This document shows, one piece after another, positions 1 through 64,000 of a DNA stretch of 64,000 nucleotides. The first letter of the stretch is position 1. Every line of letters starts with the position of its first letter. Location of the stretch: positions 1,496-65,495 of the forward strand of contig JACPND010000033.1 in NCBI GenBank assembly GCA_016185625.1. The letters are read 5' to 3'. The position numbers and the translations under genes were made by a program. The notes beneath the pieces were generated by a model. That model ran no database searches, had not been told where the DNA came from, and was given only the letters and a program-made list of their open reading frames with translations. The DNA comes from Candidatus Woesearchaeota archaeon (GTDB taxonomy: Archaea; Nanobdellota; Nanobdellia; Woesearchaeales; GW2011-AR9).

Positions 1-143
1 CTTTTGAGGATAAATTGTAGCGGTTCCTCATATAATTCTCCCGGTTTTACACCAACAAATGTGACAACATAATCTCCAAAAATATCAACCGCAGTAGCAC
101 TGGAATATTGTTTAGGAAGGAATTTATACGGCTTTCCCACCAA
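1..143 (-). CDS. partial ORF running off window start (C-terminal part missing); hypothetical
   Basis: Open minus-strand frame ...KSKAEIASELVGKPYKFLPKQYSSATAVDIFGDYVVTFVGVKPGELYEEPLQFILK continues past coordinate 1; only TTG/GTG start candidates near 138-143. Confidence 0.25.
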   Translation of the reverse strand, partial: MVGKPYKFLPKQYSSATAVDIFGDYVVTFVGVKPGELYEEPLQFILK

Positions 144-173
144 TTCAGAGGCAATTTCAGCTTTTGATTTTTA

Positions 174-533
174 TTGAGGTTTACCAAAATGACCACAAAA
201 ATACTCGTAGCACTTGATGAATATGATAAATCTAGATTTCAACCTCATAAAGATTTAGGGATAATCGTAGAGAAAATCATCCCTCTGGGCAGACCGTTCT
301 GTATTGATATAGGATGTCCTCGGGACACTCTTCCCACGTACTGGTGGGTTTTTGGAAAAGAAAGCCATATTTTGAATGAGCTATTACAACGAAATTTACC
401 GCCAGAAGCTAACGCCTACTCTTATTCAGAATTTAGTATTCGTTTAAATGATTGCGGACAAAGTAGTTATTTAGATTCTGAATCTAAGAGTGATCATCAT
501 ATTGTAGCTGTCCAGCTTTATCGGTTAGAGTAG
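174..533 (+). CDS. hypothetical protein (119 aa)
   Basis: ORF track; no recognisable motifs. Confidence 0.3.
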   Translation: MRFTKMTTKILVALDEYDKSRFQPHKDLGIIVEKIIPLGRPFCIDIGCPRDTLPTYWWVFGKESHILNELLQRNLPPEANAYSYSEFSIRLNDCGQSSYLDSESKSDHHIVAVQLYRLE

Positions 534-652
534 TTTGTATTCCCGTTTGGGTTTGAATACGCCGGTAATACTTCAGGATATTGAAGTATTACATAAAATC
601 ATTATATTTTTAACCACAGAAAATCTTATAAAGATGTTTTCTAACGCCCCCT

Positions 653-2275
653 GTGTCGCCGGATAATATGCAATGGATTGTGGTAACGGGTGGTAATCTT
701 TCTGGTTTAGGCAAGGGAATTGTTTCCGGCTCCATCGCCAAACTTCTTGAACCGCATAAAATTGTGAATGTAAAGTGTGATGGGTATTTGAATGTTGATC
801 CCGGGACAATCAATCCGTTTGAGCATGGGGAAGTGTTTGTGCTGGAAGATGGTGGGGAAGTGGATATGGATTTTGGGCATTATGAGCGTTTTACCAACCA
901 TACCAGCAAGTCCAGCCATAATCTGACCTCGGGGAAAATTTTTGATGCAGTAATCACCAAAGAGAGAAAAGGAGAATATTTAGGGAGAACGGTGCAGATT
1001 TTTCCCCATGTCATTGACGAAATTAAACGGCGATTGCTTTCTATTGTAGAGGAAGAGAAACCTGATGTGATGATGGTAGAGATAGGCGGGACGATTGATG
1101 ATATTGAAGAGAGTTGGTTTGTGCGGTCTATCCGTGAGTTGAGCCATGATTTCCCTCATCGAATGACGTTTTGTCATCTGGCGTATGTGCCGTTTTTATC
1201 AGGAGTGGATGAAGTGAAAACAAGGCTGGTGCAGACGAGTGTGGAGAGCCTGTTGCAGAAAGGAATCAGGCCGGATGTGGTCATCTGTCGGGCAGAGAAA
1301 CGGATGACCGCCGAGGCAAAAGAGAAAATTGGAAGATTTTGCGGCATTTCGGCGGAGGCAGTCATCAGTGATCCGCAGTCGGAGACAATTTATGAATTGC
1401 CGTTGATTTTTGAAGAGGAAGGATTACGAAAATATTTGGAAAAAAAGCTGGGGTTACAGACGAATCCAAGGTTAGAAGAGTGGAAAGCCATGGTGGAGCG
1501 GATTAAAAATAAAGAGCAGGCGGTAGAGGTCGCTATTTGCGGGAAATATACGGGATTAAAAGATGCATATGCAAGTATTATGGAGAGTTTAGTGCACGCG
1601 GGGGCATTTCATAAAGTGCATGTGCAGTGGCATTTTATCGATACGACGGATATTTGTTCACATGATGATGTGAAGCGAAAGCTGCAGGGGATGCAGGGAA
1701 TCATCATTCCAGGGGGATTTGGACGGCGAGGAACGGAAGGAAAAATCCGGGTAGCGCAGTATGCGCGGGAAAACGATATTCCTTATCTGGGACTCTGTTT
1801 AGGATTGCAGATTGCCGTGATTGAATTTGCACGGAATGTGTGTGGGTTGGCAGGAGCGAACAGCACAGAATTCGTGGAAGAGGGGGCAATGGTAGAGCAT
1901 CCGGTGATTGATATTTTGCCGGGGCAGAGAAAAGTGCAGCAGAAAGGGGCAACGATGCGGTTGGGCACCTATACAGCAAAATTAATGGAGGGAGCGACGG
2001 TGCATCGGCTTTATGGGAGAACTGAGGTGTCAGAGAGACATCGGCATCGATATGAAGTGAATCCGAAGTATCATGCTCTCTTGCAGCAGCAGGGGATGAT
2101 CTTTTCCGGGACGTCTGTAGACGAAGATGGCACGACGTTAGTGGAATTTATGGAGTTGCCAAATAACGTGTTTCGCGGCACGCAGGCACATCCAGAGTTT
2201 AAGTCGAGATTGATTCATCCGGCACCGTTGTTTGTGGGATTTGTCGGAGATATTCTCCGTACTTCCCAAAAGTGA
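653..2275 (+). CDS. pyrG: CTP synthase
   Basis: N-terminal synthetase domain (VTGGNLSGLGKGIVSGSIAKLL, DGYLNVDPGTINPFEHGEVFV) plus C-terminal class-I glutamine amidotransferase domain (GLCLGLQ, HRHRYEVN). Confidence 0.95.
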   Translation: MSPDNMQWIVVTGGNLSGLGKGIVSGSIAKLLEPHKIVNVKCDGYLNVDPGTINPFEHGEVFVLEDGGEVDMDFGHYERFTNHTSKSSHNLTSGKIFDAVITKERKGEYLGRTVQIFPHVIDEIKRRLLSIVEEEKPDVMMVEIGGTIDDIEESWFVRSIRELSHDFPHRMTFCHLAYVPFLSGVDEVKTRLVQTSVESLLQKGIRPDVVICRAEKRMTAEAKEKIGRFCGISAEAVISDPQSETIYELPLIFEEEGLRKYLEKKLGLQTNPRLEEWKAMVERIKNKEQAVEVAICGKYTGLKDAYASIMESLVHAGAFHKVHVQWHFIDTTDICSHDDVKRKLQGMQGIIIPGGFGRRGTEGKIRVAQYARENDIPYLGLCLGLQIAVIEFARNVCGLAGANSTEFVEEGAMVEHPVIDILPGQRKVQQKGATMRLGTYTAKLMEGATVHRLYGRTEVSERHRHRYEVNPKYHALLQQQGMIFSGTSVDEDGTTLVEFMELPNNVFRGTQAHPEFKSRLIHPAPLFVGFVGDILRTSQK

Positions 2276-2375
2276 AAGATACTGTATCTTTAACGAATGA
2301 ATGATCCTCCAAGTTCTGGCGGATTGATCGCCGTGTACTCATCATATTTTGCTGTGTTCATAGTGCCAATTCGTC

Positions 2376-2557
2376 GGCTTTGTGTAAAAAGTCACTTTGT
2401 TTAGGGGTGCAGTGCCTGTTATCGATTTTTCTTTGTTTTTTCTCAGGCATATTTTAGATTTCTCGGATTAAAATCGATTCCTAACTTTGTCTTACGAATC
2501 GACGAATCGCAAAGTAACAGGCACTTCTTCGCATCCCCCTACTTTTTACACAAAGCC
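2376..2557. mobile_element. MITE-like element, family A (182 bp)
   Basis: 17-bp terminal inverted repeats GGCTTTGTGTAAAAAGT / ACTTTTTACACAAAGCC; internal long imperfect palindrome; flanked by 9-bp near-identical direct repeat CAATTCGTC / CAATTCATC. Confidence 0.55.
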
Positions 2558-2635
2558 CAATTCATCTTAAACTTTTGTGTTTTAAGCTTATGCTGATACT
2601 GACTTTAAATGGAAAACGCAAAAGCTGAATCATCG

Positions 2636-2793
2636 GCACTATCCAAAAAGTGAGTGATAGCAGGCCGTCTGACCAACCAAAAACCAGATCCATTTTAGGA
2701 GGTCTGAATAGTTTTTGGCCATTAACTAGGGCATATTGTCCTTTTGGTCAGACACTTACTGGCCAAGCCATCACTCACAAAACAGATAGCGCC
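2636..2793. mobile_element. MITE-like element, family B (158 bp, complete short copy)
   Basis: ~24-bp TIRs GGCACTATCC..GTGAGTGAT / ATCACTCACAAAACAGATAGCGCC; internal palindrome (GTCTGACCAA / TTGGTCAGAC); perfect 8-9-bp target-site duplication GAATCATC(G) on both flanks. Confidence 0.7.
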
Positions 2794-2852
2794 GAATCAT
2801 CGTAAGCTATATATAGTAAAACATATTTCTAAAAAGAAAAAGAGGAGAGATT

Positions 2853-3752
2853 GTGGTCCTAGAACATCTATTTCCGGAAGACTGGCTGGAGAATAAGGGT
2901 AGATATGCGTTTATTCTTGGCGCTATCTATGCCATTATCGGATTGCTGATTGCCAGTGTGCTGTTTCCTAGCGACCCGGCTCTTGTCGCCGTCGCATTTA
3001 CTTCTATGCTCTTGCTGCCAGAATTATACAAGATTTTTTCTATCGAAGAGCGTAATGAAACTATCCAGCGGCGTGTGACCTTGAAGGCGCTCTGGCAGAC
3101 AGATATTGAAATCGTGCGGATTTATGTGTTCCTCTTCCTGGGGATTTTGTTTGTCTATGCCCTGGGTGCGATTTTTCTGCCTAATTTACAGGCCAACACG
3201 CTGTTCAGAGAGCAGCTGGAAATCCGTTTTGGAGAAGGATTTTCCGGCCAAGCGATTGCCGGACAGGCAGTGGCGGGCGGCTTCTCCATGGATTTGTTCT
3301 TCGATCTCTTAAGCAATAATTTCCTAGTGTTAATCGCCTGCTTTATCTTAGCCTTGCTGGCAGGAGACGGGGCAATTTATCTGATTACCTGGAACGCTTC
3401 AGTCTGGGGGACTATTTTCGGTGTGACCGCAAAATTAGCAGGACAGTTTGGCGGCGGTGAGCATACGTTAGCACTGTTTGGAATCATCATGTTGATCGTC
3501 TTCCCCCATATGATTATAGAAGGGATTTCCTATTTCCTCGCGGCGATTTCCGGCTCGGTGATTTCCAAGGGCGTGCTGTTGGAAGAATTTGCCTCGGATC
3601 GGTTCTGGGAAGTTTTTGGATTTAATCTTTATTTATTCCTGGCAGCATTAGTCTTCGTAGTCTTAGGTGCACTGGTAGAAACCTTTGTGTTGGATAACGT
3701 TGATATTTATATGCAGATTATCCAGCAAAGTTCTGCTGCTTTTGGCCATTGA
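2853..3752 (+). CDS. SpoIIM/DUF95-family integral membrane protein
   Basis: Multi-pass TM; LLSNNFLVLIACFILALLAGDGAIYLITWNASVWG resembles stage II sporulation protein M family core. Confidence 0.55.
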   Translation: MVLEHLFPEDWLENKGRYAFILGAIYAIIGLLIASVLFPSDPALVAVAFTSMLLLPELYKIFSIEERNETIQRRVTLKALWQTDIEIVRIYVFLFLGILFVYALGAIFLPNLQANTLFREQLEIRFGEGFSGQAIAGQAVAGGFSMDLFFDLLSNNFLVLIACFILALLAGDGAIYLITWNASVWGTIFGVTAKLAGQFGGGEHTLALFGIIMLIVFPHMIIEGISYFLAAISGSVISKGVLLEEFASDRFWEVFGFNLYLFLAALVFVVLGALVETFVLDNVDIYMQIIQQSSAAFGH

Positions 3753-3774
3753 GCGTATTGCCAACCCCTTTTTC

Positions 3775-4593
3775 TTAATGCTCAAAAGGCTTACAAATAT
3801 CATAGAAATCACATTTCCCGCTGGACCACTTGCAGAGCGGCCCGGCACAGCGTGGATAATGTTTGATATCTTCCGATTGGGAAGTGTGCTTATGGATCAG
3901 TTCAATCTCCCGTTTGGCCAACGCCACTAATTCCTGGTCCACATCCATCCATTTTAATTTGTGGCGCAGAAAGAAAATGCCTACTTTCGAAGGCATGACC
4001 CCATGTTTTTCATAATACAATAACGAGTATATCGCCAGTTGCAGCTTGATGCTGTCCTTGAATTCAGAGGTGCTATTTGTTTTATAATCAACAATACGAA
4101 CTTCATTTTCTAAATGATGGATAGCATCGATAAAACCGTGGACGGAATACCTATCTGACGTAAATTCCAGCTCCCTGATCGGCGTCAGCAGATGGAAGGC
4201 GTCCGGAACAGCCAGATTCTTTTGCTGTACAGTCATTCCTAATTCCCGGATGAAATGGTTGGTCCAGTTCATCAGCATAAGCATGGTCTCTTCAAAATAG
4301 AATTTTTCCTGATCTGAATTCAAATTCAGCGCTTTTAATTTTGGCTGGTAGTCTTTCCAATAGTGCAGGAACAGTTTTTGGATGGCTTCGCGGCATCTAA
4401 GAGCAAAATTATCAGCACTCCATGCAGACACGTCAATGTCATAAAAATTCTCTAACGTGGAATGCGCGATATTCCCGCGCACCTGATGGATGTTTGGCAG
4501 CGTAGGAAATTTAGCAATATATTGGTAATAATATTTGCGGGGACACTGCTTGAACGTATTGATGGAAGACGGCGATTCAACTCTTTTTGCCAT
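3775..4593 (-). CDS. Cas4/RecB-like PD-(D/E)XK nuclease with Fe-S cysteine cluster (stand-alone)
   Basis: N-terminal Cys (FKQCPRKYYYQY), motif II/III GFIDAIHHLENEVRIVDYKT, QxxxY (QLAIYSLL), C-terminal C-x4-C-x6-C (CAGPLCKWSSGKC). ORF extends to 4755 but the conserved domain begins at the Met at 4593. Confidence 0.7.
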   Translation of the reverse strand: MAKRVESPSSINTFKQCPRKYYYQYIAKFPTLPNIHQVRGNIAHSTLENFYDIDVSAWSADNFALRCREAIQKLFLHYWKDYQPKLKALNLNSDQEKFYFEETMLMLMNWTNHFIRELGMTVQQKNLAVPDAFHLLTPIRELEFTSDRYSVHGFIDAIHHLENEVRIVDYKTNSTSEFKDSIKLQLAIYSLLYYEKHGVMPSKVGIFFLRHKLKWMDVDQELVALAKREIELIHKHTSQSEDIKHYPRCAGPLCKWSSGKCDFYDICKPFEH

Positions 4594-4852
4594 GGGCACC
4601 TCGTTTTTGTGGGCAACTGGGAACAGGTTTATATGACTTGTGGTATATATTAAGTCTACCTGCTGGCCGTTAGCTTCGTGCTTTCCTTGCTTGGCATCTG
4701 GTCCAAAAAAGGTTTTTTTATCTCCAAGAAAGCGCCATCTAATTCTCATTAACAAAAGTAATTCTCAGCTAACTTCTTGGCCTAGCAGGCAGACTCAACT
4801 TAATAGACGTCTTGTGCAAAGGTTTATAAATACGCTCTGGGGTGGGAGAAGC

Positions 4853-5164
4853 ATGCCAGAACAAGTTGCCGAAGAAATCATCCGTGTACGTCTGCCTATA
4901 GGACAAGAAGTGCTGGGCATCGTGCAGCAGCGCCTCGGTGGCAGCCGGATGCGCGTGACCTGCCTGGATGGAAAAGAGCGCATCTGTCGGATTCCGGGAA
5001 GACTGCGCCGGGCCTTGTGGGTGCGTGAAAATGATGTGGTTATTGTTGAACCATGGGAACTGGGCGGCGACGAGAAAGGCGACGTGGTGCATAAGTATCG
5101 CGGAAAAACAGAAGTGGAATTCTTGCGCAAAAGGGGATATCTTAAAGGATTGGAAGAATTGTAG
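4853..5164 (+). CDS. eif1a: translation initiation factor 1A (aIF-1A/eIF1A)
   Basis: S1-like OB-fold protein, RVRLPIGQEVLGIVQQRLGGSRMRVTCLDGKERICRIPGRLRRALWVRENDVVIV; start at the Met of MPEQVAEE inside the longer ORF 4640..5164. Confidence 0.9.
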   Translation: MPEQVAEEIIRVRLPIGQEVLGIVQQRLGGSRMRVTCLDGKERICRIPGRLRRALWVRENDVVIVEPWELGGDEKGDVVHKYRGKTEVEFLRKRGYLKGLEEL

Positions 5165-5319
5165 ATTAGAAAGATTGGGCACTGTCCGTTTTGTGAGTGA
5201 TGTGCCGATGTGTGCAGTGAGGGAGAAGGCATAATGCTGTTCGGAGGTTGGATTAGCACTATAAACGCAGCGAGATGCTGTGAAATCACTACGATTAATC
5301 CACCAGAACTGCGGCACAG

Positions 5320-5399
5320 CAGTCACTCACAAGATGAGGCAACGACCTCATCTGTGCACCAGTGAAGTAGTTTCTTTACTTTGTGTTTTGGATAGTGCC
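5320..5399. repeat. fragment of MITE family B
   Basis: Contains CACTCACAAG ... GGCAACGACC ... GAAGTAGTTTCTT ... GTTTTGGATAGTGCC blocks shared with copies at 2636, 6841, 18293, 49228. Confidence 0.4.
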
Positions 5400-5491
5400 A
5401 AGGATTGTAACCATTATCTTTGAGAATAGAATTCTGAGAATAGAAATTCCACTAGCAATATGCTTATATAGGCAACCCCATTAAAACGTAG

Positions 5492-6028
5492 TTGATGAGA
5501 CGAGCAAAACTTCTGGCATATACCGTTTTGTCGCTGGCCCTGCTTGTCGGCCTGCTGCAGATTTTCATCGAAAAAAGCGGGAAGTTCTTTGTCTTAGAGT
5601 TTGCAGGAACCTTCCTGATGCTGCTACTCATATTGGTTGGGTTCATTGGTTACAGCTTACGGTGGGGAGAACGTTTGTTCTTCCTGGTAAGTGTTTTTTA
5701 TCTGGGAAATCTGGTTTTAGTCTGGTATTTTAAGGGAGCGTTCTATGTCATCCTGGCCTTGCTGGCACTGGTGCTATTTGGGTTGAGCTTTCCGCGCCAG
5801 AAATTACTATCATCGGATCAACCGGCGTCAGCGAAACCTGCAGCGAAATTTACCCCGGGGAAATATGTCGCCAGTGCACGAAGCAATGTATACCATGAGC
5901 CGAAATGCGACTGGGCAAAAAAGATTGATCCCACACGGCAGGTCTGGTTCCAAAGCAAAGAGGAAGCGGAAGAAAAGAAATATATGCCGCACAGCTGTCT
6001 GACTACTTCTTCCACGAAATCAGAATAA
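5492..6028 (+). CDS. membrane protein with C-terminal Ada-type zinc-binding-like motif
   Basis: 4 predicted TM helices, then VYHEPKCDWAKKIDPTRQVWFQSKEEAEEKKYMPHSC (YHxPxC..N.vwF.S.eeA...Y.P...C pattern). Confidence 0.45.
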   Translation: MMRRAKLLAYTVLSLALLVGLLQIFIEKSGKFFVLEFAGTFLMLLLILVGFIGYSLRWGERLFFLVSVFYLGNLVLVWYFKGAFYVILALLALVLFGLSFPRQKLLSSDQPASAKPAAKFTPGKYVASARSNVYHEPKCDWAKKIDPTRQVWFQSKEEAEEKKYMPHSCLTTSSTKSE

Positions 6029-6431
6029 TACCGATAACGCTGAGGGTTATTGCCGTATCCGCAACATTAAATGCCGGCCAGAAGCCAAAATCAATAAAAT
6101 CTATCACATAGCCCAGAAATAGGCGGTCAATGAGATTTCCTATTACACCTCCTAAAAATATTCCCCACAGGACAAAAAGAATTTTCTTATCGGCTGCCAG
6201 TTTTGTATGATGATAGATGACGATGATAGCGACAAGGAGCGAAATGATCGTTAGCACCCCAGTATAATTCTGCAATATGCCAAATCCCGCACCGGTATTT
6301 TTGACGAGGTGAATTTGCAGGAGAGTGAGATCCAGCGCAGAATCTGTAACCGCCGCCAGATATTTTGTAAGCTGATCCAGCAACACTACACCAACAGCAA
6401 TAAGCCAGAACAGCCCATGACGATTTACCAT
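6003..6431 (-). CDS. lspA: lipoprotein signal peptidase II
   Basis: LDQLTKYLA..., conserved NxGAAFG-like block (NTGAGFGIL), FNVADTAITLSVIGIIL; 4 TM helices. Confidence 0.8.
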   Translation of the reverse strand: MVNRHGLFWLIAVGVVLLDQLTKYLAAVTDSALDLTLLQIHLVKNTGAGFGILQNYTGVLTIISLLVAIIVIYHHTKLAADKKILFVLWGIFLGGVIGNLIDRLFLGYVIDFIDFGFWPAFNVADTAITLSVIGIILISWKK

Positions 6432-6796
6432 AATTTTTTGTCTTTGCGCTGTTGCTCAATATTGGCCAGACGCTGATCTAGCGAGGCCAGCAGCGCTTTG
6501 ATGGTATCCAATTTGCTGTTGATGAGTTCCAGCTCGCGATTGGGAAAAGCGGCGGCACTGGGACCGGGGTACCGGGATGACGCAACAGGCGTGGGTGTTA
6601 ATGGCCTGCTGAATGGTGAGGCAGTCGTTGCCGCTGGAGGCTCTTCCTGAAACGGCGACTTTTCCTGATAGCCGGGCCATTCGCCGGGAGCCGGTTCTGA
6701 ATGAGCAGTTTCTTTTTCTGCAGCCTCCTTCTCTACCAGCTTGTCAAAATCAAACTCGTCCTCTTTTCTCCAGAATTTTAATTTTTCAAAGACCAT
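6425..6796 (-). CDS. hypothetical protein, Pro-rich linker plus C-terminal coiled coil; overlaps lspA start (operonic)
   Basis: ORF track; low-complexity P/S/A-rich middle, LELINSKLDTIKALLASLDQRLANIEQQ heptads. Confidence 0.4.
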   Translation of the reverse strand: MVFEKLKFWRKEDEFDFDKLVEKEAAEKETAHSEPAPGEWPGYQEKSPFQEEPPAATTASPFSRPLTPTPVASSRYPGPSAAAFPNRELELINSKLDTIKALLASLDQRLANIEQQRKDKKLW

Positions 6797-6840
6797 TTTT
6801 AGAGTAATGCCGAAGAAGTTTTTAACTCTTTTGCTTTTAG

Positions 6841-7050
6841 GGCACTACGGTTTTGTGAGTGATGGCTAGGCAATGTGTGAGCCGAGACGGGAAACCTATC
6901 CCGTCTTGCAACGATCCCTTCTTGCGTCAGCGTTCGATGTACACGTCAAAAGCGAGAGAGGGTCACTGCGTTCTCTAGTTACTTACACTTCGTTCCAGCA
7001 ACAGATGGCTGTGCTTCACTTCAGGAAGCTGAAGTATCACTCAAGAATTC
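6841..7050. repeat. MITE family B, long variant (degenerate copy)
   Basis: Begins with TIR GGCACTACGGTTTTGTGAGTGAT; shares GGGAAACCTATCCC.TCTTGCG...GTGCTTCACTTCAG.AAGC blocks with the 36840 copy. Confidence 0.5.
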
Positions 7051-7343
7051 TACCGTATCGGTATCCTCAGGAACTTCTTGCATTCGAAACAGGAAATGAT
7101 CACTTTCCCGCCACGGGTTCGTATTCTCACATTCACCCCTGGCATTAAGTATTTATAACAATGCTTACAGAAACACCGCTTTAATTCTTTAGGGATCCGC
7201 ATCCGGTTCTTCATGGCGATTTTTCTGGCAAGAGTGACGTAACGATTGGCTAAAGCTTGGTCAGAAGAGAAGGATTGCTGGGCTAAAGTAAAGAGGTCAT
7301 TAATCTTTTCTAAAGCAGTATCCTTATTTTTAATCGGTTTCAT
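7050..7343 (-). CDS. rnp4: RNase P protein subunit Rpp21/Rpr2
   Basis: C-terminal zinc ribbon CFCKHC...CFECKKF with basic N-terminus typical of Rpr2. Confidence 0.75.
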   Translation of the reverse strand: MKPIKNKDTALEKINDLFTLAQQSFSSDQALANRYVTLARKIAMKNRMRIPKELKRCFCKHCYKYLMPGVNVRIRTRGGKVIISCFECKKFLRIPIR

Positions 7344-7418
7344 CGTTTATTTGGAAAGATGGGCCGCTTTATTAAATTTCCCAGAAAAAAATATAAAAGA
7401 GCCGCATTTTAGAGAACT

Positions 7419-7727
7419 ATGCCCCGCGGACGCCCCACCAGAAGCCAGATCCGGCAGAACGTTGTGGAAATATTGTACTATCTGGAAAAAGGATATGGGT
7501 ATCAGATCAGCAAGATTTATCTGGCCATTTTTCCCAAAGTTACCCAGCGCAGCATCTATTACCATCTAAAAAGGGGAGTTTTGACCAAAGAGATCGAAGT
7601 GCAGAAGATTGCCCAGGAGAAAGGAGATTTTTCCTGGGGGCCGGATGTAGAAAAGACCTATTACACACTGGGCAAGCTGGCGAAGCCGAAAGGAGATACC
7701 AGAGTAAAAGAGTTTTTGAAAAAGTAA
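7419..7727 (+). CDS. small winged-helix DNA-binding protein (PadR-like?)
   Basis: ILYYLEKGYGYQISKIYLAIFPKVTQRSIYYHLKRGV wHTH-like. Confidence 0.45.
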   Translation: MPRGRPTRSQIRQNVVEILYYLEKGYGYQISKIYLAIFPKVTQRSIYYHLKRGVLTKEIEVQKIAQEKGDFSWGPDVEKTYYTLGKLAKPKGDTRVKEFLKK

Positions 7728-7740
7728 AACCCTGAAAAAG

Positions 7741-8067
7741 ATGATAAGGATGACGTTTGCGGAAAAAGTGTACGATGTGGTGCGGAAAGTGCCGAAAGGG
7801 AAAGTAACGACCTATAAAGCGATTGCCAAAGCGTTGAATACCAAAGCCTATCGAGCAGTTGGGCAGGCGTTGCGCTGCAATCCGTATGCGCCGGAAGTGC
7901 CCTGCCATCGGGTAATATGTTCTGACGGAAGTATTGGCGGATTTGAAGGAAAGAAAAAGGGTAAAGAAATCCAGAAAAAAATAAATTTATTGCAGGATGA
8001 AGGGATGGCGATAATTAATAATAAAATCGATAAGCGCTACTTTTTCAAACCCCCAGCATCTCCCTGA
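7741..8067 (+). CDS. ogt: methylated-DNA-protein-cysteine methyltransferase (DNA-binding/active-site domain)
   Basis: VPKGKVTTYKAIAKAL...PCHRVICSDGSIGGF (PCHRV active site). Confidence 0.85.
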   Translation: MIRMTFAEKVYDVVRKVPKGKVTTYKAIAKALNTKAYRAVGQALRCNPYAPEVPCHRVICSDGSIGGFEGKKKGKEIQKKINLLQDEGMAIINNKIDKRYFFKPPASP

Positions 8068-8329
8068 GTTCGTCGCTCGGCTGCCAGGGCGGCTCAAAGG
8101 TGACTTCAATTTCTACTTTTTTCGCTCCTTTCTCTTTGATTTGCGTCTCCAAGTCAGAGACCATCTGCGGGCCATACGGACACATCGGCGAGGTAAAGGT
8201 CAATTTTATATATACTTCCCCATCATCGATTTTTGATTCGTAAATCAAGCCCAGCGTCCAGATGTCGATATATAACTCCGGGTCAACATAGTTTTTGAAG
8301 ATTTCCAGCAGCTGTTCTTTGGTGATCAT
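8045..8329 (-). CDS. sufT: DUF59/MIP18-family Fe-S assembly protein (SufT-like)
   Basis: VDPELYIDIWTLGLIYE...TFTSPMCPYGPQM motif; last gene of the suf operon. Confidence 0.7.
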   Translation of the reverse strand: MITKEQLLEIFKNYVDPELYIDIWTLGLIYESKIDDGEVYIKLTFTSPMCPYGPQMVSDLETQIKEKGAKKVEIEVTFEPPWQPSDELREMLGV

Positions 8330-9069
8330 GTAAACCCCCGTTGTTCAATTTTTTTTGCCAACTCGTACGATCCCTGCGCCACGATTTTCCCTTGCTGTAT
8401 TATACTTACTTCATCAGGCATCAAATATTCCAAAAAGCGATTATAATGCGTGATGACAATAAGGCTCATTGCCGGACGGAGTTTTCGCGCCTGCTGAATT
8501 CCCTCGGCAACGATCTTGATGGAATCAACATCAAGCCCGGAATCCGTTTCATCGAGTAGTGCATATCTCGGCTGGAGCACAATTAATTGCAGCATTTCTG
8601 TTTTTTTCTTCTCTCCGCCAGACAATCCTTCATTGAGATGGCGGCGGCTGAAACTAGAATCCATGTTCAAGAGCGACATTTTCTCTTTAAGCAGCGCATG
8701 GAACTCCACCACATTGAGCTGTTTTTCATGGATAGTGTTATACGCCGTGCGCAGGAAACTGCCGATGGTCACTCCTGAAATTTCCGTGGGATATTGGAAA
8801 GAAAGAAACAACCCGGCTTTAGCTCGAAGATGCGTCTTTTCATGAGTTAGGTCTTTCCCATCCAACAGTACTTTTCCTGAGGTTATTTTATATTTTGGAT
8901 GGCCCATGAGGGCATTGGCCAAGGTTGATTTACCGGAGCCGTTCGGCCCCATCAGCGCATGGATTTTTCCGGAATGGAACGTCAGTGAAACTCCTTTAAT
9001 AATTTCTGTACCCTCCACTTCAACATGAAGGTCTTTTATTTCCAGTGTCATTTGCCTCCCCTCTCCCAT
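8326..9069 (-). CDS. sufC: Fe-S cluster assembly ATPase SufC
   Basis: Walker A GPNGSGKST, ABC signature LSGGEKKK, Walker B LLDETDSGLD. Confidence 0.95.
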   Translation of the reverse strand: MGEGRQMTLEIKDLHVEVEGTEIIKGVSLTFHSGKIHALMGPNGSGKSTLANALMGHPKYKITSGKVLLDGKDLTHEKTHLRAKAGLFLSFQYPTEISGVTIGSFLRTAYNTIHEKQLNVVEFHALLKEKMSLLNMDSSFSRRHLNEGLSGGEKKKTEMLQLIVLQPRYALLDETDSGLDVDSIKIVAEGIQQARKLRPAMSLIVITHYNRFLEYLMPDEVSIIQQGKIVAQGSYELAKKIEQRGFT

Positions 9070-9515
9070 AGTTCAATGCCTTTCAGCAGCGCTTTCAGTG
9101 AAAGCAACGCACAGCGCAGGCGCACTGTACTCAAGGGTATGCCTAACATCCCCACCACATCGTCTCTCGTCATTTTTTTTACTTCTTCCAGTGATTTATT
9201 CTTTATTTGATCGGTCAGCAGGGAGACGGATGCCTGGCTGATGGCGCAGCCCGTGCCGGTGAAAGCGGCATCCCCAATAAAGTTATTTCTTATCGTCACA
9301 TACATGATAACATCATCCCCACAGAGCGGATTGAATTCGCGACGGCTGAACGTGCAATGATCCATCTTTCGTTTGTTATGTGGATTTTTATAGTGGTCAA
9401 TAATGTTTTCACGATAGATCTCCTGTTCTTCCGTTAATGGCCCGTCGCCGATCTGATTCTGGTCGAATGCCGCTTTTTGTTTTTGGTATTTGTTTATCAT
9501 CTTAAGGATCCTCAC
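9048..9515 (-). CDS. sufU: SUF-type Fe-S scaffold/sulfur acceptor SufU (IscU/NifU-like)
   Basis: NPLCGDDVIMYV, TGTGCAISQAS, RLRCALLSLKAL conserved Cys blocks. Confidence 0.8.
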   Translation of the reverse strand: MRILKMINKYQKQKAAFDQNQIGDGPLTEEQEIYRENIIDHYKNPHNKRKMDHCTFSRREFNPLCGDDVIMYVTIRNNFIGDAAFTGTGCAISQASVSLLTDQIKNKSLEEVKKMTRDDVVGMLGIPLSTVRLRCALLSLKALLKGIELWERGGK

Positions 9516-9528
9516 GGTAAATATTGCT

Positions 9529-10797
9529 TCATCCGAACAACTCCTGCGCTTTTTTGACGGCCTTCACCAGTGCATCAACGTCGTCGTCGGTATTATAAAA
9601 ATAAAACGAGGCACGTGTCGTTCCGGCAATTCCCAGTTTTGCCATCAGCGGCATGGCGCAATGATGGCCGCCACGGACGGCAATACCCTCTTTATCGAGA
9701 ACTTCACCAAGATCATGAGGATGAATTCCTTCTATGACAAAGGAAATTACGGGACCGCGAAGCAGTGTTGGCTGTTTGAGTGATGTTGGTGGGTTTGATG
9801 CCGGCCCGATGATTTGTAATCCGGAAATCCCTGATAATTTCTTCAGTGCATAAGCCGTAAGCGTATGCTCATGATCTTCTATGTTATCCATTCCCACTTT
9901 TTCCAGATAGCGGATCGCTTCCATCAGGCCAACTGCACCGGCAATGTTGGGTGTGCCGGCTTCAAATTTCCCAGGGAGATCGTTCCAGCTGGAATCGTCC
10001 CAACGCACTTCACGGATCATGCCGCCGCCATAGTGAAATGGTTTCATCTTCTGTAAAAGATGTTTTTTACCGTACAATACGCCCATGCCCGTAGGACCGC
10101 ACATCTTGTGGCCGCTAAAGGCAAGAAAATCACAATCCAGCTTTTTGACGTCAATAGACTGATGAGGAACTGACTGCGCGGCATCAACGACAAAAATCGC
10201 GCCGACATCGTGCGCCAGTTTCACTAATTCCGGAACTGGATTGATGGTGCCGAGAACATTAGACATCTGCGTCACAGACACAATTTTCGTTTTTGTCGTT
10301 ATCATTTTCTTGGCCTGCCTCAGATCTAAACAGTAATCTTTAGTCAGAGGAATGAATTTCAATACCAGATTTTTCTCTTTGGCGATCTGCTGCCAGGGAA
10401 CAAGATTGCTGTGATGTTCCATTTCTGTAAGAATGATTTCGTCGCCCTTTTCCAGATCAGTGCACAGCGAATAGGCCAACAGATTCAGGCTGGCGGTGGT
10501 TCCGCTGGTGAAAATCACTTCTTCAGCTTCTGCACCAATAAACTTGGCGACCACCTCATGTGCCTGTTCATACAGAGTTGTGGCTCGCTGCGATAACACA
10601 TGAACTGCCCGATGGACGTTGGCATTGTGCTTTTCGTAATAGTCGTTCATCGCCTGCAATACTGGTTTTGGCTTTTGGGTGGTGGCGCTATTATCCAGAT
10701 AAATCAGGCGTTTTCCATAGACTTTCTGCTGCAGAATAGGGAAGTCTGTGATAGAAAAAACAGGGAGTACATTTTTTACTTTTGTAGTTTGGTTCAT
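9529..10797 (-). CDS. sufS: cysteine desulfurase SufS (class V aminotransferase)
   Basis: PLP Lys motif FSGHKMCGPTGMG, RGGHHCA active-site Cys region. Confidence 0.95.
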   Translation of the reverse strand: MNQTTKVKNVLPVFSITDFPILQQKVYGKRLIYLDNSATTQKPKPVLQAMNDYYEKHNANVHRAVHVLSQRATTLYEQAHEVVAKFIGAEAEEVIFTSGTTASLNLLAYSLCTDLEKGDEIILTEMEHHSNLVPWQQIAKEKNLVLKFIPLTKDYCLDLRQAKKMITTKTKIVSVTQMSNVLGTINPVPELVKLAHDVGAIFVVDAAQSVPHQSIDVKKLDCDFLAFSGHKMCGPTGMGVLYGKKHLLQKMKPFHYGGGMIREVRWDDSSWNDLPGKFEAGTPNIAGAVGLMEAIRYLEKVGMDNIEDHEHTLTAYALKKLSGISGLQIIGPASNPPTSLKQPTLLRGPVISFVIEGIHPHDLGEVLDKEGIAVRGGHHCAMPLMAKLGIAGTTRASFYFYNTDDDVDALVKAVKKAQELFG

Positions 10798-11846
10798 GTT
10801 GGTAAGGTTCTGGTTGGGATTTGTGAATACACTTTTTCTAAAAAGCCGTCAATGATAGTTCTCTTCGCATTTTCTTCATCCAATCCCCGGCTGAGGAGAT
10901 AAAAGAGCTGCTCCTTATCGATCTGGCTGATGGAAGTGCCGTGCGAGCAGCTGACTTGATCGTTCTCCACGTCGAGAATGGGCACGGCATCGCAGCGGGC
11001 GTTTTCCGCCAGTAATAATGCGTCGGCCCGCTGATGGCCGGAACTCTGTTCGGCTTGTTTTTCAATGTTGATTGTGCCGCGGAAAATGGCTTTGGCCTGA
11101 TCATCAAGAACACCGCGGGCCACCATGATGCTTTTGGTATGCCTGGCTTGATGGACAGCTTCTATATTCATATCGCATTGGTTTTGTGCCTGGCCGACAA
11201 AAGCAGTATACGTCTTTGCTTCTGCTCCTATTCCGGTAAGATACGATCTTAATTGCAGTTGAGACAATGTTCCAGCGTGAACAACATCAATCCAGGTAAT
11301 AGAAGAATTTTGTTCCAGTTTGGCGCGGCGATGGACAAAGGAAAGCGATGATGTGCCAGAAGATTTACCTGTGGAGCAGAACGTGAGATTGCTGTCAGGA
11401 TGCAAAAAGATTTCGGTGATGTGAGTTTGAACTTTGGATTCCTGGACGATGGTGGCGCGGGAATTCTCCTCAGCGATAATCAGGAAATGTTCCACCCCGT
11501 CATTTCCGGAAATAAGGAGAGGTTGTTCAATAATCGTATTTGCCGGAATGACAATAACGGAAGCATGTCGGAGATGGGCATAGTGAAGGGCGGTTATGGC
11601 GTTTTCATTTTTAGGAACTAGTGAAGAAAAATAGTTCTGGTATTGAGAAGTAGAAGTGAGGGGGACTATTTTCACCCGCGGATCAGCGTGAATCTCCGGC
11701 ACAGAAGAATGCAACGAATGCACAAAGGCCTGCCAATCTTCCTCTGCCAGATGGACGCTCAATCCTGAACCATAGCGGAATTGCGGCGCAGCGGCTAGAT
11801 CATTATTCTCGGTATTGATTGCTGTCAGAGTCGATTCCATGTTCAC
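10794..11846 (-). CDS. sufD: Fe-S cluster assembly protein SufD
   Basis: SufB/D beta-helix C-terminal region (LLSRGLDEENAKRTIIDGF). Confidence 0.8.
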   Translation of the reverse strand: MNMESTLTAINTENNDLAAAPQFRYGSGLSVHLAEEDWQAFVHSLHSSVPEIHADPRVKIVPLTSTSQYQNYFSSLVPKNENAITALHYAHLRHASVIVIPANTIIEQPLLISGNDGVEHFLIIAEENSRATIVQESKVQTHITEIFLHPDSNLTFCSTGKSSGTSSLSFVHRRAKLEQNSSITWIDVVHAGTLSQLQLRSYLTGIGAEAKTYTAFVGQAQNQCDMNIEAVHQARHTKSIMVARGVLDDQAKAIFRGTINIEKQAEQSSGHQRADALLLAENARCDAVPILDVENDQVSCSHGTSISQIDKEQLFYLLSRGLDEENAKRTIIDGFLEKVYSQIPTRTLPT

Positions 11847-11855
11847 GAAACACCT

Positions 11856-13241
11856 TCAGAACCCTTCAATCTCCATTTCGATCAATCTGTTTAACTCCAC
11901 GGCATATTCCAGCGGCAGCGCTTTGACAATCGGCTCAATGAATCCGTTGACGATCGTGCGCATGGCCTGCTCTTCCGTCAAGCCGCGGCTCATCAGGTAA
12001 TAGATCTGCTCTTCACCAATTCGACCGACGGAAGCTTCATGTGCAACTTTAACGTCGTTATGATCAATTTTCATGTAAGGATATGTTTTGGATATTGATT
12101 CTTTATCCAGCAGGAGTGCATCACATTGGACATGGGAGATCGTATTTTTTGCGCCGGAGGTAACCCGGACCAGTCCTCGATAAATAGATTTTCCGCCGTT
12201 TTTACTGATGCTCTTCGCCTGGATCACCGAACTAGTGTTGGGCGCGACGTGGATGACTTTTGAGCCGGTATCCTGCTCTTGTCCTGTTCCGGCAAAGGCA
12301 ATGCCTAAACTTTCAGAGCGCGCACCCTCGCCGATGAGGACGGAACAGGGATAGAGCATTGTGCATGCAGATCCCATATTGCCATTTAACCAGCGCACCG
12401 TTGCGTTCTTATGCACAATCGCGCGTTTGGTGTTTAAATTATAGACATTCTTGCTCCAGTTCTCGATGCTGGAGTAGGTCATTTTTGCGCCTGGCAGCAC
12501 GTGCAGTTCGACGCAGCCGGCATGCAGGGAATTGGTGCTGTATCTAGGCGAACTGCACCCCTCAATATAATGCAATTCCGCCCCTTCATCGACAATAATC
12601 AAAGTGTGTTCGAACTGTCCGCCTTTCTGCGCATTCATGCGGAAATAGGCCTGTAGGGGGAGTTCTACTTTTACGCCATTAGGAACATAAATAAACGTAC
12701 CGCCGCTCCAGACTGCGGCATGCAGCATGATGAATTTATGGTCGTTGACCGGAATGCAGGAAGTCATGAAATATTTTTTCACCAGCTCTGGATATTTCTG
12801 CACCGCCACATCCATGTTTTCAAAGATGACGCCTTTTTCTTTCAGTGATTTTTCGATATTGTGATACACCACGCTGGAATCATACTGCGCTCCGACGCCA
12901 GAGAGAACTTTTTTTTCTGCTTCGGGAAGGCCCAGCCGGTCAAATGTTTTTTTTATTTCTGCCGGAACTTCGTCCCAGTTGCTGGTTTCTGTGGCATTGG
13001 GATCAATATAATAAATAATATGGCGTAAATCTAAGTCAGAGAGATCCGGTCCCCATGTAGGGATTGGTGTTTCGAGAAAGTATTTGAGCCCGAGCAATCG
13101 CTTCTGGAGCATCCAGTCCGGCTCATTCTTGGATTTGGAGATTAACTGCACGATCTCTTCATTTATTCCTGGTTTCGCGGTAAACCTGGCTTGATGGACA
13201 TCAGCCTCTTCGAGCAGGACACGAGCCATGGCTTCCGTCAT
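11856..13241 (-). CDS. sufB: Fe-S cluster assembly protein SufB
   Basis: SufB hallmark blocks (HVAPNTSSVIQAKSI, CDALLLD, YYLMSRGLTEEQAMRTIVNGF). Confidence 0.95.
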   Translation of the reverse strand: MTEAMARVLLEEADVHQARFTAKPGINEEIVQLISKSKNEPDWMLQKRLLGLKYFLETPIPTWGPDLSDLDLRHIIYYIDPNATETSNWDEVPAEIKKTFDRLGLPEAEKKVLSGVGAQYDSSVVYHNIEKSLKEKGVIFENMDVAVQKYPELVKKYFMTSCIPVNDHKFIMLHAAVWSGGTFIYVPNGVKVELPLQAYFRMNAQKGGQFEHTLIIVDEGAELHYIEGCSSPRYSTNSLHAGCVELHVLPGAKMTYSSIENWSKNVYNLNTKRAIVHKNATVRWLNGNMGSACTMLYPCSVLIGEGARSESLGIAFAGTGQEQDTGSKVIHVAPNTSSVIQAKSISKNGGKSIYRGLVRVTSGAKNTISHVQCDALLLDKESISKTYPYMKIDHNDVKVAHEASVGRIGEEQIYYLMSRGLTEEQAMRTIVNGFIEPIVKALPLEYAVELNRLIEMEIEGF

Positions 13242-13639
13242 GAGCAGCTCCGAATAGGGATCAGTGGTTGATGGCAGCCGACAAGCTTAGGATCGCAGCC
13301 GGAAGGAAGATCAGAAAATAATTTGTGGATTTGGCAGAGGGCATTGGTATTGCGGATAAATCGCAGCAGGCGCTGGGTTTCTTTTAGGTAACTTAAACGG
13401 TCGGTAACGAGAGCTGCGGATTTCTTTATTTCGGCAAGGGTCTGTTCATCGAAATCAATCTGGCTTCCCCGCTTATTGCTGGTGTATTGGCTGATGGCAG
13501 ACGTATTGATCATCAGCAATGAAGCGATATCTTTCTGCTTCAGGCCTCGTTCTTTCAGCCCTAGAGCGATATGTCTACGTAACGAGGGGATGACGTAAAA
13601 CGTCTCGATTTCCTGAGGCAGGAGGAGTTTCTTAACCAT
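13238..13639 (-). CDS. HTH transcriptional regulator with C-terminal Cys cluster, first gene of suf operon
   Basis: HTH (QKDIASLLMINTSAISQYT) followed by C..H...C....C.H Cys/His-rich tail; overlaps sufB start by 4 bp. Confidence 0.5.
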   Translation of the reverse strand: MVKKLLLPQEIETFYVIPSLRRHIALGLKERGLKQKDIASLLMINTSAISQYTSNKRGSQIDFDEQTLAEIKKSAALVTDRLSYLKETQRLLRFIRNTNALCQIHKLFSDLPSGCDPKLVGCHQPLIPIRSCS

Positions 13640-13772
13640 AGTTAACTTTTGGGAGGGGTTATTTATAAATGTTGTGATGTTCTATACTCAGCCTATTATG
13701 CTACTGTACAGAAGAGAAAACTATTCTTTCTTGTGCCAGCGAGAGAGTTTCATAGTAGCTTTTTGCTGACTC

Positions 13773-15593
13773 TTACTCTAACCTATAGAAAATATCCTCC
13801 GTCGGATGCCTGTACAACGGCTCTTTCAGTCTCTTCTGATCTAAAATATGCCCGATAAGGCCAATACTTCGAGCTAACCCAAACAGCCCATTCATGTACC
13901 CGATTTCAATCATCTCATTTATTTCCTCAGCATTGAATTGTCCGCAGGAAACTAACGCATCGACAAACAACGCCCCGAGGCATCCATCTACATTCAAAAT
14001 TAGGTTCTCTGCTTTCTGGGTGGTTATTTTTTCTACTTTTAGAGCATAGTTAAGGTATTCAGTATTCGGCAAATTCTTTCTGGCAAAATCTTTCAACAAT
14101 TCTACCCTTTTATCCGGATTGCGCTTTGATTTGACCAGATGCCCTATCCCAGGAATAAGAATCCTTTTCTGTTTCATCTCTTCTACAAACTGCTCTGGCG
14201 AAATATTTTTATCAACAGCGTCCTTAAAATACCTGCTAGCGTCATCAATCGCTCCGCCAAAGCGAGGGCCAATGGTTAATAATCCTGAACATAACGCAGA
14301 AATAACATCTTTTCCTGCCCTGGCGGCGACAATGGCATTGTGCGCTCCACTCACCGCCGGGCCGTGGTCAGCGCAAAGAACCAGACATAACTCTAAAAAT
14401 TTGGAAAAATACGGCGGCAAGCTCTTCTTAAACCATAATAAGCCTATAACCTCGCCAAGAGAATAATTTTGTTTGATTATTGCACTCACCGGAATAGTTC
14501 CATACGTCGGCTCTTCACCGATGTCGGAAGAGATAGTCGTGGTGAAATGGGTGGCTTTGCGAATAAGCCCTCGTTTGAGCGCAATGTCAAAATCCAGCGG
14601 CAATGATGGCCGTTGAGATTCAGGTGCGGGGATAATTATTCCTTGTTGAACTAAATGCTGATATTGATGCGCAAGGGTCTTTTCCAAATCCTCAAACGAA
14701 GCAGGAACAAGTATGCCCGCTTCTCGAAGCGCTTTATTCTTCGCCGCAGCGCTTTCTTCTTCTTTTCCTGCTTTTGCACCCGCATGGCCAAACTGTACTT
14801 CCCAGGGGAAGAGAGAGGCGCAAGTACCAGTAACCCACATGAGGATGGGCTTGGTGAGCTTGCCCGTTTTTTTCGCTTCGATGATCTCATATTCCTGTCT
14901 TCCGCCTAATTCTCCCAGTCCAACAATAAGTTTAATATCCAGATCGGCTTCAAAGCGTAACATGTGGTCGAGTAACGTCGAGCCGGGATAGAGATCTCCA
15001 CCAATGGCGATACCTTCTTTGATGCCATCTGTCGCACGGGCAAGGATATTAAATAATTCATTCATCATGCCTCCAGATTTCGAGACGAGGCCGACGCTTC
15101 CGGGGCGATATAATCTTGCGCGAAGTAGATTTTCCATTCCCCCCCCGGCATAACCGCCGATTCTGAAAGAACCGGCAGCAATCCCTCCTACTGTAGAAGG
15201 GCCAATGACCATTTTTTTTTCTTTTTGAGCAAGAGCGATGAGTTCTTTCGTCTCCCGTTCCGGCACGCCTTCAGCAACGATAACGGCCGTTTTTATTGAT
15301 GGGAATGATAAAGCTTCTTTTGACGAAGTGAAGGCTGATCGAAAAGAGGCAAAATTAATCAGGACGTCTGCCTGAGGATGTTTTTCTGCCGCTTCGGCGA
15401 AGGATTCGTAGACGGGGAGGGTTATTTCTTTTGCTCCAAAAAAGGCCTTATGAACTCCATTTCGTCCAGGATGGACAATCGCCGCGATGCTGGGAAGAGT
15501 TCTCTGGCAGACATAATCAAAGTCCAGCATCTGCTGGATGGGAAAAGCTTTGAGATTGTAGAAGATGGCTTGTGTCGTTTTCGTAAAGTTCAT
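13773..15593 (-). CDS. aclA: ATP-citrate lyase alpha subunit (CoA-binding, CoA-ligase and citryl-CoA lyase domains)
   Basis: Succinyl-CoA-synthetase-alpha-like region with phosphohistidine loop (GHAGA) and citrate-synthase-like C-terminus GHILDQKRLKEPLYRHPTEDIFY (matches human ACLY C-terminus). Confidence 0.9.
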   Translation of the reverse strand: MNFTKTTQAIFYNLKAFPIQQMLDFDYVCQRTLPSIAAIVHPGRNGVHKAFFGAKEITLPVYESFAEAAEKHPQADVLINFASFRSAFTSSKEALSFPSIKTAVIVAEGVPERETKELIALAQKEKKMVIGPSTVGGIAAGSFRIGGYAGGGMENLLRARLYRPGSVGLVSKSGGMMNELFNILARATDGIKEGIAIGGDLYPGSTLLDHMLRFEADLDIKLIVGLGELGGRQEYEIIEAKKTGKLTKPILMWVTGTCASLFPWEVQFGHAGAKAGKEEESAAAKNKALREAGILVPASFEDLEKTLAHQYQHLVQQGIIIPAPESQRPSLPLDFDIALKRGLIRKATHFTTTISSDIGEEPTYGTIPVSAIIKQNYSLGEVIGLLWFKKSLPPYFSKFLELCLVLCADHGPAVSGAHNAIVAARAGKDVISALCSGLLTIGPRFGGAIDDASRYFKDAVDKNISPEQFVEEMKQKRILIPGIGHLVKSKRNPDKRVELLKDFARKNLPNTEYLNYALKVEKITTQKAENLILNVDGCLGALFVDALVSCGQFNAEEINEMIEIGYMNGLFGLARSIGLIGHILDQKRLKEPLYRHPTEDIFYRLE

Positions 15594-16801
15594 GTAATCA
15601 CTTCCATGGCCTTGTCGACAATATCGACCATCGGCGTATCCGGGCCTTGCACAAGCATAGGGATCCCTATCTCTTTTCCTGCTTGTTCCATCAGTTTCAA
15701 TCCTTTCTCGTAATTCGGCCCGCCACGGCGGACAAAAATAGAGACTTTCCCCCAGTGTAATTTTTCTTGATATTCTCGAAGCGCTTGGATAATCCCCATG
15801 AATGTTTTTTCCACGTCAGTGAAATTGGCGATTGCTCCGCCGATAATCAGTACTTTTCCCCGCGGATGATACTCTTTGGTCACGAGCTCCAGAATAGTTT
15901 TGGCATACAGATAGGATTCTTCCGTGGTGGGGTTGCCGGAATATTCACCATAATTGGCAATTTCCTCCTGTCGCCCGAGATTGGCAATCGTGTCAAGAAA
16001 AATAATGCTCGCACCGCCTCCTGAGAGAATGTTCCAGATCCTTCCCTGAGGATTAAGAACGGTTAATTTGAGCGAGGCGCCGCTCTCGGCGTCCAGTTTG
16101 CGGATGAATTGCTCTTCAGGATAGACTTTTTGTCCGAAGGGAATGGGAAAATCAAAATCGCTCCAGAGCTTAGGACAGTCATCGACCTGGGCTACGCAGT
16201 CGAGAAGATGGATTTGATGGTTGTTATTAGAAACAGCGAAAGGATTTATTTCCAGATAGGTAAAATGAAAAGAGCGGTACAGTTTATACAGATTTTTGAA
16301 AAATGGAATATGGTGTTGTGGAATTATGGCGAAGTCAACCTCTTCTATGTTTACGCCAGAAGGTATTTTGATGGTCTTTACTGTATTCCATCGTTCTTCG
16401 ATGTTAAAACCACCAACTTCTGAAAAATAGATTATATCACTATCCCGTTCAGAGATGATCGCCAGGTAATATTCTTCCTGATGTGGAATAAATGGTTCGA
16501 GAAGGAAATGAGTAAGTGTGTCAGTCGCTTTGCCAAGGCTAATTAGTTTGTTTCGATGTTGTTCTAAAAATCTCAAAACTTCATCAAAACTCACCTCCGC
16601 CAAGACTAGATTATACTGTTTTCGCTTGCCGAAGAGCTGGTCTGGTTTAATCACTAGTTTTTCCCGGAGCAGCCAGGGATACAATGATGGCAATTCCTGA
16701 ATCTTTGTTTCAGGCGTGATGAGAACCGCTTTATACTCTAGGTTAAGCTGCCTGGCAATCAGGTTCTTGGCATCGAATTCTCGGATCTTGCGGCGGGCCA
16801 T
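15590..16801 (-). CDS. aclB: ATP-citrate lyase beta subunit (ATP-grasp/citrate-binding)
   Basis: Collinear with ACLY N-terminus: VIKPDQL, FLLEPFIPH, FTYLEINPF, GASLKLTVLNPQGRIWNILSGGGASIIFLDTI, LANYGEYSGNP, GKVLIIGGAIANFTDV, IFVRRGGPNY. Confidence 0.9.
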   Translation of the reverse strand: MARRKIREFDAKNLIARQLNLEYKAVLITPETKIQELPSLYPWLLREKLVIKPDQLFGKRKQYNLVLAEVSFDEVLRFLEQHRNKLISLGKATDTLTHFLLEPFIPHQEEYYLAIISERDSDIIYFSEVGGFNIEERWNTVKTIKIPSGVNIEEVDFAIIPQHHIPFFKNLYKLYRSFHFTYLEINPFAVSNNNHQIHLLDCVAQVDDCPKLWSDFDFPIPFGQKVYPEEQFIRKLDAESGASLKLTVLNPQGRIWNILSGGGASIIFLDTIANLGRQEEIANYGEYSGNPTTEESYLYAKTILELVTKEYHPRGKVLIIGGAIANFTDVEKTFMGIIQALREYQEKLHWGKVSIFVRRGGPNYEKGLKLMEQAGKEIGIPMLVQGPDTPMVDIVDKAMEVIT

Positions 16802-16925
16802 GGGAGATTTTAATGAGCTTTGTTTTAATCGATCCTGTTTTAAAAGCTTCTGAAGCTGGACGTCATTAAACTTTTAAGTAGTAACTGCACCGATGTTTAT
16901 AAAGATTCGCTAAAAGGGATAATGA

Positions 16926-17356
16926 TTAAATCCTCTCTCTTTTTGATTTATAATCCCTCTCTTTCTCCCTTCTTCTCGCTTCCTCTACAGAAGAGGTATA
17001 CACCTCCTCGCTGAGCCGAAACCATTCCAGACTTAATTGGTGCATCAGCGCCAGAAATTCATCAAAGGTGATGATCTTTTTCTTGACAGATTCCAGTAAA
17101 ATGTACACTGTGCCACACGGCTCCAGTCCCATTATTTTCGCCGCCAGGCGCGCAGATTTCTCCTCGAGTAAGACTGTGCGCCCTGTTCTTGTGCCAGCAG
17201 AATGACAGATTTTTCACCAACATCAAGATCAAAAGGTATCTTTATCTGTTTCTTTATCTCTTTGATTTTTATCCATCCTGCAAGGATTTCTCTCTCTACC
17301 AGAAAAGCATCGCTGTGGTTACGTTCTTTTCCTTTATCGACAACTTCCTCTTTCAC
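16926..17356 (-). pseudogene. PIN-domain (DUF3368-like VapC-type) gene, N-terminally truncated and frameshifted
   Basis: Two abutting ORFs; reading through in the alternate frame restores ...DVGEKSVILLAQEQG/RTVLLEEKSARLAAKIMGLEPCGTVYILLESVKKKIIT, the canonical PIN C-terminal half; no Met and no first-Asp block upstream. Confidence 0.5.
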
Positions 17357-17418
17357 TTCCGAAGTAATATATACAGTTTTCCATTACGTTTAAAAAACCC
17401 AATTCCTTTTCAGGCTAT

Positions 17419-17874
17419 ATGACCGTCTGTGAGCTCTGCGGCAAAGCGACTGAATTATTCGTTGCAGAGATTGAAAACGTTGATTTGAACGTGTGTTCCG
17501 GCTGTGCTAAATATGGAAAAATCAAGCGGAGGCTGAGCCATGAGCCAGTGTATACCCGGCCTAAAATCGTCCAAGAAAAGCCTGAATTCAAGATCATAGA
17601 TAATTTTTCTCAGCTTCTCCGCCAGGCACGGGAGAGAAGCGATCTGACACAGGAAGATTTTGCGAGATTTCTGCAGGTGAAAGAGAATGTCGTTTCCAAA
17701 TGGGAGCAGGGATCATTACGGCCGGATGTGGAGACGGCGGAACGTATAGGGAAGATTCTGAGAATCAATATGGTAGAGAAAGAAGAGAAAATCTCTGCAA
17801 CAACGGCATTAGAGAAGAAGAAAGGTGATGAATTGACGTTAGGAGATTTCGTGAAAGTGAGAAAACGCCATTAA
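17419..17874 (+). CDS. mbf1: archaeal multiprotein bridging factor 1 (Zn-ribbon + HTH_XRE)
   Basis: N-terminal CELCGK...CSGCAKYG zinc ribbon, C-terminal HTH (LTQEDFARFLQVKENVVSKWEQG). Confidence 0.8.
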   Translation: MTVCELCGKATELFVAEIENVDLNVCSGCAKYGKIKRRLSHEPVYTRPKIVQEKPEFKIIDNFSQLLRQARERSDLTQEDFARFLQVKENVVSKWEQGSLRPDVETAERIGKILRINMVEKEEKISATTALEKKKGDELTLGDFVKVRKRH

Positions 17875-18251
17875 GCCAACAAAACACCGCTCAGTGACCC
17901 TTTCTGCCCCGGGCGGCTGGTTATTTTAGTGCGGCCAAGTTCGGTTTCGACAACTGCTCCTTTAGTCATGATGTTTCGACGCACTAGATGGGGATTTGCG
18001 GGATTTTCGACCACATTGAGAATTTTGGTCTTGGCGACTTTGCCGGCTTTATCCGCAACATTAATCTCATTAGTGGTGAGAATTTGGTATTTGTGATGTC
18101 CTCCGGGAGTGCGCTCACAGCGGACCTCTTTTTCGGCATCAACTCGCGTATTGGCAGGAATGCCTGCAAGTTCAAAATTGCGTTTGGTGCGCTGATAGTG
18201 ATACCTGCCGCCAGATGGTTTTCGTGTGGATCGTCGTTGTGATCGTGCCAT
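17871..18251 (-). CDS. rps8e: ribosomal protein S8e
   Basis: MARSQRRSTRKPSGGRYHYQRTKRNFELAG... typical eS8. Confidence 0.9.
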   Translation of the reverse strand: MARSQRRSTRKPSGGRYHYQRTKRNFELAGIPANTRVDAEKEVRCERTPGGHHKYQILTTNEINVADKAGKVAKTKILNVVENPANPHLVRRNIMTKGAVVETELGRTKITSRPGQKGSLSGVLLA

Positions 18252-18292
18252 GGACGTTTAGTTTAGTGTGCGCTTTTTAAAGGTTTCGCCAA

Positions 18293-18640
18293 TCGAGCAC
18301 TATCCGTTTTGGGATGATAGTAGCGCCAAGACACAAAATGTGGTCGTTGCCACATTGGTGCACAAACGAAGTAGTTTCTTCGTTTCGTGTGTAGCTGAAG
18401 CAGAGCTATAGTACAGGAACAAGTCCGATTTTCTTCTGAAATTCCAATCGTAGCGGAAAATCGGCTTCAGCGACGCAGAATGGGATTTCCGTCCCATTTG
18501 CGCAGAAGGGGAAACTACCCCTTCTTGCGCCGGAGGGAAAACTATCCCTCCGAGCGGAATATCCCTTCGTGCGTTCTCTGTAAGAGACATCCCTCTGTCA
18601 GCTCGATGTTAAAATCGAAGAAGCTCAATTTTAATGATGG
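18293..18640. mobile_element. MITE family B, long variant
   Basis: Starts with TIR GCACTATCCGTTTTGGGATGAT; ~96% identical over ~110 bp (then ~85% for ~40 more) to the reverse complement of 49330..49478; internal self-complementary GGGAAACTACCCCTTCTTGCGCCGGAGGGAAAACTATCCCTCC blocks. Confidence 0.6.
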
Positions 18641-18687
18641 TAGTGCTTCACATTACTGAAGTATTACGATTTCATCTGGCCCATACA

Positions 18688-19446
18688 TCAATACACCTTC
18701 ATGACTTTCCGCAAGGCCACACTAAAGATAATTGATAGAAAGATGTATATTCCCAGCCATCCCGGCTGCCAGCCGAAAATGTCAAACTCTCCCAACGGCC
18801 GTAGTTTGTTGTAATTAATCTTGAGGGAAGTTATGTCCGAATGCTTGTACGCCTCTAGGGGCAATTCATAACTTAAACTTCGGGTAATCAGCACTTTTTT
18901 GCTCTGTTCAATGTTGGCTGTTTTTACGGTGATGGTGTGCTCTCCTTCCGAACTTTTCAGGTTCCACGTCGCCTCGCTATTTATGTTCTGTGTTACCGGA
19001 CTCATCAATTCCGTTCCTTCGTCCGCCACCAGTTCGGCATCACCCGTCAACCCTTTGGCAAACGTCGCGGTGACGCTGTAGGTCTCTCCCGGATAAATCG
19101 GCTCATACGCCAGATGCCCGTTCATCCAGCCAAAAATAAGGATTATCGGCAGGAAAGTGATGAGTGTCGGCTTGAACGAATGCTTCATGTACTCAAAATT
19201 TTTCTTCATGGCTTCTTTCTGGATTTTCATCATCTCGCTAGGATTATCTTTAAGTTCTTTCATGCGCTGCTGATACTCCTTCTGCTCGTCTTTTAGCTGC
19301 TTCATCAATATCTGATTGGTGAAATATTTATAGGCCAGCACGATGATCAATGAAATAAGGAAGGAGACGATAACCGTCCCCCAGAACGGATTCCATTCTA
19401 GCACGGGCAAGAGTACGGGGTTAAAGACCGAATCTAAAAAGGCCAT
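18688..19446 (-). CDS. DUF106-family membrane protein (archaeal YidC/Oxa1-like insertase) with extra extracytoplasmic domain
   Basis: TM-coiled-coil (KQLKDEQKEYQQRMKELKDNPSEMMKIQKEAMKKNFEYMK)-TM architecture typical of DUF106; canonical position downstream of secY/adk. Confidence 0.65.
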   Translation of the reverse strand: MAFLDSVFNPVLLPVLEWNPFWGTVIVSFLISLIIVLAYKYFTNQILMKQLKDEQKEYQQRMKELKDNPSEMMKIQKEAMKKNFEYMKHSFKPTLITFLPIILIFGWMNGHLAYEPIYPGETYSVTATFAKGLTGDAELVADEGTELMSPVTQNINSEATWNLKSSEGEHTITVKTANIEQSKKVLITRSLSYELPLEAYKHSDITSLKINYNKLRPLGEFDIFGWQPGWLGIYIFLSIIFSVALRKVMKVY

Positions 19447-19486
19447 ATTTGAATGTTTTTTTACGAGGATTTAAAAACGTTGTGGA

Positions 19487-20644
19487 TTAAAGTAGAATAT
19501 TCGTAGCGCAACGTGGACCAAAACCTTCATCTAAGAGTGCTCGTGCTTTTACTGTAAGAATTGAACTGTTAATTATTCGTTCCATGCTCTCTCTTGTTTT
19601 TGACGCGTCCTCTGTCATCAAAATTCTGTGGTCGGGCAGTACCAAAAAATTTGCGGGACAAGCGTTGGTTTCTTCTTTTGGGATTTTAACTAAAGTAATG
19701 CCGTATCTCTTTTCTATTGTCTTAAAAATTTCCCTATTAGCATGGTAAAAAGCAGGGTCTACAACTGCCATAGTTTCATTGGCAGATAGATTTAAACCGC
19801 CGACATGATAATCGATGTGCCCGAGAGTATCATTCAAATCTTCTGCCCAAGAAAAACCTTTAAGGAGTGGATTTGATCCACGGTAGCGTACTGTTCTTTC
19901 TTGTCCGATTGGCGATACAAAATAAACAGGGGTGCCATCCCATTCAAAATCGTTTGTTTTTAATCCCAGTCTTTCTTGAAGTTTGGTTGAAGCAAGAATG
20001 AATTGACCAAAATCTACCCAACAGCCTCCCTCTCCCCAGGGACTGGAATAAATACTTTTCCCGGCAAGATAATCCTCACCATGGTTGAGAAATTGTACAA
20101 AAAAGTTTGGTAGAAACCATGGCCCATCTGTTCGTAATTGTTCTAAAATCTTCTGTTTTAATGGTTCGGATGTACCTGGTTTGTAGGCGGCATCGAGAAC
20201 AAAAGATCGACCTTTGAATGGCCCAGAGTGAAAATAGAGAGAATTCTGATGGACAGAGAAGTCGTCTCTCGGGCTCCAGCTTCTTCCAAATCCTCCTTGG
20301 GGGTAATGAGATATATAAAAAAACGGAATCTCTTCTTCGGAGCATATCTCGTACATCTCCCAAGTACAATTACGAAACTTGTTTGTTCCTTCTGATTTGA
20401 GAATTGCATCTAGAGAATCAGTAGTTTCCTCATAAAGTCCAACCCTTACGTAGTATCCCTCGGTTTTTAGTTTTCGAGCAATCTTTAGAATTTCTGCGTT
20501 ATTTTGACCACACCACCTAACTACGCCATAGTCTAGATAAACATCACTAAAAGATGGCAGAAACACTATTGGTCGTCTATAAAAGCCAGAAACGGTCGTA
20601 TCAGTGGTATACTCACTTGGTCCATTGGCCTTGATCTGATTCAT
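19487..20644 (-). CDS. agmatine deiminase / Porphyromonas-type peptidylarginine deiminase-like protein (guanidino-group-modifying enzyme fold)
   Basis: C-terminal half has GHIDYHVGG, NFLVLPDHRIL and GFGPRCATNIL (C-terminal catalytic-Cys block), resembling AguA TNGHVDD / NFLI / GGGNIHCITQQ. Confidence 0.4.
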   Translation of the reverse strand: MNQIKANGPSEYTTDTTVSGFYRRPIVFLPSFSDVYLDYGVVRWCGQNNAEILKIARKLKTEGYYVRVGLYEETTDSLDAILKSEGTNKFRNCTWEMYEICSEEEIPFFYISHYPQGGFGRSWSPRDDFSVHQNSLYFHSGPFKGRSFVLDAAYKPGTSEPLKQKILEQLRTDGPWFLPNFFVQFLNHGEDYLAGKSIYSSPWGEGGCWVDFGQFILASTKLQERLGLKTNDFEWDGTPVYFVSPIGQERTVRYRGSNPLLKGFSWAEDLNDTLGHIDYHVGGLNLSANETMAVVDPAFYHANREIFKTIEKRYGITLVKIPKEETNACPANFLVLPDHRILMTEDASKTRESMERIINSSILTVKARALLDEGFGPRCATNILL

Positions 20645-20706
20645 GAAATACGTATTTAGTGCCTTATTTATAAATATTTTGTTATGTTACTATCCTTAAG
20701 AAGTAC

Positions 20707-22095
20707 CTATTCCATAAACTTCTTCATCGCCGGATGCATGTCCATCATGTGCTGCTTGGCAATCTCTTCATACAATTTGTAGACAATCATGACCGCCAAT
20801 AAAATGCCCGTTCCCTGAGAGAGGGCGCCAGACAGATCCGCTACCGCAGCAAGCAGTCCAATCGATGCTCCGCCGACAATGGTGAGGGGCCAGATGTACC
20901 GCTTTAAGATATGTTCTAATACCCGTTCATCTCTTCGGAAGCCGGGAATCTGCAGCCCACTATTTAAAATCTGTTTCGCCTGCGAGCGGGCGTCCATATT
21001 TGCGGTCTGCACCCAAAAGATGCTGAAGACGACAGCTCCGGCCATCATCAGTATAATGTAGGCTGCTGCTTGTCCCAGCTGCGACAGGCTAAAGCTTCCC
21101 TTAATGATATTCTGCACTAAATCAGGCGGATTGATCCAGTACACTAAGCCGCTGATGGGCGCATTCCCCGAGAACGTTCCAAAGAGCGGATAGCCCCAGC
21201 TTTCTAACAATCGCCCAAACAGCTGTATATTCGCCAGCAAGGCTGCGACTAAAATGACCGGAATGTTTGACGTATAAAAAAAGTTCAGCGGCCAGCGGAT
21301 GCCGTATCCCCGAACTCTGCCAAAAGAGAGAGGGATTTCTACTTTCATCGCCTGCCCGAACACGCAGACCGCAAATACTGCTAGGGTCGCAATCACAGCA
21401 GCTAACTGCAAGCCGGCGGTGGTCAAGTCGCCGACAGCTAAAGATTGAAATAACGCCGGTATGGCGCCAGAGGCAATTTCCGGATTCGTGGGAGAGGGTA
21501 AAAAATTAAACGCCCGAATGAAGATCTGCTGGGCTACGCCGGCGGCAATAAACAGCGAAATACCCGAGCCAAAGCCCCATTTTGAAACCACTTCATCCAT
21601 GAACATGATTAATAATCCACCGAGAATCAGCTGAAAGATTAACACCAGCTCTAATTCGAAAAACGCCGGAGTGCCCGCCAGCTGCGACGAGGGAGCCAGT
21701 CCGCCCATCAGGACATAGACCGCAGCTTCAAAGATGATAAAAAAGACCGAGAGTAATTTCTGCACTCCCTGAAATTTTTTCCTTCCTTCCGGTGTTGCGG
21801 TATCAAACTTGACCATCCCCGTTCCCACCAACAATTGCAGGACGATGGACGAGGTTACCAAAGGCCCTATCCCTAAGCTGATGATGGAACCAAATGATGC
21901 TCCTAAAATGATGGATAAAAATTCAAATTGCTGCAGGGCGTTTTCCCCCAGACCAAACAAAGGCACCAATCCCAACACGAAAAAAAGCACCAACGTGATC
22001 AGCGTCCATTTCAACTTTTCCTTGAAAGGCAGCTTTTTCTGCTGCGGGCCCCGTACTTCCGGGAAATGACCAATGAGATTGTCGAGAAAGGACAT
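20707..22095 (-). CDS. secY: preprotein translocase subunit SecY
   Basis: 10-TM SecY/Sec61alpha with conserved plug and TM blocks. Confidence 0.95.
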   Translation of the reverse strand: MSFLDNLIGHFPEVRGPQQKKLPFKEKLKWTLITLVLFFVLGLVPLFGLGENALQQFEFLSIILGASFGSIISLGIGPLVTSSIVLQLLVGTGMVKFDTATPEGRKKFQGVQKLLSVFFIIFEAAVYVLMGGLAPSSQLAGTPAFFELELVLIFQLILGGLLIMFMDEVVSKWGFGSGISLFIAAGVAQQIFIRAFNFLPSPTNPEIASGAIPALFQSLAVGDLTTAGLQLAAVIATLAVFAVCVFGQAMKVEIPLSFGRVRGYGIRWPLNFFYTSNIPVILVAALLANIQLFGRLLESWGYPLFGTFSGNAPISGLVYWINPPDLVQNIIKGSFSLSQLGQAAAYIILMMAGAVVFSIFWVQTANMDARSQAKQILNSGLQIPGFRRDERVLEHILKRYIWPLTIVGGASIGLLAAVADLSGALSQGTGILLAVMIVYKLYEEIAKQHMMDMHPAMKKFME

Positions 22096-22137
22096 GATCA
22101 GGCAATAATGACCTCACATTTATGTGATTTGTGCAAC

Positions 22138-22572
22138 TTATGCAATAACGACTTCACCGCCAGCCTCTTCCAATTTTTGCTTGGCCTTTTCACTACAATA
22201 CTGACAACTGATTTTCCATCTGCCCGGTGTTCCTGAACCCAGTAGTTTCTGATAGCCCAAGGTTGCCAGGTCAATAACCACTCGGTCTTCCTCTTTGGCA
22301 ATCTTCTTCTCTGCGAGCAACTGGGTAATCTTTTTGGGAGTAAAATAATCAAAATTGATGCTTTCTATTCTTGCTGTCACCGATTTGCTGGTGAATCCAT
22401 GCCGTCCCAGCTGCAAGGGCATGCCGGCTTTCTTCTGTCCGGCTCTCTTCCCTGTTCCAGCATTACCTCGTCCGCCACGGCTACCAGCGCCCCTCCGCTT
22501 TTTCCGGGCGCCATGGCCGTGATTACTTCGGCCGCGGTATCGTCCTGATTTCTTTCGTTTGTTGACCACCAT
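22138..22572 (-). CDS. rpl15: ribosomal protein L15 (uL15)
   Basis: Gly/Arg-rich N-terminus GRSNHGHGARKKRRGAGSRGGRGNAG typical uL15. Confidence 0.9.
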   Translation of the reverse strand: MVVNKRKKSGRYRGRSNHGHGARKKRRGAGSRGGRGNAGTGKRAGQKKAGMPLQLGRHGFTSKSVTARIESINFDYFTPKKITQLLAEKKIAKEEDRVVIDLATLGYQKLLGSGTPGRWKISCQYCSEKAKQKLEEAGGEVVIA

Positions 22573-22573
22573 G

Positions 22574-23194
22574 TTAATTCACTCCTCCAAACAGTGGAGA
22601 CAGCTTAGTCAGAAAAAGAGGAGCCAGCAGGAACCACACGATAGTAATTATAATCAATGAAATAATTGTAGGGATGACATACATTAAAATAGCTTTGGTT
22701 CTGCTAATGCTGTGAACCTTTTCTGTTCCGAGTACCAGCAATATAAACGACCAGATCCAAGCTGCAAAGCTAACCAAAGGAATCCATCCTAAGATAAGGG
22801 TAGGGGTTCTGGCATATACCACTAATTCAAAAGTCTTGGCATACTTGTTTTTTCCCCTGAATATGAGAATCCATGCGTGAACTATTCCTGCCATGGCAAA
22901 AATAAGACCCAATCCTAGGATGTAGGTCCAGATAGAGTTAAAAAAAACTTTACTCACACTAAATTTTGTCATTGCGGCCGAAATTATCGGACCAAAAACA
23001 GGCATTGCCAACAAAGAAGGTGCAATCAGAAAAAAAAGAATCAAGCTGATGATAGCAGACATTACTGTCGCAAAAAGAGAAAGTGCTGCGAAATAACCAA
23101 AAGCGAAATCAAGATGATTATCACCTTTCCCGACGCGTTCAAAGAAAGAAGCTGGTTCCGTAAGTACTTTCTGTATGACTTTGAAGATATTCAT
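22574..23194 (-). CDS. Yip1-like multi-pass membrane protein inserted in r-protein operon
   Basis: 5 TM helices, Yip1-domain-like topology; no r-protein homology. Confidence 0.45.
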   Translation of the reverse strand: MNIFKVIQKVLTEPASFFERVGKGDNHLDFAFGYFAALSLFATVMSAIISLILFFLIAPSLLAMPVFGPIISAAMTKFSVSKVFFNSIWTYILGLGLIFAMAGIVHAWILIFRGKNKYAKTFELVVYARTPTLILGWIPLVSFAAWIWSFILLVLGTEKVHSISRTKAILMYVIPTIISLIIITIVWFLLAPLFLTKLSPLFGGVN

Positions 23195-23195
23195 G

Positions 23196-23618
23196 TTACA
23201 GCATCCTCTTGATTAGATCATCCATCTTCTCCTTCCGATATCCCAAGGCGCCGCCGGCAACAAAAGCCATCTTAATCCCCTTGCGGCCAAATCCTTTGCG
23301 AGGTGGATTTAATCTGAAATAGGGCTTATATTTCTTACCTTTATGTTCCAGTACAGCATATGAATATTTTTTCTTGGCATCCGTTGTTCTTGACAAAAAC
23401 GGTTCTCCCCGGACTTTCACCAGCTCTTCAAACATCTCCTCGGAAATTTCTCCCCAGGTAACCATATCTTTTACTTTTTGAATCATCCCACGATAGGCTG
23501 GCGTATCAGGCACTATCACGCAGAAATTTTTCCGCCCAAGACGCAGTGTATGCAGCGTATCCTTGACTGGCTGCGTCAGGCCGACTGCTCCACGCACTAA
23601 AACTATCGCGAGTTTCAT
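23196..23618 (-). CDS. rpl30: ribosomal protein L30 (uL30)
   Basis: MKLAIVLVRGAVGLTQPVKDTLHTLRLGRKNFCVIV. Confidence 0.9.
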   Translation of the reverse strand: MKLAIVLVRGAVGLTQPVKDTLHTLRLGRKNFCVIVPDTPAYRGMIQKVKDMVTWGEISEEMFEELVKVRGEPFLSRTTDAKKKYSYAVLEHKGKKYKPYFRLNPPRKGFGRKGIKMAFVAGGALGYRKEKMDDLIKRML

Positions 23619-24373
23619 AAAGTGATCCTTCCTTCCACGATGCCCAGCCGATCAATGTCATCGAGCTTGATTTTTACACGAGAAAGCTGTTTCAACGCAT
23701 CCATTAAAGCCATGATAAGATTCAATTTTGTTCCGGTCTGTCCATCCGTTTTGCTCCAGACATCTTTGATGCCCGCTAAAGCCAGAATCTTGGCGCATTC
23801 TTTCTCGACACACAACCCCTTCCCTTTCGGTGCTGGAATCAGTTCCACCTCTGTCGAGCCGCATTTCCCTCTCACGGCAAAAGGAATGGAATGCGGTTGC
23901 TTGCAGCTGCATTGCCAGCTGCCGCATCCCCGTTTGATGCGAATAAGATGGACGCGGGCATTTCGCCGGGATTTGTCACGTGAGGGCACTGTTTCCTTGC
24001 TTTTGCCCGTGGCCAGACCAACATATCCGTTTTTATTGCCTACGACACAGCAGGTCATGAATTTGATTTTATTCCCTTCTTCCGTCTTTTTCTGCGTCTG
24101 CCTGAAGATCCGGCGCTGACCGCCTCCAAATTTTCCCTTGGCTTGCCCAATCAGCAATAGATCCTCCTGTAAATCAGGAACCAACGCCGTGGTAATTTCC
24201 TGTTCCATGATGCGCTCGTGGCGGTTGAAAATATCATCAATATCCTTAATCGTGCCATCCTTCACCAGCAGGCCTAGTCTCGTCCGTGGTTTCCAGAGTG
24301 TCTGGACTTCCGGAGCTTCCTCTATGGTTTCAAGGATGGGCTTGGGTACTTCAATTTCTTCTGTGTTTACCAT
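23615..24373 (-). CDS. rps5: ribosomal protein S5 (uS5)
   Basis: dsRBD-like plus S5 C-terminal domain; GKFGGGQRR...CCVVGNKNGYVGLATGKSKE. Confidence 0.9.
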   Translation of the reverse strand: MVNTEEIEVPKPILETIEEAPEVQTLWKPRTRLGLLVKDGTIKDIDDIFNRHERIMEQEITTALVPDLQEDLLLIGQAKGKFGGGQRRIFRQTQKKTEEGNKIKFMTCCVVGNKNGYVGLATGKSKETVPSRDKSRRNARVHLIRIKRGCGSWQCSCKQPHSIPFAVRGKCGSTEVELIPAPKGKGLCVEKECAKILALAGIKDVWSKTDGQTGTKLNLIMALMDALKQLSRVKIKLDDIDRLGIVEGRITL

Positions 24374-24452
24374 GGTATTTTTTCTCTGTTTACTTTGTTG
24401 GGTCTTTGGTTGATTTTTTGTTATTTTTTTTAATTTTTTTGTGGATTTTTTA

Positions 24453-25001
24453 TCAAATCTTTTTCTTTACATGCTCAAAGGCCTCGCTGATTTTTGCTGG
24501 TTCTATTTTGTTTTTTAAATATTGCGCAAATTGATGGCCTTTGGGGATTGCCATGCTGATATGCTTCCCACTGATCCTTTCTGCTGAGGGAAGCACTTCT
24601 TTGGCATGAGGAACATGCAGACCGGCATCCACGACGCCTTTGAGGAAGGCAAAAATGCGGCCTCCGTGGATCGGCGAGCGCAACCCGGTGTCCAACGCCG
24701 CTTCCTGTACGCCGGCTTTCAGCGCTTTTTTGCCTAATAATAATCCGGTGAGATAGGTTGCAGGCATATTTTTAAGGGAATAGTTCCAGCCTAATTTTAC
24801 GAGAGCGACGGAATCTGCCGCTGCGAGGACTTTGTCTCCTTGGGGCTGAAATTGAATCACTTGTCCGATGACTTTCCGTCCGGTAAGGCGCACCACCACC
24901 CGTGGTTTCTGTGAGAGCAACAAACGTAATCGTTGGTGATAGTTTGTCTTCTGCTCACGTCGACGCCGATACGGGACTGGTTTGATATTGGCAGGTTTCA
25001 T
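24453..25001 (-). CDS. rpl18: ribosomal protein L18 (uL18/L5e)
   Basis: YRRRREQKTNYHQRLRLLLSQKPRVVVRLTGRKVIGQV. Confidence 0.9.
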   Translation of the reverse strand: MKPANIKPVPYRRRREQKTNYHQRLRLLLSQKPRVVVRLTGRKVIGQVIQFQPQGDKVLAAADSVALVKLGWNYSLKNMPATYLTGLLLGKKALKAGVQEAALDTGLRSPIHGGRIFAFLKGVVDAGLHVPHAKEVLPSAERISGKHISMAIPKGHQFAQYLKNKIEPAKISEAFEHVKKKI

Positions 25002-25035
25002 GGTTTTATTTTTTGATGTTTTATCTTTTGAGATC

Positions 25036-25479
25036 TTATTTTTTTATTAGATTATGCTCCGTGAGCCAGAGCTTGATATGTCTTTTGTTCCTGAAAAATC
25101 CGCCTTTGCTTTTGAGGTACAGGTCCTGGTAATCGTGGGGCGTCAGGAGTTTTTTGTCGCGCAGCTCCTGCAGAAAGATCCGCTGCACGCGAATCCTGTT
25201 GATCCATTGTCTTTTTCTGGTCACGATCGCAAAGCGGGTGCCTTTCTTGCTTCCTTTCCCGCGCTGCCGCCCTTTACGCTTCTGTACCATTTTCACTCGC
25301 GCTGGTCCCCGGGAATGAAAAGGAGTGCGCTCAGCGGTAATTTTATGGATGGCAATCAAACCGCGGATATCGGCCCGCGTAATGGCTTTGCGGATATCTT
25401 CCAGGGCTTCTGGAGCGAATCTTACTTTATGGGGAGAGATGTTCAATATTTTTCCTGCAAGTATTTTTTTGGCGTCCAT
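25036..25479 (-). CDS. rpl19e: ribosomal protein L19e
   Basis: MDAKKILAGKILNISPHKVRF...typical eL19. Confidence 0.9.
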   Translation of the reverse strand: MDAKKILAGKILNISPHKVRFAPEALEDIRKAITRADIRGLIAIHKITAERTPFHSRGPARVKMVQKRKGRQRGKGSKKGTRFAIVTRKRQWINRIRVQRIFLQELRDKKLLTPHDYQDLYLKSKGGFFRNKRHIKLWLTEHNLIKK

Positions 25480-26114
25480 TATTGTCTCTTGATCAAGGTT
25501 TTTTCTGCCAGTTCACGCTGTTCTTTTTTGAATTCGTCTTGTTCTTTTTTCAGGTCCTCTGCGGATTTTTCTTCCGGCAAGTCTTTCTTGGCCTTTTTCT
25601 CTTGCGCTTTTTTATCTTCCGCTTTTTTCTTCCGCTCTTCCTGTTTCTGTTCCTTGGATTTCGCGCGTTCGGCTTGTTTTTTCTTGCGCTCTTGCAGCGA
25701 AGCGGCGATGTTTTCCAGTTCTTGCTGCGGATTTTTGAGAGATAGTATCGTCATTTTTTTCGCCAAGGCTTTTTGGATCAATTGCAGCCGCTTTTTGGCG
25801 CCGACGGTGGAGCCGATGATTACGCCCTGTTTTTGCGCGTCAACGGCATCTAATTGTGAAACCGCATGAATAAGCACTGGTTCCAGACCAGAAGGGTGCA
25901 GCCCATAGGCTTCCCGCGGCGAGCCGTAACCCGGGCGGGGTATGGCCGGCCTTCCTTTATGCCGCTGGCGGACCGCAGAATGCCGCCCCTGCGGATAACG
26001 CCACTTGGTTTCGACGCGCTTGCTGAAATGACTTTCCCGGATAACAAAAGCTGGCATCCGCCGTTTGGCTGCTTTTCGAACAGTGAGAGCTGCGGGAGCT
26101 GATGTCGTTTTCAT
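25479..26114 (-). CDS. rpl32e: ribosomal protein L32e with ~80-aa K/E-rich C-terminal extension
   Basis: WRYPQGRHSAVRQRHKGRPAIPRPGYGSPREAYGLHPSGLEPVLIH core; tail KKKQAERAKSKEQKQEERKKKAEDKKAQEKKAKK... Confidence 0.85.
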   Translation of the reverse strand: MKTTSAPAALTVRKAAKRRMPAFVIRESHFSKRVETKWRYPQGRHSAVRQRHKGRPAIPRPGYGSPREAYGLHPSGLEPVLIHAVSQLDAVDAQKQGVIIGSTVGAKKRLQLIQKALAKKMTILSLKNPQQELENIAASLQERKKKQAERAKSKEQKQEERKKKAEDKKAQEKKAKKDLPEEKSAEDLKKEQDEFKKEQRELAEKTLIKRQ

Positions 26115-26665
26115 GCTGAGACCGCCTTACTCGATTTGCTGGTGATATATATTCCATCCTGAAAAATGCGGATATCACGATTGGTGATGCGGCAGAGCAG
26201 TTCAATTTTGGCAGCGGCCTGTCCGGCAATTTCAATATCGGGGCTGGACACAGTCACTTCTGTACCATCAACTTTAACTGTTACACCTGCAGGCAGCGCC
26301 ATCTTTCTAGGCTTGTGCTCCCCCAGGAAATTCTTGACTATTAATTCCTGTCCCGCCACCGCAACGGTCATGGGGAAATGCCCAGAGCAGATTTTGAGCT
26401 TATAGAGATGAGGCTCTTGCACGCCCTGAATCAGGTTAAGTATGTGTGCGCGATAGCAATGTAAGATAGTTTTTTCTCTTCTGGTGTTGCGTCGAGATTC
26501 TAATTCCATCTTGTTTCCCTGCATGCTGACAGTCATAGTGATTCGCGGGTCGTGGAAGTCGCGTTTGGTTTCTCCTTTCGGGCCTTTGACCGTCAACAGC
26601 GTTCCTTCTAATTTCGCGGAAACACCCGGAGGCAATACCAATTCCCGAACCATTTTTTCAGTCAT
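26111..26665 (-). CDS. rpl6: ribosomal protein L6 (uL6)
   Basis: Two uL6 alpha/beta repeats. Confidence 0.9.
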   Translation of the reverse strand: MTEKMVRELVLPPGVSAKLEGTLLTVKGPKGETKRDFHDPRITMTVSMQGNKMELESRRNTRREKTILHCYRAHILNLIQGVQEPHLYKLKICSGHFPMTVAVAGQELIVKNFLGEHKPRKMALPAGVTVKVDGTEVTVSSPDIEIAGQAAAKIELLCRITNRDIRIFQDGIYITSKSSKAVSA

Positions 26666-26696
26666 GTGTAATCATCTGCAATGCCTTTAGTAACCT

Positions 26697-27095
26697 TTAA
26701 TAACAATAGGCAATCAAACGTCCTCCTACATTTTTTTCTTTGGCTTGCGCATGCGTCATCAGGCCAAGAGGCGTGGAGACGATGATGATGCCAAATCCTT
26801 TTGCCGGCAAATACCGCTTCTCCCATTTCTCAAACTGATGCTTTTTGCTGGAGAAGCGCGGCTTGATAGCGCCAAGGTTATTGATATTTCCCAATAAATT
26901 AATTTTCAACAGGCCTCCCTGTTCGTTGGCGGCTTCTTCAAAGGCTCCGAGATAGCGCTGCTCGTTCAGAATCGTAAGCACATACTTCACCATCTTTGAA
27001 GCAGGAGCTATGCTCGTCTCTTTCTTGCCAACGCGTTCTGCGTTGTTGATTTTTGCCAATGCTGATGCTAATGAGTCGTTTAACATGGTAATCAT
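26697..27095 (-). CDS. rps8: ribosomal protein S8 (uS8)
   Basis: MLNDSLASALAKINNAE...GFGIIIVSTPLGLMTHAQAKEKNVGGRLIAYCY; true start is internal to the 165-aa ORF, directly after the S14 stop. Confidence 0.85.
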   Translation of the reverse strand: MITMLNDSLASALAKINNAERVGKKETSIAPASKMVKYVLTILNEQRYLGAFEEAANEQGGLLKINLLGNINNLGAIKPRFSSKKHQFEKWEKRYLPAKGFGIIIVSTPLGLMTHAQAKEKNVGGRLIAYCY

Positions 27096-27322
27096 CCAAA
27101 TTTTTTGAAGCCTAAGCCCACGGACATTTCCCGGAAGCAATGGCGGCAGAGATGCAGACCGTATTTTGCGATATGCGCACCCAATCGTCCGCAATTCTTG
27201 CAGTGGCGGAGGGCGATGCCGCAGGATTTTTTTCGGGGAGAGTTGAACTTCTCGTACTTGGCTTTCTTTACGGGCTTGGCATTCAATTGCTTAAACACCT
27301 TCCGATAGTCACTGGTGGTCAT
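27092..27322 (-). CDS. rps14: ribosomal protein S14 (uS14, Zn type)
   Basis: CKNCGRLGAHIAKYGLHLCRHCFRE zinc-ribbon. Confidence 0.9.
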   Translation of the reverse strand: MTTSDYRKVFKQLNAKPVKKAKYEKFNSPRKKSCGIALRHCKNCGRLGAHIAKYGLHLCRHCFREMSVGLGFKKFG

Positions 27323-27323
27323 C

Positions 27324-27848
27324 TTATTTTTCTACCCCCCCTATTTTCACTCCCAGTTTTTCCTGTGCGAAGGCGATGGCATCTTCCGCTGAAATGCGAT
27401 GAAGCTTTCCCACGGCATGCGGGTGTATTTTTCTCAGTTTTACCCGGTAGCCTGCGCGCTGGAGCGTAACGGCCACTTCCATCCCCATGATTTTAAGTTC
27501 CGGATCATATTCCAGTCCTTCTACGTCAATGTACTCAGGAACGCCAAAGCTAAAATTTCCATTCTGATCAAAGGAGCGGGCAGGAAGGGCGTACTCGCGT
27601 GCCGCCAATAGACGCTTCAGCAACGGCTCGGCATCTCTTCGTATGGTGACCGTGCAGCCCACCACTAATCCCGGACGCAGGCCCCAGTTGGGAATCCTCC
27701 GTTTGGTAAAGGTCTTGAGGGGAGTGAGCGGCGTCAGTTTTTGCAACAGCTTCAATCCCCGCTTTACCTTTTCATCATCTTTTGAGGTACCTATATTTAA
27801 TGTGATTTTTCCGATCCTGATTCCGCGCATAAGATTTGTTTTTTTCAT
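27324..27848 (-). CDS. rpl5: ribosomal protein L5 (uL5)
   Basis: uL5 fold, IRIGKITLNIGTSKDDEKVKRGLKLLQKLT. Confidence 0.9.
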   Translation of the reverse strand: MKKTNLMRGIRIGKITLNIGTSKDDEKVKRGLKLLQKLTPLTPLKTFTKRRIPNWGLRPGLVVGCTVTIRRDAEPLLKRLLAAREYALPARSFDQNGNFSFGVPEYIDVEGLEYDPELKIMGMEVAVTLQRAGYRVKLRKIHPHAVGKLHRISAEDAIAFAQEKLGVKIGGVEK

Positions 27849-27893
27849 GTTATTTTTATTTCATTATTCTTTTTATCTCATTTATTCTCCGAA

Positions 27894-28571
27894 TCAGAGA
27901 GTGATCATGGGTTTTTTGTCGCCTACCACAAATAAGTATTGAGTCAGCGTTTCTACATCCTGATTATCTCTGGTATATACTGCGTTCTTGCCTTTGAGTT
28001 CTTTTATCACGCCAGTATCCCCGGCATGCTTTCCTCTCATCAGGAACACGGAGGACTCTTTTTCGAGCGGCAGCACTTTCTGGACGCTCAGCTCCGGCAG
28101 GGAAACCGCCAGTGTGTCTCCGACGGCCGCTTTTTTGTCAAAGAGGATATTTCTCCCATCGTGGAGATGCAGCTGCACTTTGCCGCCTTTGACGGCACTC
28201 TTGCCCACCACTTTGCAGAGCTTGAGGGTGCTTTCTTCAACTTCAATTTTCTTGAGGGTTAACCGGCCTTTTTTATCAAGAGAGAGACGATATGCTTCCT
28301 GTACGTCCGGAAGGCTCATCGTATCAAACAAACCTATAGGAAAATGCGGATCCAGCTGGCGTTTGCCGTCGATTAAGATTGATTTTGTCCGCAGCATTTT
28401 CTGCACTTCATTCATCGTGCTGGCGTGCTTCAATATATCTCTGAGAAGGTATCCCAGGGGGAGGCACAACTCCAGCGGATGCGTTCCTGGATTTGGCTTG
28501 GCTATGAAGATCTTCTGACGATCAATCATCCAGGTGCGGGGTGCGATGATGCGTTTCAAGTGATTTTTCAT
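27894..28571 (-). CDS. rps4e: ribosomal protein S4e
   Basis: MKNHLKRIIAPRTWMIDRQKIFIAKPNPGTHPLELCLPL typical eS4 N-terminus. Confidence 0.9.
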   Translation of the reverse strand: MKNHLKRIIAPRTWMIDRQKIFIAKPNPGTHPLELCLPLGYLLRDILKHASTMNEVQKMLRTKSILIDGKRQLDPHFPIGLFDTMSLPDVQEAYRLSLDKKGRLTLKKIEVEESTLKLCKVVGKSAVKGGKVQLHLHDGRNILFDKKAAVGDTLAVSLPELSVQKVLPLEKESSVFLMRGKHAGDTGVIKELKGKNAVYTRDNQDVETLTQYLFVVGDKKPMITL

Positions 28572-28963
28572 TTTTTCTCCAACTTAATTTCTTTCTTAGG
28601 CATTCCCAGGCGTTTTTTGTCACCTAATTCCATCTCAATAACCAGGAGATTGCTGGGCTGTAATGGAAAAGGAACTTTTGTTCCATCCTTCCGGATTGCT
28701 TCGATGCCTACAATAAACACCTTCTCACGTTTCAGATTCACGCGCTCGACTTTGCCTTCTTTCTTGCGGTGTTCTCCGCGCAGGATCCGAACCTTATCGC
28801 CCGTCCGCAGCTGGACACTTCTGGTTTTATGCTTCTGGCGCAGTTCCGTAGAGAGATGCGCATGCATTAATTTCTGTCGGAGATGCAGGGGAGCATTCGC
28901 CCGGTATTTACGCTGTTTGCGCGGCTGCTTGCTGCTGTTCCAGGAGGCGTTGAATTTGGTCAT
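28568..28963 (-). CDS. rpl24: ribosomal protein L24 (uL24)
   Basis: KOW motif GDKVRILRGEHRKKEGKVERV. Confidence 0.9.
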   Translation of the reverse strand: MTKFNASWNSSKQPRKQRKYRANAPLHLRQKLMHAHLSTELRQKHKTRSVQLRTGDKVRILRGEHRKKEGKVERVNLKREKVFIVGIEAIRKDGTKVPFPLQPSNLLVIEMELGDKKRLGMPKKEIKLEKK

Positions 28964-29361
28964 AAGGCAATGCTGGCTAATTTAGCGACGGCAGGCCAGC
29001 GTTCTGCCACTTCTTTAGCAATAGGCCCCTTGATGAAAGTCCCTTTAGGATTGCCTTTTTCGTCTTTAAGCACGACACAGGCATTATCTTCAAATTGCAC
29101 ACGCGTCCCATCCGGGCGGCGGAACTCTTTTCGCTGCCGTACGATGACCGCAGGCACCACGGTTTTTCTCATCTCTAATTTCCCTTTTTTCACGGCGCAC
29201 ATGACTAAGTCGCCGATGCTTGCCGACGGCACTCGGCCGCGGACAGTTTTATGCCCGACAACGCAAAAGATTTTGACGACCTTGGCGCCGCTGTTGTCAC
29301 AGGCATCGACTCTGGCCTCGTGCGGCAGTGCTCGGGTGAAACGGGCTTTAAGCGCTTTCAT
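28960..29361 (-). CDS. rpl14: ribosomal protein L14 (uL14)
   Basis: CDNSGAKVVKIFCVVGHK... Confidence 0.9.
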   Translation of the reverse strand: MKALKARFTRALPHEARVDACDNSGAKVVKIFCVVGHKTVRGRVPSASIGDLVMCAVKKGKLEMRKTVVPAVIVRQRKEFRRPDGTRVQFEDNACVVLKDEKGNPKGTFIKGPIAKEVAERWPAVAKLASIAL

Positions 29362-29744
29362 GGTTTTGTCTCCACTTTAACAATGACATGATGAATGGTC
29401 TTGCTTAATGGGCGGGTGCGTGCTGCGATTACGGTATCTCCGATGTTGGCGTTGATGCAACGAGGATTATGGACGCGCAGTCGCGAACGGCGTATTTCAT
29501 GCCGTTCATATTTTTGCACATAATGGGGCCTGAACCATTCAATCGTCGCCGAACGGTTGATGTCTTTCTTGACTACCTTTCCATTGAAGAGTTCTGTCTT
29601 TACGTTAATCTCCCCGTGAAACGGGCATTTCCTATCTGCACATTCTGTCTGGGGTGCAGGCATTCCCAACACGTCTGTTTTCATGTTCTGCTTTGTTTTC
29701 ATCTTTTCAGGTTTTATCTTCCGGTCTTTTAGTAATCTTGACAC
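29358..29744 (-). CDS. rps17: ribosomal protein S17 (uS17)
   Basis: CADRKCPFHGEINVKTELFNGKVVKK OB-fold; real start probably an internal Met (overlap with Rpp29 otherwise). Confidence 0.85.
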   Translation of the reverse strand: MSRLLKDRKIKPEKMKTKQNMKTDVLGMPAPQTECADRKCPFHGEINVKTELFNGKVVKKDINRSATIEWFRPHYVQKYERHEIRRSRLRVHNPRCINANIGDTVIAARTRPLSKTIHHVIVKVETKP

Positions 29745-29949
29745 CAGATAGTATCTGGCTTCCTACGCGAAAGGTGATCGCGTTCTTGAGCAGCGTCCGG
29801 ATTTTTTGATCCGCGCCACGGACTTTAAGCGTGAACTTAGTCTCATCGAGCACCATGTTTTTTCCCGTTTGTATGTTGGGATTAGTTGAGGAGATGATTT
29901 CAATCTCCTTACCGATGAGCATCTTGGCCCTATTTACCACCAGGATCAA
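29707..29949 (-). CDS. rnp1: RNase P protein subunit Rpp29 (Pop4)
   Basis: KMLIGKEIEIISSTNPNIQTGKNMVLDETKFTLKV Sm-like Rpp29 core; canonical position between L29/SUI1 and S17. Confidence 0.7.
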   Translation of the reverse strand: MILVVNRAKMLIGKEIEIISSTNPNIQTGKNMVLDETKFTLKVRGADQKIRTLLKNAITFRVGSQILSGVKITKRPEDKT

Positions 29950-30260
29950 CCCGATCCCGATGCAATTTCTATCGTCTCTTCAGGGAAGCCGAGTTCCACC
30001 AGTGCCAGCTTCATGCGAACTTTATGGTCGCCCTGCAATTCGATTTGCCCGGTTTTTGCCGTTCCGCCGCAGGCAAACTTTGATTTGAGCTTGCGGAAAA
30101 TCTCATCGAGATTGGCTTCCTTTTCGATGCCCGTGACCATAGTATAGACTTTCCCGAATTTTTTCTTTTCCAGGCGAACGGTTATTTTTTGCTGTTCGCG
30201 CGCAATGACCTCGCAGACGCAGAGGTCCTGGGGCAGGCCACATTGATTACATACTGCCAT
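29946..30260 (-). CDS. sui1: translation initiation factor SUI1 (aSUI1/eIF1)
   Basis: N-terminal Zn knuckle CNQCGLPQDLCVC plus SUI1 domain (RLEKKKFGKVYTMVTGI...QGDHKVRMK). Confidence 0.85.
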   Translation of the reverse strand: MAVCNQCGLPQDLCVCEVIAREQQKITVRLEKKKFGKVYTMVTGIEKEANLDEIFRKLKSKFACGGTAKTGQIELQGDHKVRMKLALVELGFPEETIEIASGSG

Positions 30261-30263
30261 GGC

Positions 30264-30485
30264 TTATTTTGGGTTAGCCTCCTTTTCCCGCTGCACCATA
30301 TTGATGCGGGCGATATTTTTCTTGAGCTGCTTCAGCTTTCCTGGGCTGGCGGGATTGGCGCCCGTCGCCACCTGGACATTGAGTTTCAGGAGTTCTTTTT
30401 TAAACTCTTGCTTTCTCATGGTGAGTTCAGCGCCCGTCAGTGATCGGAATTCTTTAGCTTGTTTCATCTTTGGCCTCTTCGGCAA
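30264..30485 (-). CDS. rpl29: ribosomal protein L29 (uL29)
   Basis: LTGAELTMRKQEFKKELLKLNVQVATG. Confidence 0.85.
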   Translation of the reverse strand: MPKRPKMKQAKEFRSLTGAELTMRKQEFKKELLKLNVQVATGANPASPGKLKQLKKNIARINMVQREKEANPK

Positions 30486-31299
30486 CTGGTTCTGCGGCTG
30501 CTTCTGCCGCTTCTTCTTTACTTTCTGTTGCGGGCGCTATTTCTGTCATAGTTTCTTTTATAGTTTCTGTTACAGTCCCCTTAATTTTTTCCTTTTTCTC
30601 TTCCCTCGCTTCTTTTGCTTTCTTTGGCCTCTTCGCGATGGTCTTTTTCTTTAGCTTTTCCTCTGTTTTTTCTGCTTTTATCTCTTCAACTTTTTCGTCG
30701 AGAGCTTCCTTGATGTTGATGCGGTCTGGTAATTCCACATCGGGCGGCATGATGGCTACTTTGATGCCGATAATGCCTGATTTCAATAGCGCCGCAGCTT
30801 GGGCCCGCTTGACCCCTTCAATAGACACGTCTCCGCATTTTTTCAGATATCCATTATAAAAACGCCAGCTCTTGGCACGCGCACCAGGAATTTTCCCAGA
30901 GAGGATGATCTCTACACCCAGCGCACCGGATTTCATCACGTTTTCCATCATCTTATGGCCCACGCCCTTGAAACGAGCCGAGCCAAATTTCTCCAGCGAA
31001 CTGGCAATCCGTTCCGCCACAATCTTTGGATCAAGGAAAATATCTTTCACTTCTTCAATCTCTATCTGAGGATTCTCCAACTGGAATTCTTTCTTCAGGG
31101 TTCTGGTCAATTCCTTGATGTTTGATCCTTTGGAACCGACAATCAAGCTGGGCTTGGCTGTTTGGATGATGATTTTTTCTCCTAACGGGATTTTTTTGAG
31201 ACGGATATGAGAGACGCCGACATTACTTAGTTTTTGCTCGATGTACCTTTTGATGTAATATTCCTTTGTTTTCTGAACAATAAATCCGCGTTCAATCAT
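30454..31299 (-). CDS. rps3: ribosomal protein S3 (uS3) with ~75-aa K/E/A-rich C-terminal tail
   Basis: KH domain (IIIQTAKPSLIVGSKGSNIKEL) plus uS3 C-terminal domain; tail EKTEEKLKKKTIAKRPKKAKEAREEKKEK... Confidence 0.9.
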   Translation of the reverse strand: MIERGFIVQKTKEYYIKRYIEQKLSNVGVSHIRLKKIPLGEKIIIQTAKPSLIVGSKGSNIKELTRTLKKEFQLENPQIEIEEVKDIFLDPKIVAERIASSLEKFGSARFKGVGHKMMENVMKSGALGVEIILSGKIPGARAKSWRFYNGYLKKCGDVSIEGVKRAQAAALLKSGIIGIKVAIMPPDVELPDRINIKEALDEKVEEIKAEKTEEKLKKKTIAKRPKKAKEAREEKKEKIKGTVTETIKETMTEIAPATESKEEAAEAAAEPVAEEAKDETS

Positions 31300-31838
31300 T
31301 TCTGTTCACCTTTCTGCTCGCCGATCGGTCTCTCCGTCTTTTCCTTCTTTTCTGCTTTTTGCTTTTCTCGGCTTTTCTTTTGGGCCTCTTGTTTTCTTTC
31401 CTGTACTTCTATCTCTAGATGAGTATGCTTGTGCGCGACCTGATGTCGTCCGCCCGTACGGGGAATGTTGGCTTTATTTGCTAATACTTTAGTGATCTTG
31501 AGACTGGCTACATTCATGCCTTTGAACTGGGCGTTGGCTTCGACGGAGCCAATCAATTTGAGGAACTGCTGTACGGCTTTCTGAGGGTAACTTCCGGCGG
31601 CCATGCCCGGCTTATGGCCCAAGTCCATGATAGCGCGTCGGAAGGGAACGGCTCGCGTAAATTCTGCCACTTCCTGCAGCATTTTTTTGGCCTGTTCGGT
31701 GCTTTTATAGCGCACAAAATTGCTGATTTCCACGCTTTGCTTCGTCGAGATAGGAAGATTCTTGATGCTCGCGCGGGCAATGACTGGTTCTGTAGCCGCG
31801 GTGGTTGTTTTCGTAGACTGATCCATTTTCGTTGCCAT
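31296..31838 (-). CDS. rpl22: ribosomal protein L22 (uL22) with K/E-rich tail
   Basis: uL22 core; tail ERKQEAQKKSREKQKAEKKEKTER. Confidence 0.9.
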   Translation of the reverse strand: MATKMDQSTKTTTAATEPVIARASIKNLPISTKQSVEISNFVRYKSTEQAKKMLQEVAEFTRAVPFRRAIMDLGHKPGMAAGSYPQKAVQQFLKLIGSVEANAQFKGMNVASLKITKVLANKANIPRTGGRHQVAHKHTHLEIEVQERKQEAQKKSREKQKAEKKEKTERPIGEQKGEQK

Positions 31839-31840
31839 GT

Positions 31841-32221
31841 TTATCGTGCTGAGACTGCTTTGCTTGAGCGTGTCGCACCGATACCAGCTGCGCTATGGCT
31901 GACTGATTTTCTGGTTTGGGCGAATTCGCCCAGGCGATGACCCAGCATTTCTGAGGTGATGATGACCGGAACAAATTCTCTTCCAGCATGAACCTTGATG
32001 GTCTTATCGAGCAATTGCGGCACAATCACCATATCCCGGCAGTGGGTTTCGATGTTGACCTGATTTTTCTGCACGTTCCGCAGCAGTATTTTTTCCTGTT
32101 CGGTGAAGCCTTTCTTCAGCGCCCGGCGTGATCGGGAGGGAATCCATCTCATGAACTCCTTGAGGTCTAATTTTCGTACGTCCTCTTCCGTCAGTCCGTG
32201 CCAGCGTAATTCTTTTGCCAT
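31841..32221 (-). CDS. rps19: ribosomal protein S19 (uS19)
   Basis: HAGREFVPVIITSEMLGHRLGEFAQTRK. Confidence 0.9.
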   Translation of the reverse strand: MAKELRWHGLTEEDVRKLDLKEFMRWIPSRSRRALKKGFTEQEKILLRNVQKNQVNIETHCRDMVIVPQLLDKTIKVHAGREFVPVIITSEMLGHRLGEFAQTRKSVSHSAAGIGATRSSKAVSAR

Positions 32222-32241
32222 GGTGTTGCCAATAACCTCAC

Positions 32242-32946
32242 TTACATCTTCCTGCGCCCCGTCCTGCGGGGAGCGATTTTACCGACTTTTCGTCCGGGAG
32301 GTGCATCCCGCGGCGATTGCGTGGGACGCCCTTTGACCTTTGATGATTTTCCGCCAAATGGATGGTTGACTGCGTTCATGGAAATACCGCACACATGAGG
32401 ATAAAATTTATTGCGTGCGGCCATTTTCCAGTGCCGTGTTCCGGCTTTAAGGAAGGGTTTTTCAGTTCTGCCTGAACCAGCCACCGTGCCTATTGCCGCG
32501 CGGCATTCCGGCAGGAATACTTTTTCTTTTTTGGAGGGAAGTATGATGGTGATGCCTTGTTCTGTTTTCGCGACGATACGGGCTGCCGTTCCTGACGAGC
32601 GCACTAATTTTCCGCCGTCACCGGGATGAAGCTCGATATTATACACCAAGGTTCCTTCGGGAATGGCTTTCAGCGGGAGCACATTTCCTTCCCGGATTTC
32701 GGCATTCTCGCCCAATTCCAGGGCTTGCCCGATCTGGATATTTTGGGGGGCAATCGCTAAATTGATGGTTCTATCTGGATATTCTACTTCTAGCAGTGGA
32801 GCACTATGGCCGGCACAATGTACGATATCAACAACTTTTCCCGTAGGCTGAGAGGGATGTTGGGCCGATCCTTGAAAGCCATGGCTTCGGCTGCGAAAAG
32901 TCGGGCTTCCCCGTCCTCGTCGTTGTTGGATTAAGTTTTTACCCAT
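32242..32946 (-). CDS. rpl2: ribosomal protein L2 (uL2)
   Basis: GAGRTEKPFLKAGTRHWKMAARNKFYPHVCGISMNAVNHPFGGK hallmark. Confidence 0.95.
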   Translation of the reverse strand: MGKNLIQQRRGRGSPTFRSRSHGFQGSAQHPSQPTGKVVDIVHCAGHSAPLLEVEYPDRTINLAIAPQNIQIGQALELGENAEIREGNVLPLKAIPEGTLVYNIELHPGDGGKLVRSSGTAARIVAKTEQGITIILPSKKEKVFLPECRAAIGTVAGSGRTEKPFLKAGTRHWKMAARNKFYPHVCGISMNAVNHPFGGKSSKVKGRPTQSPRDAPPGRKVGKIAPRRTGRRKM

Positions 32947-33029
32947 GTAAACCGTACCGCTTTACCATGCCTGTGGTGCGGCGTTCGCTTCGCTTAGCCC
33001 CACTCGTTAGGTATAGCTTTTCCTCCATT

Positions 33030-33308
33030 TTAGATCAGCCCTAAATCTGCACTGACATCGCTGGCCAGATGCTCCGGCCGCAATTTGACATACGCTTTTT
33101 TGATGCCACGCATGGAATTATGCACATTGACCGCCGCTACCCGCACTTTAAAGAGCTCTTCGATCGCTCGTTTCACGTCTGATTTTGTCGCGTCGGAAGA
33201 TACGGCGAACACCAGTTTGTTTTCAAACTCGATCTGCCGGATGCTCTTTTCGCTGGAGAGGGGGCTTTTGATGATTTTATACGGATCAAATGTTTTTATG
33301 GTTTCCAT
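33030..33308 (-). CDS. rpl23: ribosomal protein L23 (uL23)
   Basis: IIKSPLSSEKSIRQIEFENKLVFAVSSDATKSDVKRAIEELF. Confidence 0.9.
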   Translation of the reverse strand: METIKTFDPYKIIKSPLSSEKSIRQIEFENKLVFAVSSDATKSDVKRAIEELFKVRVAAVNVHNSMRGIKKAYVKLRPEHLASDVSADLGLI

Positions 33309-33309
33309 G

Positions 33310-34116
33310 TCAGTTAAATAATTTTTGTTTTTGCAATGTTTCCACGGCGCTTTCTGTCCACAAGGTGGCTCGTCCCGGCATTGCGCCCGGCGCGAGCAAT
33401 TCGGCGTTTAACGATTGGACCTGTACAATATCCACGCCAGCGATGTTTCGTACTGAGCTGAGCAAAGGACATTTTCCGCCGACGACAATCAGCAGGCTTT
33501 TTTTCTTATGATAACGCCGGCCGCGCCATTTTCCTTTTCCCGCGCGAACTTTTTTCACTTCTCCCCGCTGCAGTTCCTGTTCAAATCCCAGCGTGAGCAA
33601 GGCTTTGGCCACATCTTTGGTTTTGTTCAACTGCTCGAAACTTGTGGGTAGGAGGAAAGGATATTCCATCGGGATTTTGTGGCCGCGCTGGGTAACGATA
33701 GTTTTATTGACAGTTGCCGCGATGGCGGAGCGAATAGCTTTTTGCCTCTCTTTATCGTTGATTTTTTGTTCCCAGATTTTTATCGCTTTCGGCGGATGCG
33801 CTCGTCGTCCGCCAACTGTCTGCGGCGAAAATGCGCCAATCCAATTCATTCTCGTTCCGCGGTGGGAATGCACTTTCCGCGCTACTCTGCTGATACCAAA
33901 ACCATAACTGGTCTTATAATCACGCCGCCGCTTGCTTACGTTAACGGAATGGCGTAATCCGGCCATGGGCGAAGCGCCATACCGCTGACGAGCAGCACTT
34001 TGAATCGCCAATACCGCCCGCTTAATGAGATCGGGACGATACGCTTCGCTAAATTGCGCAGGAAGCTCGCGTTCTCCGGCTTTCTTTCTGGTTGCATCGA
34101 CAATAGGTAGTTTCAT
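33310..34116 (-). CDS. rpl4: ribosomal protein L4 (uL4)
   Basis: uL4/L1e family length and conserved blocks. Confidence 0.9.
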   Translation of the reverse strand: MKLPIVDATRKKAGERELPAQFSEAYRPDLIKRAVLAIQSAARQRYGASPMAGLRHSVNVSKRRRDYKTSYGFGISRVARKVHSHRGTRMNWIGAFSPQTVGGRRAHPPKAIKIWEQKINDKERQKAIRSAIAATVNKTIVTQRGHKIPMEYPFLLPTSFEQLNKTKDVAKALLTLGFEQELQRGEVKKVRAGKGKWRGRRYHKKKSLLIVVGGKCPLLSSVRNIAGVDIVQVQSLNAELLAPGAMPGRATLWTESAVETLQKQKLFN

Positions 34117-35072
34117 GATTGTGAAATATATTGTATTTCCGGCATTTCCTTGGGAATGAATTGATCCGGCCGCATGGGCTGAGTGAGTACGAGCGCTCGT
34201 TTTTGTGGACCGACGATGGAGCCTTTTACTAATACATAAGGATTCTTGATTTGGCCGTAATGTGTGTTGCCGCCGGTTTTATTGACTTCCGCTGGATTTT
34301 TGCTGATTTTCAGGATTTGTTTGTTATATTCCGTACGGAAGTGATACCCCATTTTCCCGCCTTGCGGAACTGTGAACAGAATTCTATTTGGGTGCCAAGA
34401 TCCTAATGTGGCGATGCCCCGCTTGGTTTTTTCTGCTTTATGCTGTCGCAGATGAGCGCCAAAGCGCTTGACCGTTCCCTGATAGCCTTTTCCCCTGGTC
34501 ACTCCTTTCACGTCGACCAGATTATACCCCTGAAGCACTTCTTCCACCTGTAATTCTTTGCCCACCATCTCCTGTGCATATCGGAGTTTCTCGTCTTTAT
34601 TTCCGCCTAAGGCGATTTCGATGAGTTTTGGTTTTTTCGTGCCGACAGAGGTCAATTTCGGCTGTGACTGCACCAACAGGCGCAGATCATCAAATTGTGC
34701 AGGAATCTGGCCGTGGTTTTTGATGGGAAGAGGAAATTTTCGGGATAATTCTTTTTCCGGCTTTTCGGTCAAAAGCGTTCCGCATTTTTGGATGCCCCAC
34801 AGATCCTGTTTGTAGAAAGCTATTCCCGCCACTTTCATGGGCGGACATTCGATGATTGTGACGGGCAGTGCAACGGTCTCATTTTTGGTCATGGACTTGC
34901 CATAATTATCGACGGCCATGACGTGCGTCATGCCCGCTTTAAAGCCGATAAAGGCTAAGGGCTTGACTTTGGAATTGGCTGGCCAGGAGCGGACGCGGAC
35001 TAAAGAATGCCGAGAGCGCTTTCTAGGCCAGAACTGCATGCTTCCTAATCGTGGATGATGTATCCTTCCCAT
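34113..35072 (-). CDS. rpl3: ribosomal protein L3 (uL3)
   Basis: FKAGMTHVMAVDNYGKSMTKNETVALPVTIIECPPMKVAGI, first gene of cluster. Confidence 0.95.
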   Translation of the reverse strand: MGRIHHPRLGSMQFWPRKRSRHSLVRVRSWPANSKVKPLAFIGFKAGMTHVMAVDNYGKSMTKNETVALPVTIIECPPMKVAGIAFYKQDLWGIQKCGTLLTEKPEKELSRKFPLPIKNHGQIPAQFDDLRLLVQSQPKLTSVGTKKPKLIEIALGGNKDEKLRYAQEMVGKELQVEEVLQGYNLVDVKGVTRGKGYQGTVKRFGAHLRQHKAEKTKRGIATLGSWHPNRILFTVPQGGKMGYHFRTEYNKQILKISKNPAEVNKTGGNTHYGQIKNPYVLVKGSIVGPQKRALVLTQPMRPDQFIPKEMPEIQYISQS

Positions 35073-35130
35073 TGCTGATATTTATTACTTATTATTCTAT
35101 ATTACTTATTATTGTCCTGCGTAACGGCCT
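35073..35130 (-). promoter_or_regulatory. candidate archaeal TATA/BRE promoter of the ribosomal supercluster
   Basis: A/T-rich TAATAAATAT-type box ~20-30 nt upstream of the rpl3 start on the minus strand; largest intergenic gap (250 bp) upstream of the cluster. Confidence 0.3.
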
Positions 35131-35323
35131 TTTCCTAGCACCCATCAAAGAAATGATTCCGTGATGCTTGCTTTTTCAGGCTATTCGACCAGATTATTTA
35201 GCGGATAAGGCCAGTGTAATCAGGGTCTAGGACGATTTTTGATTTGGAACGAAGGTTGTTTATAAAGGTATCTGTTGTGTTTTTTAAAGACGTTATATCT
35301 CAATATTCGGATCTTACATAATT

Positions 35324-36745
35324 TCAAAACGGCTTTTTCCCACCGACACAAAACGTACACAGATTTTCAGGAGACAGACCAGCTTTTCTAAACGCTTCCA
35401 TCTCCCCCCTCGGCGAGAGGTAGAGCATCGTCAATCCTACTTCTCTGCTGATCTCATCCTGAGTTCTATTTCTCCCCCCAACTCGGGCAATAAAGTTGTC
35501 TTCCGTCGGCATGTCCACACCATACCTGCATCCTCTCGGCTCGCCGTCAGCACCGATAATTCCCAGCAGGGGCGTATAATTCAGAATTCGTGCTTCTTTT
35601 ACCTGGGCAACATCACAAAGTAAATGGCGAACTCTTCGAGCGACGTTTCCCCGCACCGTGCTGTCTTCAATCGCCAGCAGGACTTTTCCCCGTATCCGCT
35701 CCAGCACGTGGGGGAAGAGGTGTAAATTATTGCCAATGGAGTTCTCACGTTCTGTTTCCGTCGAGCCAAGAAAAGAGCGTTCGGTATTTTTTTTATAAAA
35801 CACTGGAAGAAAAGGCAGGCCCAACTCACCGGCGTACGTCAGCGCTGCATCTTCCGGGCAATACGGAACATAGGTAACGTAATCAACATTCTGAAAAGGA
35901 AATTCCTCGGCGCATTGTCTTCCTAAAGATTGACGTACGGTCCGTACACTGACACCATTCATAATGGAATCTGCATCAGCAAAATAATTATATTGAAAAT
36001 GACAAAATGCCGGCTGAGGATTAATTACTTTTTCTTTACGGAAATTTCCCTGCTGGTCAAAATAGTAGATCGAACCGGGAGTTAAATCCTCCACCATTTT
36101 CGCGCCATTCTTCCGCAGGGCAATATCCTCAGAGGCAGCCAGATACTTCCCTCCTTTTTTCCCCAAGACCCCAGGCATAATCCCCGTCCGGTCGCGAAAA
36201 ACCATCACTTCTTTCCGCCGTTTGTCAGCAATCGCAGCAGTATAGGCTCCTGGGATAGTCTGTACAATTTCCCGCTCATTACCGGCAAGATATTTCTGCA
36301 GAAGTGCTTCGGTATCGCAGGCCGTCTTTAAGAGACTTTTATCAACAGCGACAAGATATTCCTCATTTACTTGCCCGTTGTGGACGATAGCTGCCAGACA
36401 GTCCTGCACAAAGACGTGATCCCCACGATCGATAACCGTGCCGCCGATGGTGTGAGGATGTGCATCTTCCAGGATTTTGTCTTTTCTTCCCCGCGTCGCA
36501 TAGCGGACATGGCCAAGAAAGGTGCGGTAATTGGTATCAGGAAAAATACGATGCAGATCTTCCAGGGTAAAATCGAACTGATTTACTTTTCCTACCCACT
36601 TTAAGACGTCGATGCGCTGATCACTAACGGCAGCGATGCCGGCGGCTTCTCTTCCCCGATGCTGAAGCGATTGTAACGACGAATAGAGGTCATGTAATGT
36701 GTGCGTCACGGCTAAACCGCAATGGTCTTCAATCACTTCTGACAT
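35324..36745 (-). CDS. purF: amidophosphoribosyltransferase (PurF)-family class-II glutamine amidotransferase
   Basis: Ntn Cys after short propeptide (MSEVIEDH-CGLAV), HRGREAAGIA, PRTase motif LAIEDSTVRGNV, C-terminal Cys pair. Confidence 0.7.
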   Translation of the reverse strand: MSEVIEDHCGLAVTHTLHDLYSSLQSLQHRGREAAGIAAVSDQRIDVLKWVGKVNQFDFTLEDLHRIFPDTNYRTFLGHVRYATRGRKDKILEDAHPHTIGGTVIDRGDHVFVQDCLAAIVHNGQVNEEYLVAVDKSLLKTACDTEALLQKYLAGNEREIVQTIPGAYTAAIADKRRKEVMVFRDRTGIMPGVLGKKGGKYLAASEDIALRKNGAKMVEDLTPGSIYYFDQQGNFRKEKVINPQPAFCHFQYNYFADADSIMNGVSVRTVRQSLGRQCAEEFPFQNVDYVTYVPYCPEDAALTYAGELGLPFLPVFYKKNTERSFLGSTETERENSIGNNLHLFPHVLERIRGKVLLAIEDSTVRGNVARRVRHLLCDVAQVKEARILNYTPLLGIIGADGEPRGCRYGVDMPTEDNFIARVGGRNRTQDEISREVGLTMLYLSPRGEMEAFRKAGLSPENLCTFCVGGKKPF

Positions 36746-36839
36746 GATAGTGAAGAAGAAGAAGAAGACAGAACTTTAAATGTATTATTGTTGGAGATTA
36801 TGGAGATTTGGCAATACTTTAGCAATATGAAGCACCACC

Positions 36840-37170
36840 ATCCTAAGATCGAGCTCTCTCAATAAATACCTCGAGCCGACAAGAGGGTTGTCTGTTGCTG
36901 ACAAGCAACTGTTACCGTTAGGTAACTCACGAACGCTAGTGACTTGACACGAACGGAGCATAGCGGAGTGACTAGACTCACGGAAAACGCACGAAGGGAT
37001 ATTCCGCCCGGAGGGATAGTTCACTGAGTGGGATAGTTTTCCCACTGGTGCGCCAAAGGGAAACCTATCCCTTCTTGCGTCAGCTCTCGACCTATACTTC
37101 GAAAGCGAGAAGAGGGTGGTGCTTCACTTCAGAAAGCCAAAGTATTACAAGATTCGTTTGAGAATTACTT
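36840..37170. repeat. mosaic copy of MITE family B long variant plus repeat-D block
   Basis: Contains GGGAAACCTATCCCTTCTTGCGTCAGC...GTGCTTCACTTCAGAAAGCC (as at 6880-7050), a reverse-complement of the 18515-18590 block, and GTAACTCACGAACG.TAGTGACTTG (rc of repeat D). Confidence 0.5.
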
Positions 37171-37260
37171 TTCCTGCACTTTCCTCCTTACTGATTCAAT
37201 TTGCGGCTTACGATTTCTTGAGAAAAGTATATAAATGATTGTTTCTTAACAAAAAATAGA

Positions 37261-37884
37261 ATGAATAAACGAAAATCTTTTGTTACATTTCTTCTTCTGT
37301 TATCTCTATTTTTATTATCCTGTATTCCTGAAAAATCCATCCAAAAAAAAACTATCGTCACCGATACTAATCAGTCATATGGTGAGGGTTCAGAAGAGGA
37401 ATATTATACAGATTTAGCCATGGTAGAAAGAAATCAAACACTCTGCACTAAGATTTTAAAGGAGAGTTCTAGAGATGCTTGTGTTAGCCGTGTGGCTATT
37501 GCGTTAGAGAGCACTTCTATTTGTCAGCAAGTGAATGATGTGTTTGTAAAAAACGATTGCGTCCTCGCAGCCAGTGCTAATTTACTCTGTATGAAAAAGC
37601 AGGAACAAGAAGAAAAAGACCTATGCTATATTGGCGCAGGGAGAGTTCGAAAAGATCTTTCAAGCTGCAATCGAATTGTAAATAACGACTATAAAGATTC
37701 GTGTATAGCTGTGGTGGCACGAGAAACTCAAAACATTCGTTTATGTGCAGAAATTAACACTAAAGAAAATAGTGATTGGTGCTATTTAGTGTTAGCGGAC
37801 GACACTCAAAATATTTCACTCTGTCAAAAAATCGTTGATATAGACCTTCGCCGCAGATGTTTAGGAATGCAAGAAATTTCTTGA
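37261..37884 (+). CDS. secreted/lipoprotein with tandem Cys-containing repeats
   Basis: Signal peptide plus lipobox-like LLSC; reiterated motif (S/N)(I/L)C..I....(D/N)xC(V/I/Y)...A roughly 8 times. Confidence 0.45.
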   Translation: MNKRKSFVTFLLLLSLFLLSCIPEKSIQKKTIVTDTNQSYGEGSEEEYYTDLAMVERNQTLCTKILKESSRDACVSRVAIALESTSICQQVNDVFVKNDCVLAASANLLCMKKQEQEEKDLCYIGAGRVRKDLSSCNRIVNNDYKDSCIAVVARETQNIRLCAEINTKENSDWCYLVLADDTQNISLCQKIVDIDLRRRCLGMQEIS

Positions 37885-37931
37885 CAAAGAGATTTTCCAA
37901 GCCATAGCGACAAGTTTCATTCGTTCTAATT

Positions 37932-38159
37932 CTACCTTTCCTGTACTTTCCTCCTCACCGATTCGACGCGAGGAACCGTTTTAAACAGAAAATCGTGCCC
38001 CGATCCCTCAAATTCGACTTTGATCCAGTTCTCTTTTCCGCAGTCACAGGGGATATTCTTATAATGCTGCCCCGCATCCCAGGAAGAATTCCATTCCGCC
38101 AACTCCTTGCGGCAATACAGACATCTATTGTCTCGGAACTCATAAGGTATATGCTCCAT
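37932..38159 (-). CDS. small zinc-ribbon protein (hypothetical)
   Basis: CLYCRKE...CDCGKENW four-Cys arrangement; start at the internal Met of the 129-aa ORF. Confidence 0.35.
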   Translation of the reverse strand: MEHIPYEFRDNRCLYCRKELAEWNSSWDAGQHYKNIPCDCGKENWIKVEFEGSGHDFLFKTVPRVESVRRKVQER

Positions 38160-38205
38160 ATAGGAACAGAAACAGAGAATGTTTAAATAGGTTACGAAAT
38201 GATGA

Positions 38206-38817
38206 TTGGGCATGGAATTACTTTTAACCTCAACAGGACTGGCAAATGAAATAATCAGAGACCAATTTCTCAAACTAATTAGGAAAGCAGTTTCCACCAT
38301 CAAAGTCATCTTTATCCCCACTGCTTCCAGAACTAAAGAAAAATTAAATTACGTTCAAGAAGCAAAACAAGAACTCCTTGATCTGGGTGTTCTGCGTAAA
38401 AACATTAAAACTGTAAATCTGGATACAAAAGTAAATTACGCTGAAGTGAAAAACTATGATGTGATCTATGTTTGTGGAGGAAATACGTTCTTTTTGCTGA
38501 AAAAGGTAAGAGAGACAGGTTTTGATAAAATTATTGCCAAATTTGTCCACGAGAATAAATTATATTTTGGTGTAAGCGCCGGAAGTATTATCGTTTGTCC
38601 AAACATAGAAATAGCCAGCCTGGGAGACGAGAATGATGTTGGGCTTAAAGATTTGACGGGGCTGGGATTAGTTGATGTCGTGGTTTCTCCACAGTATAAT
38701 ATCAAAGAAAAATCGTATTTGTTTAGCATCGTAAGGTCAAAATCCCATCCCTATCAACTGCGAGAGCCGCAGGGGGACTTGCCCCATCCGGGGATGCGGC
38801 TCCAGCGATATTTATAG
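38206..38817 (+). CDS. peptidase S51 (dipeptidase E-like) class-I glutamine-amidotransferase-fold protein
   Basis: VIYVCGGNTFFLLKKVRETGFDKII...YFGVSAGSIIVCPNIE (Ser-His-Glu S51 arrangement). Confidence 0.6.
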   Translation: MGMELLLTSTGLANEIIRDQFLKLIRKAVSTIKVIFIPTASRTKEKLNYVQEAKQELLDLGVLRKNIKTVNLDTKVNYAEVKNYDVIYVCGGNTFFLLKKVRETGFDKIIAKFVHENKLYFGVSAGSIIVCPNIEIASLGDENDVGLKDLTGLGLVDVVVSPQYNIKEKSYLFSIVRSKSHPYQLREPQGDLPHPGMRLQRYL

Positions 38818-38962
38818 ACGAGGATTTTGAAGATGCTAAACAAATACGAAAAATCAATAATTGAGAAATTCAAGCAAAAATCTAAAATACCCCTAATTAC
38901 TATAACTGATAATCAGGCTTTGCTCGTTACAGATAGTGACAAGAAATTGATGGAGGCATGAC

Positions 38963-39871
38963 ATGAAATATTACTTGACCACGCTCTTCGGCTGCCAGAT
39001 TCTGGATGAGAAACTGCAGATCATCGAAACCATCCCTCTTTCCGATTGGAGCAAGCGCGAGCAGGCAGAAGAGAAAGCCCGGAAAAAAGCCAGCCCGCTT
39101 CCTCCAGAAAAAATTCCAGAAGCTTTGGCCTTATTCAAAAATAAAAAGTATTTCCGAGACTTTTACCAGAAGAATCTGGAACTGACCAAAAAAGCGATCA
39201 AAAATGCAATCGCCGAAGATCAGTTGATTATCCAGGCCAGCGCCAATATGAATGAATTGGATAAAGTAGCGAATCTTCTCAGCAAGCGCCTGCAGGAATG
39301 GTACAGCTTATACTTCCCGGAACTGTTGGAAAAAATCAATTCGCCGGAAGGATATGCCAAACTGGTGACGGGAAAAACCAAAGCGCAATCACTTCAAGAG
39401 CTGGGATTGACAGAAACGATGGGCGCTGATCTTGATAAAATCCATGTGGATGAAATATTGCGGTTGGCTGAGCAGATAACGCAGCTCTATCATCTCCGCC
39501 GGCATCACGAAGAGTATTTGCAAAGGGTCATGCTAAAATACTGCCCTAATCTGCTGGAATTAGCCGGCGTGAGCATCGGCGCAGGATTGATCGAGTTAGG
39601 GCGAAGCTTGAAGCGCTTGGCGCTGCTGCCGGCATCAACTATCCAATTATTGGGAGCGGAGAAAGCGCTCTTTCGTCATATCACGACCGGCGCAAGAAGC
39701 CCCAAACATGGGATAATTTTTGCCCATCTTTTGGTGCAGAAAGCCAAAAACAAAGGGCGCGTGGCGAGAATATTGGCGGATAAATTGTCGTTGTGCGCGC
39801 GGCTGGATTATTTTAAAGGAGAGTTCAAGGCGAAGGAGTACAGGAAGGAATTGGAAGGGAAATTGAAATAG
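38963..39871 (+). CDS. nop5: box C/D snoRNP protein Nop5 (Nop56/58), compact form
   Basis: NOP domain (AGVSIGAGLIELGRSLKRLALLPASTIQLLGAEKALFRHITTGARSPKHGIIFAH). Confidence 0.8.
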   Translation: MKYYLTTLFGCQILDEKLQIIETIPLSDWSKREQAEEKARKKASPLPPEKIPEALALFKNKKYFRDFYQKNLELTKKAIKNAIAEDQLIIQASANMNELDKVANLLSKRLQEWYSLYFPELLEKINSPEGYAKLVTGKTKAQSLQELGLTETMGADLDKIHVDEILRLAEQITQLYHLRRHHEEYLQRVMLKYCPNLLELAGVSIGAGLIELGRSLKRLALLPASTIQLLGAEKALFRHITTGARSPKHGIIFAHLLVQKAKNKGRVARILADKLSLCARLDYFKGEFKAKEYRKELEGKLK

Positions 39872-39971
39872 TGCCCTACCTATCTTGTTCCCACCTTGGT
39901 TCACAAATACCTAAAATTAGGGAATAATCCCTAAAAATAGGGAAATATTTATAAATTATCTCCCCCCTCAG

Positions 39972-40898
39972 GTGTACATGACTAAGCTACTATCATTAAC
40001 TGCCTCCAAACTGCTTCGGGTTCTGCTGGAAAACCCTTTAAAAGAATTTAAAGAGATTGAACTCATCAACACTGCAAAAATTGGCAAAGGGGCAGGAGCA
40101 GAACACATCAAAACTCTGATTGGCGAAGGAATAGTGCTAGAGCAAAGAGTGGGAAAAGCCAGAATAGTCTCTCTCAACTTAAAATCTCTCCTCTTCTTTT
40201 TTCTTAAAAATATGCTTGACCGGCAGAAAGTAAACCTTCTTTCAAAATCAAGATTGGCAGCAGTGTCGATGTTCAAACGAGAAGTGCAACAACATACGTC
40301 CTTGCTCATTCTGTTTGGCTCTACCATCGCTGGAACAGCAACGGCTCACAGCGATATTGATATATTAGTAATAAGCAAAAGTCACTCTATAATCCACGCT
40401 GCCCGTACCAAAACAGAAGGCGCATTTGGTGAAAGATTAAATCTCCATGTTTATCGTTTGCAAGATATACGGTCGAAAATTACAGACGATCCCTTTCTCA
40501 GAAATGTCCTACTACAAGGGGTAATTTTAATGGGATACGATGCCGCCACAAACCTCTTTCACCTATTAGCAAAAAACGAAAGAAAAAATTTCCAGCGAAT
40601 AGATTATTTTAAGGAAAGAATAGCCGCAGCCAAACGCAATTATGTCCGTAAAGATTATGGCGCTGCTCAGGAAATAATAAGTCATTTACAAGAACAGCTG
40701 ATCTTCTATATATTGGCTGACCAAAAAATACCGTATCAAAGTAAAAAAGATGCTGTACAAGCAATACAAAAACTACCAGAAGGAGAATTGTTGAGTAAGG
40801 TAAAGAGAGCATCTTTAAATGAAAAGATTGATAAATTGGAGGAGTTCATAAGAGAAATGTTGATAAGAATAACCCTAGAGGAAGAATATGGATTCTAA
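39972..40898 (+). CDS. minimal nucleotidyltransferase (MNT, Pol-beta superfamily) with N-terminal wHTH and C-terminal helical extension
   Basis: LILFGSTIAGTATAHSDIDILVIS (GS..x..DxD NTase motif); 4-bp overlap with downstream HEPN gene. Confidence 0.75.
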   Translation: MYMTKLLSLTASKLLRVLLENPLKEFKEIELINTAKIGKGAGAEHIKTLIGEGIVLEQRVGKARIVSLNLKSLLFFFLKNMLDRQKVNLLSKSRLAAVSMFKREVQQHTSLLILFGSTIAGTATAHSDIDILVISKSHSIIHAARTKTEGAFGERLNLHVYRLQDIRSKITDDPFLRNVLLQGVILMGYDAATNLFHLLAKNERKNFQRIDYFKERIAAAKRNYVRKDYGAAQEIISHLQEQLIFYILADQKIPYQSKKDAVQAIQKLPEGELLSKVKRASLNEKIDKLEEFIREMLIRITLEEEYGF

Positions 40899-41271
40899 GC
40901 AGCAAATAAAGGAAGATTTAGAAAGGGCTGAAAAAGCATTGCAATCTGCAGAAAGGAATTTTGATGAGAAAGATATGTTTACTTCTGCCAATAGGCTTTT
41001 TGTGGCTTGTGAAAGCGCTATTTATGCTCTATTAAAATTAAAATACGGCTCTATTTCTATGAGCCGGGAACGGATTTTAACTAGACTAAAAGATGTCGAC
41101 GCGCACATGAAAGAAATTTATGACCTAAGTTATGATTTGCGGGTACAGGCGGATTATGGAAGGCAATCAAAAATAAAGCCTTTGACAGAGCAGAATGTGA
41201 AATTTATTTTAAATGAAGTCACTCAAATTATCCAAAAGGTTAAAGATATCATTGAAACATCAATGCCATGA
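40888..41271 (+). CDS. HEPN-domain protein (putative RNase toxin partner of MNT)
   Basis: All-helical 127 aa; R-x6-H motif RLKDVDAH in the expected C-terminal third. Confidence 0.65.
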   Translation: MDSKQQIKEDLERAEKALQSAERNFDEKDMFTSANRLFVACESAIYALLKLKYGSISMSRERILTRLKDVDAHMKEIYDLSYDLRVQADYGRQSKIKPLTEQNVKFILNEVTQIIQKVKDIIETSMP

Positions 41272-41939
41272 TCAAAATAACCACCCACAAGATCTTTGAA
41301 CTCTACACCGATGGAAAGAGATTGTACACCAAAAGCATCCTGCCAGGGAAAGCGCATTTTGAAGAGCGCTTGATTCATCAGGGCATGGATGAATACCGTG
41401 AATTCGATCCGCGGCGCAGCAAACTGGCCGCAACGATCATGAAAGGCTGTACCAATGCCGGAATCCGGAAGAACGATGTGGTATTATATCTGGGCGTGTC
41501 ACATGGATATACGGCATCATTTGTTTCAGACATCGTGGGAAAAGATGGATTGATATTCGGCATCGATCCGGCGTTCCGCGTGATGCGCGATTTAATCTTT
41601 CTTTCTGCCCATCGCCAGAACCTTGTGCCGCTCTTGGCAGACGCTAACCATCCGGAAGAGTATGCCGGAAGAGTCTGTCAGGCAGATGTTGTCTATCAGG
41701 ATATTTCCCAGCGCAATCAGGCAGATATTTTCATCCGTAACTGTACGATGTTCCTGAAGAAAGGCGGTTATGGATTATTGGCCGTCAAAGCGAGAAGCAT
41801 TGACATCAGGCGCAAGCCGCGACAGATATTTGAAGAAGTGCGGAAGATGCTGGAAAAGGAATTCACCGTGATTGATTTTCGGATTTTAGAACCGTATGAG
41901 AAGGATCATTGCATGATTATTGTGAAGAAAGGGAATTGA
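41268..41939 (+). CDS. flpA: fibrillarin, rRNA/tRNA 2'-O-methyltransferase
   Basis: LYLGVSHGYTASFVSDIVG (SAM motif I), full fibrillarin collinearity. Confidence 0.9.
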   Translation: MIKITTHKIFELYTDGKRLYTKSILPGKAHFEERLIHQGMDEYREFDPRRSKLAATIMKGCTNAGIRKNDVVLYLGVSHGYTASFVSDIVGKDGLIFGIDPAFRVMRDLIFLSAHRQNLVPLLADANHPEEYAGRVCQADVVYQDISQRNQADIFIRNCTMFLKKGGYGLLAVKARSIDIRRKPRQIFEEVRKMLEKEFTVIDFRILEPYEKDHCMIIVKKGN

Positions 41940-42029
41940 GTGGCAGATAAATTTATGAGCTATTTTTGGTATAAAATGCAGAATATTTATACTGAATCTT
42001 TATAAACTATTACTTATTTCTTTGTTATC

Positions 42030-42518
42030 ATGGTTGATAGTGATGTCCAACGTGCGTATGATCAAGTGAAATTTACCCTGTTTGATAAAAGTGGGGGGCT
42101 CATTCCAAAAATAGAGAGTGAACGCTGGAGAAAAATAAAAGTGCGAGATGTTCTTAGCGGATTTGAGAATGTGGACGAAAACCTAACGATGCTCTTTAAG
42201 GAAGTAGAGAAAGTGTGGGTAAAGGTGGAGGCTGAAGCTAAAAGGACCAGAAAGGTACTAAGCCTTAAAGGAACACGAAACACCTTGGCCGAGGTGGAAG
42301 TAAGAATCAAAGGGATCAGAAACGCATTGGAACAGTCGAAGAAGATAGTGGAACGCTATGATGTTTCACAACCTTATTCTTATATGAAGGATGTAGCTTT
42401 GGTAAATACAAAGCACCAACCCGAGGAACTCTTTCCGGCTGCCGCTCATTGGACGAGGAATCATTTTCCCTATATTTACACCGCCTTGCAGCAAGCGAAC
42501 TTGATCAAGAGAGAATAA
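42030..42518 (+). CDS. hypothetical protein (162 aa)
   Basis: ORF track with AT-rich promoter-like region upstream; no motif. Confidence 0.35.
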   Translation: MVDSDVQRAYDQVKFTLFDKSGGLIPKIESERWRKIKVRDVLSGFENVDENLTMLFKEVEKVWVKVEAEAKRTRKVLSLKGTRNTLAEVEVRIKGIRNALEQSKKIVERYDVSQPYSYMKDVALVNTKHQPEELFPAAAHWTRNHFPYIYTALQQANLIKRE

Positions 42519-42566
42519 ATTCTTTTGCAGTAAACCTTTTTATACTTCATCGTTTTAATCTGATGC

Positions 42567-42830
42567 ATGACCCTCGTCAACGAAGCAGCCTATATCTACG
42601 TCTACTCCAAGAAACTGCGCTCCTTGCACGGTGATGTTATAGACCTACAGAAAGATGCTAGGGGATATCACGAGAAATTTATTTCCACCAAAAACGAAAA
42701 ATTCAAACAAAAATATGATTATGCCCTAAAAAAGATGAAAGAACGCCTGCAGGAATATCATGTGGTTTTAGCGAAAATCAACCATCATCAGATCGCCTTT
42801 GCCGGACAGTTGCAGAAGATGAGGGTGTGA
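42567..42830 (+). CDS. hypothetical coiled-coil protein (87 aa)
   Basis: ORF track; overlaps next gene by ATGA. Confidence 0.3.
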   Translation: MTLVNEAAYIYVYSKKLRSLHGDVIDLQKDARGYHEKFISTKNEKFKQKYDYALKKMKERLQEYHVVLAKINHHQIAFAGQLQKMRV

Positions 42831-43087
42831 TGAAAAAGAAAGAGAGCATCATACCAGAACTAACGCTTGGAAAATACCGGCATTACAAAGGCCATTTCTA
42901 CGAAGTCGTCGGTGTCGCCCGGCACAGCGAAACACGGGAAGAATTGGTTGTTTATCGCGCTCTGCATGATTCTACAGAATTCGGAAAAAAGGCGTCATGG
43001 GTCAGGCCGAAAGCCATGTTTTTAGAGAGAGTGGTGGTGGATGGCAAAGAAGTTCCTCGTTTTACGTATGTGGAATTGGTCAAGTAA
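42827..43087 (+). CDS. DUF1653-family protein
   Basis: GKYRHYKGHFYEVVGVARHSETREELVVYRALHD...WVRPKAMFLE matches DUF1653 signature. Confidence 0.6.
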   Translation: MMKKKESIIPELTLGKYRHYKGHFYEVVGVARHSETREELVVYRALHDSTEFGKKASWVRPKAMFLERVVVDGKEVPRFTYVELVK

Positions 43088-43112
43088 AAAAAACTTACAT
43101 TTGAAAAATCAT

Positions 43113-43346
43113 TTATTCCTTCTTCTTTATCTGTATAATACTCACCGGACAGACATCTGCCGCTTCCTGATTTGATGCACGTTCAGCTTCCGTCTCAATA
43201 TCCCGTTCCCAATGGTCATCGACCTGTTTTGCGCCTTTGAGCTGCGCCAATCCCTGCTCTTCCATCTCCCAGAAATCAGGAGAGACGGCTGCACACGCGC
43301 CGCAGCTGATACAGTCTTTCTTAATGTGAACAATTGTGTGTGTCAT
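43113..43346 (-). CDS. small single-cluster 4Fe-4S ferredoxin
   Basis: CISCGACAAVSP ... CPVSII (Fer4_13-like). Confidence 0.7.
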   Translation of the reverse strand: MTHTIVHIKKDCISCGACAAVSPDFWEMEEQGLAQLKGAKQVDDHWERDIETEAERASNQEAADVCPVSIIQIKKKE

Positions 43347-43445
43347 CAGTACTGCGAAAAGTGGCAGATTTATAAGATTTGTGCAGGAGGCGGACCAACT
43401 CTCCCCACCAAAAAGCTTATATAAACAGTTTTATTTATCTCCATC

Positions 43446-44393
43446 ATGAAAAAGAGAGGATTGTTTTTACTGTTAGCGGTAGTTCTTATTCTCCTTGTTT
43501 CCTGCCAGCGCGTGCCGCAAGGACAGCAGCCACTGGAAACCGCCGCCGCATTAAAACTGGTCCAATCTGGCACGCAGGGTGTGGAAATTTTGACGCTCGC
43601 TAATTATCCTCCTGCTTTGGTCTACGATCAAAATGAGTTAGTGACCATCGTCGAAGTCAAAAACAAAGGCAACCATGATCTTACTCAGCAGGACTGTTTC
43701 GTGCAGATAACTGGCTTCGACCCCAACATCATCCGCGGCGGATTTAACATCCCCCGTTCCTGTGCAGAAAATGTCAATATCTTGGAAGGAAAAAATGTCT
43801 ACAATGTCGAAGGGAGCTCCAATCAACTGGAATTCCGTGCTCCGACGGTGAACTTACCGTCCGGCGTGTTTGAATACAATCCGGTATTGAATTTTGTTAC
43901 CTGTTATAATTATCATACTACGGCCAGCCCTTCGGTCTGCGTCGATCCTTTATTTTATCAAGTGACTTCACAGCAAAAGACCTGTCTGCCTCATAATGTG
44001 GGTACGGGCGGCGGCCAGGGCGCTCCGGTGGGTATCAGTTATGTTGGCGTGAACATGGTCGGCAGCAAAGCCATTTTTGAACTGAATGTCGTTAATTATG
44101 GAACGGGACGTGTCCTGAGTCCGTATGCCGGCATCCAGAACTGCGGTGAAGCTTCAGTATCGTATACTGACCTCGATAAAGTAGGATATAAAGTCCAGTT
44201 GAGCGGCGGAAGCCTGATCGACTGCAAGCCGAGAGACGGCTTTGTCCGCTTAGTGAACAACCAGGGAAAGATTGTCTGCCAGTTCAGCATTCCCGGCGCC
44301 TCGGCTTACGAAACGCCTTTGTTAGTTGATTTGGATTACAGCTATATCCAATCATATCAGAAGCCGGTGAAGATTATCAAGACACCGGAGTAA
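43446..44393 (+). CDS. secreted Cys-containing lipoprotein (hypothetical)
   Basis: Signal peptide with LVSC lipobox; ~10 Cys, beta-rich. Confidence 0.45.
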   Translation: MKKRGLFLLLAVVLILLVSCQRVPQGQQPLETAAALKLVQSGTQGVEILTLANYPPALVYDQNELVTIVEVKNKGNHDLTQQDCFVQITGFDPNIIRGGFNIPRSCAENVNILEGKNVYNVEGSSNQLEFRAPTVNLPSGVFEYNPVLNFVTCYNYHTTASPSVCVDPLFYQVTSQQKTCLPHNVGTGGGQGAPVGISYVGVNMVGSKAIFELNVVNYGTGRVLSPYAGIQNCGEASVSYTDLDKVGYKVQLSGGSLIDCKPRDGFVRLVNNQGKIVCQFSIPGASAYETPLLVDLDYSYIQSYQKPVKIIKTPE

Positions 44394-44410
44394 GAGTAAA
44401 TAATGAGACT

Positions 44411-45352
44411 ATGCTCTGGGCAAATCTTCTTTTTTTTGGAATGGCAACGGCCATTTTATTTTTTTCCGGCATTCGACTAGTAAAAAGTTTAGTGGTACTA
44501 TCACGACACTTCCGTGTCCAAGAGTTCACCATTGGATTTATCGTCATGGCCGTGGCTACTTCGCTTCCTGAGCTCTTTGTAGGAATAGCCGCGGCATTTC
44601 AGAAGAATACATCGCTGGCTCTGGGAAACGTGATCGGCTCAAATATTGTTGATCTGACACTCATTGCCGGTATCGGTATTGTGCTGGTGCGTAGTTATCC
44701 CATTAAAACCCAGGAAACCAAGAGAGACGCTTTTTTTATGGTGGGCATGGCTCTGCTTCCTTTAGTCTTAATGTTTATCGGCGGACAAATTTCACGTCTT
44801 GATGGCGCAGTTCTGATAGTTGGTTTCGTAGGGTATATTTATCACCTGCTCCGCCGCCGCCGATATTATCCCAAAAAGTTCGTTTCGCCAGGGAAGAAAC
44901 GTATGGTCTGGCACGCCTTTCTTTCACTTGCCAGCCTGGCCGGGCTCATGCTTGGTGCGCACTATGTTGTTAAGTATGGAACATTTCTGGCTGCTGAATT
45001 TGGCTTCTCTTCACTATTGCTGGGCTTGTTCATGATTGCCCTGGCCACGTCGCTGCCGGAACTGGTGTTTGAGACAACGGCTATTCTCAAAAGACATGCT
45101 GAGTTGGCGCTCGGCGATCTGATTGGTTCGGTGATTGTGAATTCCTCTCTCGTTCTGGGAGTGACGGCATTGATCTACCCTATTTCTGCAGATTATCTGT
45201 TGGCGTTGAGTACGGGGGTGTTTATGCTGCTGGTCTGTTTCGTATTTGCGACGTTTATTGAACTGGGTCAAAAGCTCCACTGGAAGCAGGGAATCACGCT
45301 GATCTTCTTATATATCTTTTTTGTGATTTTGGAACTTTTCATAAAGCCGTGA
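44411..45352 (+). CDS. Na+/Ca2+ exchanger (CaCA/YrbG family)
   Basis: Two alpha-repeats GNVIGSNIVDLTLIAG and GDLIGSVIVNSSLVLG. Confidence 0.85.
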   Translation: MLWANLLFFGMATAILFFSGIRLVKSLVVLSRHFRVQEFTIGFIVMAVATSLPELFVGIAAAFQKNTSLALGNVIGSNIVDLTLIAGIGIVLVRSYPIKTQETKRDAFFMVGMALLPLVLMFIGGQISRLDGAVLIVGFVGYIYHLLRRRRYYPKKFVSPGKKRMVWHAFLSLASLAGLMLGAHYVVKYGTFLAAEFGFSSLLLGLFMIALATSLPELVFETTAILKRHAELALGDLIGSVIVNSSLVLGVTALIYPISADYLLALSTGVFMLLVCFVFATFIELGQKLHWKQGITLIFLYIFFVILELFIKP

Positions 45353-45363
45353 GGTGTTGATTT

Positions 45364-45567
45364 CAATTGATGGTGTGAAGGACTCAGGTATAGTAGCTTA
45401 TTTTCTACTTATTCAGAGCTGAACCGGGTCAAACCTGTGGAAAACCTGCTTTGTTTATTCTCGACGGTTTTCCATTCTGTTCCTGTAAAAAGGCGTAGCA
45501 GGTTTGACAACAATCTGGCCAAGCTCCTCTTTTTCACTTCAGAAAGAGAGTTCTACTACCATCAATT
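45364..45567. mobile_element. palindromic MITE-like element, family C
   Basis: 10-bp TIR AATTGATGGT/ACCATCAATT; nested stems GGTATAGTAG/CTACTACC, GTCAAACCTG/CAGGTTTGAC, TGGAAAACC/GGTTTTCCA. Confidence 0.4.
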
Positions 45568-46157
45568 ATGAACTTTGTAATCCGTATGTTTTGATTATGG
45601 TGATCTTCCAAAACTATTTGCACAGGTGGACAATAAAAGGGGGAACCTTGATGAACAAGAATTCGTAGCTATCGTAAGTTTAATTGTTGGAGCGGACGCT
45701 TCCTATTTATTTCAAAAAGCTGGAGTAATTTAAAACACTTCTGAAATAAGCTGATACGTAACATTTCATGAGAAAATCTTATATAATCCTCTTCAAACTG
45801 GTTCGCTGATGCAAGAAATTCCCTCAGAATACCCCGGACAGTATGTTGCACTCATAGTGATTGTGAATTATTTTCGAACATTTGTGCACTTTCCTATACT
45901 AATAAGCAGATGTGTAGAATAATGTTTGACACATTAGCTATACCAAAGGACATAAATAATTCAAGTCACTTCGTTCGTGAGTTGCCTGATGGCAACTATA
46001 CAAAAGTTATGTCCTTTGTATATAGCAACTGTTAATAATTGTCTAAACACGAGAAATTGGCGTGCAATTTCTGTGCCCAAAAGTGTATCCAAATAAAATG
46101 CTCACCTTTAAGTACATGCCCACAAAAAAGAAGCAGACAGTCACTGGATAACCTATT

Positions 46158-47087
46158 ATGAAAGCCCCTGAAATCGTCGGCATCGAACCGCAGAACTGGT
46201 TCAACAGCAGGCCGCTTACCCTGAAACAGCTTCGCGGAAAAATAGTGCTTTTAGACTTCTGGACCTATTCCTGCATCAATTGCCTGCGGACACTTCCGGC
46301 ATTAAAAGAGATGTGGCGAAAGTACCAGGATAAAGATGTTGTCATTATCGGCATCCATACGCCGGAATTTGAATTTGAGAGAGACCTCAGCAATGTCCGC
46401 AAAGCCGTCAAGAAGCAGGGCTTAGAATATCCGATAGCCAGCGATCCGGAACGATTTAACTGGGATAATTATGGGAATCAATATTGGCCGAGAGCCGCGT
46501 TGATCAGCGCTGACGGGGAAATCATTATGGAGCATGTCGGCGAATCCGGCTACGACGAGATCGAGCAGAAAATTATTGCCGAATTGAAAAAGATGGGAAA
46601 ATTGAACTCAGGAACACCGCTGCACGAAGAAAAACACTATCATCATCCCGAAATCTCACCAGAGATCTATGCCGGCAGTTCCCGCAACGAGGGATTAGGT
46701 TCACGGCAGGTCTGCACGGCCAAAGGCTGTGAGGAATATTACGATCCAGGCAAGCATCGGAGAAATGTGATCTACTTGCAGGGCGACTGGAAGCAGTATG
46801 CAGAATATTTGGAATTTAGGGAAGAGAAAGGGTATATTCTCCTGCCGTATTTTGCCCGGGAAGTGAAGGTCGTTCTTTCGGGAACGGGATTGGCGGAAGT
46901 GTTATGGAACGACAAACCACTCGGCAAATACGCCGGAAAGGACATCGCAATGAAGAACAATAAAAGTTACGTCAAGATTGACGGTTCAGATCTGTATCAT
47001 CTGATTCAAAATGAGGAATTTCAGGAAGGCATAGTGAAGATCATTCCCTTTTCCAGGATGAAAGTGTATGCGTTTACTTTTGGGTGA
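46158..47087 (+). CDS. thioredoxin-fold thiol-disulfide oxidoreductase (TlpA/redoxin-like) with extra C-terminal domain
   Basis: WTYSCINCLRT CxxC active site in redoxin fold; ~150-aa C-terminal domain of unknown function. Confidence 0.7.
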   Translation: MKAPEIVGIEPQNWFNSRPLTLKQLRGKIVLLDFWTYSCINCLRTLPALKEMWRKYQDKDVVIIGIHTPEFEFERDLSNVRKAVKKQGLEYPIASDPERFNWDNYGNQYWPRAALISADGEIIMEHVGESGYDEIEQKIIAELKKMGKLNSGTPLHEEKHYHHPEISPEIYAGSSRNEGLGSRQVCTAKGCEEYYDPGKHRRNVIYLQGDWKQYAEYLEFREEKGYILLPYFAREVKVVLSGTGLAEVLWNDKPLGKYAGKDIAMKNNKSYVKIDGSDLYHLIQNEEFQEGIVKIIPFSRMKVYAFTFG

Positions 47088-47244
47088 GGATGAGGGCGGA
47101 TAAAGTGGGTTATACAACATCTTACTTGCCCCGCTTTTGATGTAAAAATTCTACCAAGTACCCCGTTGTTTAGTGCAGATAATTCCTTCATTTTTTGATT
47201 GCTGCAATGCACTTATAAGTAATTTTTTCGCTTCAGGCGTTAAA

Positions 47245-47346
47245 GTCTTTGCCAAATCCTCTGTGCAGATGCAGATACAGCAGTCGCAGCATGGACAGAC
47301 GCCGCCTTTGCAGCATTGTTCTTTTTTTTCATCTTTTCCATTTTGC
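47245..47346 (-). CDS. possible small peptide (33 aa) downstream of ccdA
   Basis: GGAGGT 7 nt upstream of ATG; MEKMKKKNNAAKAASVHAATAVSASAQRIWQRL; lies in a CTGC-repeat tract. Confidence 0.2.
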
Positions 47347-47356
47347 TTACCTCCAA

Positions 47357-48226
47357 TTATTTTAAAAAAGGGAAAAATATCTTTACAAAAATCTGGTTTC
47401 CTTCAAGGGTTAACAAGGCAATGGCTAAGCCAATAACGATCATCACCACTGCCGCAACCTTTTTGATAATGGGTGCAGCTGCTATGAGATAAGGGGTCAA
47501 GGCATTCTTAAACAACCCGGCAAGGACTGTCAATAAAAACATCAACAGTCCCATCGTGAGCGAAAAGATGAGAAAGGCAGTAATTGCACCGGCAAAGCTG
47601 GCGCTGGCAAACGCATACAGAAGCAATCCCAGCATAATGGGCCCAGTACAGCCGATTGCTGCACCGTTATATAATAAGCCATAGAAAAAAATACTTTTGG
47701 TAAATCCTTTTTCTGCCATCAGGCGATAAATCCATGAAATATTAATGCTCTTCCCCAACAAAGTAAAAACTCCTAAGCTTGCTATTAGTATCCCGGCAAC
47801 AATACGAACACCAAGGATAATGGCAATATCTTGTCGCGGATCTTTGGCAAAGGGAGTAGCAGCTCCCAGCGCCGCAATCGTTACCCCGACGATCATGTTT
47901 ACTACAACGATACCTGTTGCGCCAACCAGTCCCAGATATGCTGATTGCCGGAAGGTTTGTGCTTTGGTCAGTTTTCTTACTCTCCCTCCTGTCAAAAAGT
48001 GCGCAACATATCCCGGCAGCACCGTAAATGCGCACGGACTAAAGAAAGCCGCGAGACCAAAAATAATGCTTAATATTATGAGAGGAAATGCCCCCAGACG
48101 TTCGGGCATCATAACGTTATAGATTGCTCCTAAAAATCCAAAATAGTAACCTAAAAATCCAATGAGCACTACCGCAACCAAGACGTATAAAGAATAAATT
48201 AATAATTTTTTATTTTCTGATCCCAT
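47357..48226 (-). CDS. ccdA: CcdA/DsbD-family thiol-disulfide transporter (cytochrome c biogenesis-type)
   Basis: Multi-pass TM with SPCAFTVLPGY motif. Confidence 0.75.
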   Translation of the reverse strand: MGSENKKLLIYSLYVLVAVVLIGFLGYYFGFLGAIYNVMMPERLGAFPLIILSIIFGLAAFFSPCAFTVLPGYVAHFLTGGRVRKLTKAQTFRQSAYLGLVGATGIVVVNMIVGVTIAALGAATPFAKDPRQDIAIILGVRIVAGILIASLGVFTLLGKSINISWIYRLMAEKGFTKSIFFYGLLYNGAAIGCTGPIMLGLLLYAFASASFAGAITAFLIFSLTMGLLMFLLTVLAGLFKNALTPYLIAAAPIIKKVAAVVMIVIGLAIALLTLEGNQIFVKIFFPFLK

Positions 48227-48659
48227 CTTTCTTCCCTCTTAAATTTAATACCATACCTAATAGTAATCCTAGGAGTGAGATATAATAGACTGGGTTTGAC
48301 ATCATCACAAATATGCCGATATAGATCAGAATTGAGCTAACAATAATCAAGATTAGAGGAAATTTCTGTTGGTGGAATCTGTAGGAAAAATAGGTGCTTA
48401 TGATGCCAACGAGCAATAACACTATTAAAATGGATTCTAAGATTTTTAAGTCAATTCTGGTTAAAAATCCTAAACCGATGAAATTAAGCAATTTTAATGA
48501 AAAATTAACACCATTTGCAGACATTGCTCCCATAGCAACTGCCCCAGTAGCCGCTATTGTCGTGGTCATTATTGCCATACAGCCCAACGACGCGATGGCG
48601 CTGCCGGTGCTGCAACAGGCACAGGCTATTTTTGTCGATAATAATCTATTTTTTGGCAT
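48210..48659 (-). CDS. small membrane protein with CACC motif (MerT-like?)
   Basis: KIACACCSTGSAIASLGCMAIM then 3 TM helices; overlaps ccdA start by 17 bp (operonic). Confidence 0.4.
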   Translation of the reverse strand: MPKNRLLSTKIACACCSTGSAIASLGCMAIMTTTIAATGAVAMGAMSANGVNFSLKLLNFIGLGFLTRIDLKILESILIVLLLVGIISTYFSYRFHQQKFPLILIIVSSILIYIGIFVMMSNPVYYISLLGLLLGMVLNLRGKKDGIRK

Positions 48660-48871
48660 TTTTGCTTTGCACCGAACAATAATAATCTCTTCCAGCAAGG
48701 ACGTCAGCTTTATATATTATACCTACTTTCTATTGTATAGTATAAGAACTATTTAAATCCAGAGGTTTGAAAATGGAAAGTAACAATACTTACAAAATAG
48801 AAAGTAAAGCCCTAAAAAATCAAAGATCTTTGGGGCACAGAAAATTAGAAGAATTTTCTCGTGACTGCAAG

Positions 48872-49195
48872 ATGCGTTCAGCTACAGGATATTGTCCTCG
48901 CCCTCTTGAAACCGCTTCTGCATTTTTGAGCAAAAAATGGACAATTTCAATGGTAATAACCATCGGCAATTTTAAGAAATTGAGATTCAATGATATTGAA
49001 CGAAGACTTGAGGACATAACTGCAAAAACACTTACGGACAGATTAAAAGAGTTAGAAAAAGAGCAAATTGTTATGAGAAAGGTCTATTCAGAAATTCCTC
49101 CAAGAGTGGAGTATTCTTTAACTAAAAGAGGAAGAAGATTAATGAAAGCACTAATCCCGCTTATTCACTGGGCTGAAAATGCATCATCTCGATAA
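48872..49195 (+). CDS. HxlR-family transcriptional regulator
   Basis: CPRPLETASAFLSKKWTISMV...RFNDIERRL..ITAKTLTDRLKELEKEQIVMRKVYSEIPPRVEYSLTKRG; divergent from the ccdA operon. Confidence 0.75.
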   Translation: MRSATGYCPRPLETASAFLSKKWTISMVITIGNFKKLRFNDIERRLEDITAKTLTDRLKELEKEQIVMRKVYSEIPPRVEYSLTKRGRRLMKALIPLIHWAENASSR

Positions 49196-49227
49196 TTTAC
49201 TTTCACATCATCTTTTTATCTCATTCT

Positions 49228-49478
49228 TTGCTTAAAAATTCAACTAATCAACGCAAAGATTCGTACACCCCACGAATCTACAGACCTAGCCGCAGCGTAG
49301 TCCGGAGAGGTTCAATCAAAATCCTCTATAGAAGAAAATCGGATTTGTTCCCACACTATGGCTCTGCTTCAGCTACACACGAAACGAAGAAACTACTTTG
49401 TTTGTGCAACAATGTGGCAACGACCACATTTTGTGTCTTGGCGCTACTATCACTCACAAAACGGATAGTGCCGTTTTG
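49228..49478. mobile_element. MITE family B, long variant (inverted relative to the 18293 copy)
   Basis: Ends ATCACTCACAAAACGGATAGTGCC; ~96% identical over ~110 bp to the reverse complement of 18293-18410. Confidence 0.6.
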
Positions 49479-49516
49479 AGCAAAACTTTATAAACAAACC
49501 CCCATCCAGAAAGAAA

Positions 49517-49936
49517 ATGATACCGCAAGTCAACACTCAGGAACTGATTACCCGCGCCAGCGGAGAATTGAAGAAGCAAAAGCTGGTGCAGCCCCCTGAA
49601 TGGGCTAGATTCGTGAAAACCGGCCGCGAAAAATCCCGCATGCCCGACAACCCTGATTGGTGGTATATGCGTTCAGCAGCCGTTCTCAGAAGCGTCGCCA
49701 AGCTCGGCCCTGTGGGAACGGAAAAATTGCGCCGCAAATTCGGCGGAAGGAAAGACCGCGGACATCAGCCAGATCGTTTTTTCAAAGCCGGCGGCTCCAT
49801 TATCCGGGAAATCTTACAGCAGCTGGAAAAATCAGGATTAGTTGCTCAGGCCGCCAAAGGCGTTCACAAAGGAAGAGTATTGACACCGAAAGGAACATCA
49901 TTCTTAGCAAAAATGAACAAACATGGCACGATATAA
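49517..49936 (+). CDS. rps19e: ribosomal protein S19e
   Basis: PPEWARFVKTGREKSRMPDNPDWWYMRSAAVLRSV typical eS19. Confidence 0.9.
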   Translation: MIPQVNTQELITRASGELKKQKLVQPPEWARFVKTGREKSRMPDNPDWWYMRSAAVLRSVAKLGPVGTEKLRRKFGGRKDRGHQPDRFFKAGGSIIREILQQLEKSGLVAQAAKGVHKGRVLTPKGTSFLAKMNKHGTI

Positions 49937-50096
49937 AGACCCCGCTCGCAAAAAGCGGTTAATCAAAGCAGGTACACAGACTAAATGGGCGCCGTTCTGG
50001 ACGGTGTTCAAGATTTATGGCAAAGGGAAGAAAGTCCATCCCTCCCGCCACACCGCAATCAAGCGCAGCTGGCGCAGGACCAAATTAAAAGCATAA
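49923..50096 (+). CDS. rpl39e: ribosomal protein L39e (57 aa, below ORF-track cutoff)
   Basis: MARYKDPARKKRLIKAGTQTKWAPFWTVFKIYGKGKKVHPSRHTAIKRSWRRTKLKA; overlaps rps19e stop. Confidence 0.8.
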   Translation: MARYKDPARKKRLIKAGTQTKWAPFWTVFKIYGKGKKVHPSRHTAIKRSWRRTKLKA

Positions 50097-50115
50097 TTGA
50101 ATTTAAAGCAACAAT

Positions 50116-50523
50116 ATGGCCAAAAAAGAAACCACCATTATAGAACGAACGTACACCGTCCCTTTACGCAGGGAATTTCTCAAAGCACCGCAATATCGCA
50201 GGGCAAAAAAAGCCGTGACCGCACTGAAGCAATTTCTGGAAAAGCACATGAAATCAAAAAATGTAAAGTTGGGCAACGAGGTAAATCTGGAACTGTGGAA
50301 ACACGGCATCAAGAATCCTCCGCATCATGTAAAAGTTACTGCCACCAAGAACGAAAAAGGAGAAGTGACTGTTGAATTGTTCGGCCTGAAAAAAGAAGCT
50401 CTTCAAAAAGAAACGAAAAAAGAACGCCAGAAAGAGAAAAAGACAGAAAAAGCAGAAGAGGCCAAAAAAGAAGAAAAGACTGATAAAAAAGCAGAAAAAA
50501 CAGAACTTAAACCTTCTGAATGA
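50116..50523 (+). CDS. rpl31e: ribosomal protein L31e with K/E-rich tail
   Basis: ERTYTVPLRREFLKAPQYRRAKKAVTALKQF core; tail KETKKERQKEKKTEKAEEAKKEEKTDKKAEK. Confidence 0.85.
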   Translation: MAKKETTIIERTYTVPLRREFLKAPQYRRAKKAVTALKQFLEKHMKSKNVKLGNEVNLELWKHGIKNPPHHVKVTATKNEKGEVTVELFGLKKEALQKETKKERQKEKKTEKAEEAKKEEKTDKKAEKTELKPSE

Positions 50524-51464
50524 TCTTTATCAAAAAAGACGCCATTGGCGAAGTGGGGAAGAAGCCGGAAGAGCGTACGACTATAGAATTATTAAAGTAT
50601 GCCCTTATTAACCTCGACAAGCCGAAAGGGCCGACCTCGCATCAGGCTTCTGATTACGTCAAGAAAATTCTTCACGTTGATAAAGCCGGACATTCCGGTA
50701 CGCTTGATCCTCAAGTTACGGGTGTGCAGCCTGTCGCCATAGGAAAAGCGACCAGGATCACCCAGTTTTTGCTCACCGCGCCCAAAGAATACGTCGGCGT
50801 GATGCATCTGCACCAGGAAGTGGAGGAGAAGTTATTACACAACACCATTCAACAATTCATCGGCAAGATCCAGCAGCTCCCTCCAGTTAAAAGTGCCGTC
50901 AAACGACAGCTTCGTACACGTGAGATTTATGAATTTGAGATTCTCGAAATGAAAGAAAAGGAGGTTCTCTTTCGGGTGAAATGCCAGGCAGGAACATACA
51001 TCCGTAAGTATTGCCATGACCTGGGCCAAGCTTTAGGTGTAGGCGCCCACATGGCCGAATTAAGAAGAACACAAGCCGGGCCGTTCACTGAAAAAGACAA
51101 TTTGGTCACACTCAACGACCTGCAGGACGCATTGTATTTTCATAAAGAAGAAGGGAATGATAAATTTCTGCGATATTGCCTTCAACCAATAGAAAACGCT
51201 GTAAAACATCTTTCCAAATGCTGGATTTTTGATACCACCATTTCCAGCGTCACGCACGGCCGGGATGTTGCCGTTCCCGGAATCAGCGCATTAGATAATT
51301 TTCGGAAGGGAGAACTGGTGGCAGTCCTAACATTAAAAGGGGAATTAGTCGCCATCGGCGAAGCCTTGATGTCGGCGGTGGAGATTAACACGCAGGAGAA
51401 AGGATTGGCGATAAAAGTGGAAAAGGTATTTATGGAAGCAGTTACCGTAAACCCGCTGCAGTAA
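50520..51464 (+). CDS. cbf5: tRNA/rRNA pseudouridine synthase Cbf5 (TruB family with PUA domain)
   Basis: TruB catalytic block HSGTLDPQVTGV plus C-terminal PUA. Confidence 0.9.
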   Translation: MIFIKKDAIGEVGKKPEERTTIELLKYALINLDKPKGPTSHQASDYVKKILHVDKAGHSGTLDPQVTGVQPVAIGKATRITQFLLTAPKEYVGVMHLHQEVEEKLLHNTIQQFIGKIQQLPPVKSAVKRQLRTREIYEFEILEMKEKEVLFRVKCQAGTYIRKYCHDLGQALGVGAHMAELRRTQAGPFTEKDNLVTLNDLQDALYFHKEEGNDKFLRYCLQPIENAVKHLSKCWIFDTTISSVTHGRDVAVPGISALDNFRKGELVAVLTLKGELVAIGEALMSAVEINTQEKGLAIKVEKVFMEAVTVNPLQ

Positions 51465-51479
51465 GATTTCTCAGTACCC

Positions 51480-52076
51480 TTATTTCAGTTCAATCACCAT
51501 CCCATTCCAGCCGGGATTGACGATCTTCGTGCCATTAATGAGATCCACTTTTCCCACTGTCTCATGCAGATGGCCGCAGACGACTAATTTAGGCTTGATG
51601 CGATCAATGAATTGGCGATAGTCAACATTCCCGACATACCCCCTTTCCAAGAGATCGACAGCCGTGCCATACGGCGGCATATGGCAGACAAAGACAATTT
51701 TCTCACCATTAAACTCGCTGTACCATTCACGGGCAATCTTGCGGAAGCGGGCATCCTCCTGCGCAAACCCGCCTTCACCATATCCGAGAAAACGATAGCC
51801 ATTGGCTTCAAACGACTGCCTATGGAAATTAATGCAAAGGGAAAATTCCTCTGCGGCATCCGTCAGCAGCGCATCACTTTCATGATTGCCGGGAATGCAG
51901 TAGAATTTCTTTCCGGTCTGCTGGAAGCTCTGGAGCACAAGCGACAGGCCAGCGCCCATCTTAGTAAAATCGCCGCACGTCATCACCAAATCAATATCTG
52001 GTTCAGAAGCCCTCTTTACCAGAGCTTTCAGTGTGGGTTGATGGGCATGAAGATCGGTAAAAAATAAAATTTTCAT
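51480..52076 (-). CDS. calcineurin-like metallophosphoesterase
   Basis: DLH, GDF, GNHE, GHLH metal-ligand motifs in order. Confidence 0.8.
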   Translation of the reverse strand: MKILFFTDLHAHQPTLKALVKRASEPDIDLVMTCGDFTKMGAGLSLVLQSFQQTGKKFYCIPGNHESDALLTDAAEEFSLCINFHRQSFEANGYRFLGYGEGGFAQEDARFRKIAREWYSEFNGEKIVFVCHMPPYGTAVDLLERGYVGNVDYRQFIDRIKPKLVVCGHLHETVGKVDLINGTKIVNPGWNGMVIELK

Positions 52077-52651
52077 CTCGTCAGGTGGGCCACGCGGATG
52101 GCCATTTCCCGGACAGGATACACTTTACTCAACTGCTTTCGTATGCCACCCTGGATTTTTTGGCCGACTAAATTTTGAATGAAAGACAAAAAATCACCTT
52201 TCATCAGCTCTTCAGTCAGTAACGTCCTTAACAGAGTGCGGATACTCGTGCATACCTGTCGCTGACAATGTGCTATGGTCACGACGAGCGTCTTAATCTG
52301 AACTTTTCGGCCATCGGCGACCGTAACTATAAAAGAATCATCCAGGCGGGACGTGCTTTTACGCACCATGCGCTTGATGTAAGAAGGCGTCATTTCATAG
52401 CCGATAGCCTCGGTCTGAAAATTATTTCCCTGCATCTCTTTGACCTGGAAAGAAACATAAACGTGCTGGTCTTTCATACCGCCGGTAATTTCTCTCAAGT
52501 TAACCCGGAGCGTCCGGCCTATACCAACTTGTGCATCAGGCAAGTAAAACTCGCCTATTTCCTTGGAGCCAAACGCCGCAGGAGCGAGAATCTTGTACCA
52601 GTTCTTCTTCTTTGCTTTGATTCTGCTTACTTTTTTTTCTTCTTCAGCCAT
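52073..52651 (-). CDS. rps3ae: ribosomal protein S3Ae (eS1)
   Basis: KKKNWYKILAPAAFGSKEIGEFYLPDAQ typical S3Ae N-terminus. Confidence 0.9.
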   Translation of the reverse strand: MAEEEKKVSRIKAKKKNWYKILAPAAFGSKEIGEFYLPDAQVGIGRTLRVNLREITGGMKDQHVYVSFQVKEMQGNNFQTEAIGYEMTPSYIKRMVRKSTSRLDDSFIVTVADGRKVQIKTLVVTIAHCQRQVCTSIRTLLRTLLTEELMKGDFLSFIQNLVGQKIQGGIRKQLSKVYPVREMAIRVAHLTR

Positions 52652-52875
52652 TGGAGATTGTGAGAAAGAGGCTTATTTAAAAAGGCTTCGCTTTTTTGTA
52701 ATACTTCACTATTCTGAAGTTCAGCAAAGTCGTCTTGGCCGTTAGTCAAGCCGTCTCGTTCGTGACATTCCTGACGGAACGCGACGCCGATTTCTAGATG
52801 TGTTTATGGCCAGAAAATAGCAGATTTCAGTACCCTCTGGAAAATTCGTGACCGCCTGAAAGAGGCAGGAAAAGA

Positions 52876-53209
52876 AGAAAAAATTTGGAATGCACTTTAA
52901 CATCAGTTAAATCAAAAAGGATATTTTGGTACAAAGCTTAAAGCTAAAGATGTTCTGGATAAAACAATGGTAAAAGTGGGAAGAGGCCAGGAACTTACTC
53001 TGAGAGAGATTGAAAGAAATAAAAAAATATCTCATGTTCGCGCACCAGGGGAAAGGCCATTTAGCGTGATGAAAAGAATATTTCATGGCGGCCGTACATT
53101 TGTGAAAACACTTCATCGTGTGTCTATCAAAGAAATGTTCAGATGTTTTGCATTTGATTTGTATCAGCTGGTGACACTCAGGCGCAGAGAGCTAGCGAAA
53201 GCTCTCTGA
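52876..53209 (+). pseudogene. IS5-family DDE transposase, C-terminal fragment only
   Basis: ...GYFGTKLKAKDVLDKT...ISHVRAPGERPFSVMKRIFHGGRTFVKTLHRVSIKEMFRCFAFDLYQLV matches IS5 C-terminal consensus (VEHxFGxxKRxFGxxKxRYRGL....LxxNLxRL); upstream frames broken by stops. Confidence 0.6.
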
Positions 53210-53449
53210 GAACATTGAAAAAAGAGAAAATGAAGAAAAAGATGAAGAGTAGAGAAGAAAAAGAGAGAATTCTACACTGAATTTAAAGAAAAATCAATTT
53301 TATCTCGAAAAAGAGGGGTTATTCAAAGCATTTTATATGACTGGAGTGCCTATGCCTTGCACGGCAATAGGTATAACTTCACAGAAACTATGCCGGATCA
53401 GATTGAACACGGATGATGAGGATCAGAAATATAAAATAAAAAAATAGGC

Positions 53450-53692
53450 TTATCGCCTCTTCTTTCGTCCTCGAGCCATCTTCGCCCGGCAGACATTTCC
53501 TTTACCGTCAATGAAATAGAGGTATCCTTTTACCTTTTTCACACCGACTTTGGCCACGAGTTCTTTCTTGACTTTTCCTTTCGTTCGGCCGGCTCTGCTC
53601 ATCGCAGCGCGGGAGACATTCCCCTGCTTATCGACGAAATACAAATACCCTTTTGCTTTCTTGACTCCTGATTTTGCTACAACTTCAGCCAT
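53450..53692 (-). CDS. small basic protein made of two tandem ~38-aa repeats (hypothetical nucleic-acid binder)
   Basis: VAKSGVKKAKGYLYFVDKQGNVSRAAMSRAGRTKG / VAKVGVKKVKGYLYFIDGKGNVCRAKMARGRKKRR. Confidence 0.4.
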   Translation of the reverse strand: MAEVVAKSGVKKAKGYLYFVDKQGNVSRAAMSRAGRTKGKVKKELVAKVGVKKVKGYLYFIDGKGNVCRAKMARGRKKRR

Positions 53693-54387
53693 GTAAATCC
53701 CTCCTTTTTTCGGTCATTCTACCGTTTTTATAGACGGAAAGAAAGGCTGATAGTATATAAAGGTTTCTGTTTTGACGACGATTACGACGTATTACTCTCG
53801 CTTGACAACTCCCTTTCACGGAGAGGGCACGCTTTGATGGCCTGTGCGCAAGATGCCAGGATCCGGCAACTTTTAAACCAAAGAGTTTTAAACTAAAAAG
53901 TTTATAATTTGTGCCATTTTGCTGTAAAGCTTTTAAAGTGTACACTATTCGACTTACCAAAGAGGTTCTTAGAGAATATTATGACTAATGCTATAGTAAA
54001 ACAAAGTACTGGTAGTCTTGAACGGGTAGTTGCACTTACCAAAGTTCCCAAGATGTGTACTGACAGAGTGTTAATGTATAGAGGGAATATTCCGCGTCTG
54101 GCAAAGAGAAGACTAAGGGGAGAGCTACATGATGACTCAGATGATGAATATTATAGACGAGGCTCAGACCACTTTCTGGTCTCCAATTGATTTTCCGTCA
54201 AGAGCAGCATTTAAAATTTTAACATCTTCTAAACCGCCAAGGACGACCATAGGACTTGACCAAGTCGTGCGAGCCGGAGGGTATACATTTGCAAAAAAAA
54301 CAGTATCAACCAGCTCTGCAAAAAGCAGCAGAAGTGATTAAGAAAGATCCAGACACGATGACGTTGATGAGATTGATGTGAAAGAAT

Positions 54388-55155
54388 TTATGAAGAAACA
54401 CCCAACCCATTCAACACACTCTCCGTCCCTAAAATTTCTTCAGCATCAAGAGCATCATTTAGATTAATCACGCCTTTCACAAACTTCTCCTGGTCGTCCA
54501 ATCCCACACGGGGACAGGCCGTATTCACCCAGATTTCTATGAACGGAAAATTCTCCAGCTGATCAAAAGAGACGACATTGTCAATAAAATAATAAAATTT
54601 CTTGTTAGGATATTTCTTTTCCAGCAGCAGCGCCGGACGGAACTGCTCCTGGCCTGGCTTAATCGTCACCATCACGCCGACAGTCTGAGCGCTCAGGAAC
54701 TTCATCAAGGCCCCTCTGTACTTTCGTAGAATCACTTTTACATCGGCAATGCCCAGCACCGTCATCTTCTTCTGGATCGGATCATTGCAGACGATTTCTT
54801 TCACCTCATTCCTCTCCTTCTGCCGATAGACTAACGCCAGCGGATGGAACTTCCCATCACCAATATAAAGATAACAATCAAGCTCTGCCAACTCTTTTTC
54901 GGACAGATTCAGCGACTGATGATAATTGTCGCAGCCCAATAACTGCCCTCGCAGATGCGTTCTGTCAGCTTTGGACGTGATTATAGTAATCCCTGCCCCT
55001 TCCAATTGTTTTTTAATCTCATCTAATGCATTCACAAACTGCACTGATGCATATAATCCGACAACAGAATATTTTTTCTTCTTCAGATAGCGCAGCGTCT
55101 CTTCTGCTAATTTCACTTCTCCAGAATACGGCGCATCAAGAAAGAGGACGTCCAT
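54388..55155 (-). CDS. dph2: diphthamide synthesis Dph2 (2-(3-amino-3-carboxypropyl)histidine synthase), domains 2-3
   Basis: GQLLGCDNY and VNTACPRVG Cys blocks, YLYIGDGKFHPLAL motif. Confidence 0.75.
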   Translation of the reverse strand: MDVLFLDAPYSGEVKLAEETLRYLKKKKYSVVGLYASVQFVNALDEIKKQLEGAGITIITSKADRTHLRGQLLGCDNYHQSLNLSEKELAELDCYLYIGDGKFHPLALVYRQKERNEVKEIVCNDPIQKKMTVLGIADVKVILRKYRGALMKFLSAQTVGVMVTIKPGQEQFRPALLLEKKYPNKKFYYFIDNVVSFDQLENFPFIEIWVNTACPRVGLDDQEKFVKGVINLNDALDAEEILGTESVLNGLGVSS

Positions 55156-55425
55156 TTACCATCCCTCTTTCTTATGAAACGGATTATGCCCCCAGGAAAT
55201 CAGCAGATCCACACCCATCCGATTCAGTCCCTGCGGAATATCACAGGCGCCGAAATTGCTTCCCAGCCAGATCAAGACCCGTGCGCCGGTTTCCGTGCGG
55301 ATTCGTTCTTCTATCTCCGCAGCCATTGGCTTCATTCCGTCCGGCAGTTGGATGCACACAGTTTTAGCCTGGCTAGACCTAATGCGGGCAATTGCTTTCT
55401 CCAGTTCTGGTTTATAAAGTGCCAT
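55156..55425 (-). CDS. dph2: Dph2 N-terminal domain as a separate cistron
   Basis: KTVCIQLPDGMKPMA...GSNFGACDIP...GVDLLISWGHN = Dph2 domain 1; in-frame TAA immediately followed by the ATG of the next cistron (TGGTAAATGGAC on the minus strand). Confidence 0.7.
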   Translation of the reverse strand: MALYKPELEKAIARIRSSQAKTVCIQLPDGMKPMAAEIEERIRTETGARVLIWLGSNFGACDIPQGLNRMGVDLLISWGHNPFHKKEGW

Positions 55426-55462
55426 CGGAAATTTTTTATACTCTTTCTTTATATAGTTTCCT

Positions 55463-56032
55463 ATGTATGGGTATACCAGGCAATTTATCGATACCTTCAG
55501 GGACTATCGCTCGGAAAAATTCGAAAACGTGGGGAAATTCTTTCTCCGTGCCGGCATTACGGCAAATAACGCTACCACGCTCTCTTTTTTGTTCGGCCTG
55601 TTCGCGGTGTATTACCTCTTTCAGAATCATCTGCTGTTTGTAATCTTCGTCCTTCTGCATCTGCTCACCGATGCGCTGGACGGCGTGATTGCCCGGGCTG
55701 CCTCGCCAACAACGTTTGGAAAATATCTGGATTACGCCACTGACCAGCTCATTCATCTGTTAACCATCGTCAAAATAGGATTTTATCTGGATGATTATTA
55801 CGCGTTCATCATTGCGGGACTCTTGATCCTGGCACAGTTAGTGTATATTCTCTCCAAGTGTACGGCCCCAGTATTATTTCTAAGAACAGTGACGTTACTT
55901 CTGCTGTCGTTGAACATACCAACACTCTCTTTTTTACAGCTGCCGACGATTGCCTATTTGGCGACGGGAGTGACAGCCGCGTACTCATTGATGCTGCAGG
56001 TGCAGTTTTACATGAAGAAAAGAGACTGGTGA
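55463..56032 (+). CDS. CDP-alcohol phosphatidyltransferase (archaetidyl-headgroup synthase type)
   Basis: D-x2-DG-x2-AR motif LTDALDGVIAR, 5-6 TM helices. Confidence 0.8.
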   Translation: MYGYTRQFIDTFRDYRSEKFENVGKFFLRAGITANNATTLSFLFGLFAVYYLFQNHLLFVIFVLLHLLTDALDGVIARAASPTTFGKYLDYATDQLIHLLTIVKIGFYLDDYYAFIIAGLLILAQLVYILSKCTAPVLFLRTVTLLLLSLNIPTLSFLQLPTIAYLATGVTAAYSLMLQVQFYMKKRDW

Positions 56033-56040
56033 AAAGCTTT

Positions 56041-56922
56041 TCATCCCATCATCGCCGGCAACACCAGTTCCTCACGCAGCGGCTGCAGTTCAAAGAGTGT
56101 CTGCCTTTTAGGAATAGTGATGCGACAGCCATGATAGGTTCTTCCCCGATAATACTCGATGCTGTGCCGCGACCAGTATTCTGCCTGCGGGTAGCCTTGC
56201 CGCAATGCTGCCAAGAACAATTCCAAAAATTGCTGTGCTGTCCGTTCCTGTGTAAATCGTGGCAAAAGAATCTCCTGTGTCCCGTGATTATTGATCCGCA
56301 ATTTATGGTCCAAAATCCCTTCCACAAAGCGCTCTACTACTTTTATATCAGCGCTTTCAACTGCCCTCTCCAAAAAATTCAAGCCCAGAGCTTCATACGA
56401 CTCATGGACCAGTCGTCCACGGGAAAGGCCCATCAATTCCAAGACACGCATATACGGCCGTCGCAGTACAAAACAGTGGGAACGCTGTGGTTTGGTAACT
56501 GTACTTCCCAGCTTATCATAAATATCTTTTCTCGATGGCGTGATCTCTGCCTTCCCTGTAACACTAATCGAACCTCCGGCAATAATTGACGCTGCGAGAT
56601 AGGCCAATCCGGGAACGGCCGCATCCTCGTCCGACAAACCCTGATGGCGAAGCAGATTCATATGATAAGGAGAAAGCGGATCTTCTCGCAGCTGGTCCAA
56701 CGAGCGGATGCTTTGCGGCTGTTGTCCCTGTTCCCACGCTTCTTTCAACTCTTTGGAAAGGAAAGGCACATCAACATCCGGAGCCTGATACTTGTGCTCA
56801 TACGGAACATGCACCAATCCGTGCGTAACCGCACTCAAATATTCCAGTCCATAATCCTGCCGTTGGCCATCAAACGACCGGATCCAATCTTCAAGTGTAA
56901 AAAGCATCAGCCGCAAAAACAA
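56041..56922 (-). CDS. hypothetical protein (293 aa)
   Basis: ORF track; the overlapping opposite-strand 243-aa ORF looks non-coding (C-rich, overlaps a lipid gene). Confidence 0.4.
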   Translation of the reverse strand: MFLRLMLFTLEDWIRSFDGQRQDYGLEYLSAVTHGLVHVPYEHKYQAPDVDVPFLSKELKEAWEQGQQPQSIRSLDQLREDPLSPYHMNLLRHQGLSDEDAAVPGLAYLAASIIAGGSISVTGKAEITPSRKDIYDKLGSTVTKPQRSHCFVLRRPYMRVLELMGLSRGRLVHESYEALGLNFLERAVESADIKVVERFVEGILDHKLRINNHGTQEILLPRFTQERTAQQFLELFLAALRQGYPQAEYWSRHSIEYYRGRTYHGCRITIPKRQTLFELQPLREELVLPAMMG

Positions 56923-56943
56923 GGCTTGTTTTATAAAGATGCC

Positions 56944-57462
56944 TCAAAACTTCGTCTCTCTTATCTTCAATAAATATCCGATATAATTCACACCTAAATG
57001 TAAAATCGGACTTACCACCAATAACATCACTACGACCTCGATCGGTGCCACATACAGGACAAAAAAACCGATTATTCCGCCAAACACAAAATCCGCCTGA
57101 TCCCAGGGAATCCATGGCTCGCCAGGAGGAATTCCATTTTTCCTTTTATAATAACTCTTCACCAAATCTCCCAGAATCGCGCCCGCACCCATGAAAAAGC
57201 CACTCCACCAGGGAAAGCCGGCATAATCTATCAACAAAAAGCCGCGAAATCCACTGGCATAGGCATATTTCTGAATCGCAAAGACCATTCCGCCAAAAAG
57301 TGTAGCGACAACTAACCCTCTCCAGGTCTTATGCGCTCCAAACCATCTCTCAGACACCGGCTGGGCACCAAACGGAATCCAGCGGAGTAACACTGGCGCC
57401 ATGTTGGCAACATACGCCGGAAGGAAAAAGTACAATGATTTCAGCAACAGATCTGCAATCAT
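56944..57462 (-). CDS. carS: CDP-archaeol synthase CarS
   Basis: ~170-aa 5-TM protein with HKTWRG motif and GDL..S..KR C-terminal block. Confidence 0.75.
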   Translation of the reverse strand: MIADLLLKSLYFFLPAYVANMAPVLLRWIPFGAQPVSERWFGAHKTWRGLVVATLFGGMVFAIQKYAYASGFRGFLLIDYAGFPWWSGFFMGAGAILGDLVKSYYKRKNGIPPGEPWIPWDQADFVFGGIIGFFVLYVAPIEVVVMLLVVSPILHLGVNYIGYLLKIRETKF

Positions 57463-57671
57463 GCCCCAGAAAAAACAACACCTATATTTAAATTATTGTT
57501 TTTGGCGTTGATGTAAAAAAAGATATTTAAAAAAAAAGAAAAAAAATCATAAAGTAATTATCGTCTTTTCTTAGCTTTCTTTGCCATTATCGTTCACCTC
57601 TTTGTTAACAATAGTGGGAAGTAAGATTTATTTCTTTTTAAACGTTTCCTTTTTTGAACCAATTTCCAAAT

Positions 57672-58367
57672 TTATCGACGAGAAATTTTTTTCTTAAAAA
57701 CAGCAGGATTATTGCTGGCGATGCCGTCAATCCCCCAACTTTCAAATTTGTCGACGAGAGAAGGCTTGTCCACTACCCAGACCGAAACGCAAAAGTTCTG
57801 TTGATGAGCCAGATCAATGAAAGTTTTATTTACCACTTTGTACAATCCGACAAGCCATTCTACCCGAAGATCTTTCGCCCGACGGAGAAATCTCGTCCGA
57901 TTGAATATTCTATCTTTAAAGATCAGTCCCGTGGTTATCGACGGATCCAGTATTTTGATGGCGGCTAATGTCTCCGCACTGAAAGAGATAACCTGCGGAC
58001 GTGCTCCCGCCTTAATTATTTCCTGCACGACAACCTCTTCCATGCCCGGATCTTTGATCTCTACCTGCGGAAGAACTTTGCTTTTCTTGGCTAAAGATAA
58101 GAACTCGGCCAAGGTCGGCAGTTTCTCGCCTTTTCCGGCATCCAAACCTCGTAATTGAGCGAGGGAGAAATCTTTGACCAGACCTTTCCTATTGGTCGTA
58201 CGGTTCAGTGTCTGATCGTGGATGACGATAACTTGATGGTCTTTGGTCAGCCGAACATCGCATTCGATGGCATTGACGCCCATAGTGATGGCTTTCTTCC
58301 AAGAGCGTAAGGTATTCTCCGGTTCATAGTGGGGTGCGCCCCGGTGTCCTACATTCAGAAAAGCCAT
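57672..58367 (-). CDS. ugpQ: glycerophosphodiester phosphodiesterase
   Basis: [44 protein letters not shown] motifs. Confidence 0.85.
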
Positions 58368-58454
58368 GGTACTGCTATTTTTTCTGAATTTAAAAATATT
58401 GCCATAAACTTTAAAAACAGAACTACATTGAGAGACACATTTGGAGGTTCAATC

Positions 58455-59006
58455 ATGGTATCCGGAACAATTATCGGCATTATTATTGGAGCAGTCGTAC
58501 TATTATTTGTGATTTACATCTACAACAGCCTGATCAAGTTAAAGATGCGGGCGAGCAATGCCTGGTCGCAGATTGACGTGCAGCTCAAGCGCCGATACGA
58601 CTTGATTCCTAATTTAGTGAATACGGTCAAAGGCTATATGAAACACGAGAAAGGCGTGCTGGAAGAAGTCACGAAAGCACGAACCTCCCTGATGAGCGGA
58701 TCGATGCAAGCTAAGGCGAAAGCTAATAATCAGATTACCGAAGCTTTGAAGAGCATCTTTGCTGTGGCAGAGAACTATCCGCAGTTGAAAGCTAGTGAGA
58801 ATTTCAGGATCTTGCAGGAAGAGCTATCCGGCACTGAATCGAAGATTGCCTATGCCCGGCAGTTCTATAATGACACCGTGATGCAGCTTAACCAGGCGAT
58901 TCAGTCTTTCCCGACTAATATCTTTGCCAAGCTCTTTGGCGCCCAGCAGCGGGAATTCTTTGAAGCGGCCGAAGGGGAACGGAAGAACGTCAAAGTGGAA
59001 TTTTAA
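58455..59006 (+). CDS. lemA: LemA-family membrane protein
   Basis: N-terminal TM plus LemA domain ([33 protein letters not shown]); GGAGG RBS 7 nt upstream of the internal Met. Confidence 0.8.
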
Positions 59007-59011
59007 TCCTC

Positions 59012-59911
59012 ATGGGCTTGTATGAAGAGATTGCAGGAAATAAGCGCAGGACTTTCTTGCTATTATTTTTCTTTTTTGGATTGGTGGTTTTTCTAGGCTT
59101 GGTCATCGGCCTGATGTACGGCAATCAGTATTTCGGCCTCGGTCTGGCGCTGGTGATCGGTGTGGTGTATTTTTTGATCAGCTATTTCGCTGGCTCTTCG
59201 ATGATTCTAAGCATGACCGGCGCACGGGAAGCGACGAAGCCGGAGTACACGCATCTGATTAACACTGTGGAAGGATTGGCGGTCGCTGCGGGATTGCCCA
59301 AACCGCCGAAAGTGTATGTGATAGATGATTCAGCCTTGAATGCTTTTGCCACGGGCCGGGATCCGGAACACGCCACGATTACCGTCACCACCGGCTTATT
59401 GCAGAAGATGAATCGGTTGGAACTGGAAGGCGTGATTGCGCATGAGATGTCGCACATCAAGAATTTTGACATCCGGGTGATGATGCTGGCGGCAGTGCTG
59501 GTGGGATTGACTGTCTTGTTATCTGACTTTTTATTGCGCTCATTTCTCTGGGGCGGCAAGCGGGATCGCGAGCAGAATCAATTAGGGGTAGTGTTGATTA
59601 TTGTCGGTATTGCGTTAGCGATTCTGGCGCCATTAATCGGAGAATTAATCAAGTTATCCGTCTCCCGGAAACGGGAATTTTTAGCCGATGCCTCCGGTGC
59701 CTTATTGACGCGATATCCGAAGGGATTGGCGGATGCGCTGCGGAAAATAAAACACGATCCTGATCCGTTAGTGGATAAAGCGAATAAGGCGACGGCACAT
59801 CTGTTCATTTCTATGCCCTTCCGCCATGACGGGAAAACGAGCCTGATGCAGAATCTATTCAGCACGCATCCGCCGATTGAGGAAAGGATTAAGAGATTGG
59901 AAGGGATGTGA
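59012..59911 (+). CDS. htpX: M48/HtpX-like zinc metalloprotease
   Basis: HEMSHIKNFD zincin motif between TM segments; paired with lemA. Confidence 0.85.
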   Translation: MGLYEEIAGNKRRTFLLLFFFFGLVVFLGLVIGLMYGNQYFGLGLALVIGVVYFLISYFAGSSMILSMTGAREATKPEYTHLINTVEGLAVAAGLPKPPKVYVIDDSALNAFATGRDPEHATITVTTGLLQKMNRLELEGVIAHEMSHIKNFDIRVMMLAAVLVGLTVLLSDFLLRSFLWGGKRDREQNQLGVVLIIVGIALAILAPLIGELIKLSVSRKREFLADASGALLTRYPKGLADALRKIKHDPDPLVDKANKATAHLFISMPFRHDGKTSLMQNLFSTHPPIEERIKRLEGM

Positions 59912-60375
59912 ATCAATGCTCTCTTGACGAAGTAACTATCAATTCCCACAAATAAGATCCTAAACCGCCTACAAAAGCAAGAACTGAGACAGGGTCAAAA
60001 CTGCATTGCGTACCCGTGTATACAAATGCCAATACTATTAATGATAGCTGAAGAATTCTAAACGTTATTAAAAGAGCCATTGTAAAATTATGCCTATTGC
60101 GCCGATAAGACCAAGGATTAAGAATACTATTTCCATAACGAAAGCAAATTTTCTAAATCCATGGAGTTGGGAGAGTTCTATGTTTTCTACCATTTTTATC
60201 TGAAAAGAACCTATTTATTTAAATTTTCCGCATTTTTTTTAATAATTATGTGGGTTGCAAAATTTAAAATCAAGCGTAAAGCAGAATCGAAGCTTAGGCG
60301 TATTTCCCTCCAGAGGGCTGGCATATGACAGCATAAAGAATAAATAGTGGTTAAAATTTTCTTTCGAAATGGTAA

Positions 60376-60528
60376 CTCAAAAACTCTTTTGGTCCAACCC
60401 CTATCAGACCGAATGCACTGCAACCGTAACCGGAATCAACGGCAATAGAATACGTCTTTCCATCCCGGTCTATCCAAGTCACTTCGTTCGTGGGTTGCCT
60501 GACGGCAACGACCGGTGGTAGGGCGCTC
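60376..60528 (+). pseudogene. possible decayed alaX-like (tRNA_SAD N-domain) gene remnant
   Basis: MVTQKLFWSNPYQTECTATVTGINGNRIRLSIPVYP resembles AlaX-M N-terminus (KLYY.D.Y..EF.A.V....GN.V.LD.T.FYP); terminates after 50 codons, downstream frame lacks HxxxH. Confidence 0.25.
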
Positions 60529-60838
60529 GCAACGTTTGACAAAGCACTCCTGCTCAAAAAAAGCATGCATACAACTGAATTTGTGAAGCTTCTTTCTGCT
60601 GAAACACGGAAAGAGATACGGGAAGTTCCCAAGAAAGAATGGGTTGAGTTCGCAACGGGTGTGCAGAAAGCAGAATGGAAGCGGAAGAAATACTTGACAC
60701 AAGCGTAGCTCTTGACCATAAAGAAGGGATAATTACCATCTTCACACTGGGGATGGTGATTTTGAGCGAATAAAACTGGTGGAACTGAAATTTTTTTTGA
60801 AGTGAAATAACCGCGAAATTTCTCAAGAATCCATTTGC

Positions 60839-63478
60839 TTAAATCTCCTTAATCTTCCTCAGCGTTTCTTCAAAGTATTTCTTCTTTTCTTTCAGCGCCG
60901 TGGGACTTCCGCCGCCATGCCAGGTAAAGCGCGGCCGGACTTGGATGGGAAACAGCCGTTCATTGGCATCGTCAAAGACAATCGCCGATCCGGTTACTTT
61001 GGGCAATTGATCTAATTCCTGATCTAATCCTTTGCGCATGTAACTTTGCATCAGCTGTCCCAGCGCTTCGACATCGAGACGTGCCGTCAGGCGGTGGGCA
61101 AGAACAATATCCGACTGTGTCATTACGTCAGTGTGGATTTTCCCGGGCTGCTGCGATGCCAAAATTAACGAAATGCCCGGCTGACGGCCTTCGCGTAAAA
61201 TGGTGACCAGCGCATCGGTGGCAGCAGTCTTCCCTTCTTTTGGCAAAAGTTCATGCGCTTCATCCAACCCCAGCCAGACCAATGGCTCTTCTAATTTTTC
61301 TTCTGTTTCTTTGGAAAAATAATGCAGCGCGGCATCGACAGTACGAAATTCTTCAGCTTTTCTTGCTACCATGCGTTGATTGAACAAGGAGCGGCAGATC
61401 AGGCCAACCACCAGCGCTTTGATGCTCCAGCCGGAGGCCATGACGGCATAGGGGCTTAAATCCAGCACCGTGACCTGCCCTGCGGAGATAATATCTTTTA
61501 ACGGCGTTCCTTGTTTGGAGAAAATTTCCCACTCGTGGGCTTTTTCAAACTGATTGACAACGATGCTCTTGACGACTTTGTCGCTTTCCGGATCGTTTTG
61601 AAATTCCCGGATCAACTGCTCGATTTCGTAACTGACGCCGGCTCGATTTAATCTCTGAACCACTTTTGTAATCAAGACGCCTTCGGCGGAATTGACATTG
61701 ATTTCAAAAGCATTGCACCAGTCTTCCGGATTGACATCGAGGGGTTGGATGGAGAAGGAGAAATCAGTAGGGATGCCTTCCTCTTTAAAGCGGTTGAAAA
61801 AGCCGGAGGGCGTGTAGATTTTCACAGCTAATGATTTGGGATCAAATCCCCATTGCTTGGCTAGTTCCGCATCCTGAAAGTTTGGATACTTCATCGTCCA
61901 ATAGATGCCCATAGTATCCAGAAGAACGATAGAAAGGTTTTGCTTGATTTCCGCAGGGAGATCGGATAATCCTTCAGCGATGGCGCCCAGCGAGTAGGAG
62001 TTGTGAACGATAATATCATTTGCAACAAAGTTATGTGTTTCTGGAACAGTTAAATCATAAACTTCAAATTCTCCTTCTAATAATTTCATAGAGGTGATTT
62101 CATCCCAAAAGATATCCGAACTGGCAAATTTGGAAAGCAAATCAGATTCATCGGCTAGGGCGACTTGTAGCAAGGTCTGCCGTGAAGGGGAATAATGAAT
62201 CCTTTCACGCATAGCTTTAGGATGTGCATAGCCTAATTTTCTACCAACTTCAGCCCAATTGTCTGGTCGATATAACTCCCAGATCTCTTTAGGAATAGTA
62301 TCAATGTTAGGATTTCTTTTAATGGATGGGGCTTCTTTAAGAGCAAAACAGGCCCGTTCTTCTTTTATTCCATAAAAACCAATTTCTTGTAAGTATTGGT
62401 TAACATTTTCATCATAAACTTCTAATTCATGAGACTTAAATATTTTTCCATTCAATTTAATGTTTTTATTTCTAATCTTTGAAAGAACTCCGAATCTTAA
62501 CAGTAGGTGTTGAACGCCATCAATAATTTCTTTTGAAGAAGAACAATAACTTACAAACCAATGTCCTGCTTTTTTATAAATCGTTCCGTCACATGAGAAT
62601 AACCGATTGAGGAACAGACTTAACTGATGTTTTGGCAATTGGAAGATCTCTTTTGGAATGAATTTTGTCAATGAATTTTTATTATACAAACCAAAACGCC
62701 CTATCCAGTTTCTAATGGAAGAATGAGCAAACTTGGGACCAGCATTAAATCTGCCTAAAACATCTTTTTTACTCTGCTCGGACATGACTTTTTTAATTTG
62801 ACTGACGCGGTAACAACCTTTTTTACCATGCAAATCAACTCTTAAATTAGAATCAAGATACGTTACAGACTGCTTGAATTCTTGCAATATCTTTTCATCC
62901 ATATTGGAAAAAAGCACAAAACCTTTACCTAAATGTCCCTCAGCAATCAAATAAGCTAATAATCTGATTTCATGTTCTGGCATAGAATTTTCCCCAAAAG
63001 CTTCTACTTTTCGTGGTGTCGCAATTCTAGAGCCGAAACCTAGTTTTCCGGCCGGAACCCATCCTTTTACAGTTAAAAGAGGGTGTTCTGATGTAAGTTT
63101 AATGGATCTTCCACTCCTTAAACCAATCTCGATAAGCCGGTTTACCGGTCTTTTGAAGAAGTTACTTTTCTGTCCTTGTTTAATCTTAAGATCTTCGTCA
63201 AGAGTAAAAATATCCTGATCATTATTCTCTAAATCTTTGATTTTAGCTACTGAACCATCATTGAGAGTTATGAGGGTGTCTCCGTGTAGACATTTCCCAC
63301 TTCCCCTTTTGCCGACAATAAACACCACGTGCGCACCAGCAATATCCATAAACACAGGATTGGAAAGAGATGTCGTCTGACCCATCTGGATATACTGCTT
63401 GCCGACGAGGATAGTTCCCTCTTTGCCGTATTTCTCAACGTCCTTCTTACTTCTCCCGATGATGACCTCAAAGACCAT
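60839..63478 (-). CDS. HerA/FtsK-superfamily (DUF87/AAA_10-type) P-loop ATPase interrupted by an intein
   Basis: Extein: Walker A VVFIVGKRGSGK|S (reconstituted), VLDLSPY, Walker B LVWLGLDEAHELL, REGRQPGISLILASQQPGKI...DIVLAHRL. Confidence 0.75.
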   Translation of the reverse strand: MVFEVIIGRSKKDVEKYGKEGTILVGKQYIQMGQTTSLSNPVFMDIAGAHVVFIVGKRGSGKCLHGDTLITLNDGSVAKIKDLENNDQDIFTLDEDLKIKQGQKSNFFKRPVNRLIEIGLRSGRSIKLTSEHPLLTVKGWVPAGKLGFGSRIATPRKVEAFGENSMPEHEIRLLAYLIAEGHLGKGFVLFSNMDEKILQEFKQSVTYLDSNLRVDLHGKKGCYRVSQIKKVMSEQSKKDVLGRFNAGPKFAHSSIRNWIGRFGLYNKNSLTKFIPKEIFQLPKHQLSLFLNRLFSCDGTIYKKAGHWFVSYCSSSKEIIDGVQHLLLRFGVLSKIRNKNIKLNGKIFKSHELEVYDENVNQYLQEIGFYGIKEERACFALKEAPSIKRNPNIDTIPKEIWELYRPDNWAEVGRKLGYAHPKAMRERIHYSPSRQTLLQVALADESDLLSKFASSDIFWDEITSMKLLEGEFEVYDLTVPETHNFVANDIIVHNSYSLGAIAEGLSDLPAEIKQNLSIVLLDTMGIYWTMKYPNFQDAELAKQWGFDPKSLAVKIYTPSGFFNRFKEEGIPTDFSFSIQPLDVNPEDWCNAFEINVNSAEGVLITKVVQRLNRAGVSYEIEQLIREFQNDPESDKVVKSIVVNQFEKAHEWEIFSKQGTPLKDIISAGQVTVLDLSPYAVMASGWSIKALVVGLICRSLFNQRMVARKAEEFRTVDAALHYFSKETEEKLEEPLVWLGLDEAHELLPKEGKTAATDALVTILREGRQPGISLILASQQPGKIHTDVMTQSDIVLAHRLTARLDVEALGQLMQSYMRKGLDQELDQLPKVTGSAIVFDDANERLFPIQVRPRFTWHGGGSPTALKEKKKYFEETLRKIKEI
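62000..63292 (-). other. intein (431 aa) with LAGLIDADG homing-endonuclease domain inside the Walker A motif
   Basis: Starts CLHGDTLITLNDGS right after GSGK; LAGLIDADG-like blocks LLAYLIAEGHLGKG and LNRLFSCDGTIYKK; ends ...NDIIVHN followed by +1 Ser (SYSLGAI). Confidence 0.75.
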
Positions 63479-63563
63479 ACGGTAGAGAAAGTAAAGAAGA
63501 TTAAAAAGGTTGTGGCGAGGTTGGAAGATTCAATATCCTCCTATTCCCACGCAAAGTTTCACT

Positions 63564-63983
63564 TTATGCCAGCAATTCATCCGTCACGATGTTCACTCGG
63601 CTCGGCTCTTTGACTTTGCTGCTGGTGCCGATCACATGGCGGATGCCGACACGCTCCGCTAAGCGAATCAAATCAATATCTACCGCTCCGTCAATCGCTA
63701 AGGCATACACGCCGCCTTCTAAGCTTCTCAACGTCGTCGCCAGTTCTGTCAAAGGAACCTTGCCTAAGATATTTAATTTTTGATCAAAGATGCACGCCCC
63801 GTGGGTGCCAAAGAGATCTTCCAAAGTTTTCTTGAACAGTCCTTTTTCTTCTTCAGCAAGCCTTCTGGGAGCTTCAGTCGGACTCGGCCGGGCAAAAGGC
63901 TGCGACCGTGGTTGCTGCATGGCTGGACGAGCTGGCATCGGTGATCCTGCCTGTCGCTGCGGCATCGGAGGCCGTTGGCCCAT
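63564..63983 (-). CDS. hypothetical protein, P/Q-rich N-terminus plus conserved C-terminal alpha/beta domain; may extend past window end
   Basis: ORF track; ALAIDGAVDIDLIRLAERVGIRHVIGT block. Confidence 0.3.
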   Translation of the reverse strand: MGQRPPMPQRQAGSPMPARPAMQQPRSQPFARPSPTEAPRRLAEEEKGLFKKTLEDLFGTHGACIFDQKLNILGKVPLTELATTLRSLEGGVYALAIDGAVDIDLIRLAERVGIRHVIGTSSKVKEPSRVNIVTDELLA

Positions 63984-64000
63984 CCGTTTGGTGCCGTTTT

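Follow-up and report, generated by a model that had tools for sequence, protein, structure and literature searches.

Two Families of Palindromic MITE-Like Elements Downstream of pyrG in a Woesearchaeota Archaeon

Introduction

Small mobile elements that carry no transposase gene of their own are common in some archaea: in a MITE-Tracker survey, a Woesearchaea genome was among the most MITE-dense, with 105 per Mb (PMC11602168). The MITEs of that survey, hosted by DPANN archaea including Woesearchaeota, are small, bounded by terminal inverted repeats (TIRs), flanked by target-site duplications, intergenic, present in multiple copies and devoid of a transposase, and the elements described here resemble them in these respects, probably also in copy number. 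Among the insertion sequences (ISs) that might supply a transposase, the IS903 group has a 9-bp target duplication as its hallmark (PMC3281130). Its inverted repeats start with GGC. IS903 measures 1.05 kb and has one gene, for a transposase of about 307 aa. In IS903B, a copy of which was read directly, the inverted repeat is GGCTTTGTTGAATAAATCG and the duplication is 9 bp long.

A further point of comparison is provided by ERIC, Correia/NEMIS and RUP. These are imperfect palindromes over the whole element, they lie near gene ends, in places that allow co-transcription, and their stems are kept across diverged copies; RNA-level effects have been shown for them experimentally. They differ from the elements described here, A and B, in their hosts, ends and duplication lengths, and A and B show no strand bias.

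Elements A and B lie side by side in a 64-kb stretch of DNA (the window, which means the whole stretch analysed) from a Candidatus Woesearchaeota archaeon of groundwater. With a probability of about 0.9, they are small non-coding mobile elements (MITEs) belonging to two families. Each is small (MITEs being under about 600 bp) and has no transposase gene, each has TIRs, and in each family the duplication has a constant length and a sequence specific to the copy. The TIR of A is shared with autonomous elements that encode a transposase (L025 and L073); that of B is not. As such, A and B are an ordinary feature of MITE-rich genomes.

The pyrG Locus

The window has a G+C content of 45% and contains archaeal genes for aIF-1A and the ribosomal proteins S19e, S3Ae and S8e. 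The gene for CTP synthase, pyrG, occupies 668-2275, and its product is 79-86% identical at the amino acid level to proteins from Candidatus Woesearchaeota MAGs, which points to a Woesearchaeota-like DPANN host. The next gene starts at 2853 and encodes a membrane protein of 299 aa without a Pfam match. A sequence-only reading of this DNA had placed two MITE-like elements in the spacer after pyrG, and both are indeed found there, by reading the sequence as well as with a repeat finder. The spacer that holds them is 577 bp long; in the pyrG relatives with 79-86% identity, only 38-93 bp follow the gene, and no element is found there. An orthologous empty site was sought among close homologues of pyrG (eight listed, four looked up). 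None was found in the relatives looked up, since synteny after pyrG has been lost and a different gene follows.

How could the two elements have arrived there? A and B would be non-autonomous DNA transposons, unrelated in detail, that inserted independently between pyrG and the membrane-protein gene. Each would be made up of a short palindromic body without genes, enclosed by the two end repeats at which the transposase of an IS binds. A DDE transposase encoded elsewhere would bind both TIRs and excise or copy the element, insertion would take place at a staggered cut, and repair would leave a direct repeat of 9 bp (A) or 8/9 bp (B). The transposase acting on A would belong to a very large archaeal clan, which is IS5-family and IS903-like, with proteins of about 400-415 aa and an N-terminal SWIM zinc finger; that acting on B would be a relative. 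The insertions may have an effect on pyrG termination or on the promoter of the neighboring gene; such an effect, like their timing, is a matter of inference.

Element A and Its Family

The features of element A are as follows.

2367-2375: left target-site duplication of A, CAATTCGTC, an 8/9 match to 2558-2566
2376-2557: element A, a probable A-type MITE of 182 bp (sequence reading, repeat finder)
2376-2392 and 2541-2557: TIRs of A, GGCTTTGTGTAAAAAGT and ACTTTTTACACAAAGCC, perfect over 17/17 nt
2404-2429 and 2470-2535: inner arms of A, also largely complementary
2558-2566: right target-site duplication of A, CAATTCATC

The 17-bp TIRs and 9-bp flanking repeats that had been reported for A are thus both present, the former perfect and the latter matching at eight of nine positions. 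If a distance of 30-600 nt between the arms is allowed, the window holds two perfect inverted repeats of 17 nt or more (in A and at 38.7 kb), whereas 100 first-order Markov resamples of it hold none. For flanks that match at 8/9 positions, the probability by chance is about 1e-4. No ORF of at least 40 aa is listed within A.

One genome per prokaryotic species was scanned for A-type ends, using an exact pattern of A's TIR with three degenerate bases. The 17-mer was found at 31 genome loci, mostly archaeal (Woese-, Pace- and Aenigmatarchaeota, Methanosarcinales, Nitrososphaera and Thermoplasmata). At L007, L010, L018, L030, L031 and L034, the TIR bounds small elements whose homology to A extends further inward. 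Flanks that match at all nine positions are found at L007 (TCTTCTTTC), L009 (GGAAAAATT) and L028 (GACGCCAGC), and also around the autonomous A-type elements L025 (GGTCAATTT) and L073 (AACGCAACC). The match is 8/9 in L013, as in A itself, and 7/9 in L016 and L018. The 9-bp flanking sequence differs at each copy with paired ends. That flanking repeats should recur at other copies was an expectation of the sequence-only reading, and they do so, with unrelated sequences, in the A-type as well as in the B-type family. The same reading had taken the transpositions to be recent, which holds in a relative sense only: one position of A's duplication fails to match, and three positions in the ends of B differ from the family consensus.

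A second line of evidence comes from assembly breaks. Logan is a de Bruijn assembly with k=31, in which a contig that starts in unique sequence ends k-2 bases after entering a repeat. Four Logan contigs carry an identical pyrG protein, and the three listed, from three sequencing runs, all end at window position 2404, which is 29 nt inside A. With k=31, this puts the repeat boundary at 2375/2376, the left terminus of A. (A polymorphism between occupied and empty sites would have ended the contigs at 2375, not at 2404.) The contig ends suggest that A, of which the window holds one copy, is multi-copy in this organism. For Logan contigs that carry the downstream gene, the first position is 2749, in the right arm of B. 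This start is likewise consistent with a repeat, the implied boundary at 2778 being 15 nt inside the end of B.

The A-Type Transposase

Two autonomous elements bounded by A's TIR were found. One, from Aenigmatarchaeota (L025, 125-5533), is 5409 bp long and has A's TIR at both ends, with subterminal repeats TGTGTAWAAAGT; the other (L073, 1402-3763) is compact, with 2362 bp, and encodes a 414-aa homologue of the L025 transposase. Both carry subterminal TGTGTAAAAAGT-like repeats. The inner arms of A bear no resemblance to the subterminal regions of either element.

The L025 transposase has 400 aa and a DDE_Tnp_1 match (8.5e-17, 62 bits, with a cut-off of 23), while its SWIM match is weak (E 0.009) and below the Pfam cut-off. 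On the NCBIfam model NF033579 (IS5 family), it scores 136.9 bits, compared to a cut-off of 140. The best bacterial plasmid matches to the A-type transposase (by tblastn) are the transposases of IS903 and IS903B, with about 25% identity over more than 80% of the length. There are at least 6701 homologues at E<=1e-20, several of them annotated as Woesearchaeota.

How close is the likeness to IS903? A's TIR is identical to the IS903B inverted repeat at 13 of 17 positions, including the first 8 nt (the GGCTTTGT start), and the A-type shares with the IS903 group its 9-bp target duplication and GGC-starting inverted repeats. The archaeal partner transposase likewise has a DDE_Tnp_1 core and NF033579 as its best curated match. 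However, it has a SWIM-type N-terminus, is only about 25% identical to the IS903 transposase and falls 3 bits under the NF033579 cut-off. The archaeal autonomous elements, at 2.4-5.4 kb and with transposases of about 400-415 aa, also differ from IS903 in carrying extra ORFs or cargo and several subterminal repeats, and element A, unlike IS903, is a 182-bp palindrome without a gene. Because of these differences in size, SWIM domain, subterminal repeats and cargo, the A-type is better described as IS903-like than as a member of the IS903 group proper. Neither the exact string of A's TIR nor the SWIM-finger IS903-like clan under that end sequence was found in the searchable literature.

The window itself contains no transposase of A or B type. 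That A's TIR is common to autonomous elements agrees with the proposal that a transposase acts in trans, but none able to do so was found in the window; in this particular genome, A and B would both be mobilized in trans. Around the Woesearchaeota transposase loci L064-L071 (including L064 and L070), no A-type TIR was found within ±1.5 kb, so that those elements must be of greater size or end differently. L020 holds a copy truncated at its 5' end.

The SWIM-plus-DDE IS903-like transposons carry or adjoin cargo genes. An N6 DNA methylase with a specificity subunit is found in L025 and in L069/L070, a MazE-like antitoxin is another example of cargo, and a Fic gene adjoins L073.

The sequence-only reading had also proposed a comparison with an IS5-type fragment at 52.9 kb. 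This is an internally deleted IS5-group remnant (52750-53210) that adjoins the S3Ae gene and is the only IS remnant in the window; it combines a DUF772-like N-terminal piece with a C-terminal DDE piece (NF033581, 52 bits) in the same frame, with one stop codon in between. It was rejected as the parent of A: it belongs to another subgroup (NF033581), has no similarity to the A-type transposase and is unrelated to the IS903-like parent of A.

Element B and Its Family

The features of element B are as follows.

2627-2634: left target-site duplication of B, GAATCATC; 9 bp counting G2635
2635-2793, plus strand: element B, a probable B-type MITE of 159 bp (repeat finder, B-type family)
2635-2658: A-end TIR of B, GGCACTATCCAAAAAGTGAGTGAT, which is GGCACTATCC-AAAAA-GTGAGTGAT
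2770-2793: T-end TIR of B, ATCACTCACAAAACAGATAGCGCC, with the reverse complement GGCGCTATCT-GTTTT-GTGAGTGAT
2794-2801: right target-site duplication of B, GAATCATC, then G2802

B had been credited with TIRs of about 24 bp. An inverted repeat is present, but it is bipartite rather than continuous, with paired blocks of 10 and 9 bp around a non-complementary center of 5 nt. The duplication at both ends of B is perfect, as had been claimed, with a length of 8 bp, or of 9 bp (GAATCATCG) if the ambiguous G is counted and B starts at 2636; the chance of an 8/8 flank match is about 1.5e-5. The only ORFs that overlap B have 43 and 51 aa, and no longer ORF is found in either element, in agreement with the earlier description of both as palindromes without coding capacity. 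The target sequences of A (CAATTCRTC) and B (GAATCATC) look alike, a likeness that is treated as chance because the targets of other copies share only their A/T-richness.

Metagenomes were scanned with a consensus of B-type ends as the pattern. The family was found at 19 metagenome loci, many from groundwater samples, and no B-type ends were found in the viral collection. Twelve complete copies could be delimited; they are 150-550 bp long, and none encodes a protein. Every one of these has one end of the form GGCACTATCC-GTTTT-GTGAGTGAT and the other of the form GGCACTATCC-NAAAA-GTGAGTGAT, and thus the 5-nt center never pairs. (Since the search pattern required a GTTTT end, only the absence of copies with GTTTT at both ends is informative.) This constant asymmetry could be either inherited or a constraint.

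Including B, perfect 8-bp duplications were found in six B-type copies (among them L037, L041, L043 and L051), all with different sequences, and 7/8 matches in L052 and in copy C in the window. One further base, the terminal G or C if given to the target, matches in 6/6 cases, so that the true duplication length may be 9.

No autonomous B-type element was found in the 19 metagenome loci, in viral contigs or near A-type transposases; where a B end stands alone in the metagenomes (L040 and L042), the genes are ordinary ones. The A-end of B and the TIR of A have a common layout, GGC-N7-AAAAAGT, and it is on account of this layout, together with the similar duplication length, that we propose an IS903-like relative as the parent of B.

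One strand of the B-type elements always has an A-rich 5x5 internal loop (in element B, 2645-2649 / 2779-2783), with the flanking blocks paired.

Further B-type copies were located in the window with a profile of the B-type ends, BLAST and self-comparison. Counting B itself, there are at least five, the further ones all intergenic, compared to one of the A-type.

5178-5399, minus strand: copy C, B-type, 222 bp, downstream of the aIF-1A gene
5178-5201 and 5386-5399: T-end and degenerate A-end of copy C, with flanks AAAGATTG and AAGGATTG (7/8)
6841-7062 (right boundary approximate), plus strand: copy D, B-type, with T-end GGCACTACGGTTTTGTGAGTGAT, then a structured body of about 220 bp
18296-18647 (right boundary approximate), plus strand: copy F, B-type, with degenerate T-end AGCACTATCCGTTTTGGGATGAT
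49330-49472 (inner boundary approximate), minus strand: copy E, B-type, with a consensus T-end at 49449-49472

Copy E sits between an HxlR-like gene and the rpS19e gene. It is 90% identical to copy F over 166 nt (49330-49494 vs 18274-18437).

E and F remain homologous for about 22 nt beyond the B-type terminus, and the metagenome loci L040 and L044 show the same extension. An A-type-like end, GGGTTTGTTTATAAAGT, lies just outside copy E (49485-49501, minus strand). This extension and the adjoining end suggest either nested elements or a longer composite terminus.

Palindromes, Covariation and Alternative Explanations

Why are the arms of A and B so well paired? Both elements fold far better than shuffled sequences on either strand (z -6.6 to -9.6). 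Among five sequences of A, 9 of the 44 predicted pairs show compensatory double changes, compared to 3.3±1.3 in shuffled controls (0/500 reach 9) and 0-3 in slid ones. The corresponding figures for B, also from five sequences, are 12 of 38 predicted pairs, 4.7±1.6 (0/500 reach 12) and 1-4. If a MITE simply decayed neutrally, no such covariation in its inner arms would be expected. The terminal helices do not vary, which is what protein-binding sites would show.

Covariation and folding of this strength are what one might expect if A and B were structured non-coding RNAs (small RNAs, 3'-UTR stabilizers or pyrG terminators), with RNA-level selection preserving the hairpin, and with flanking repeats that are incidental or historical. 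The T5 and T6 runs of A on the pyrG-sense strand, which could be archaeal terminators, would fit the same explanation. However, the folding is equally good on both strands, and arm mismatches across 17 copies are balanced, with 54 G·T and 61 A·C and no strand bias, where selection on RNA from one strand should favor G·U. There is no gathering-score match to Rfam in the window, and even at E<=1 only an unrelated one at 24.07 kb; a tRNA/tmRNA scan likewise found nothing. Moreover, copies are scattered over unrelated loci and occur in both orientations, with fresh target duplications, and conservation is highest in the terminal 17-24 nt, which fits transposase binding and not an RNA core. That A and B are, or have become, structured RNAs is accordingly quite improbable. 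The sequence-only reading had set covarying RNA genes against mobile elements as if one excluded the other. The arms do covary, but they do so in mobile elements, found at unrelated loci with neither an Rfam match nor a strand bias, and the alternative as it was posed is therefore too simple. We read the palindrome as a DNA-level property of mobile elements, and conclude that these are not RNA genes. It could go back to repeated inverted duplication of one arm, the arms could evolve in concert, or the transposition machinery could require it. That the hairpin of the whole element is actively maintained and functional, whether as a foldback DNA substrate for SWIM-finger IS903-like transposases or as co-opted RNA or terminator modules, may be the case but is unlikely. 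If it were so, the A5·A5 internal loop that B-type ends conserve would serve in recognition, and the elements would not be passive deletion derivatives but a branch of IS5-type transposition with a mechanism of its own.

Could A and B instead be full-length ISs that were internally deleted in situ and never moved as small elements? The window does hold one IS remnant with just such a deletion (52.75-53.21 kb), and autonomous A-type elements exist from which A might have been derived. Against this, the inner arms of A are shared by L007, L010, L018, L030, L031 and L034, which are at other loci and have duplications of their own; B-type copies likewise share their interior, elsewhere and with their own duplications; and the inner arms of A are unlike the subterminal regions of L025 and L073. 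Deletion in place thus has very little probability. Least probable of all, to the point of being negligible, is that A and B are chance palindromes or ordinary terminator hairpins and that their flanking repeats are a coincidence. Such hairpins would indeed be intergenic and follow a convergently unremarkable gene, but the resampled windows lack perfect 17-nt inverted repeats, the flank matches have probabilities of 1e-4 and 1.5e-5, and the dozens of homologous copies elsewhere are family evidence that already refutes coincidence. Small mobile elements of two families are what A and B most probably are. Against this stand the lack of either transposase in the window, of an autonomous B-type element in the sources searched and of an orthologous empty site in the relatives looked up, the single A-type copy in the window, the covariation of the inner arms, and the two Woesearchaeota transposase loci (L064 and L070) where no A-type TIR was found within ±1.5 kb.

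Two other kinds of structure were considered and rejected. Archaeal bulge-helix-bulge stems do not apply, as the flanks of A and B are direct repeats, not pairing partners, and the ends match IS termini. The same match of the ends, and the lack of a reverse transcriptase gene nearby, argue against a retron msr/msd.

Significance

As MITEs, A and B together explain why a gap of 577 bp follows pyrG where relatives have less than 100 bp, and why short-read assemblies fragment at this point. They tie a DPANN MITE family to a very abundant clan of SWIM-finger IS903-like elements, sometimes with restriction-modification cargo. The covarying arms pose a small, testable question, namely how palindromic MITEs keep their shape.

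The copies are also useful in flagging spurious ORFs, such as that at 4769-5326 (minus strand). Its product would have 185 aa and no Pfam match. The ORF overlaps copy C as well as the gene for aIF-1A (4640-5164, plus strand), and is unlikely to be a real gene.

Other Repeats in the Window

A third, decayed B-type element that overlaps the pyrG stop could be present at 2257-2367, judging from its sequence. The last codons of pyrG (2264-2275, TCCCAAAAGTGA) equal the core of the B-type A-end, and 2344-2367 resembles the right end of copy C (…ATAGTGCC). The match to the TIR core may be a coincidence, since the C-terminal SQK of the pyrG product is common to the relative P0001.

An element of 299 nt at 36828-37126 folds strongly (MFE -115.8 kcal/mol, z -6.0), with a 15-nt inverted repeat closing it. 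Modules of 45-51 nt are common to this element and copies D (6914-6963) and F (18540-18584), and these modules are G-rich hairpins with AAACYA loops, e.g., GGGAAACCTATCCCTTCTTGCG. The element has no Rfam match, and may belong to a third family of repeats or be a structured RNA with paralogues. Finally, at 38713-38849, perfect arms of 18 nt (TCGTATTTGTTTAGCATC) surround a G+C-rich, hairpin-forming body of 101 nt at the end of a doubtful ORF; this may be another type of palindromic element.

What the first reader, a model, noticed from the sequence alone, without database searches (positions are those of the whole stretch)
13773..16801. Complete two-subunit ATP-citrate lyase (aclB-aclA) in an archaeal-type context, adjacent to the suf operon
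The two ORFs are collinear with the N- and C-terminal halves of eukaryotic ACLY, including GHILDQKRLKEPLYRHP at the C-terminus. The genes overlap by 4 bp (aclB first). ACL is the hallmark of the reductive TCA cycle or of cytosolic acetyl-CoA supply, and is sporadic in archaea.
Basis: partly seen in the sequence, partly recalled or inferred. Interest (0 to 1): 0.5.

Follow-up and report, generated by a model that had tools for sequence, protein, structure and literature searches.

The report
ATP-citrate lyase operon in a Woesearchaeon
The two genes really do encode a complete, apparently functional two-subunit ATP-citrate lyase, but it sits in a small-genome DPANN archaeon (Woesearchaeota) where such genes are already catalogued, so it is a correct but largely ordinary finding.

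Summary
aclB (15590..16801, −, 403 aa) and aclA (13773..15593, −, 606 aa) overlap by the 4 bases ATGA. They are collinear with human ACLY residues 28-419 and 493-1095.

All four ACL domains are present, and every catalytic or ligand residue checked is conserved except one peripheral CoA contact (human R976 is L486 here).

The contig is a public "Candidatus Woesearchaeota archaeon" MAG. NCBI already names AclA "ATP citrate synthase" and AclB only "ATPase".

AclA nests in a DPANN clade (bootstrap 100/100). Its nearest outside relatives are plant ACLB (59-61% identity) and Methanosaeta concilii ACLY (59%). This agrees with a published report that eukaryotic ACLA/B branch with DPANN.

The suf adjacency is incidental. 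Relatives instead keep MBF1, then aclBA, then an AglB glycosylation cluster, and aclBA has its own conserved BRE/TATA-like promoter.

No rTCA partner lies in the 64 kb. Published Woesearchaeal genomes lack the TCA cycle and citrate synthase. The likeliest role is cleavage of acquired citrate to acetyl-CoA plus oxaloacetate, not autotrophy. Interest is low to moderate.

The parts
15590..16801 (-). aclB: ACL small subunit (403 aa), ATP-grasp domain plus citrate-binding domain
   Evidence: Pfam Citrate_synth_N (E 8e-56) and Citrate_bind (E 1e-74). Scores 408 bits to M. concilii ACLY-A 6hxi_A and 352 bits to human ACLY 28-419. Human K58, R66, E118, N203, D216, G281-283, G309, A345-N346-F347-T348 and R379 are all conserved, as K52, R60, E110, N186, D201, G261-263, G289, A325-T328 and R359. 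NCBI MBI2669166.1 is annotated only 'ATPase'.
13773..15593 (-). aclA: ACL large subunit (606 aa), CoA-ligase (succinyl-CoA-synthetase-alpha-like) module fused to the citrate-synthase-homology / citryl-CoA-lyase module
   Evidence: Pfam Ligase_CoA and Citrate_synt. Scores 780 bits to 6hxi_B and 724 bits to human ACLY 493-1095. Phospho-His H270 sits in QFGHAGA (human H760). E108 (E599), H410 (H900), H485 (H975), D536 (D1026) and R575 (R1065) are conserved; L486 replaces R976. 100% identical to NCBI 'ATP citrate synthase [Candidatus Woesearchaeota archaeon]'.
15590..15593 (-). ATGA stop/start overlap of aclB and aclA (probable translational coupling)
   Evidence: Sequence read directly. Coupling is inferred.
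16837..16854 (-). BRE/TATA-like promoter element TTCAGAAGCTTTTAAAAC; its TATA core ends 37 nt upstream of the aclB ATG
   Evidence: Sequence read. A similar element (TTCCAnAAcCTATTTAAAA) lies about 24 nt upstream of the aclB ATG in roughly 24 of 27 Woesearchaeal relatives. It is absent in the Bathyarchaeota and Thermoplasmata loci, where aclB follows idh. Promoter function is inferred, not shown.
13710..13720 (-). T-rich tract TTTTCTCTTCT 53 nt after the aclA stop codon: candidate archaeal terminator closing the aclBA unit
   Evidence: Sequence read. Function is inferred.
13660..13669 (-). TTTATAAATA box about 21 nt upstream of the HTH/suf operon start: the suf unit has its own promoter (context, not part of ACL)
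   Evidence: Sequence read.
17419..17874 (+). Archaeal MBF1-type HTH gene (TIGR00270 family), divergent from aclBA. It is the one neighbour conserved with relatives (context).
   Evidence: Pfam HTH_3 and HTH_31. Named 'TIGR00270 family protein' in NCBI. Present next to aclB in 20 related loci.

Best explanation
The locus is a self-contained bicistronic operon encoding a genuine heteromeric ATP-citrate lyase (EC 2.3.3.8) of the archaeal/eukaryote-like clade, in the chromosome of a Woesearchaeota (DPANN) archaeon.

Enzyme mechanism, by homology to solved ACLs. The ATP-grasp domain of AclB binds Mg-ATP and phosphorylates His270 of AclA. The phosphate passes to citrate held by AclB N326, T328 and R359, forming citryl-phosphate. 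CoA attacks to give citryl-CoA. Citryl-CoA is then cleaved to acetyl-CoA and oxaloacetate with the help of E108 and the citrate-synthase-homology module (H410, D536, R575), which also forms the tetrameric core.

Physiological role, inferred. This lineage lacks a TCA cycle, citrate synthase and a respiratory chain. The enzyme most likely cleaves citrate obtained from a host or the surroundings. That would give acetyl-CoA for isoprenoid lipids, acetylations, or ATP via acetate formation, plus oxaloacetate as a C4/C3 precursor. This is the job ACLY does in the eukaryotic cytosol, not CO2 fixation.

Shown: gene integrity, domain set, residue conservation, clade membership, independent promoter-like signal. 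Inferred: activity, direction of flux, source of citrate.
For: Identity. Graded similarity runs M. concilii ACLY, then human ACLY, then far lower Chlorobium ACL, then far lower still CCS/CCL/SCS. All checked catalytic and ligand residues are conserved in the window and in 20-29 relatives, using the residue roles described in PMC10115795.

Host. AclA, AclB, SecY, SufB, L2, fibrillarin and CarS are all exact matches to one 69.5-kb NCBI Woesearchaeota contig. AclA nests in a Woesearchaeota plus Micrarchaeota clade with bootstrap 100. The MBF1-aclBA synteny is shared with 20 relatives. GC and GC3 are native: 0.44-0.46 and 0.44-0.47, against 0.46±0.04 and 0.50±0.07 for window genes.

Operon autonomy. 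A conserved BRE/TATA-like element, the ATGA overlap, a T-tract, and a separate TATA for suf.

Role. No aconitase, IDH, 2-oxoglutarate:ferredoxin oxidoreductase, fumarate reductase or citrate synthase was found among about 40 annotated window genes, nor within ±10 kb in about 30 Woesearchaeal loci. Published surveys report 'No oxidative pathways or TCA genes' in Woesearchaeota MAGs (PMC11606122). A preprint reports zero citrate synthase and zero electron transport chain in 446 Nanobdellota genomes (10.64898/2026.05.13.725050). The same citrate-scavenging role was proposed for the archaeal-like ACL of a Gracilibacterium (PMC6851277). The window encodes CDP-archaeol synthase and a CDP-alcohol phosphatidyltransferase, which hints at an acetyl-CoA demand for lipids.
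Against: No citrate transporter was identified in the window. The rest of the genome could not be inspected, so partner enzymes (PFOR, ACD, malic enzyme/MDH, mevalonate pathway) are unverified for this organism. The ACL reaction is close to equilibrium (established thermodynamics), so gene content alone cannot fix the direction. The closest non-DPANN archaeal homologues, in Bathyarchaeota and Thermoplasmata, sit in aconitase-IDH-aclBA clusters, which shows the enzyme can be wired into a TCA branch. L486 replaces an otherwise DPANN-invariant Arg (human R976, a CoA contact), and its effect is unknown. No expression or activity data exist.
Confidence: 0.6

Rival explanations
1. ACL runs in the citrate-forming direction (acetyl-CoA + oxaloacetate + ADP + Pi gives citrate + ATP + CoA). 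It would replace the missing citrate synthase, either to feed a short oxidative branch to 2-oxoglutarate/glutamate or to conserve thioester energy as ATP. The precedent, recalled from memory, is Desulfobacter postgatei (Moeller et al. 1987).
For: Nanobdellota genomes reportedly have no citrate synthase. The reaction is near equilibrium (established thermodynamics). Bathyarchaeota and Thermoplasmata homologues are clustered with aconitase and IDH, which suits a citrate to 2-oxoglutarate branch as well as its reverse. Human ACLY can form citryl-CoA from acetyl-CoA plus oxaloacetate (PMC10115795).
Against: No aconitase or IDH lies near aclBA in any of about 30 Woesearchaeal loci or in the 64-kb window. 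Published Woesearchaeota reconstructions report no TCA genes. ATP yield would be no better than via ADP-forming acetyl-CoA synthetase, and it would consume oxaloacetate.
Confidence: 0.2
2. ACL is the citrate-cleaving step of a complete reductive TCA cycle, and the organism fixes CO2.
For: ACL is the classical rTCA marker and is scored as a 'carbon fixation' gene in DPANN surveys. A ferredoxin gene is in the window (43113..43346).
Against: No other rTCA enzyme is in the window or the conserved neighbourhoods. Woesearchaeales lack the TCA cycle and respiratory chain in published complete genomes. The protein is only about 40% identical to the Chlorobium-type rTCA enzyme, against 59-61% to plant cytosolic ACLB. 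A DPANN study itself judged the cycle incomplete.
Confidence: 0.05
3. The genes are not a true ACL but a citryl-CoA synthetase/lyase or succinyl-CoA synthetase paralogue, or a decaying or contaminant copy.
For: NCBIfam has no ACL model, and the best hits there are sub-threshold SCS and citryl-CoA lyase models. NCBI calls AclB only 'ATPase'.
Against: The fused Ligase_CoA plus citrate-synthase architecture and ACL-specific Pfam domains are present. Scores against ACL structures are 5- to 10-fold higher than against CCS/CCL/SCS. The ORFs are intact and all key residues are conserved. Composition is native, and synteny is shared with relatives. The same locus was recovered in three independent read-set assemblies.
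Confidence: 0.02

Closest known systems
Methanosaeta (Methanothrix) concilii ACLY-A/B (PDB 6hxi, 6znw)
   Same: It is a two-subunit archaeal ACL with the same domain order. Identity is 59% for the large subunit, with E 1e-233 and 5e-121. All catalytic residues are shared.
   Different: It comes from a different phylum (a euryarchaeal methanogen). The window protein belongs to a separate, strongly supported DPANN clade. Human R976 is K in M. concilii and L here.
Plant heteromeric cytosolic ACL (Arabidopsis ACLA/ACLB; ACLB = P0289)
   Same: It is heteromeric and makes acetyl-CoA outside any TCA cycle. Plant ACLB is the nearest non-DPANN relative of the window AclA, at 59-61% identity. It groups beside the DPANN clade in my NJ tree, in line with PMC11976288.
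   Different: The plant genes are eukaryotic nuclear genes and are unlinked. The sister relationship has only 36% bootstrap support here.
Human ACLY (single chain; PDB 6poe and others)
   Same: It is collinear: AclB matches residues 28-419 and AclA matches 493-1095, at 54% identity in the large part. Catalytic H760, E599, H900, D1026 and R1065 are identical.
   Different: The human enzyme is one polypeptide with a regulatory linker at about residues 420-492, which is absent here. R976 is replaced by Leu.
Chlorobium limicola AclAB (PDB 6hxj), the rTCA-type ACL
   Same: Same reaction and the same two-subunit architecture.
   Different: It is much more distant: 400 and 154 bits against 780 and 408, and about 40% identity to a Chlorobium-like representative. 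It works in a complete rTCA cycle, which this lineage lacks.
Gracilibacteria (CPR) two-subunit ACL (PMC6851277; loci L036, L037)
   Same: It is an ACL in an ultra-small, TCA-less, probably symbiotic organism, proposed to cleave scavenged citrate. It is described as archaeal-like.
   Different: It is bacterial, read with genetic code 25, and only 42-48% identical.
Hydrogenobacter citryl-CoA synthetase plus citryl-CoA lyase (PDB 6hxq, 6hxp)
   Same: Homologous modules, and together they carry out the same overall chemistry.
   Different: There are three separate proteins, and scores are only 58-74 bits. Here the small-subunit-like and lyase modules are fused in AclA.

Membership tests
ATP-citrate lyase (EC 2.3.3.8), heteromeric AclA/AclB type | Small subunit made of an ATP-grasp domain plus an ACL citrate-binding domain | tested here: met
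   PF24948 (189 bits, cutoff 83) and PF16114 (250 bits, cutoff 26.8).
ATP-citrate lyase (EC 2.3.3.8), heteromeric AclA/AclB type | Large subunit with the CoA-ligase (SCS-alpha-like) module fused to a citrate-synthase-homology / citryl-CoA-lyase module in one chain | tested here: met
   PF00549 at residues 170-294 and PF00285 at residues 377-595 in the same 606-aa ORF. It aligns end to end with 6hxi_B and human 493-1095.
ATP-citrate lyase (EC 2.3.3.8), heteromeric AclA/AclB type | Catalytic phospho-histidine in the GHAGA motif | tested here: met
   QFGHAGAKAG, with H270 equivalent to human H760. H is present in all 20 sampled DPANN relatives.
ATP-citrate lyase (EC 2.3.3.8), heteromeric AclA/AclB type | Citrate-binding residues (human G309, N346, T348, R379; F347) and ATP-grasp Mg/nucleotide residues (K58, E118, N203, D216). 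The residue list is partly from memory of the 3MWD and 3PFF papers. The homologous CCS citrate-site list is and F347 is. | tested here: met
   All are identical in the window protein, in M. concilii and in 29 relatives.
ATP-citrate lyase (EC 2.3.3.8), heteromeric AclA/AclB type | Residues for citryl-CoA cleavage and the CSH-module site (human E599, H900, D1026, R1065) | tested here: met
   E108, H410, D536 and R575. Their roles are described in PMC10115795.
ATP-citrate lyase (EC 2.3.3.8), heteromeric AclA/AclB type | Closer to characterised ACLs than to CCS/CCL or succinyl-CoA synthetase | tested here: met
   780, 724 and 400 bits to ACLs, against 97 bits or less to SCS and 74 and 65 bits to CCS and CCL. 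For AclB: 408, 352 and 154 bits against 58.
ATP-citrate lyase (EC 2.3.3.8), heteromeric AclA/AclB type | ATP- and CoA-dependent cleavage of citrate; A4B4 assembly | not testable with these tools
   This needs enzyme assays and structural work. No structure prediction was run because a solved homologue at 59% identity exists.
Reductive TCA cycle (ACL variant) | Co-occurrence with 2-oxoglutarate:ferredoxin oxidoreductase, fumarate reductase, PFOR, aconitase, IDH, MDH, fumarase and SCS in the same genome | tested here: inconclusive
   None was found in the 64-kb window or within ±10 kb of aclBA in about 30 Woesearchaeal loci. The literature on the order reports that the TCA cycle is absent.
DPANN / eukaryote-like ACLA/B clade | Phylogenetic placement within DPANN sequences and next to eukaryotic heteromeric ACL | tested here: met
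   The DPANN clade has bootstrap 100. The link to plants is supported by identity ranking (59-61%) but only weakly by NJ bootstrap (36%). It was published in PMC11976288.

The most novel reading that the evidence does not exclude
In Woesearchaeales, which reportedly have no citrate synthase, no TCA cycle and no respiratory chain, ACL could be the entry point of a host- or environment-derived citrate economy. Citrate would yield acetyl-CoA plus oxaloacetate, then acetate, CO2 and H2, with a net gain of one ATP per citrate. The DPANN enzyme would also be the true sister or donor of the eukaryotic heteromeric ACLA/B. On that reading, the 'export citrate, cleave it elsewhere' logic of eukaryotic cells first arose in symbiotic archaea.
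Probability: 0.25. Interest if true: 0.6.

Novelty: already known. Interest (0 to 1): 0.25.

Why it matters
As an annotation the finding is sound. It also corrects a gap in the public record, where AclB is named only "ATPase".

Biologically it adds one more example of ACL in an organism that cannot run a TCA cycle. That warns against using aclA/aclB as a stand-alone marker of rTCA autotrophy in metagenomes, as several surveys do.

This clade is also the closest prokaryotic relative of the plant-type heteromeric ACL, so it is relevant to the origin of cytosolic acetyl-CoA supply in eukaryotes. Both points are already in the literature. The open part is physiological: where the citrate comes from and in which direction the enzyme runs in DPANN cells.

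Tried and rejected
- tRNA and Rfam scans of the window found nothing.
- NCBIfam has no ACL model and returned only sub-threshold SCS and citryl-CoA-lyase hits, so it was not used for assignment.
- My first NJ tree was rooted on a 29%-identity outlier (P0235) and gave a distorted backbone. I redid it without that sequence and with verified plant sequences. Deep nodes remain weakly supported, so I make no claim beyond the DPANN clade and the identity ranking.
- Cluster look-ups named only 2 of 10 representatives usefully: a chytrid and a dinoflagellate.
- The aclA of L030 (a bin labelled Nomurabacteria) is interrupted by masked N and a frameshift, so I left it out.
- The Verschueren et al. 2019 paper and the supplement of PMC11976288 are not held.
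- I considered a functional link between ACL and Fe-S assembly (suf) and rejected it. The adjacency occurs only in this genome, and the two units have separate promoter-like and terminator-like signals.
- I considered a functional link to the AglB/glycosyltransferase cluster that follows aclBA in about 20 relatives. Acetyl-CoA could feed dolichol or N-acetyl sugars there. I left it as speculation because the linkage is broken in the window genome and may be plain synteny.
- Recent horizontal acquisition is not supported by composition.
- I could not reach the rest of the MAG.
Full report
**1. Observation**

The ORF list shows two minus-strand ORFs at exactly the reported coordinates. One spans 15590..16801 (403 aa) and the other 13773..15593 (606 aa). 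The junction reads ...ACATGAACTTT..., so the TGA stop of the first gene and the ATG start of the second share the four bases 15590..15593.

**2. What the proteins are**

- **Domains.** Pfam places an ACL-type ATP-grasp domain (PF24948) and the ACL citrate-binding domain (PF16114) in the 403-aa protein. It places a CoA-ligase domain (PF00549) followed by a citrate-synthase C-terminal domain (PF00285) in the 606-aa protein. This is the diagnostic heteromeric ACL architecture. In the citryl-CoA synthetase/lyase system the last two modules are separate proteins.
- **Similarity to solved structures.**

| Solved structure | Small subunit (bits) | Large subunit (bits) |
|---|---|---|
| M. concilii ACLY, 6hxi (best match) | 408 | 780 |
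| Human ACLY (residues 28-419 / 493-1095) | 349-352 | 724 |
| Chlorobium ACL, 6hxj | 154 | 400 |
| Hydrogenobacter CCS | 58 | 74 |
| Hydrogenobacter CCL | – | 65 |
| Succinyl-CoA synthetases | – | 97 or less |

- **NCBIfam.** It has no ACL model and gave only sub-threshold SCS and CCL hits.
- **Large-subunit residues.** I mapped residues whose roles are described for human ACLY in PMC10115795.
  - H760 (phospho-histidine) is H270.
  - E599 is E108.
  - H900 is H410.
  - D1026 is D536.
  - R1065 is R575.
  - All five are conserved in 20 sampled DPANN relatives.
  - R976 is the only difference. It is a contact for 'non-productive' CoA and is Leu486 here. It is Arg in all 20 relatives, Lys in M. 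concilii, and variable elsewhere.
- **Small-subunit residues.** The ATP-grasp and Mg residues and the citrate-site residues G309, A345-N346-F347-T348 and R379 are identical in the window protein, in M. concilii and in 29 relatives. Part of that residue list rests on my memory of the 3MWD and 3PFF papers. The homologous citrate site is listed.
- **Conclusion.** This is an intact, apparently functional ACL.

**3. Whose genome**

- AclA is 100% identical to an NCBI protein 'ATP citrate synthase [Candidatus Woesearchaeota archaeon]' on a 69.5-kb contig.
- AclB, SecY, SufB, L2, fibrillarin, MBF1 and CDP-archaeol synthase from across the window are exact matches to the same contig. AclB is annotated only as 'ATPase'.
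- The rest of the window is typically archaeal. It holds the ribosomal-protein/SecY block, S8e, Nop5, fibrillarin, Cbf5-like TruB, diphthamide synthesis and CarS.
- GC and GC3 of aclBA lie within one standard deviation of the other window genes. Nothing suggests a recent transfer or a chimeric contig.
- The locus also appears in three independent read-set assemblies.

**4. Relatives and phylogeny**

- Public data hold thousands of homologues. The top 120 are 62-76% identical two-subunit proteins, and those with names come from Woesearchaeota, Nanoarchaeota or Micrarchaeota.
- In species-representative genomes the best matches are 65-74% identical MAGs labelled Woesearchaeota, Nanoarchaeota or Nanoarchaeia. 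Fourteen others are labelled 'uncultured Methanosarcinales', but they share the Woesearchaeal synteny and are probably mislabelled. Further out are Bathyarchaeota (58%), Thermoplasmata (57%) and code-25 CPR bacteria (42-48%).
- I built an NJ tree of 86 large-subunit sequences over 591 columns with 100 bootstraps. It places the window protein inside a DPANN clade (Woesearchaeota plus Micrarchaeota) with 100% support.
- Outside that clade, identity to the window AclA ranks as follows:

| Relative | Identity |
|---|---|
| Plant ACLB (verified database sequences) | 59-61% |
| M. concilii | 59% |
| Bathyarchaeota / Thermoplasmata | 57-58% |
| Human and chytrid ACLY | 54% |
| Chlorobium-like representative | about 40% |

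- The plant group joins the DPANN clade in the tree, but with only 36% support. I treat this as consistent with the published statement that eukaryotic ACLA/B branch with DPANN (PMC11976288), not as independent proof of it.

**5. Operon anatomy and neighbourhood**

- **Promoter-like signal.** Upstream of aclB lies TTCAGAAGCTTTTAAAAC (16854..16837). Its TATA-like core ends 37 nt before the ATG. A very similar BRE/TATA-like element (TTCCAnAAcCTATTTAAAA) sits about 24 nt upstream of aclB in roughly 24 of 27 Woesearchaeal loci. It is missing in the Bathyarchaeota and Thermoplasmata loci, where aclB follows another gene.
- **End of the unit.** After the aclA stop there is a T-rich tract (13720..13710). 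A separate TTTATAAATA box (13669..13660) then precedes the HTH gene that heads the suf operon.
- **Inference.** aclBA is thus an autonomous, probably translationally coupled bicistronic unit. All of these functions are inferred.
- **Comparison of 38 loci.**
  - The suf neighbour occurs only in this genome.
  - Relatives conserve a divergent MBF1-type gene upstream, which the window also has at 17419..17874.
  - Downstream they conserve an STT3/AglB oligosaccharyltransferase, a GT2, DUF2304 and GT4 genes.
  - No metabolic partner is linked in Woesearchaeota.
  - In contrast, the Bathyarchaeota and Thermoplasmata loci have aconitase-IDH-aclB-aclA clusters.

**6. Likely role**

- **Evidence against an rTCA role.**
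  - About 40 annotated window genes include no TCA or rTCA enzyme and no recognisable citrate carrier.
  - One study found 'No oxidative pathways or TCA genes' in Woesearchaeota MAGs, while listing aclA/aclB among its mapped genes (PMC11606122).
  - A 2026 preprint on 208 complete plus 238 draft Nanobdellota genomes reports no citrate synthase and no electron transport chain anywhere in the phylum.
  - A hydrothermal DPANN survey found ACL in a few MAGs but judged the cycle incomplete.
[quoted passage not shown] The same role was proposed for the archaeal-like ACL of a TCA-less Gracilibacterium (PMC6851277).
[quoted passage not shown] That is my inference.
- **A possible anabolic sink.** The archaeal lipid genes in the window hint at a demand for acetyl-CoA.
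- **Main rival.** The main rival is the reverse, citrate-forming direction. The reaction is near equilibrium and the phylum lacks citrate synthase. It lacks support from linked aconitase or IDH genes in this order.
- **Autotrophy.** Autotrophic rTCA is unlikely.
- **Limit.** The direction of flux cannot be settled without the full gene inventory or experiments.

**7. Novelty**

The exact proteins are public and AclA is already correctly named. ACL in DPANN and its affinity to eukaryotic ACLA/B are published. I therefore rate the finding as already known and of low to moderate interest. The residual question is what a stand-alone ACL does in a TCA-less symbiont.

Noticed in passing
window 16926..17356 (−): Two small ORFs lie between MBF1 and aclB: 74 aa (GTG start) and 68 aa. 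They read like one DUF3368/PIN-like gene split by a frameshift, because a third frame reads LLEEKSARLAAKIMGLEP across the junction. The same split is present in three independent assemblies (L039-L041). It is probably a decaying toxin-like gene.
   Followed up: partly
window 60839..63478 (−): An 879-aa protein carries an intein (splicing domain plus LAGLIDADG endonuclease, residues about 70-493). The intein is inserted exactly in the Walker-A P-loop (GKRGSGK|C...HN|S) of a HerA/DUF87-like ATPase.
   Followed up: partly
window 13238..13639 (−): A 133-aa HTH protein with a Cys-rich C-terminal tail overlaps sufB by 4 bp and has its own TATA box. It is a candidate Fe-S-sensing regulator of an archaeal sufBDSUC operon.
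   Followed up: no
proteins P0002-P0012 and P0080 (database hits, not in the window): These are AclA-like proteins of about 1,003-1,040 aa with a second, partial CoA-ligase plus citrate-synthase module in tandem and no citrate-binding domain. They group with chytrid and human ACLY in the NJ tree. Their source organisms are unnamed.
   Followed up: partly
L027 5463..11809 (Bathyarchaeota) and L028 4694..11058 (Thermoplasmata): These loci have an aconitase - isocitrate dehydrogenase - aclB - aclA gene cluster, a compact citrate/2-oxoglutarate module absent from the Woesearchaeal loci.
   Followed up: partly
L036 10001..11764 and L037 1020..2831: The ACL large-subunit genes of these CPR bacteria are open only if TGA is read as Gly (code 25), with 18-28 in-frame TGA codons. 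L037 is labelled Peribacteria but behaves like a code-25 lineage.
   Followed up: partly
L001, L002, L004, L005, L013 and others (14 loci): These MAGs are labelled 'uncultured Methanosarcinales archaeon'. They carry ACL 66-74% identical to the window and the Woesearchaeal MBF1-aclBA-AglB synteny, so the taxonomic label is probably wrong.
   Followed up: partly
window 14137..14139 (AclA codon 486): Leu replaces an Arg (human R976, a CoA contact) that is invariant in 20 sampled DPANN relatives. The functional consequence is unknown.
   Followed up: partly
about 20 of the 38 related loci L001-L038, downstream of aclA: An STT3/AglB oligosaccharyltransferase, GT2, DUF2304 and GT4 genes directly follow aclBA in these Woesearchaeal genomes. 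This could be plain synteny or a link between acetyl-CoA supply and glycan/dolichol synthesis. The linkage is broken in the window genome.
   Followed up: partly

Follow-up and report, generated by a model that had tools for sequence, protein, structure and literature searches.

Inverted repeat copies around a 31-kb ribosomal/SecY block in a Woesearchaeota genome probably belong to a promoter-targeted MITE family

A few bacterial Mutator-like elements are known whose DDE transposases target promoters precisely, and Ty3 is also known to target Pol III genes with precision. For the bacterial elements TnGBS, ISLre2 and ISKra4, the insertion point is 13-17 bp upstream of sigma-A promoters, and the signature motif of their transposases sits between domains N1 and N2 (PMC3942029). 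Ty3, a retroelement, has an integrase of the retroviral type. It reaches Pol III start sites via TFIIIB, composed of TBP and Brf1, and an analogy between it and TnGBS has been drawn previously (PMC3942029).

Prokaryotic MITEs, such as the Correia elements of Neisseria and the SM MITEs of Sulfolobus, are small, non-coding foldback elements that occupy intergenic DNA in many copies. Their terminal inverted repeats match those of transposase-encoding IS, and they are flanked by 8-bp target-site duplications. ISH6, an IS of archaeal hosts, is ~1.45 kb long, has GGC ends and one transposase ORF, and produces an 8-bp duplication. It is reported to prefer the AT-rich target AANATNTT, which is itself duplicated. 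This preference is the only remark on targeting that we found in the literature on archaea, where our search found no report of promoter targeting. A Woesearchaea genome is among the most MITE-dense archaea in a census (PMC11602168).

We analyzed a 64-kb stretch of a Candidatus Woesearchaeota (DPANN) genome, here called the window, in which two inverted repeat copies, A and B, bracket a 31-kb block. By themselves, A and B are an ordinary pair of repeat copies. Their value lies in what they reveal: a transposon family placed with single-nucleotide precision with respect to archaeal core promoters.

Global alignment of 18297-18436 with the reverse complement of 49331-49472 gave 132/140 identical positions (~94%), and the longest exact runs are 43 and 38 nt. 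A repeat search of the window found the inverted arms at 18315-18437 and 49330-49452, which are 94% complementary over 123 nt. The pair is by far the longest repeat of the window (self-BLAST, E = 1e-56) and is therefore not due to chance. Identity is 92/95 in the central part (18318-18412) and 20/24 in the distal part. These values and positions roughly match the original prediction, which described four differences in ~110 bp followed by ~85% identity. The likeness falls to 17/23 over the promoter region (18274-18296), and distally it vanishes beyond 18436 / 49331.

The gene neighbors had also been named correctly. A lies between rps8e (Ribosomal_S8e, PF01201; 17871-18251, minus strand), whose promoter adjoins it, and EMC3_TMCO1/DUF106 (18688-19446, minus strand). 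B lies between HxlR (48767-49195, plus strand) and rps19e (Ribosomal_S19e, PF01090; 49517-49936, plus strand), whose promoter adjoins B. The block between them contains SecY, a purF-like GATase, Nop5 and fibrillarin.

Copy A (18296-18442, plus strand) is a MITE-family element of 147 nt. Its IRR-type terminal repeat at 18296-18319, AGCACTATCCGTTTTG-GGATGAT, matches the family consensus at 21/24 positions plus a 1-nt gap. The distal end is non-canonical, and the two internal hairpins are common to element D described below. Putative 8-bp target-site duplications, GCCAATCG at 18288-18295 and TCCAATCG at 18443-18450 (both plus strand), flank the element. They match at 7/8 positions, for which we estimate a chance of ~0.8% when +/-10 nt around the end of the homology are considered. 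The rps8e promoter (18274-18287, minus strand) is composed of a BRE-like GAAACC at 18282-18287 and the TATA box TTTAAAAA at 18274-18281. The TATA box starts 14 nt from the end of A, and the ATG at 18251 is located 22 nt past it, a leaderless geometry.

Copy B (49331-49472, minus strand) belongs to the same subfamily. All 24 positions of its IRR-type terminal repeat (49449-49472) agree with the family consensus GGCACTATCCGTTTTGTGAGTGAT. Its distal end is undefined, and no target-site duplication was found by comparing its flanks. At the rps19e promoter, the target position (49473-49480, plus strand) is occupied by the 8 nt GTTTTGAG. The core (49481-49494, plus strand) contains a BRE-like CAAAAC at 49481-49486 and the TATA box TTTATAAA at 49487-49494, and the ATG at 49517 is again 22 nt past the TATA box. 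For both A and B, the TATA box is 14 nt from the terminal repeat, and counting outward from the end of the element, the ATG is reached at base 45. Each copy has only one canonical terminal repeat, the other being reduced to the remnant ATAGTG. Their homology extends ~16-22 nt beyond this remnant and ends 6 nt short of A's putative duplication.

In total, five elements with the terminal repeat are found in the window, and they lie only in intergenic DNA. Element C (2627-2801, minus strand) is a complete MITE of 159 nt (2635-2793). It has terminal inverted repeats at both ends, and its 8-bp duplication, GATGATTC, is perfect (2794-2801 and 2627-2634). An ORF at 2853 on the plus strand is preceded by the TATA box TATATATA, which is 14 nt away from the IRR end of C. 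Element D (5170-5407, plus strand) is likewise complete, a MITE of 222 nt (5178-5399) that has the two terminal repeats; its target-site duplication matches at 7/8 positions (AAAGATTG / AAGGATTG). A and B have homologous counterparts of D's two internal hairpins, with four two-sided (compensatory) pair changes. Element E (6841-7043, plus strand) has an IRR-type terminal repeat at 6841-6863 (GGCACTACGGTTTTGTGAGTGAT), and its distal end is a hairpin of a second terminus type (7010-7040). The TATA-like GTTAAAAAC, ~14-15 nt from its IRR-type end, serves the ORF at 6425-6796 (minus strand), whose ATG is ~45 nt from the end of E.

The family extends beyond the window. Its terminus was found at ~30 archaeal loci from other genomes and metagenomes. 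It is present at 12 archaeal genome loci and at ~22/29 matched metagenome loci, and five contigs of one MAG hold copies. Among 22 distinct full elements elsewhere, 151-404 nt long, the target-site duplications match at 8/8 positions in nine and at 7/8 in five. Family elements are small (147-404 nt), non-coding and multi-copy. Folding is equally good on the two strands, as a foldback MITE should show.

Analysis of the flanks revealed that family members integrate at a constant distance from archaeal promoters, whichever terminal repeat faces them. Outward from the element end, the order is the 8-bp duplication, a purine-rich, BRE-like 6-bp box (GAAAAG), the TATA box TTTATATA and, ~22-24 nt later, the start codon of a leaderless gene. 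In the flank profile, GAAAAG occupies outward positions 9-14 and T/T/T/A/T/A/T/A positions 15-22. Of 30 TATA-like 8-mers, 15 start exactly at position 15 (binomial P ~2e-16); six more lie within +/-2 nt and five are spread over 18-38. A TATA-like box at 14-17 nt is present in 18/45 flanks, compared to 3.7% of random positions (P ~9e-15). By a strict criterion, 17/25 elements have a TATA box at canonical spacing at one end at least, and about one third have none at either end. An outward ORF follows 21/30 TATA-bearing flanks versus 5/16 other flanks, with starts most frequent at 44-46 nt. Because the TATA box is outside the duplication, the element does not carry it. The duplicated 8-mer itself varies, with GGTGGTGG and CTCTTATC as examples.

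The MITEs are probably non-coding derivatives of a ~1.57-1.6-kb IS with a ~435-aa Mutator/IS256-like DDE transposase. An autonomous copy is absent from the window. Elsewhere, three loci (L059, L060 and L061) contain transposase genes of 431-436 aa between GGCAC(T/A)(A/G)T... termini. The L060 IS is 1615 bp long, and L061 is a contig exactly equal to a 1569-bp IS with GGCAC... terminal repeats. The full IS at L059 is likewise located 14 nt from a TATA box. A 585-bp deletion derivative (L045) retains both family terminal repeats and a remnant transposase ORF. IS and MITEs alike make 8-bp target-site duplications.

A profile search of 1.84 billion representatives found 169 relatives of the transposase, with full-length members of 416-451 aa. 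Two exceed the gathering cut-off of Pfam Transposase_mut (P0162, 33.4 vs 21 bits; P0152, 22.8 vs 21), and the remaining members have only DDE_Tnp_IS66, MULE and IS240 matches near or below threshold. NCBIfam family cut-offs were not reached, with IS256 at <=44 bits against a cut-off of 150 and IS66 also far below. One member has a marginal match to ISLre2 (E = 4e-5), and tblastn against plasmids matched only hypothetical proteins of Methanosphaera. The transposase is thus only weakly tied to a named IS family.

Compared to described systems, the Woesearchaeota family seems to correspond, in archaea, to the promoter-targeting elements of bacteria. TnGBS ICEs, ISLre2 and ISKra4 (p-MULT 3/4; Guerillot et al. 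2014, PMC3942029) likewise have a Mutator-superfamily-like DDE transposase. Both groups keep a fixed distance between the IR junction and the core promoter, 13-17 bp in the bacterial elements and 14 bp to the TATA box here, and both leave the downstream promoter intact. However, the host is an archaeon and the target is BRE/TATA, recognized by TBP/TFB, rather than sigma-A -35/-10. In the bacterial elements, the IRR is conserved next to the promoter, whereas here both orientations occur without bias, 16 flanks being IRR-proximal and 14 IRL-proximal. With ISH6 and IS256 (p-MULT 2 and 1), the family shares 8-bp duplications, GGC ends and a single transposase ORF, ISH6 being compared by its description. 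Matches of the transposases to IS256/Transposase_mut are weak but repeated. Unlike ISH6, the IS is ~1.57-1.6 kb long, and it combines a fixed TATA offset with a variable duplicated 8-mer. The size, lack of coding capacity, foldback structure, intergenic position, copy number, IS-matching ends and 8-bp duplications are those of prokaryotic MITEs, from which the family differs in its single-nucleotide-precise position relative to BRE/TATA promoters and in A and B having only one canonical terminus. Ty3 resembles it in the precise distance from a TBP/TFB-type initiation complex; for the archaeal family, contact with TBP/TFB is hypothesized only.

We conclude that A and B are probably copies of one promoter-targeted MITE subfamily whose mutual inversion follows from the strands of the target genes. 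They are inverted because rps8e and rps19e lie on opposite strands and the geometry at each promoter is the same. The 31-kb block would then be simply what separates two targeted promoters. A and B may represent a degenerate mosaic subfamily, in which one terminal repeat is canonical, the hairpins resemble those of D and the distal end is non-canonical. The 94% identity between the two copies suggests a recent common origin, via transposition or conversion between copies, and candidate copying routes for the subfamily are transposition, one-ended events and gene conversion.

The choice of target suggests that the transposase reads the promoter. It may recognize DNA that is bent and occupied by TBP/TFB, similar to the Ty3 integrase with TFIIIB and to what was proposed for TnGBS. 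Alternatively, it may recognize the BRE/TATA sequence directly. A transposase that reads promoters would favor highly occupied ones, for example at ribosomal-protein genes, and would lead successive elements to stack at one site. The part played by TBP/TFB is one that we purely infer. We propose, as a tentative possibility, that this IS/MITE family docks on the TBP/TFB-bound promoter and cuts at the upstream edge of the BRE, with an 8-bp stagger located 6-14 bp before the TATA box.

If such docking occurs, this would be the first archaeal transposon to target via the transcription-initiation complex, mechanistically parallel to Ty3/TFIIIB in eukaryotes and to TnGBS at sigma-A promoters in bacteria. 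Targeting via TBP/TFB would link transposon target choice across the three domains, and transposase, TBP/TFB and promoter DNA would constitute a tractable system for study. The elements annotate promoters in genomes of unculturable organisms, and docking would make them natural indicators of which promoters are active in DPANN genomes that are uncultivated.

Positions of surviving copies must be partly set by purifying selection in a compact genome. It is unlikely that selection alone, acting on random insertions so that only those just upstream of the BRE survived, accounts for the pattern. Intergenic regions in DPANN are short, insertions in genes or promoters are presumably lost, and the elements are indeed confined to intergenic DNA. 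However, selection alone predicts a minimum distance with a tail of greater distances, in contrast to the single-nucleotide peak at position 15. Element-bearing intergenic regions also offer room elsewhere, for example in the 436 nt between DUF106 and rps8e, and at two loci (L039 and L022) different elements are stacked on the same 8-bp target.

The original prediction regarded the pair as a substrate for homologous inversion. Its premise holds in that the copies are real, inverted and ~94% identical, and recombination between them is possible in principle. It missed their MITE identity, and we found no evidence of an actual inversion. Possible homologous recombination is a generic property of any repeat pair. 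As in chromosomal inversions bracketed by IS or MITEs, two inverted homologous copies surround a segment. A crossover inside them would keep both promoters intact, so that inversion would probably be tolerated, and its junctions are beyond the resolution of short-read assemblies. Nevertheless, we consider it distinctly improbable that the population contains the block in both orientations or that the block became inverted in this lineage. Had A and B crossed over once, their distal flanks would have been exchanged and the two halves of A's duplication separated; these halves still match at 7/8 positions, which speaks against any net inversion after the insertion of A. For efficient recombination, a homology of 140 bp with a longest exact run of 43 nt is short, no retrievable contig contains the alternative junction, and base skews track gene strand with no separate signal of inversion. 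The inverted arrangement is also fully accounted for by the orientation of the target promoters. In the nearest relatives (rps8e 66-68% identical), the context is ScpA-LonB-rps8e, and they are too distant for comparison of gene order. Inverted copies of this kind should not be taken as evidence for invertible segments.

A shared function, as a cis-regulatory site or small RNA gene that, for example, co-regulates rps8e and rps19e, is very unlikely. Position and orientation are identical at the two ribosomal-protein genes, and the hairpins carry compensatory changes relative to D. A folds better than shuffled sequences (z = -3.7), whereas B does not (z = -0.9) and contains an uncompensated change in one hairpin. 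The site is upstream of the TATA box and therefore outside the mRNA leader, and Rfam gave no match at gathering or relaxed thresholds. Furthermore, the same terminus is found with target-site duplications beside unrelated genes in many genomes, and in relatives rps8e directly follows LonB with no such element upstream.

That the orientation of the segment or one of the copies arose from repeat-induced misassembly is hardly credible, even for a metagenome-assembled genome in which independent short-read contigs all stop inside the repeats: the copies differ at 8/140 positions, each runs into its own unique promoter and distal flank, read pairs easily span 140 bp, and on the promoter side the junctions of both copies are confirmed by Logan contigs. 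Contigs assembled from short reads of this organism in four runs end inside A, B and a neighboring repeat, which reflects their multi-copy nature. Such elements account for the fragmentation of DPANN assemblies at promoters of ribosomal-protein genes.

The window contains two near-identical inverted repeat copies, A (18296-18442) and B (49331-49472). Direct reading and alignment of 18297-18436 with the reverse complement of 49331-49472 showed that 132 of 140 positions are identical, with three differences in the central 95 nt and exact runs of at most 43 nt. A repeat search of the window returned the pair as 123-nt arms that are 94% complementary. In a self-BLAST of the window the repeat reached E = 1e-56, and every other window repeat is far weaker. 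These results bear out the original prediction of a near-identical inverted repeat pair, and the predicted neighbors were all found as well. A is located between rps8e (17871-18251, -) and the DUF106/EMC3_TMCO1 gene (18688-19446, -). B is located between the gene for an HxlR-type regulator (48767-49195, +) and rps19e (49517-49936, +). SecY, a purF-like amidotransferase, Nop5 and fibrillarin are encoded between them.

Both copies face a promoter with the same geometry. Outward from its terminus at 18296, A is followed by 8 nt, GAAACC, a TATA box TTTAAAAA (18274-18281) and the rps8e ATG at 18251. Outward from 49472, B is followed by 8 nt, CAAAAC, a TATA box TTTATAAA (49487-49494) and the rps19e ATG at 49517. 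In both cases the ATG is base 45, counted outward from the end of the element. The weak likeness of A and B beyond the terminus (17/23) is the likeness of two BRE/TATA promoters. The inverted arrangement of A and B comes about because rps8e and rps19e are transcribed in opposite directions, each with the same end of the element turned towards its promoter. The 31-kb segment between the copies is merely what lies between two targeted promoters.

Three further elements in the window share this terminal repeat. The opening 23 nt of copy B matched two of them, and short-query BLAST gave the fifth element of the window. Element C (2635-2793, -) carries GGCGCTATCTGTTTTGTGAGTGAT at one end and the inverted partner ATCACTCACTTTTTGGATAGTGCC at the other, and an 8-bp direct repeat without mismatch, GATGATTC, flanks it. 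In element D (5178-5399) both termini are present, with a flank repeat of 7/8; element E, which starts at 6841, has the first terminus. C and E show the geometry of A and B at ORFs 2853(+) and 6425-6796(-). The terminus and two internal hairpins are common to A, B and D. Four base pairs are changed on both sides, and these compensatory changes between D and A/B suggest that the two hairpins matter to the element. B, however, has an uncompensated change in one hairpin, and its fold does not surpass those of shuffled sequences. A and B are without the central arm of D, and their second terminus is only a remnant. The internal hairpin module of A and B has no relatives among the loci fetched from other genomes and metagenomes.

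The genome and metagenome collections were each scanned once with CTRTCYGTTTTGTGAGTGAT, which gave 14 and 29 loci. Two bacterial loci among the genome matches and some eight of the metagenome matches, in which the GGCAC terminus is absent, stand apart; the rest belong to MAGs whose label is Candidatus Woesearchaeota or ‘uncultured Methanosarcinales’. L004 (Pseudobacillus) and L008/L047 (Planctopirus), which came from the genome and metagenome scans, were discounted as unrelated or due to chance, and about six further metagenome matches that have no GGCAC terminus (e.g. L026, L034, L036, L037, L042, L046 and L048) were counted as chance. No terminus was found in viral contigs. Both termini are present in 22 distinct elements of 151-404 nt, and the flank duplications are 8/8 in nine of them and 7/8 in five. 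The two strands of these elements fold about equally well, with energies of up to -162 kcal/mol for 299 nt. They are foldback DNA elements, not strand-specific RNAs, and fit the definition of MITEs (small non-coding transposons). A strand-specific structured RNA, for which four window elements at first seemed stabler on one strand, is ruled out by the equal folding of both strands in the 22 elements and by the fold of B, which is no better than shuffles. Over the whole window Rfam gave no match at the gathering threshold, and around copy A a search relaxed to an E of 10 gave chance-level matches only; ARAGORN found no tRNA or tmRNA.

Several element-bearing MAGs (among records L002-L015) are titled ‘uncultured Methanosarcinales archaeon’. 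The S8e protein of one such assembly, CAYJXA01, clusters with Woesearchaeota proteins, suggesting that this label may be unreliable. The closest relative among those examined is the MAG contig CAYIBV010000074.1 (L005), with proteins 78-80% identical to those of window genes 58329-59911; it bears a MITE of the family as well. In Planctopirus hydrillae (L008/L047) a bacterial locus that matched the 20-nt pattern carries GTGAGTGATAAC and GTTATCACTCAC about 300 nt apart, which may be chance or an unrelated inverted-repeat element with the same inner box.

The fixed distance to promoters extends through the family. Flanks were read outward from either terminal repeat, giving 48 flanks, 45 of them distinct. 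The duplicated target takes up positions 1-8. It is followed by a GAAAAG-like box at positions 9-14, with A at position 12 in 33/48 flanks, and positions 15-22 read TTTATATA, with T in 26-28/48 at positions 15-17 and A in 30/48 at position 22. Half of the TATA-like 8-mers (15/30) begin exactly at position 15, and only five begin at positions 18-38. The binomial P of this peak is about 2e-16, or about 8e-15 when corrected for 38 positions. A TATA-like box lies at 14-17 nt in 18/45 flanks, whereas the rate at random positions of these loci is 3.7% (P about 9e-15). Outward-reading ORFs were found in 21/30 flanks with a TATA-like or W-rich box at this spacing and in 5/16 of the other flanks. The ORF start is most often 44-46 nt from the element, 22-24 nt beyond the TATA box, a spacing which is the geometry of leaderless archaeal genes. 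Since the TATA box lies beyond the target-site duplication, it is not part of the element. Either terminus can be the promoter-proximal end (16 vs 14 flanks), and in L022 and L039 different elements are stacked on one 8-bp target.

Target choice would produce just such a sharp, tailless peak at one position. Selection acting in a compact genome could also be proposed for the fixed spacing, but it would set only a minimum distance. Under target choice, the transposase may recognise the TBP/TFB complex. The TATA sequences at the fixed position vary, which speaks for a promoter that is bound or bent, rather than a strict sequence, as the recognised feature.

MITEs are well known in archaea, and A and B are copies of this known kind. 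In one census a Woesearchaea genome ranks with those of highest MITE density (PMC11602168). Among DDE transposases, precise targeting of promoters is documented for the bacterial, Mutator-like TnGBS ICEs, ISLre2 family and ISKra4 group, which insert 13-17 bp upstream of sigma-A promoters; the authors liken this to Ty3 and TFIIIB (PMC3942029). Of archaeal ISH6 elements that paper mentions no more than a preference for a duplicated, AT-rich target (PMC3942029). The present family likewise keeps a fixed promoter offset, but to archaeal BRE/TATA whereas the bacterial systems use sigma-A promoters. Open-access papers and preprints yielded no account of an archaeal element placed at a constant offset from BRE/TATA, and on this ground the target choice of the family appears to be a new, archaeal variant of promoter-targeted transposition.

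Matching termini on larger elements show that the MITEs have a cognate Mutator-like IS. In one metagenome locus (L045), a 585-bp element carries both termini and what remains of an ORF (153 aa), whose homologues are fragments cut by contig ends or nested insertions. Three full-length transposase genes were obtained with surrounding DNA. One contig (L061) is exactly one 1569-bp IS with inverted termini GGCACAGTATCA..., the second (L060) is a 1615-bp IS, and in the third (L059) the left end of the IS is GGCACTGTATAGAAAGTGAGTGAT and the full-length IS follows the same promoter spacing. No autonomous copy was found within the 64-kb window; L009, considered as one, is a solitary terminus beside a host methyltransferase-like gene.

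A profile search of 1.84 billion representatives found only 169 relatives of the transposase, and the full-length proteins have 416-451 aa. Their N-terminal region is Cys-rich, and they contain the motifs YDEQHPKKGR ... IIITDCDRRYP ... HQKCLLHLNK. Two members score above gathering for Pfam Transposase_mut, DDE_Tnp_IS66 and IS240 are borderline, and scores for NCBIfam IS256 and IS66 are far under the cut-offs. These scores point weakly to a family assignment. Transposase fragments have zero Pfam or NCBIfam matches, and tblastn of the transposase against plasmids returned only hypothetical proteins of Methanosphaera. Transposase genes of the family are themselves interrupted in L050 (442-2399) and L051, and in L050 a second IS with a DDE_Tnp_1 ORF lies past the break point. 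Such nested insertions account for the fragmentary state of most family proteins in the databases.

A and B look mosaic, in that both share the 11-nt stretch CTGAAGCAGAG in their distal part with the end region of a second element family. Their homology stops at ...TTCTTCT, 16-22 nt beyond the remnant of the second terminus and 6 nt short of the putative duplication of A. No flank duplication of at least 6/8 was found near the homology end of B. The second copy may stem from transposition of a variant element or from conversion between elements present at both promoters. The repeats had also been proposed as a substrate for inversion of the 31-kb block. Recombination between them is possible in principle, and a crossover would leave both promoters intact. 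Actual inversion is unsupported: the flanks of A, GCCAATCG (18288-18295) and TCCAATCG (18443-18450), still match at 7/8, and a single crossover would have parted them. A match of this quality so near the homology end has an estimated chance of about 0.8%. GC/AT skew, tried as an inversion marker, follows gene strand alone. In the nearest relatives, with homologues 66-68% identical, rps8e is located after ScpA-LonB, and these genomes are too distant to bear on gene order. The window comes from a Candidatus Woesearchaeota MAG: an NCBI protein of that label matches its S8e at 100%, and the 66-68% homologues are the next S8e relatives. Homologues of DUF106, hxlR and rps19e were found in none of the fetched loci. 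Short-read Logan contigs of the same organism from four runs (SRR12113383, SRR12113384, SRR12113424 and SRR12113431) break off within A (about 18326), within B (about 49423) and within a neighboring repeat (about 18535), indicating that these sequences are repeated in the genome; they do not address orientation.

A second terminus type, GTAATACTTCA...TGAAGTATTAC, is found at 565-592, 7010-7040, 18644-18667, 37118-37148 and 52698-52730. The copies ending at 592 and 52698 are 14 nt from the TATA boxes of gene 653(+) and rps3ae 52651(-). In L039 (108-403) a 296-nt element with termini of this type is flanked by a perfect 8-bp duplication, GATAATTC, and shares its target with a family-1 MITE that it abuts. 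It looks like a second MITE family that would follow the same target rule. Further repeat modules consist of short GGGAnnnnnTCCC hairpins (18450-18590 with 36977-37060, inverted; 6914-7040 with 37067-37148). They occupy the remaining long intergenic space beside A, beside E and in front of the gene at 37261. In this genome the large intergenic gaps look like stacks of mosaic repeat elements. A short repeat family, ATTCAAGTCACTTCGTTCGTGAGTTGCCTGATGGCAAC, has three to four copies of 68-92% identity at 45959-45996, 52744-52781, 60472-60509 and also about 36917-36950.

Several other genes were noted in the window. The nop5 and fibrillarin genes are usually adjacent. Here nop5 (38963-39871) is separated from fibrillarin (41268-41939) by a gene for a nucleotidyltransferase (NTP_transf_2/Polbeta) and a small, overlapping ORF (39972-41271), which may be a toxin-antitoxin-like pair that was inserted. 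The SecY and DUF106 genes, which in many archaea have adenylate kinase between them, are here separated by a 385-aa ORF (19487-20644) with no Pfam match. Two adjacent genes at 13773-16801, also found in the fetched locus L001, encode ATP-grasp/Citrate_bind and Ligase_CoA/Citrate_synt domains. This ATP-citrate-lyase-like pair is notable for a small DPANN genome.
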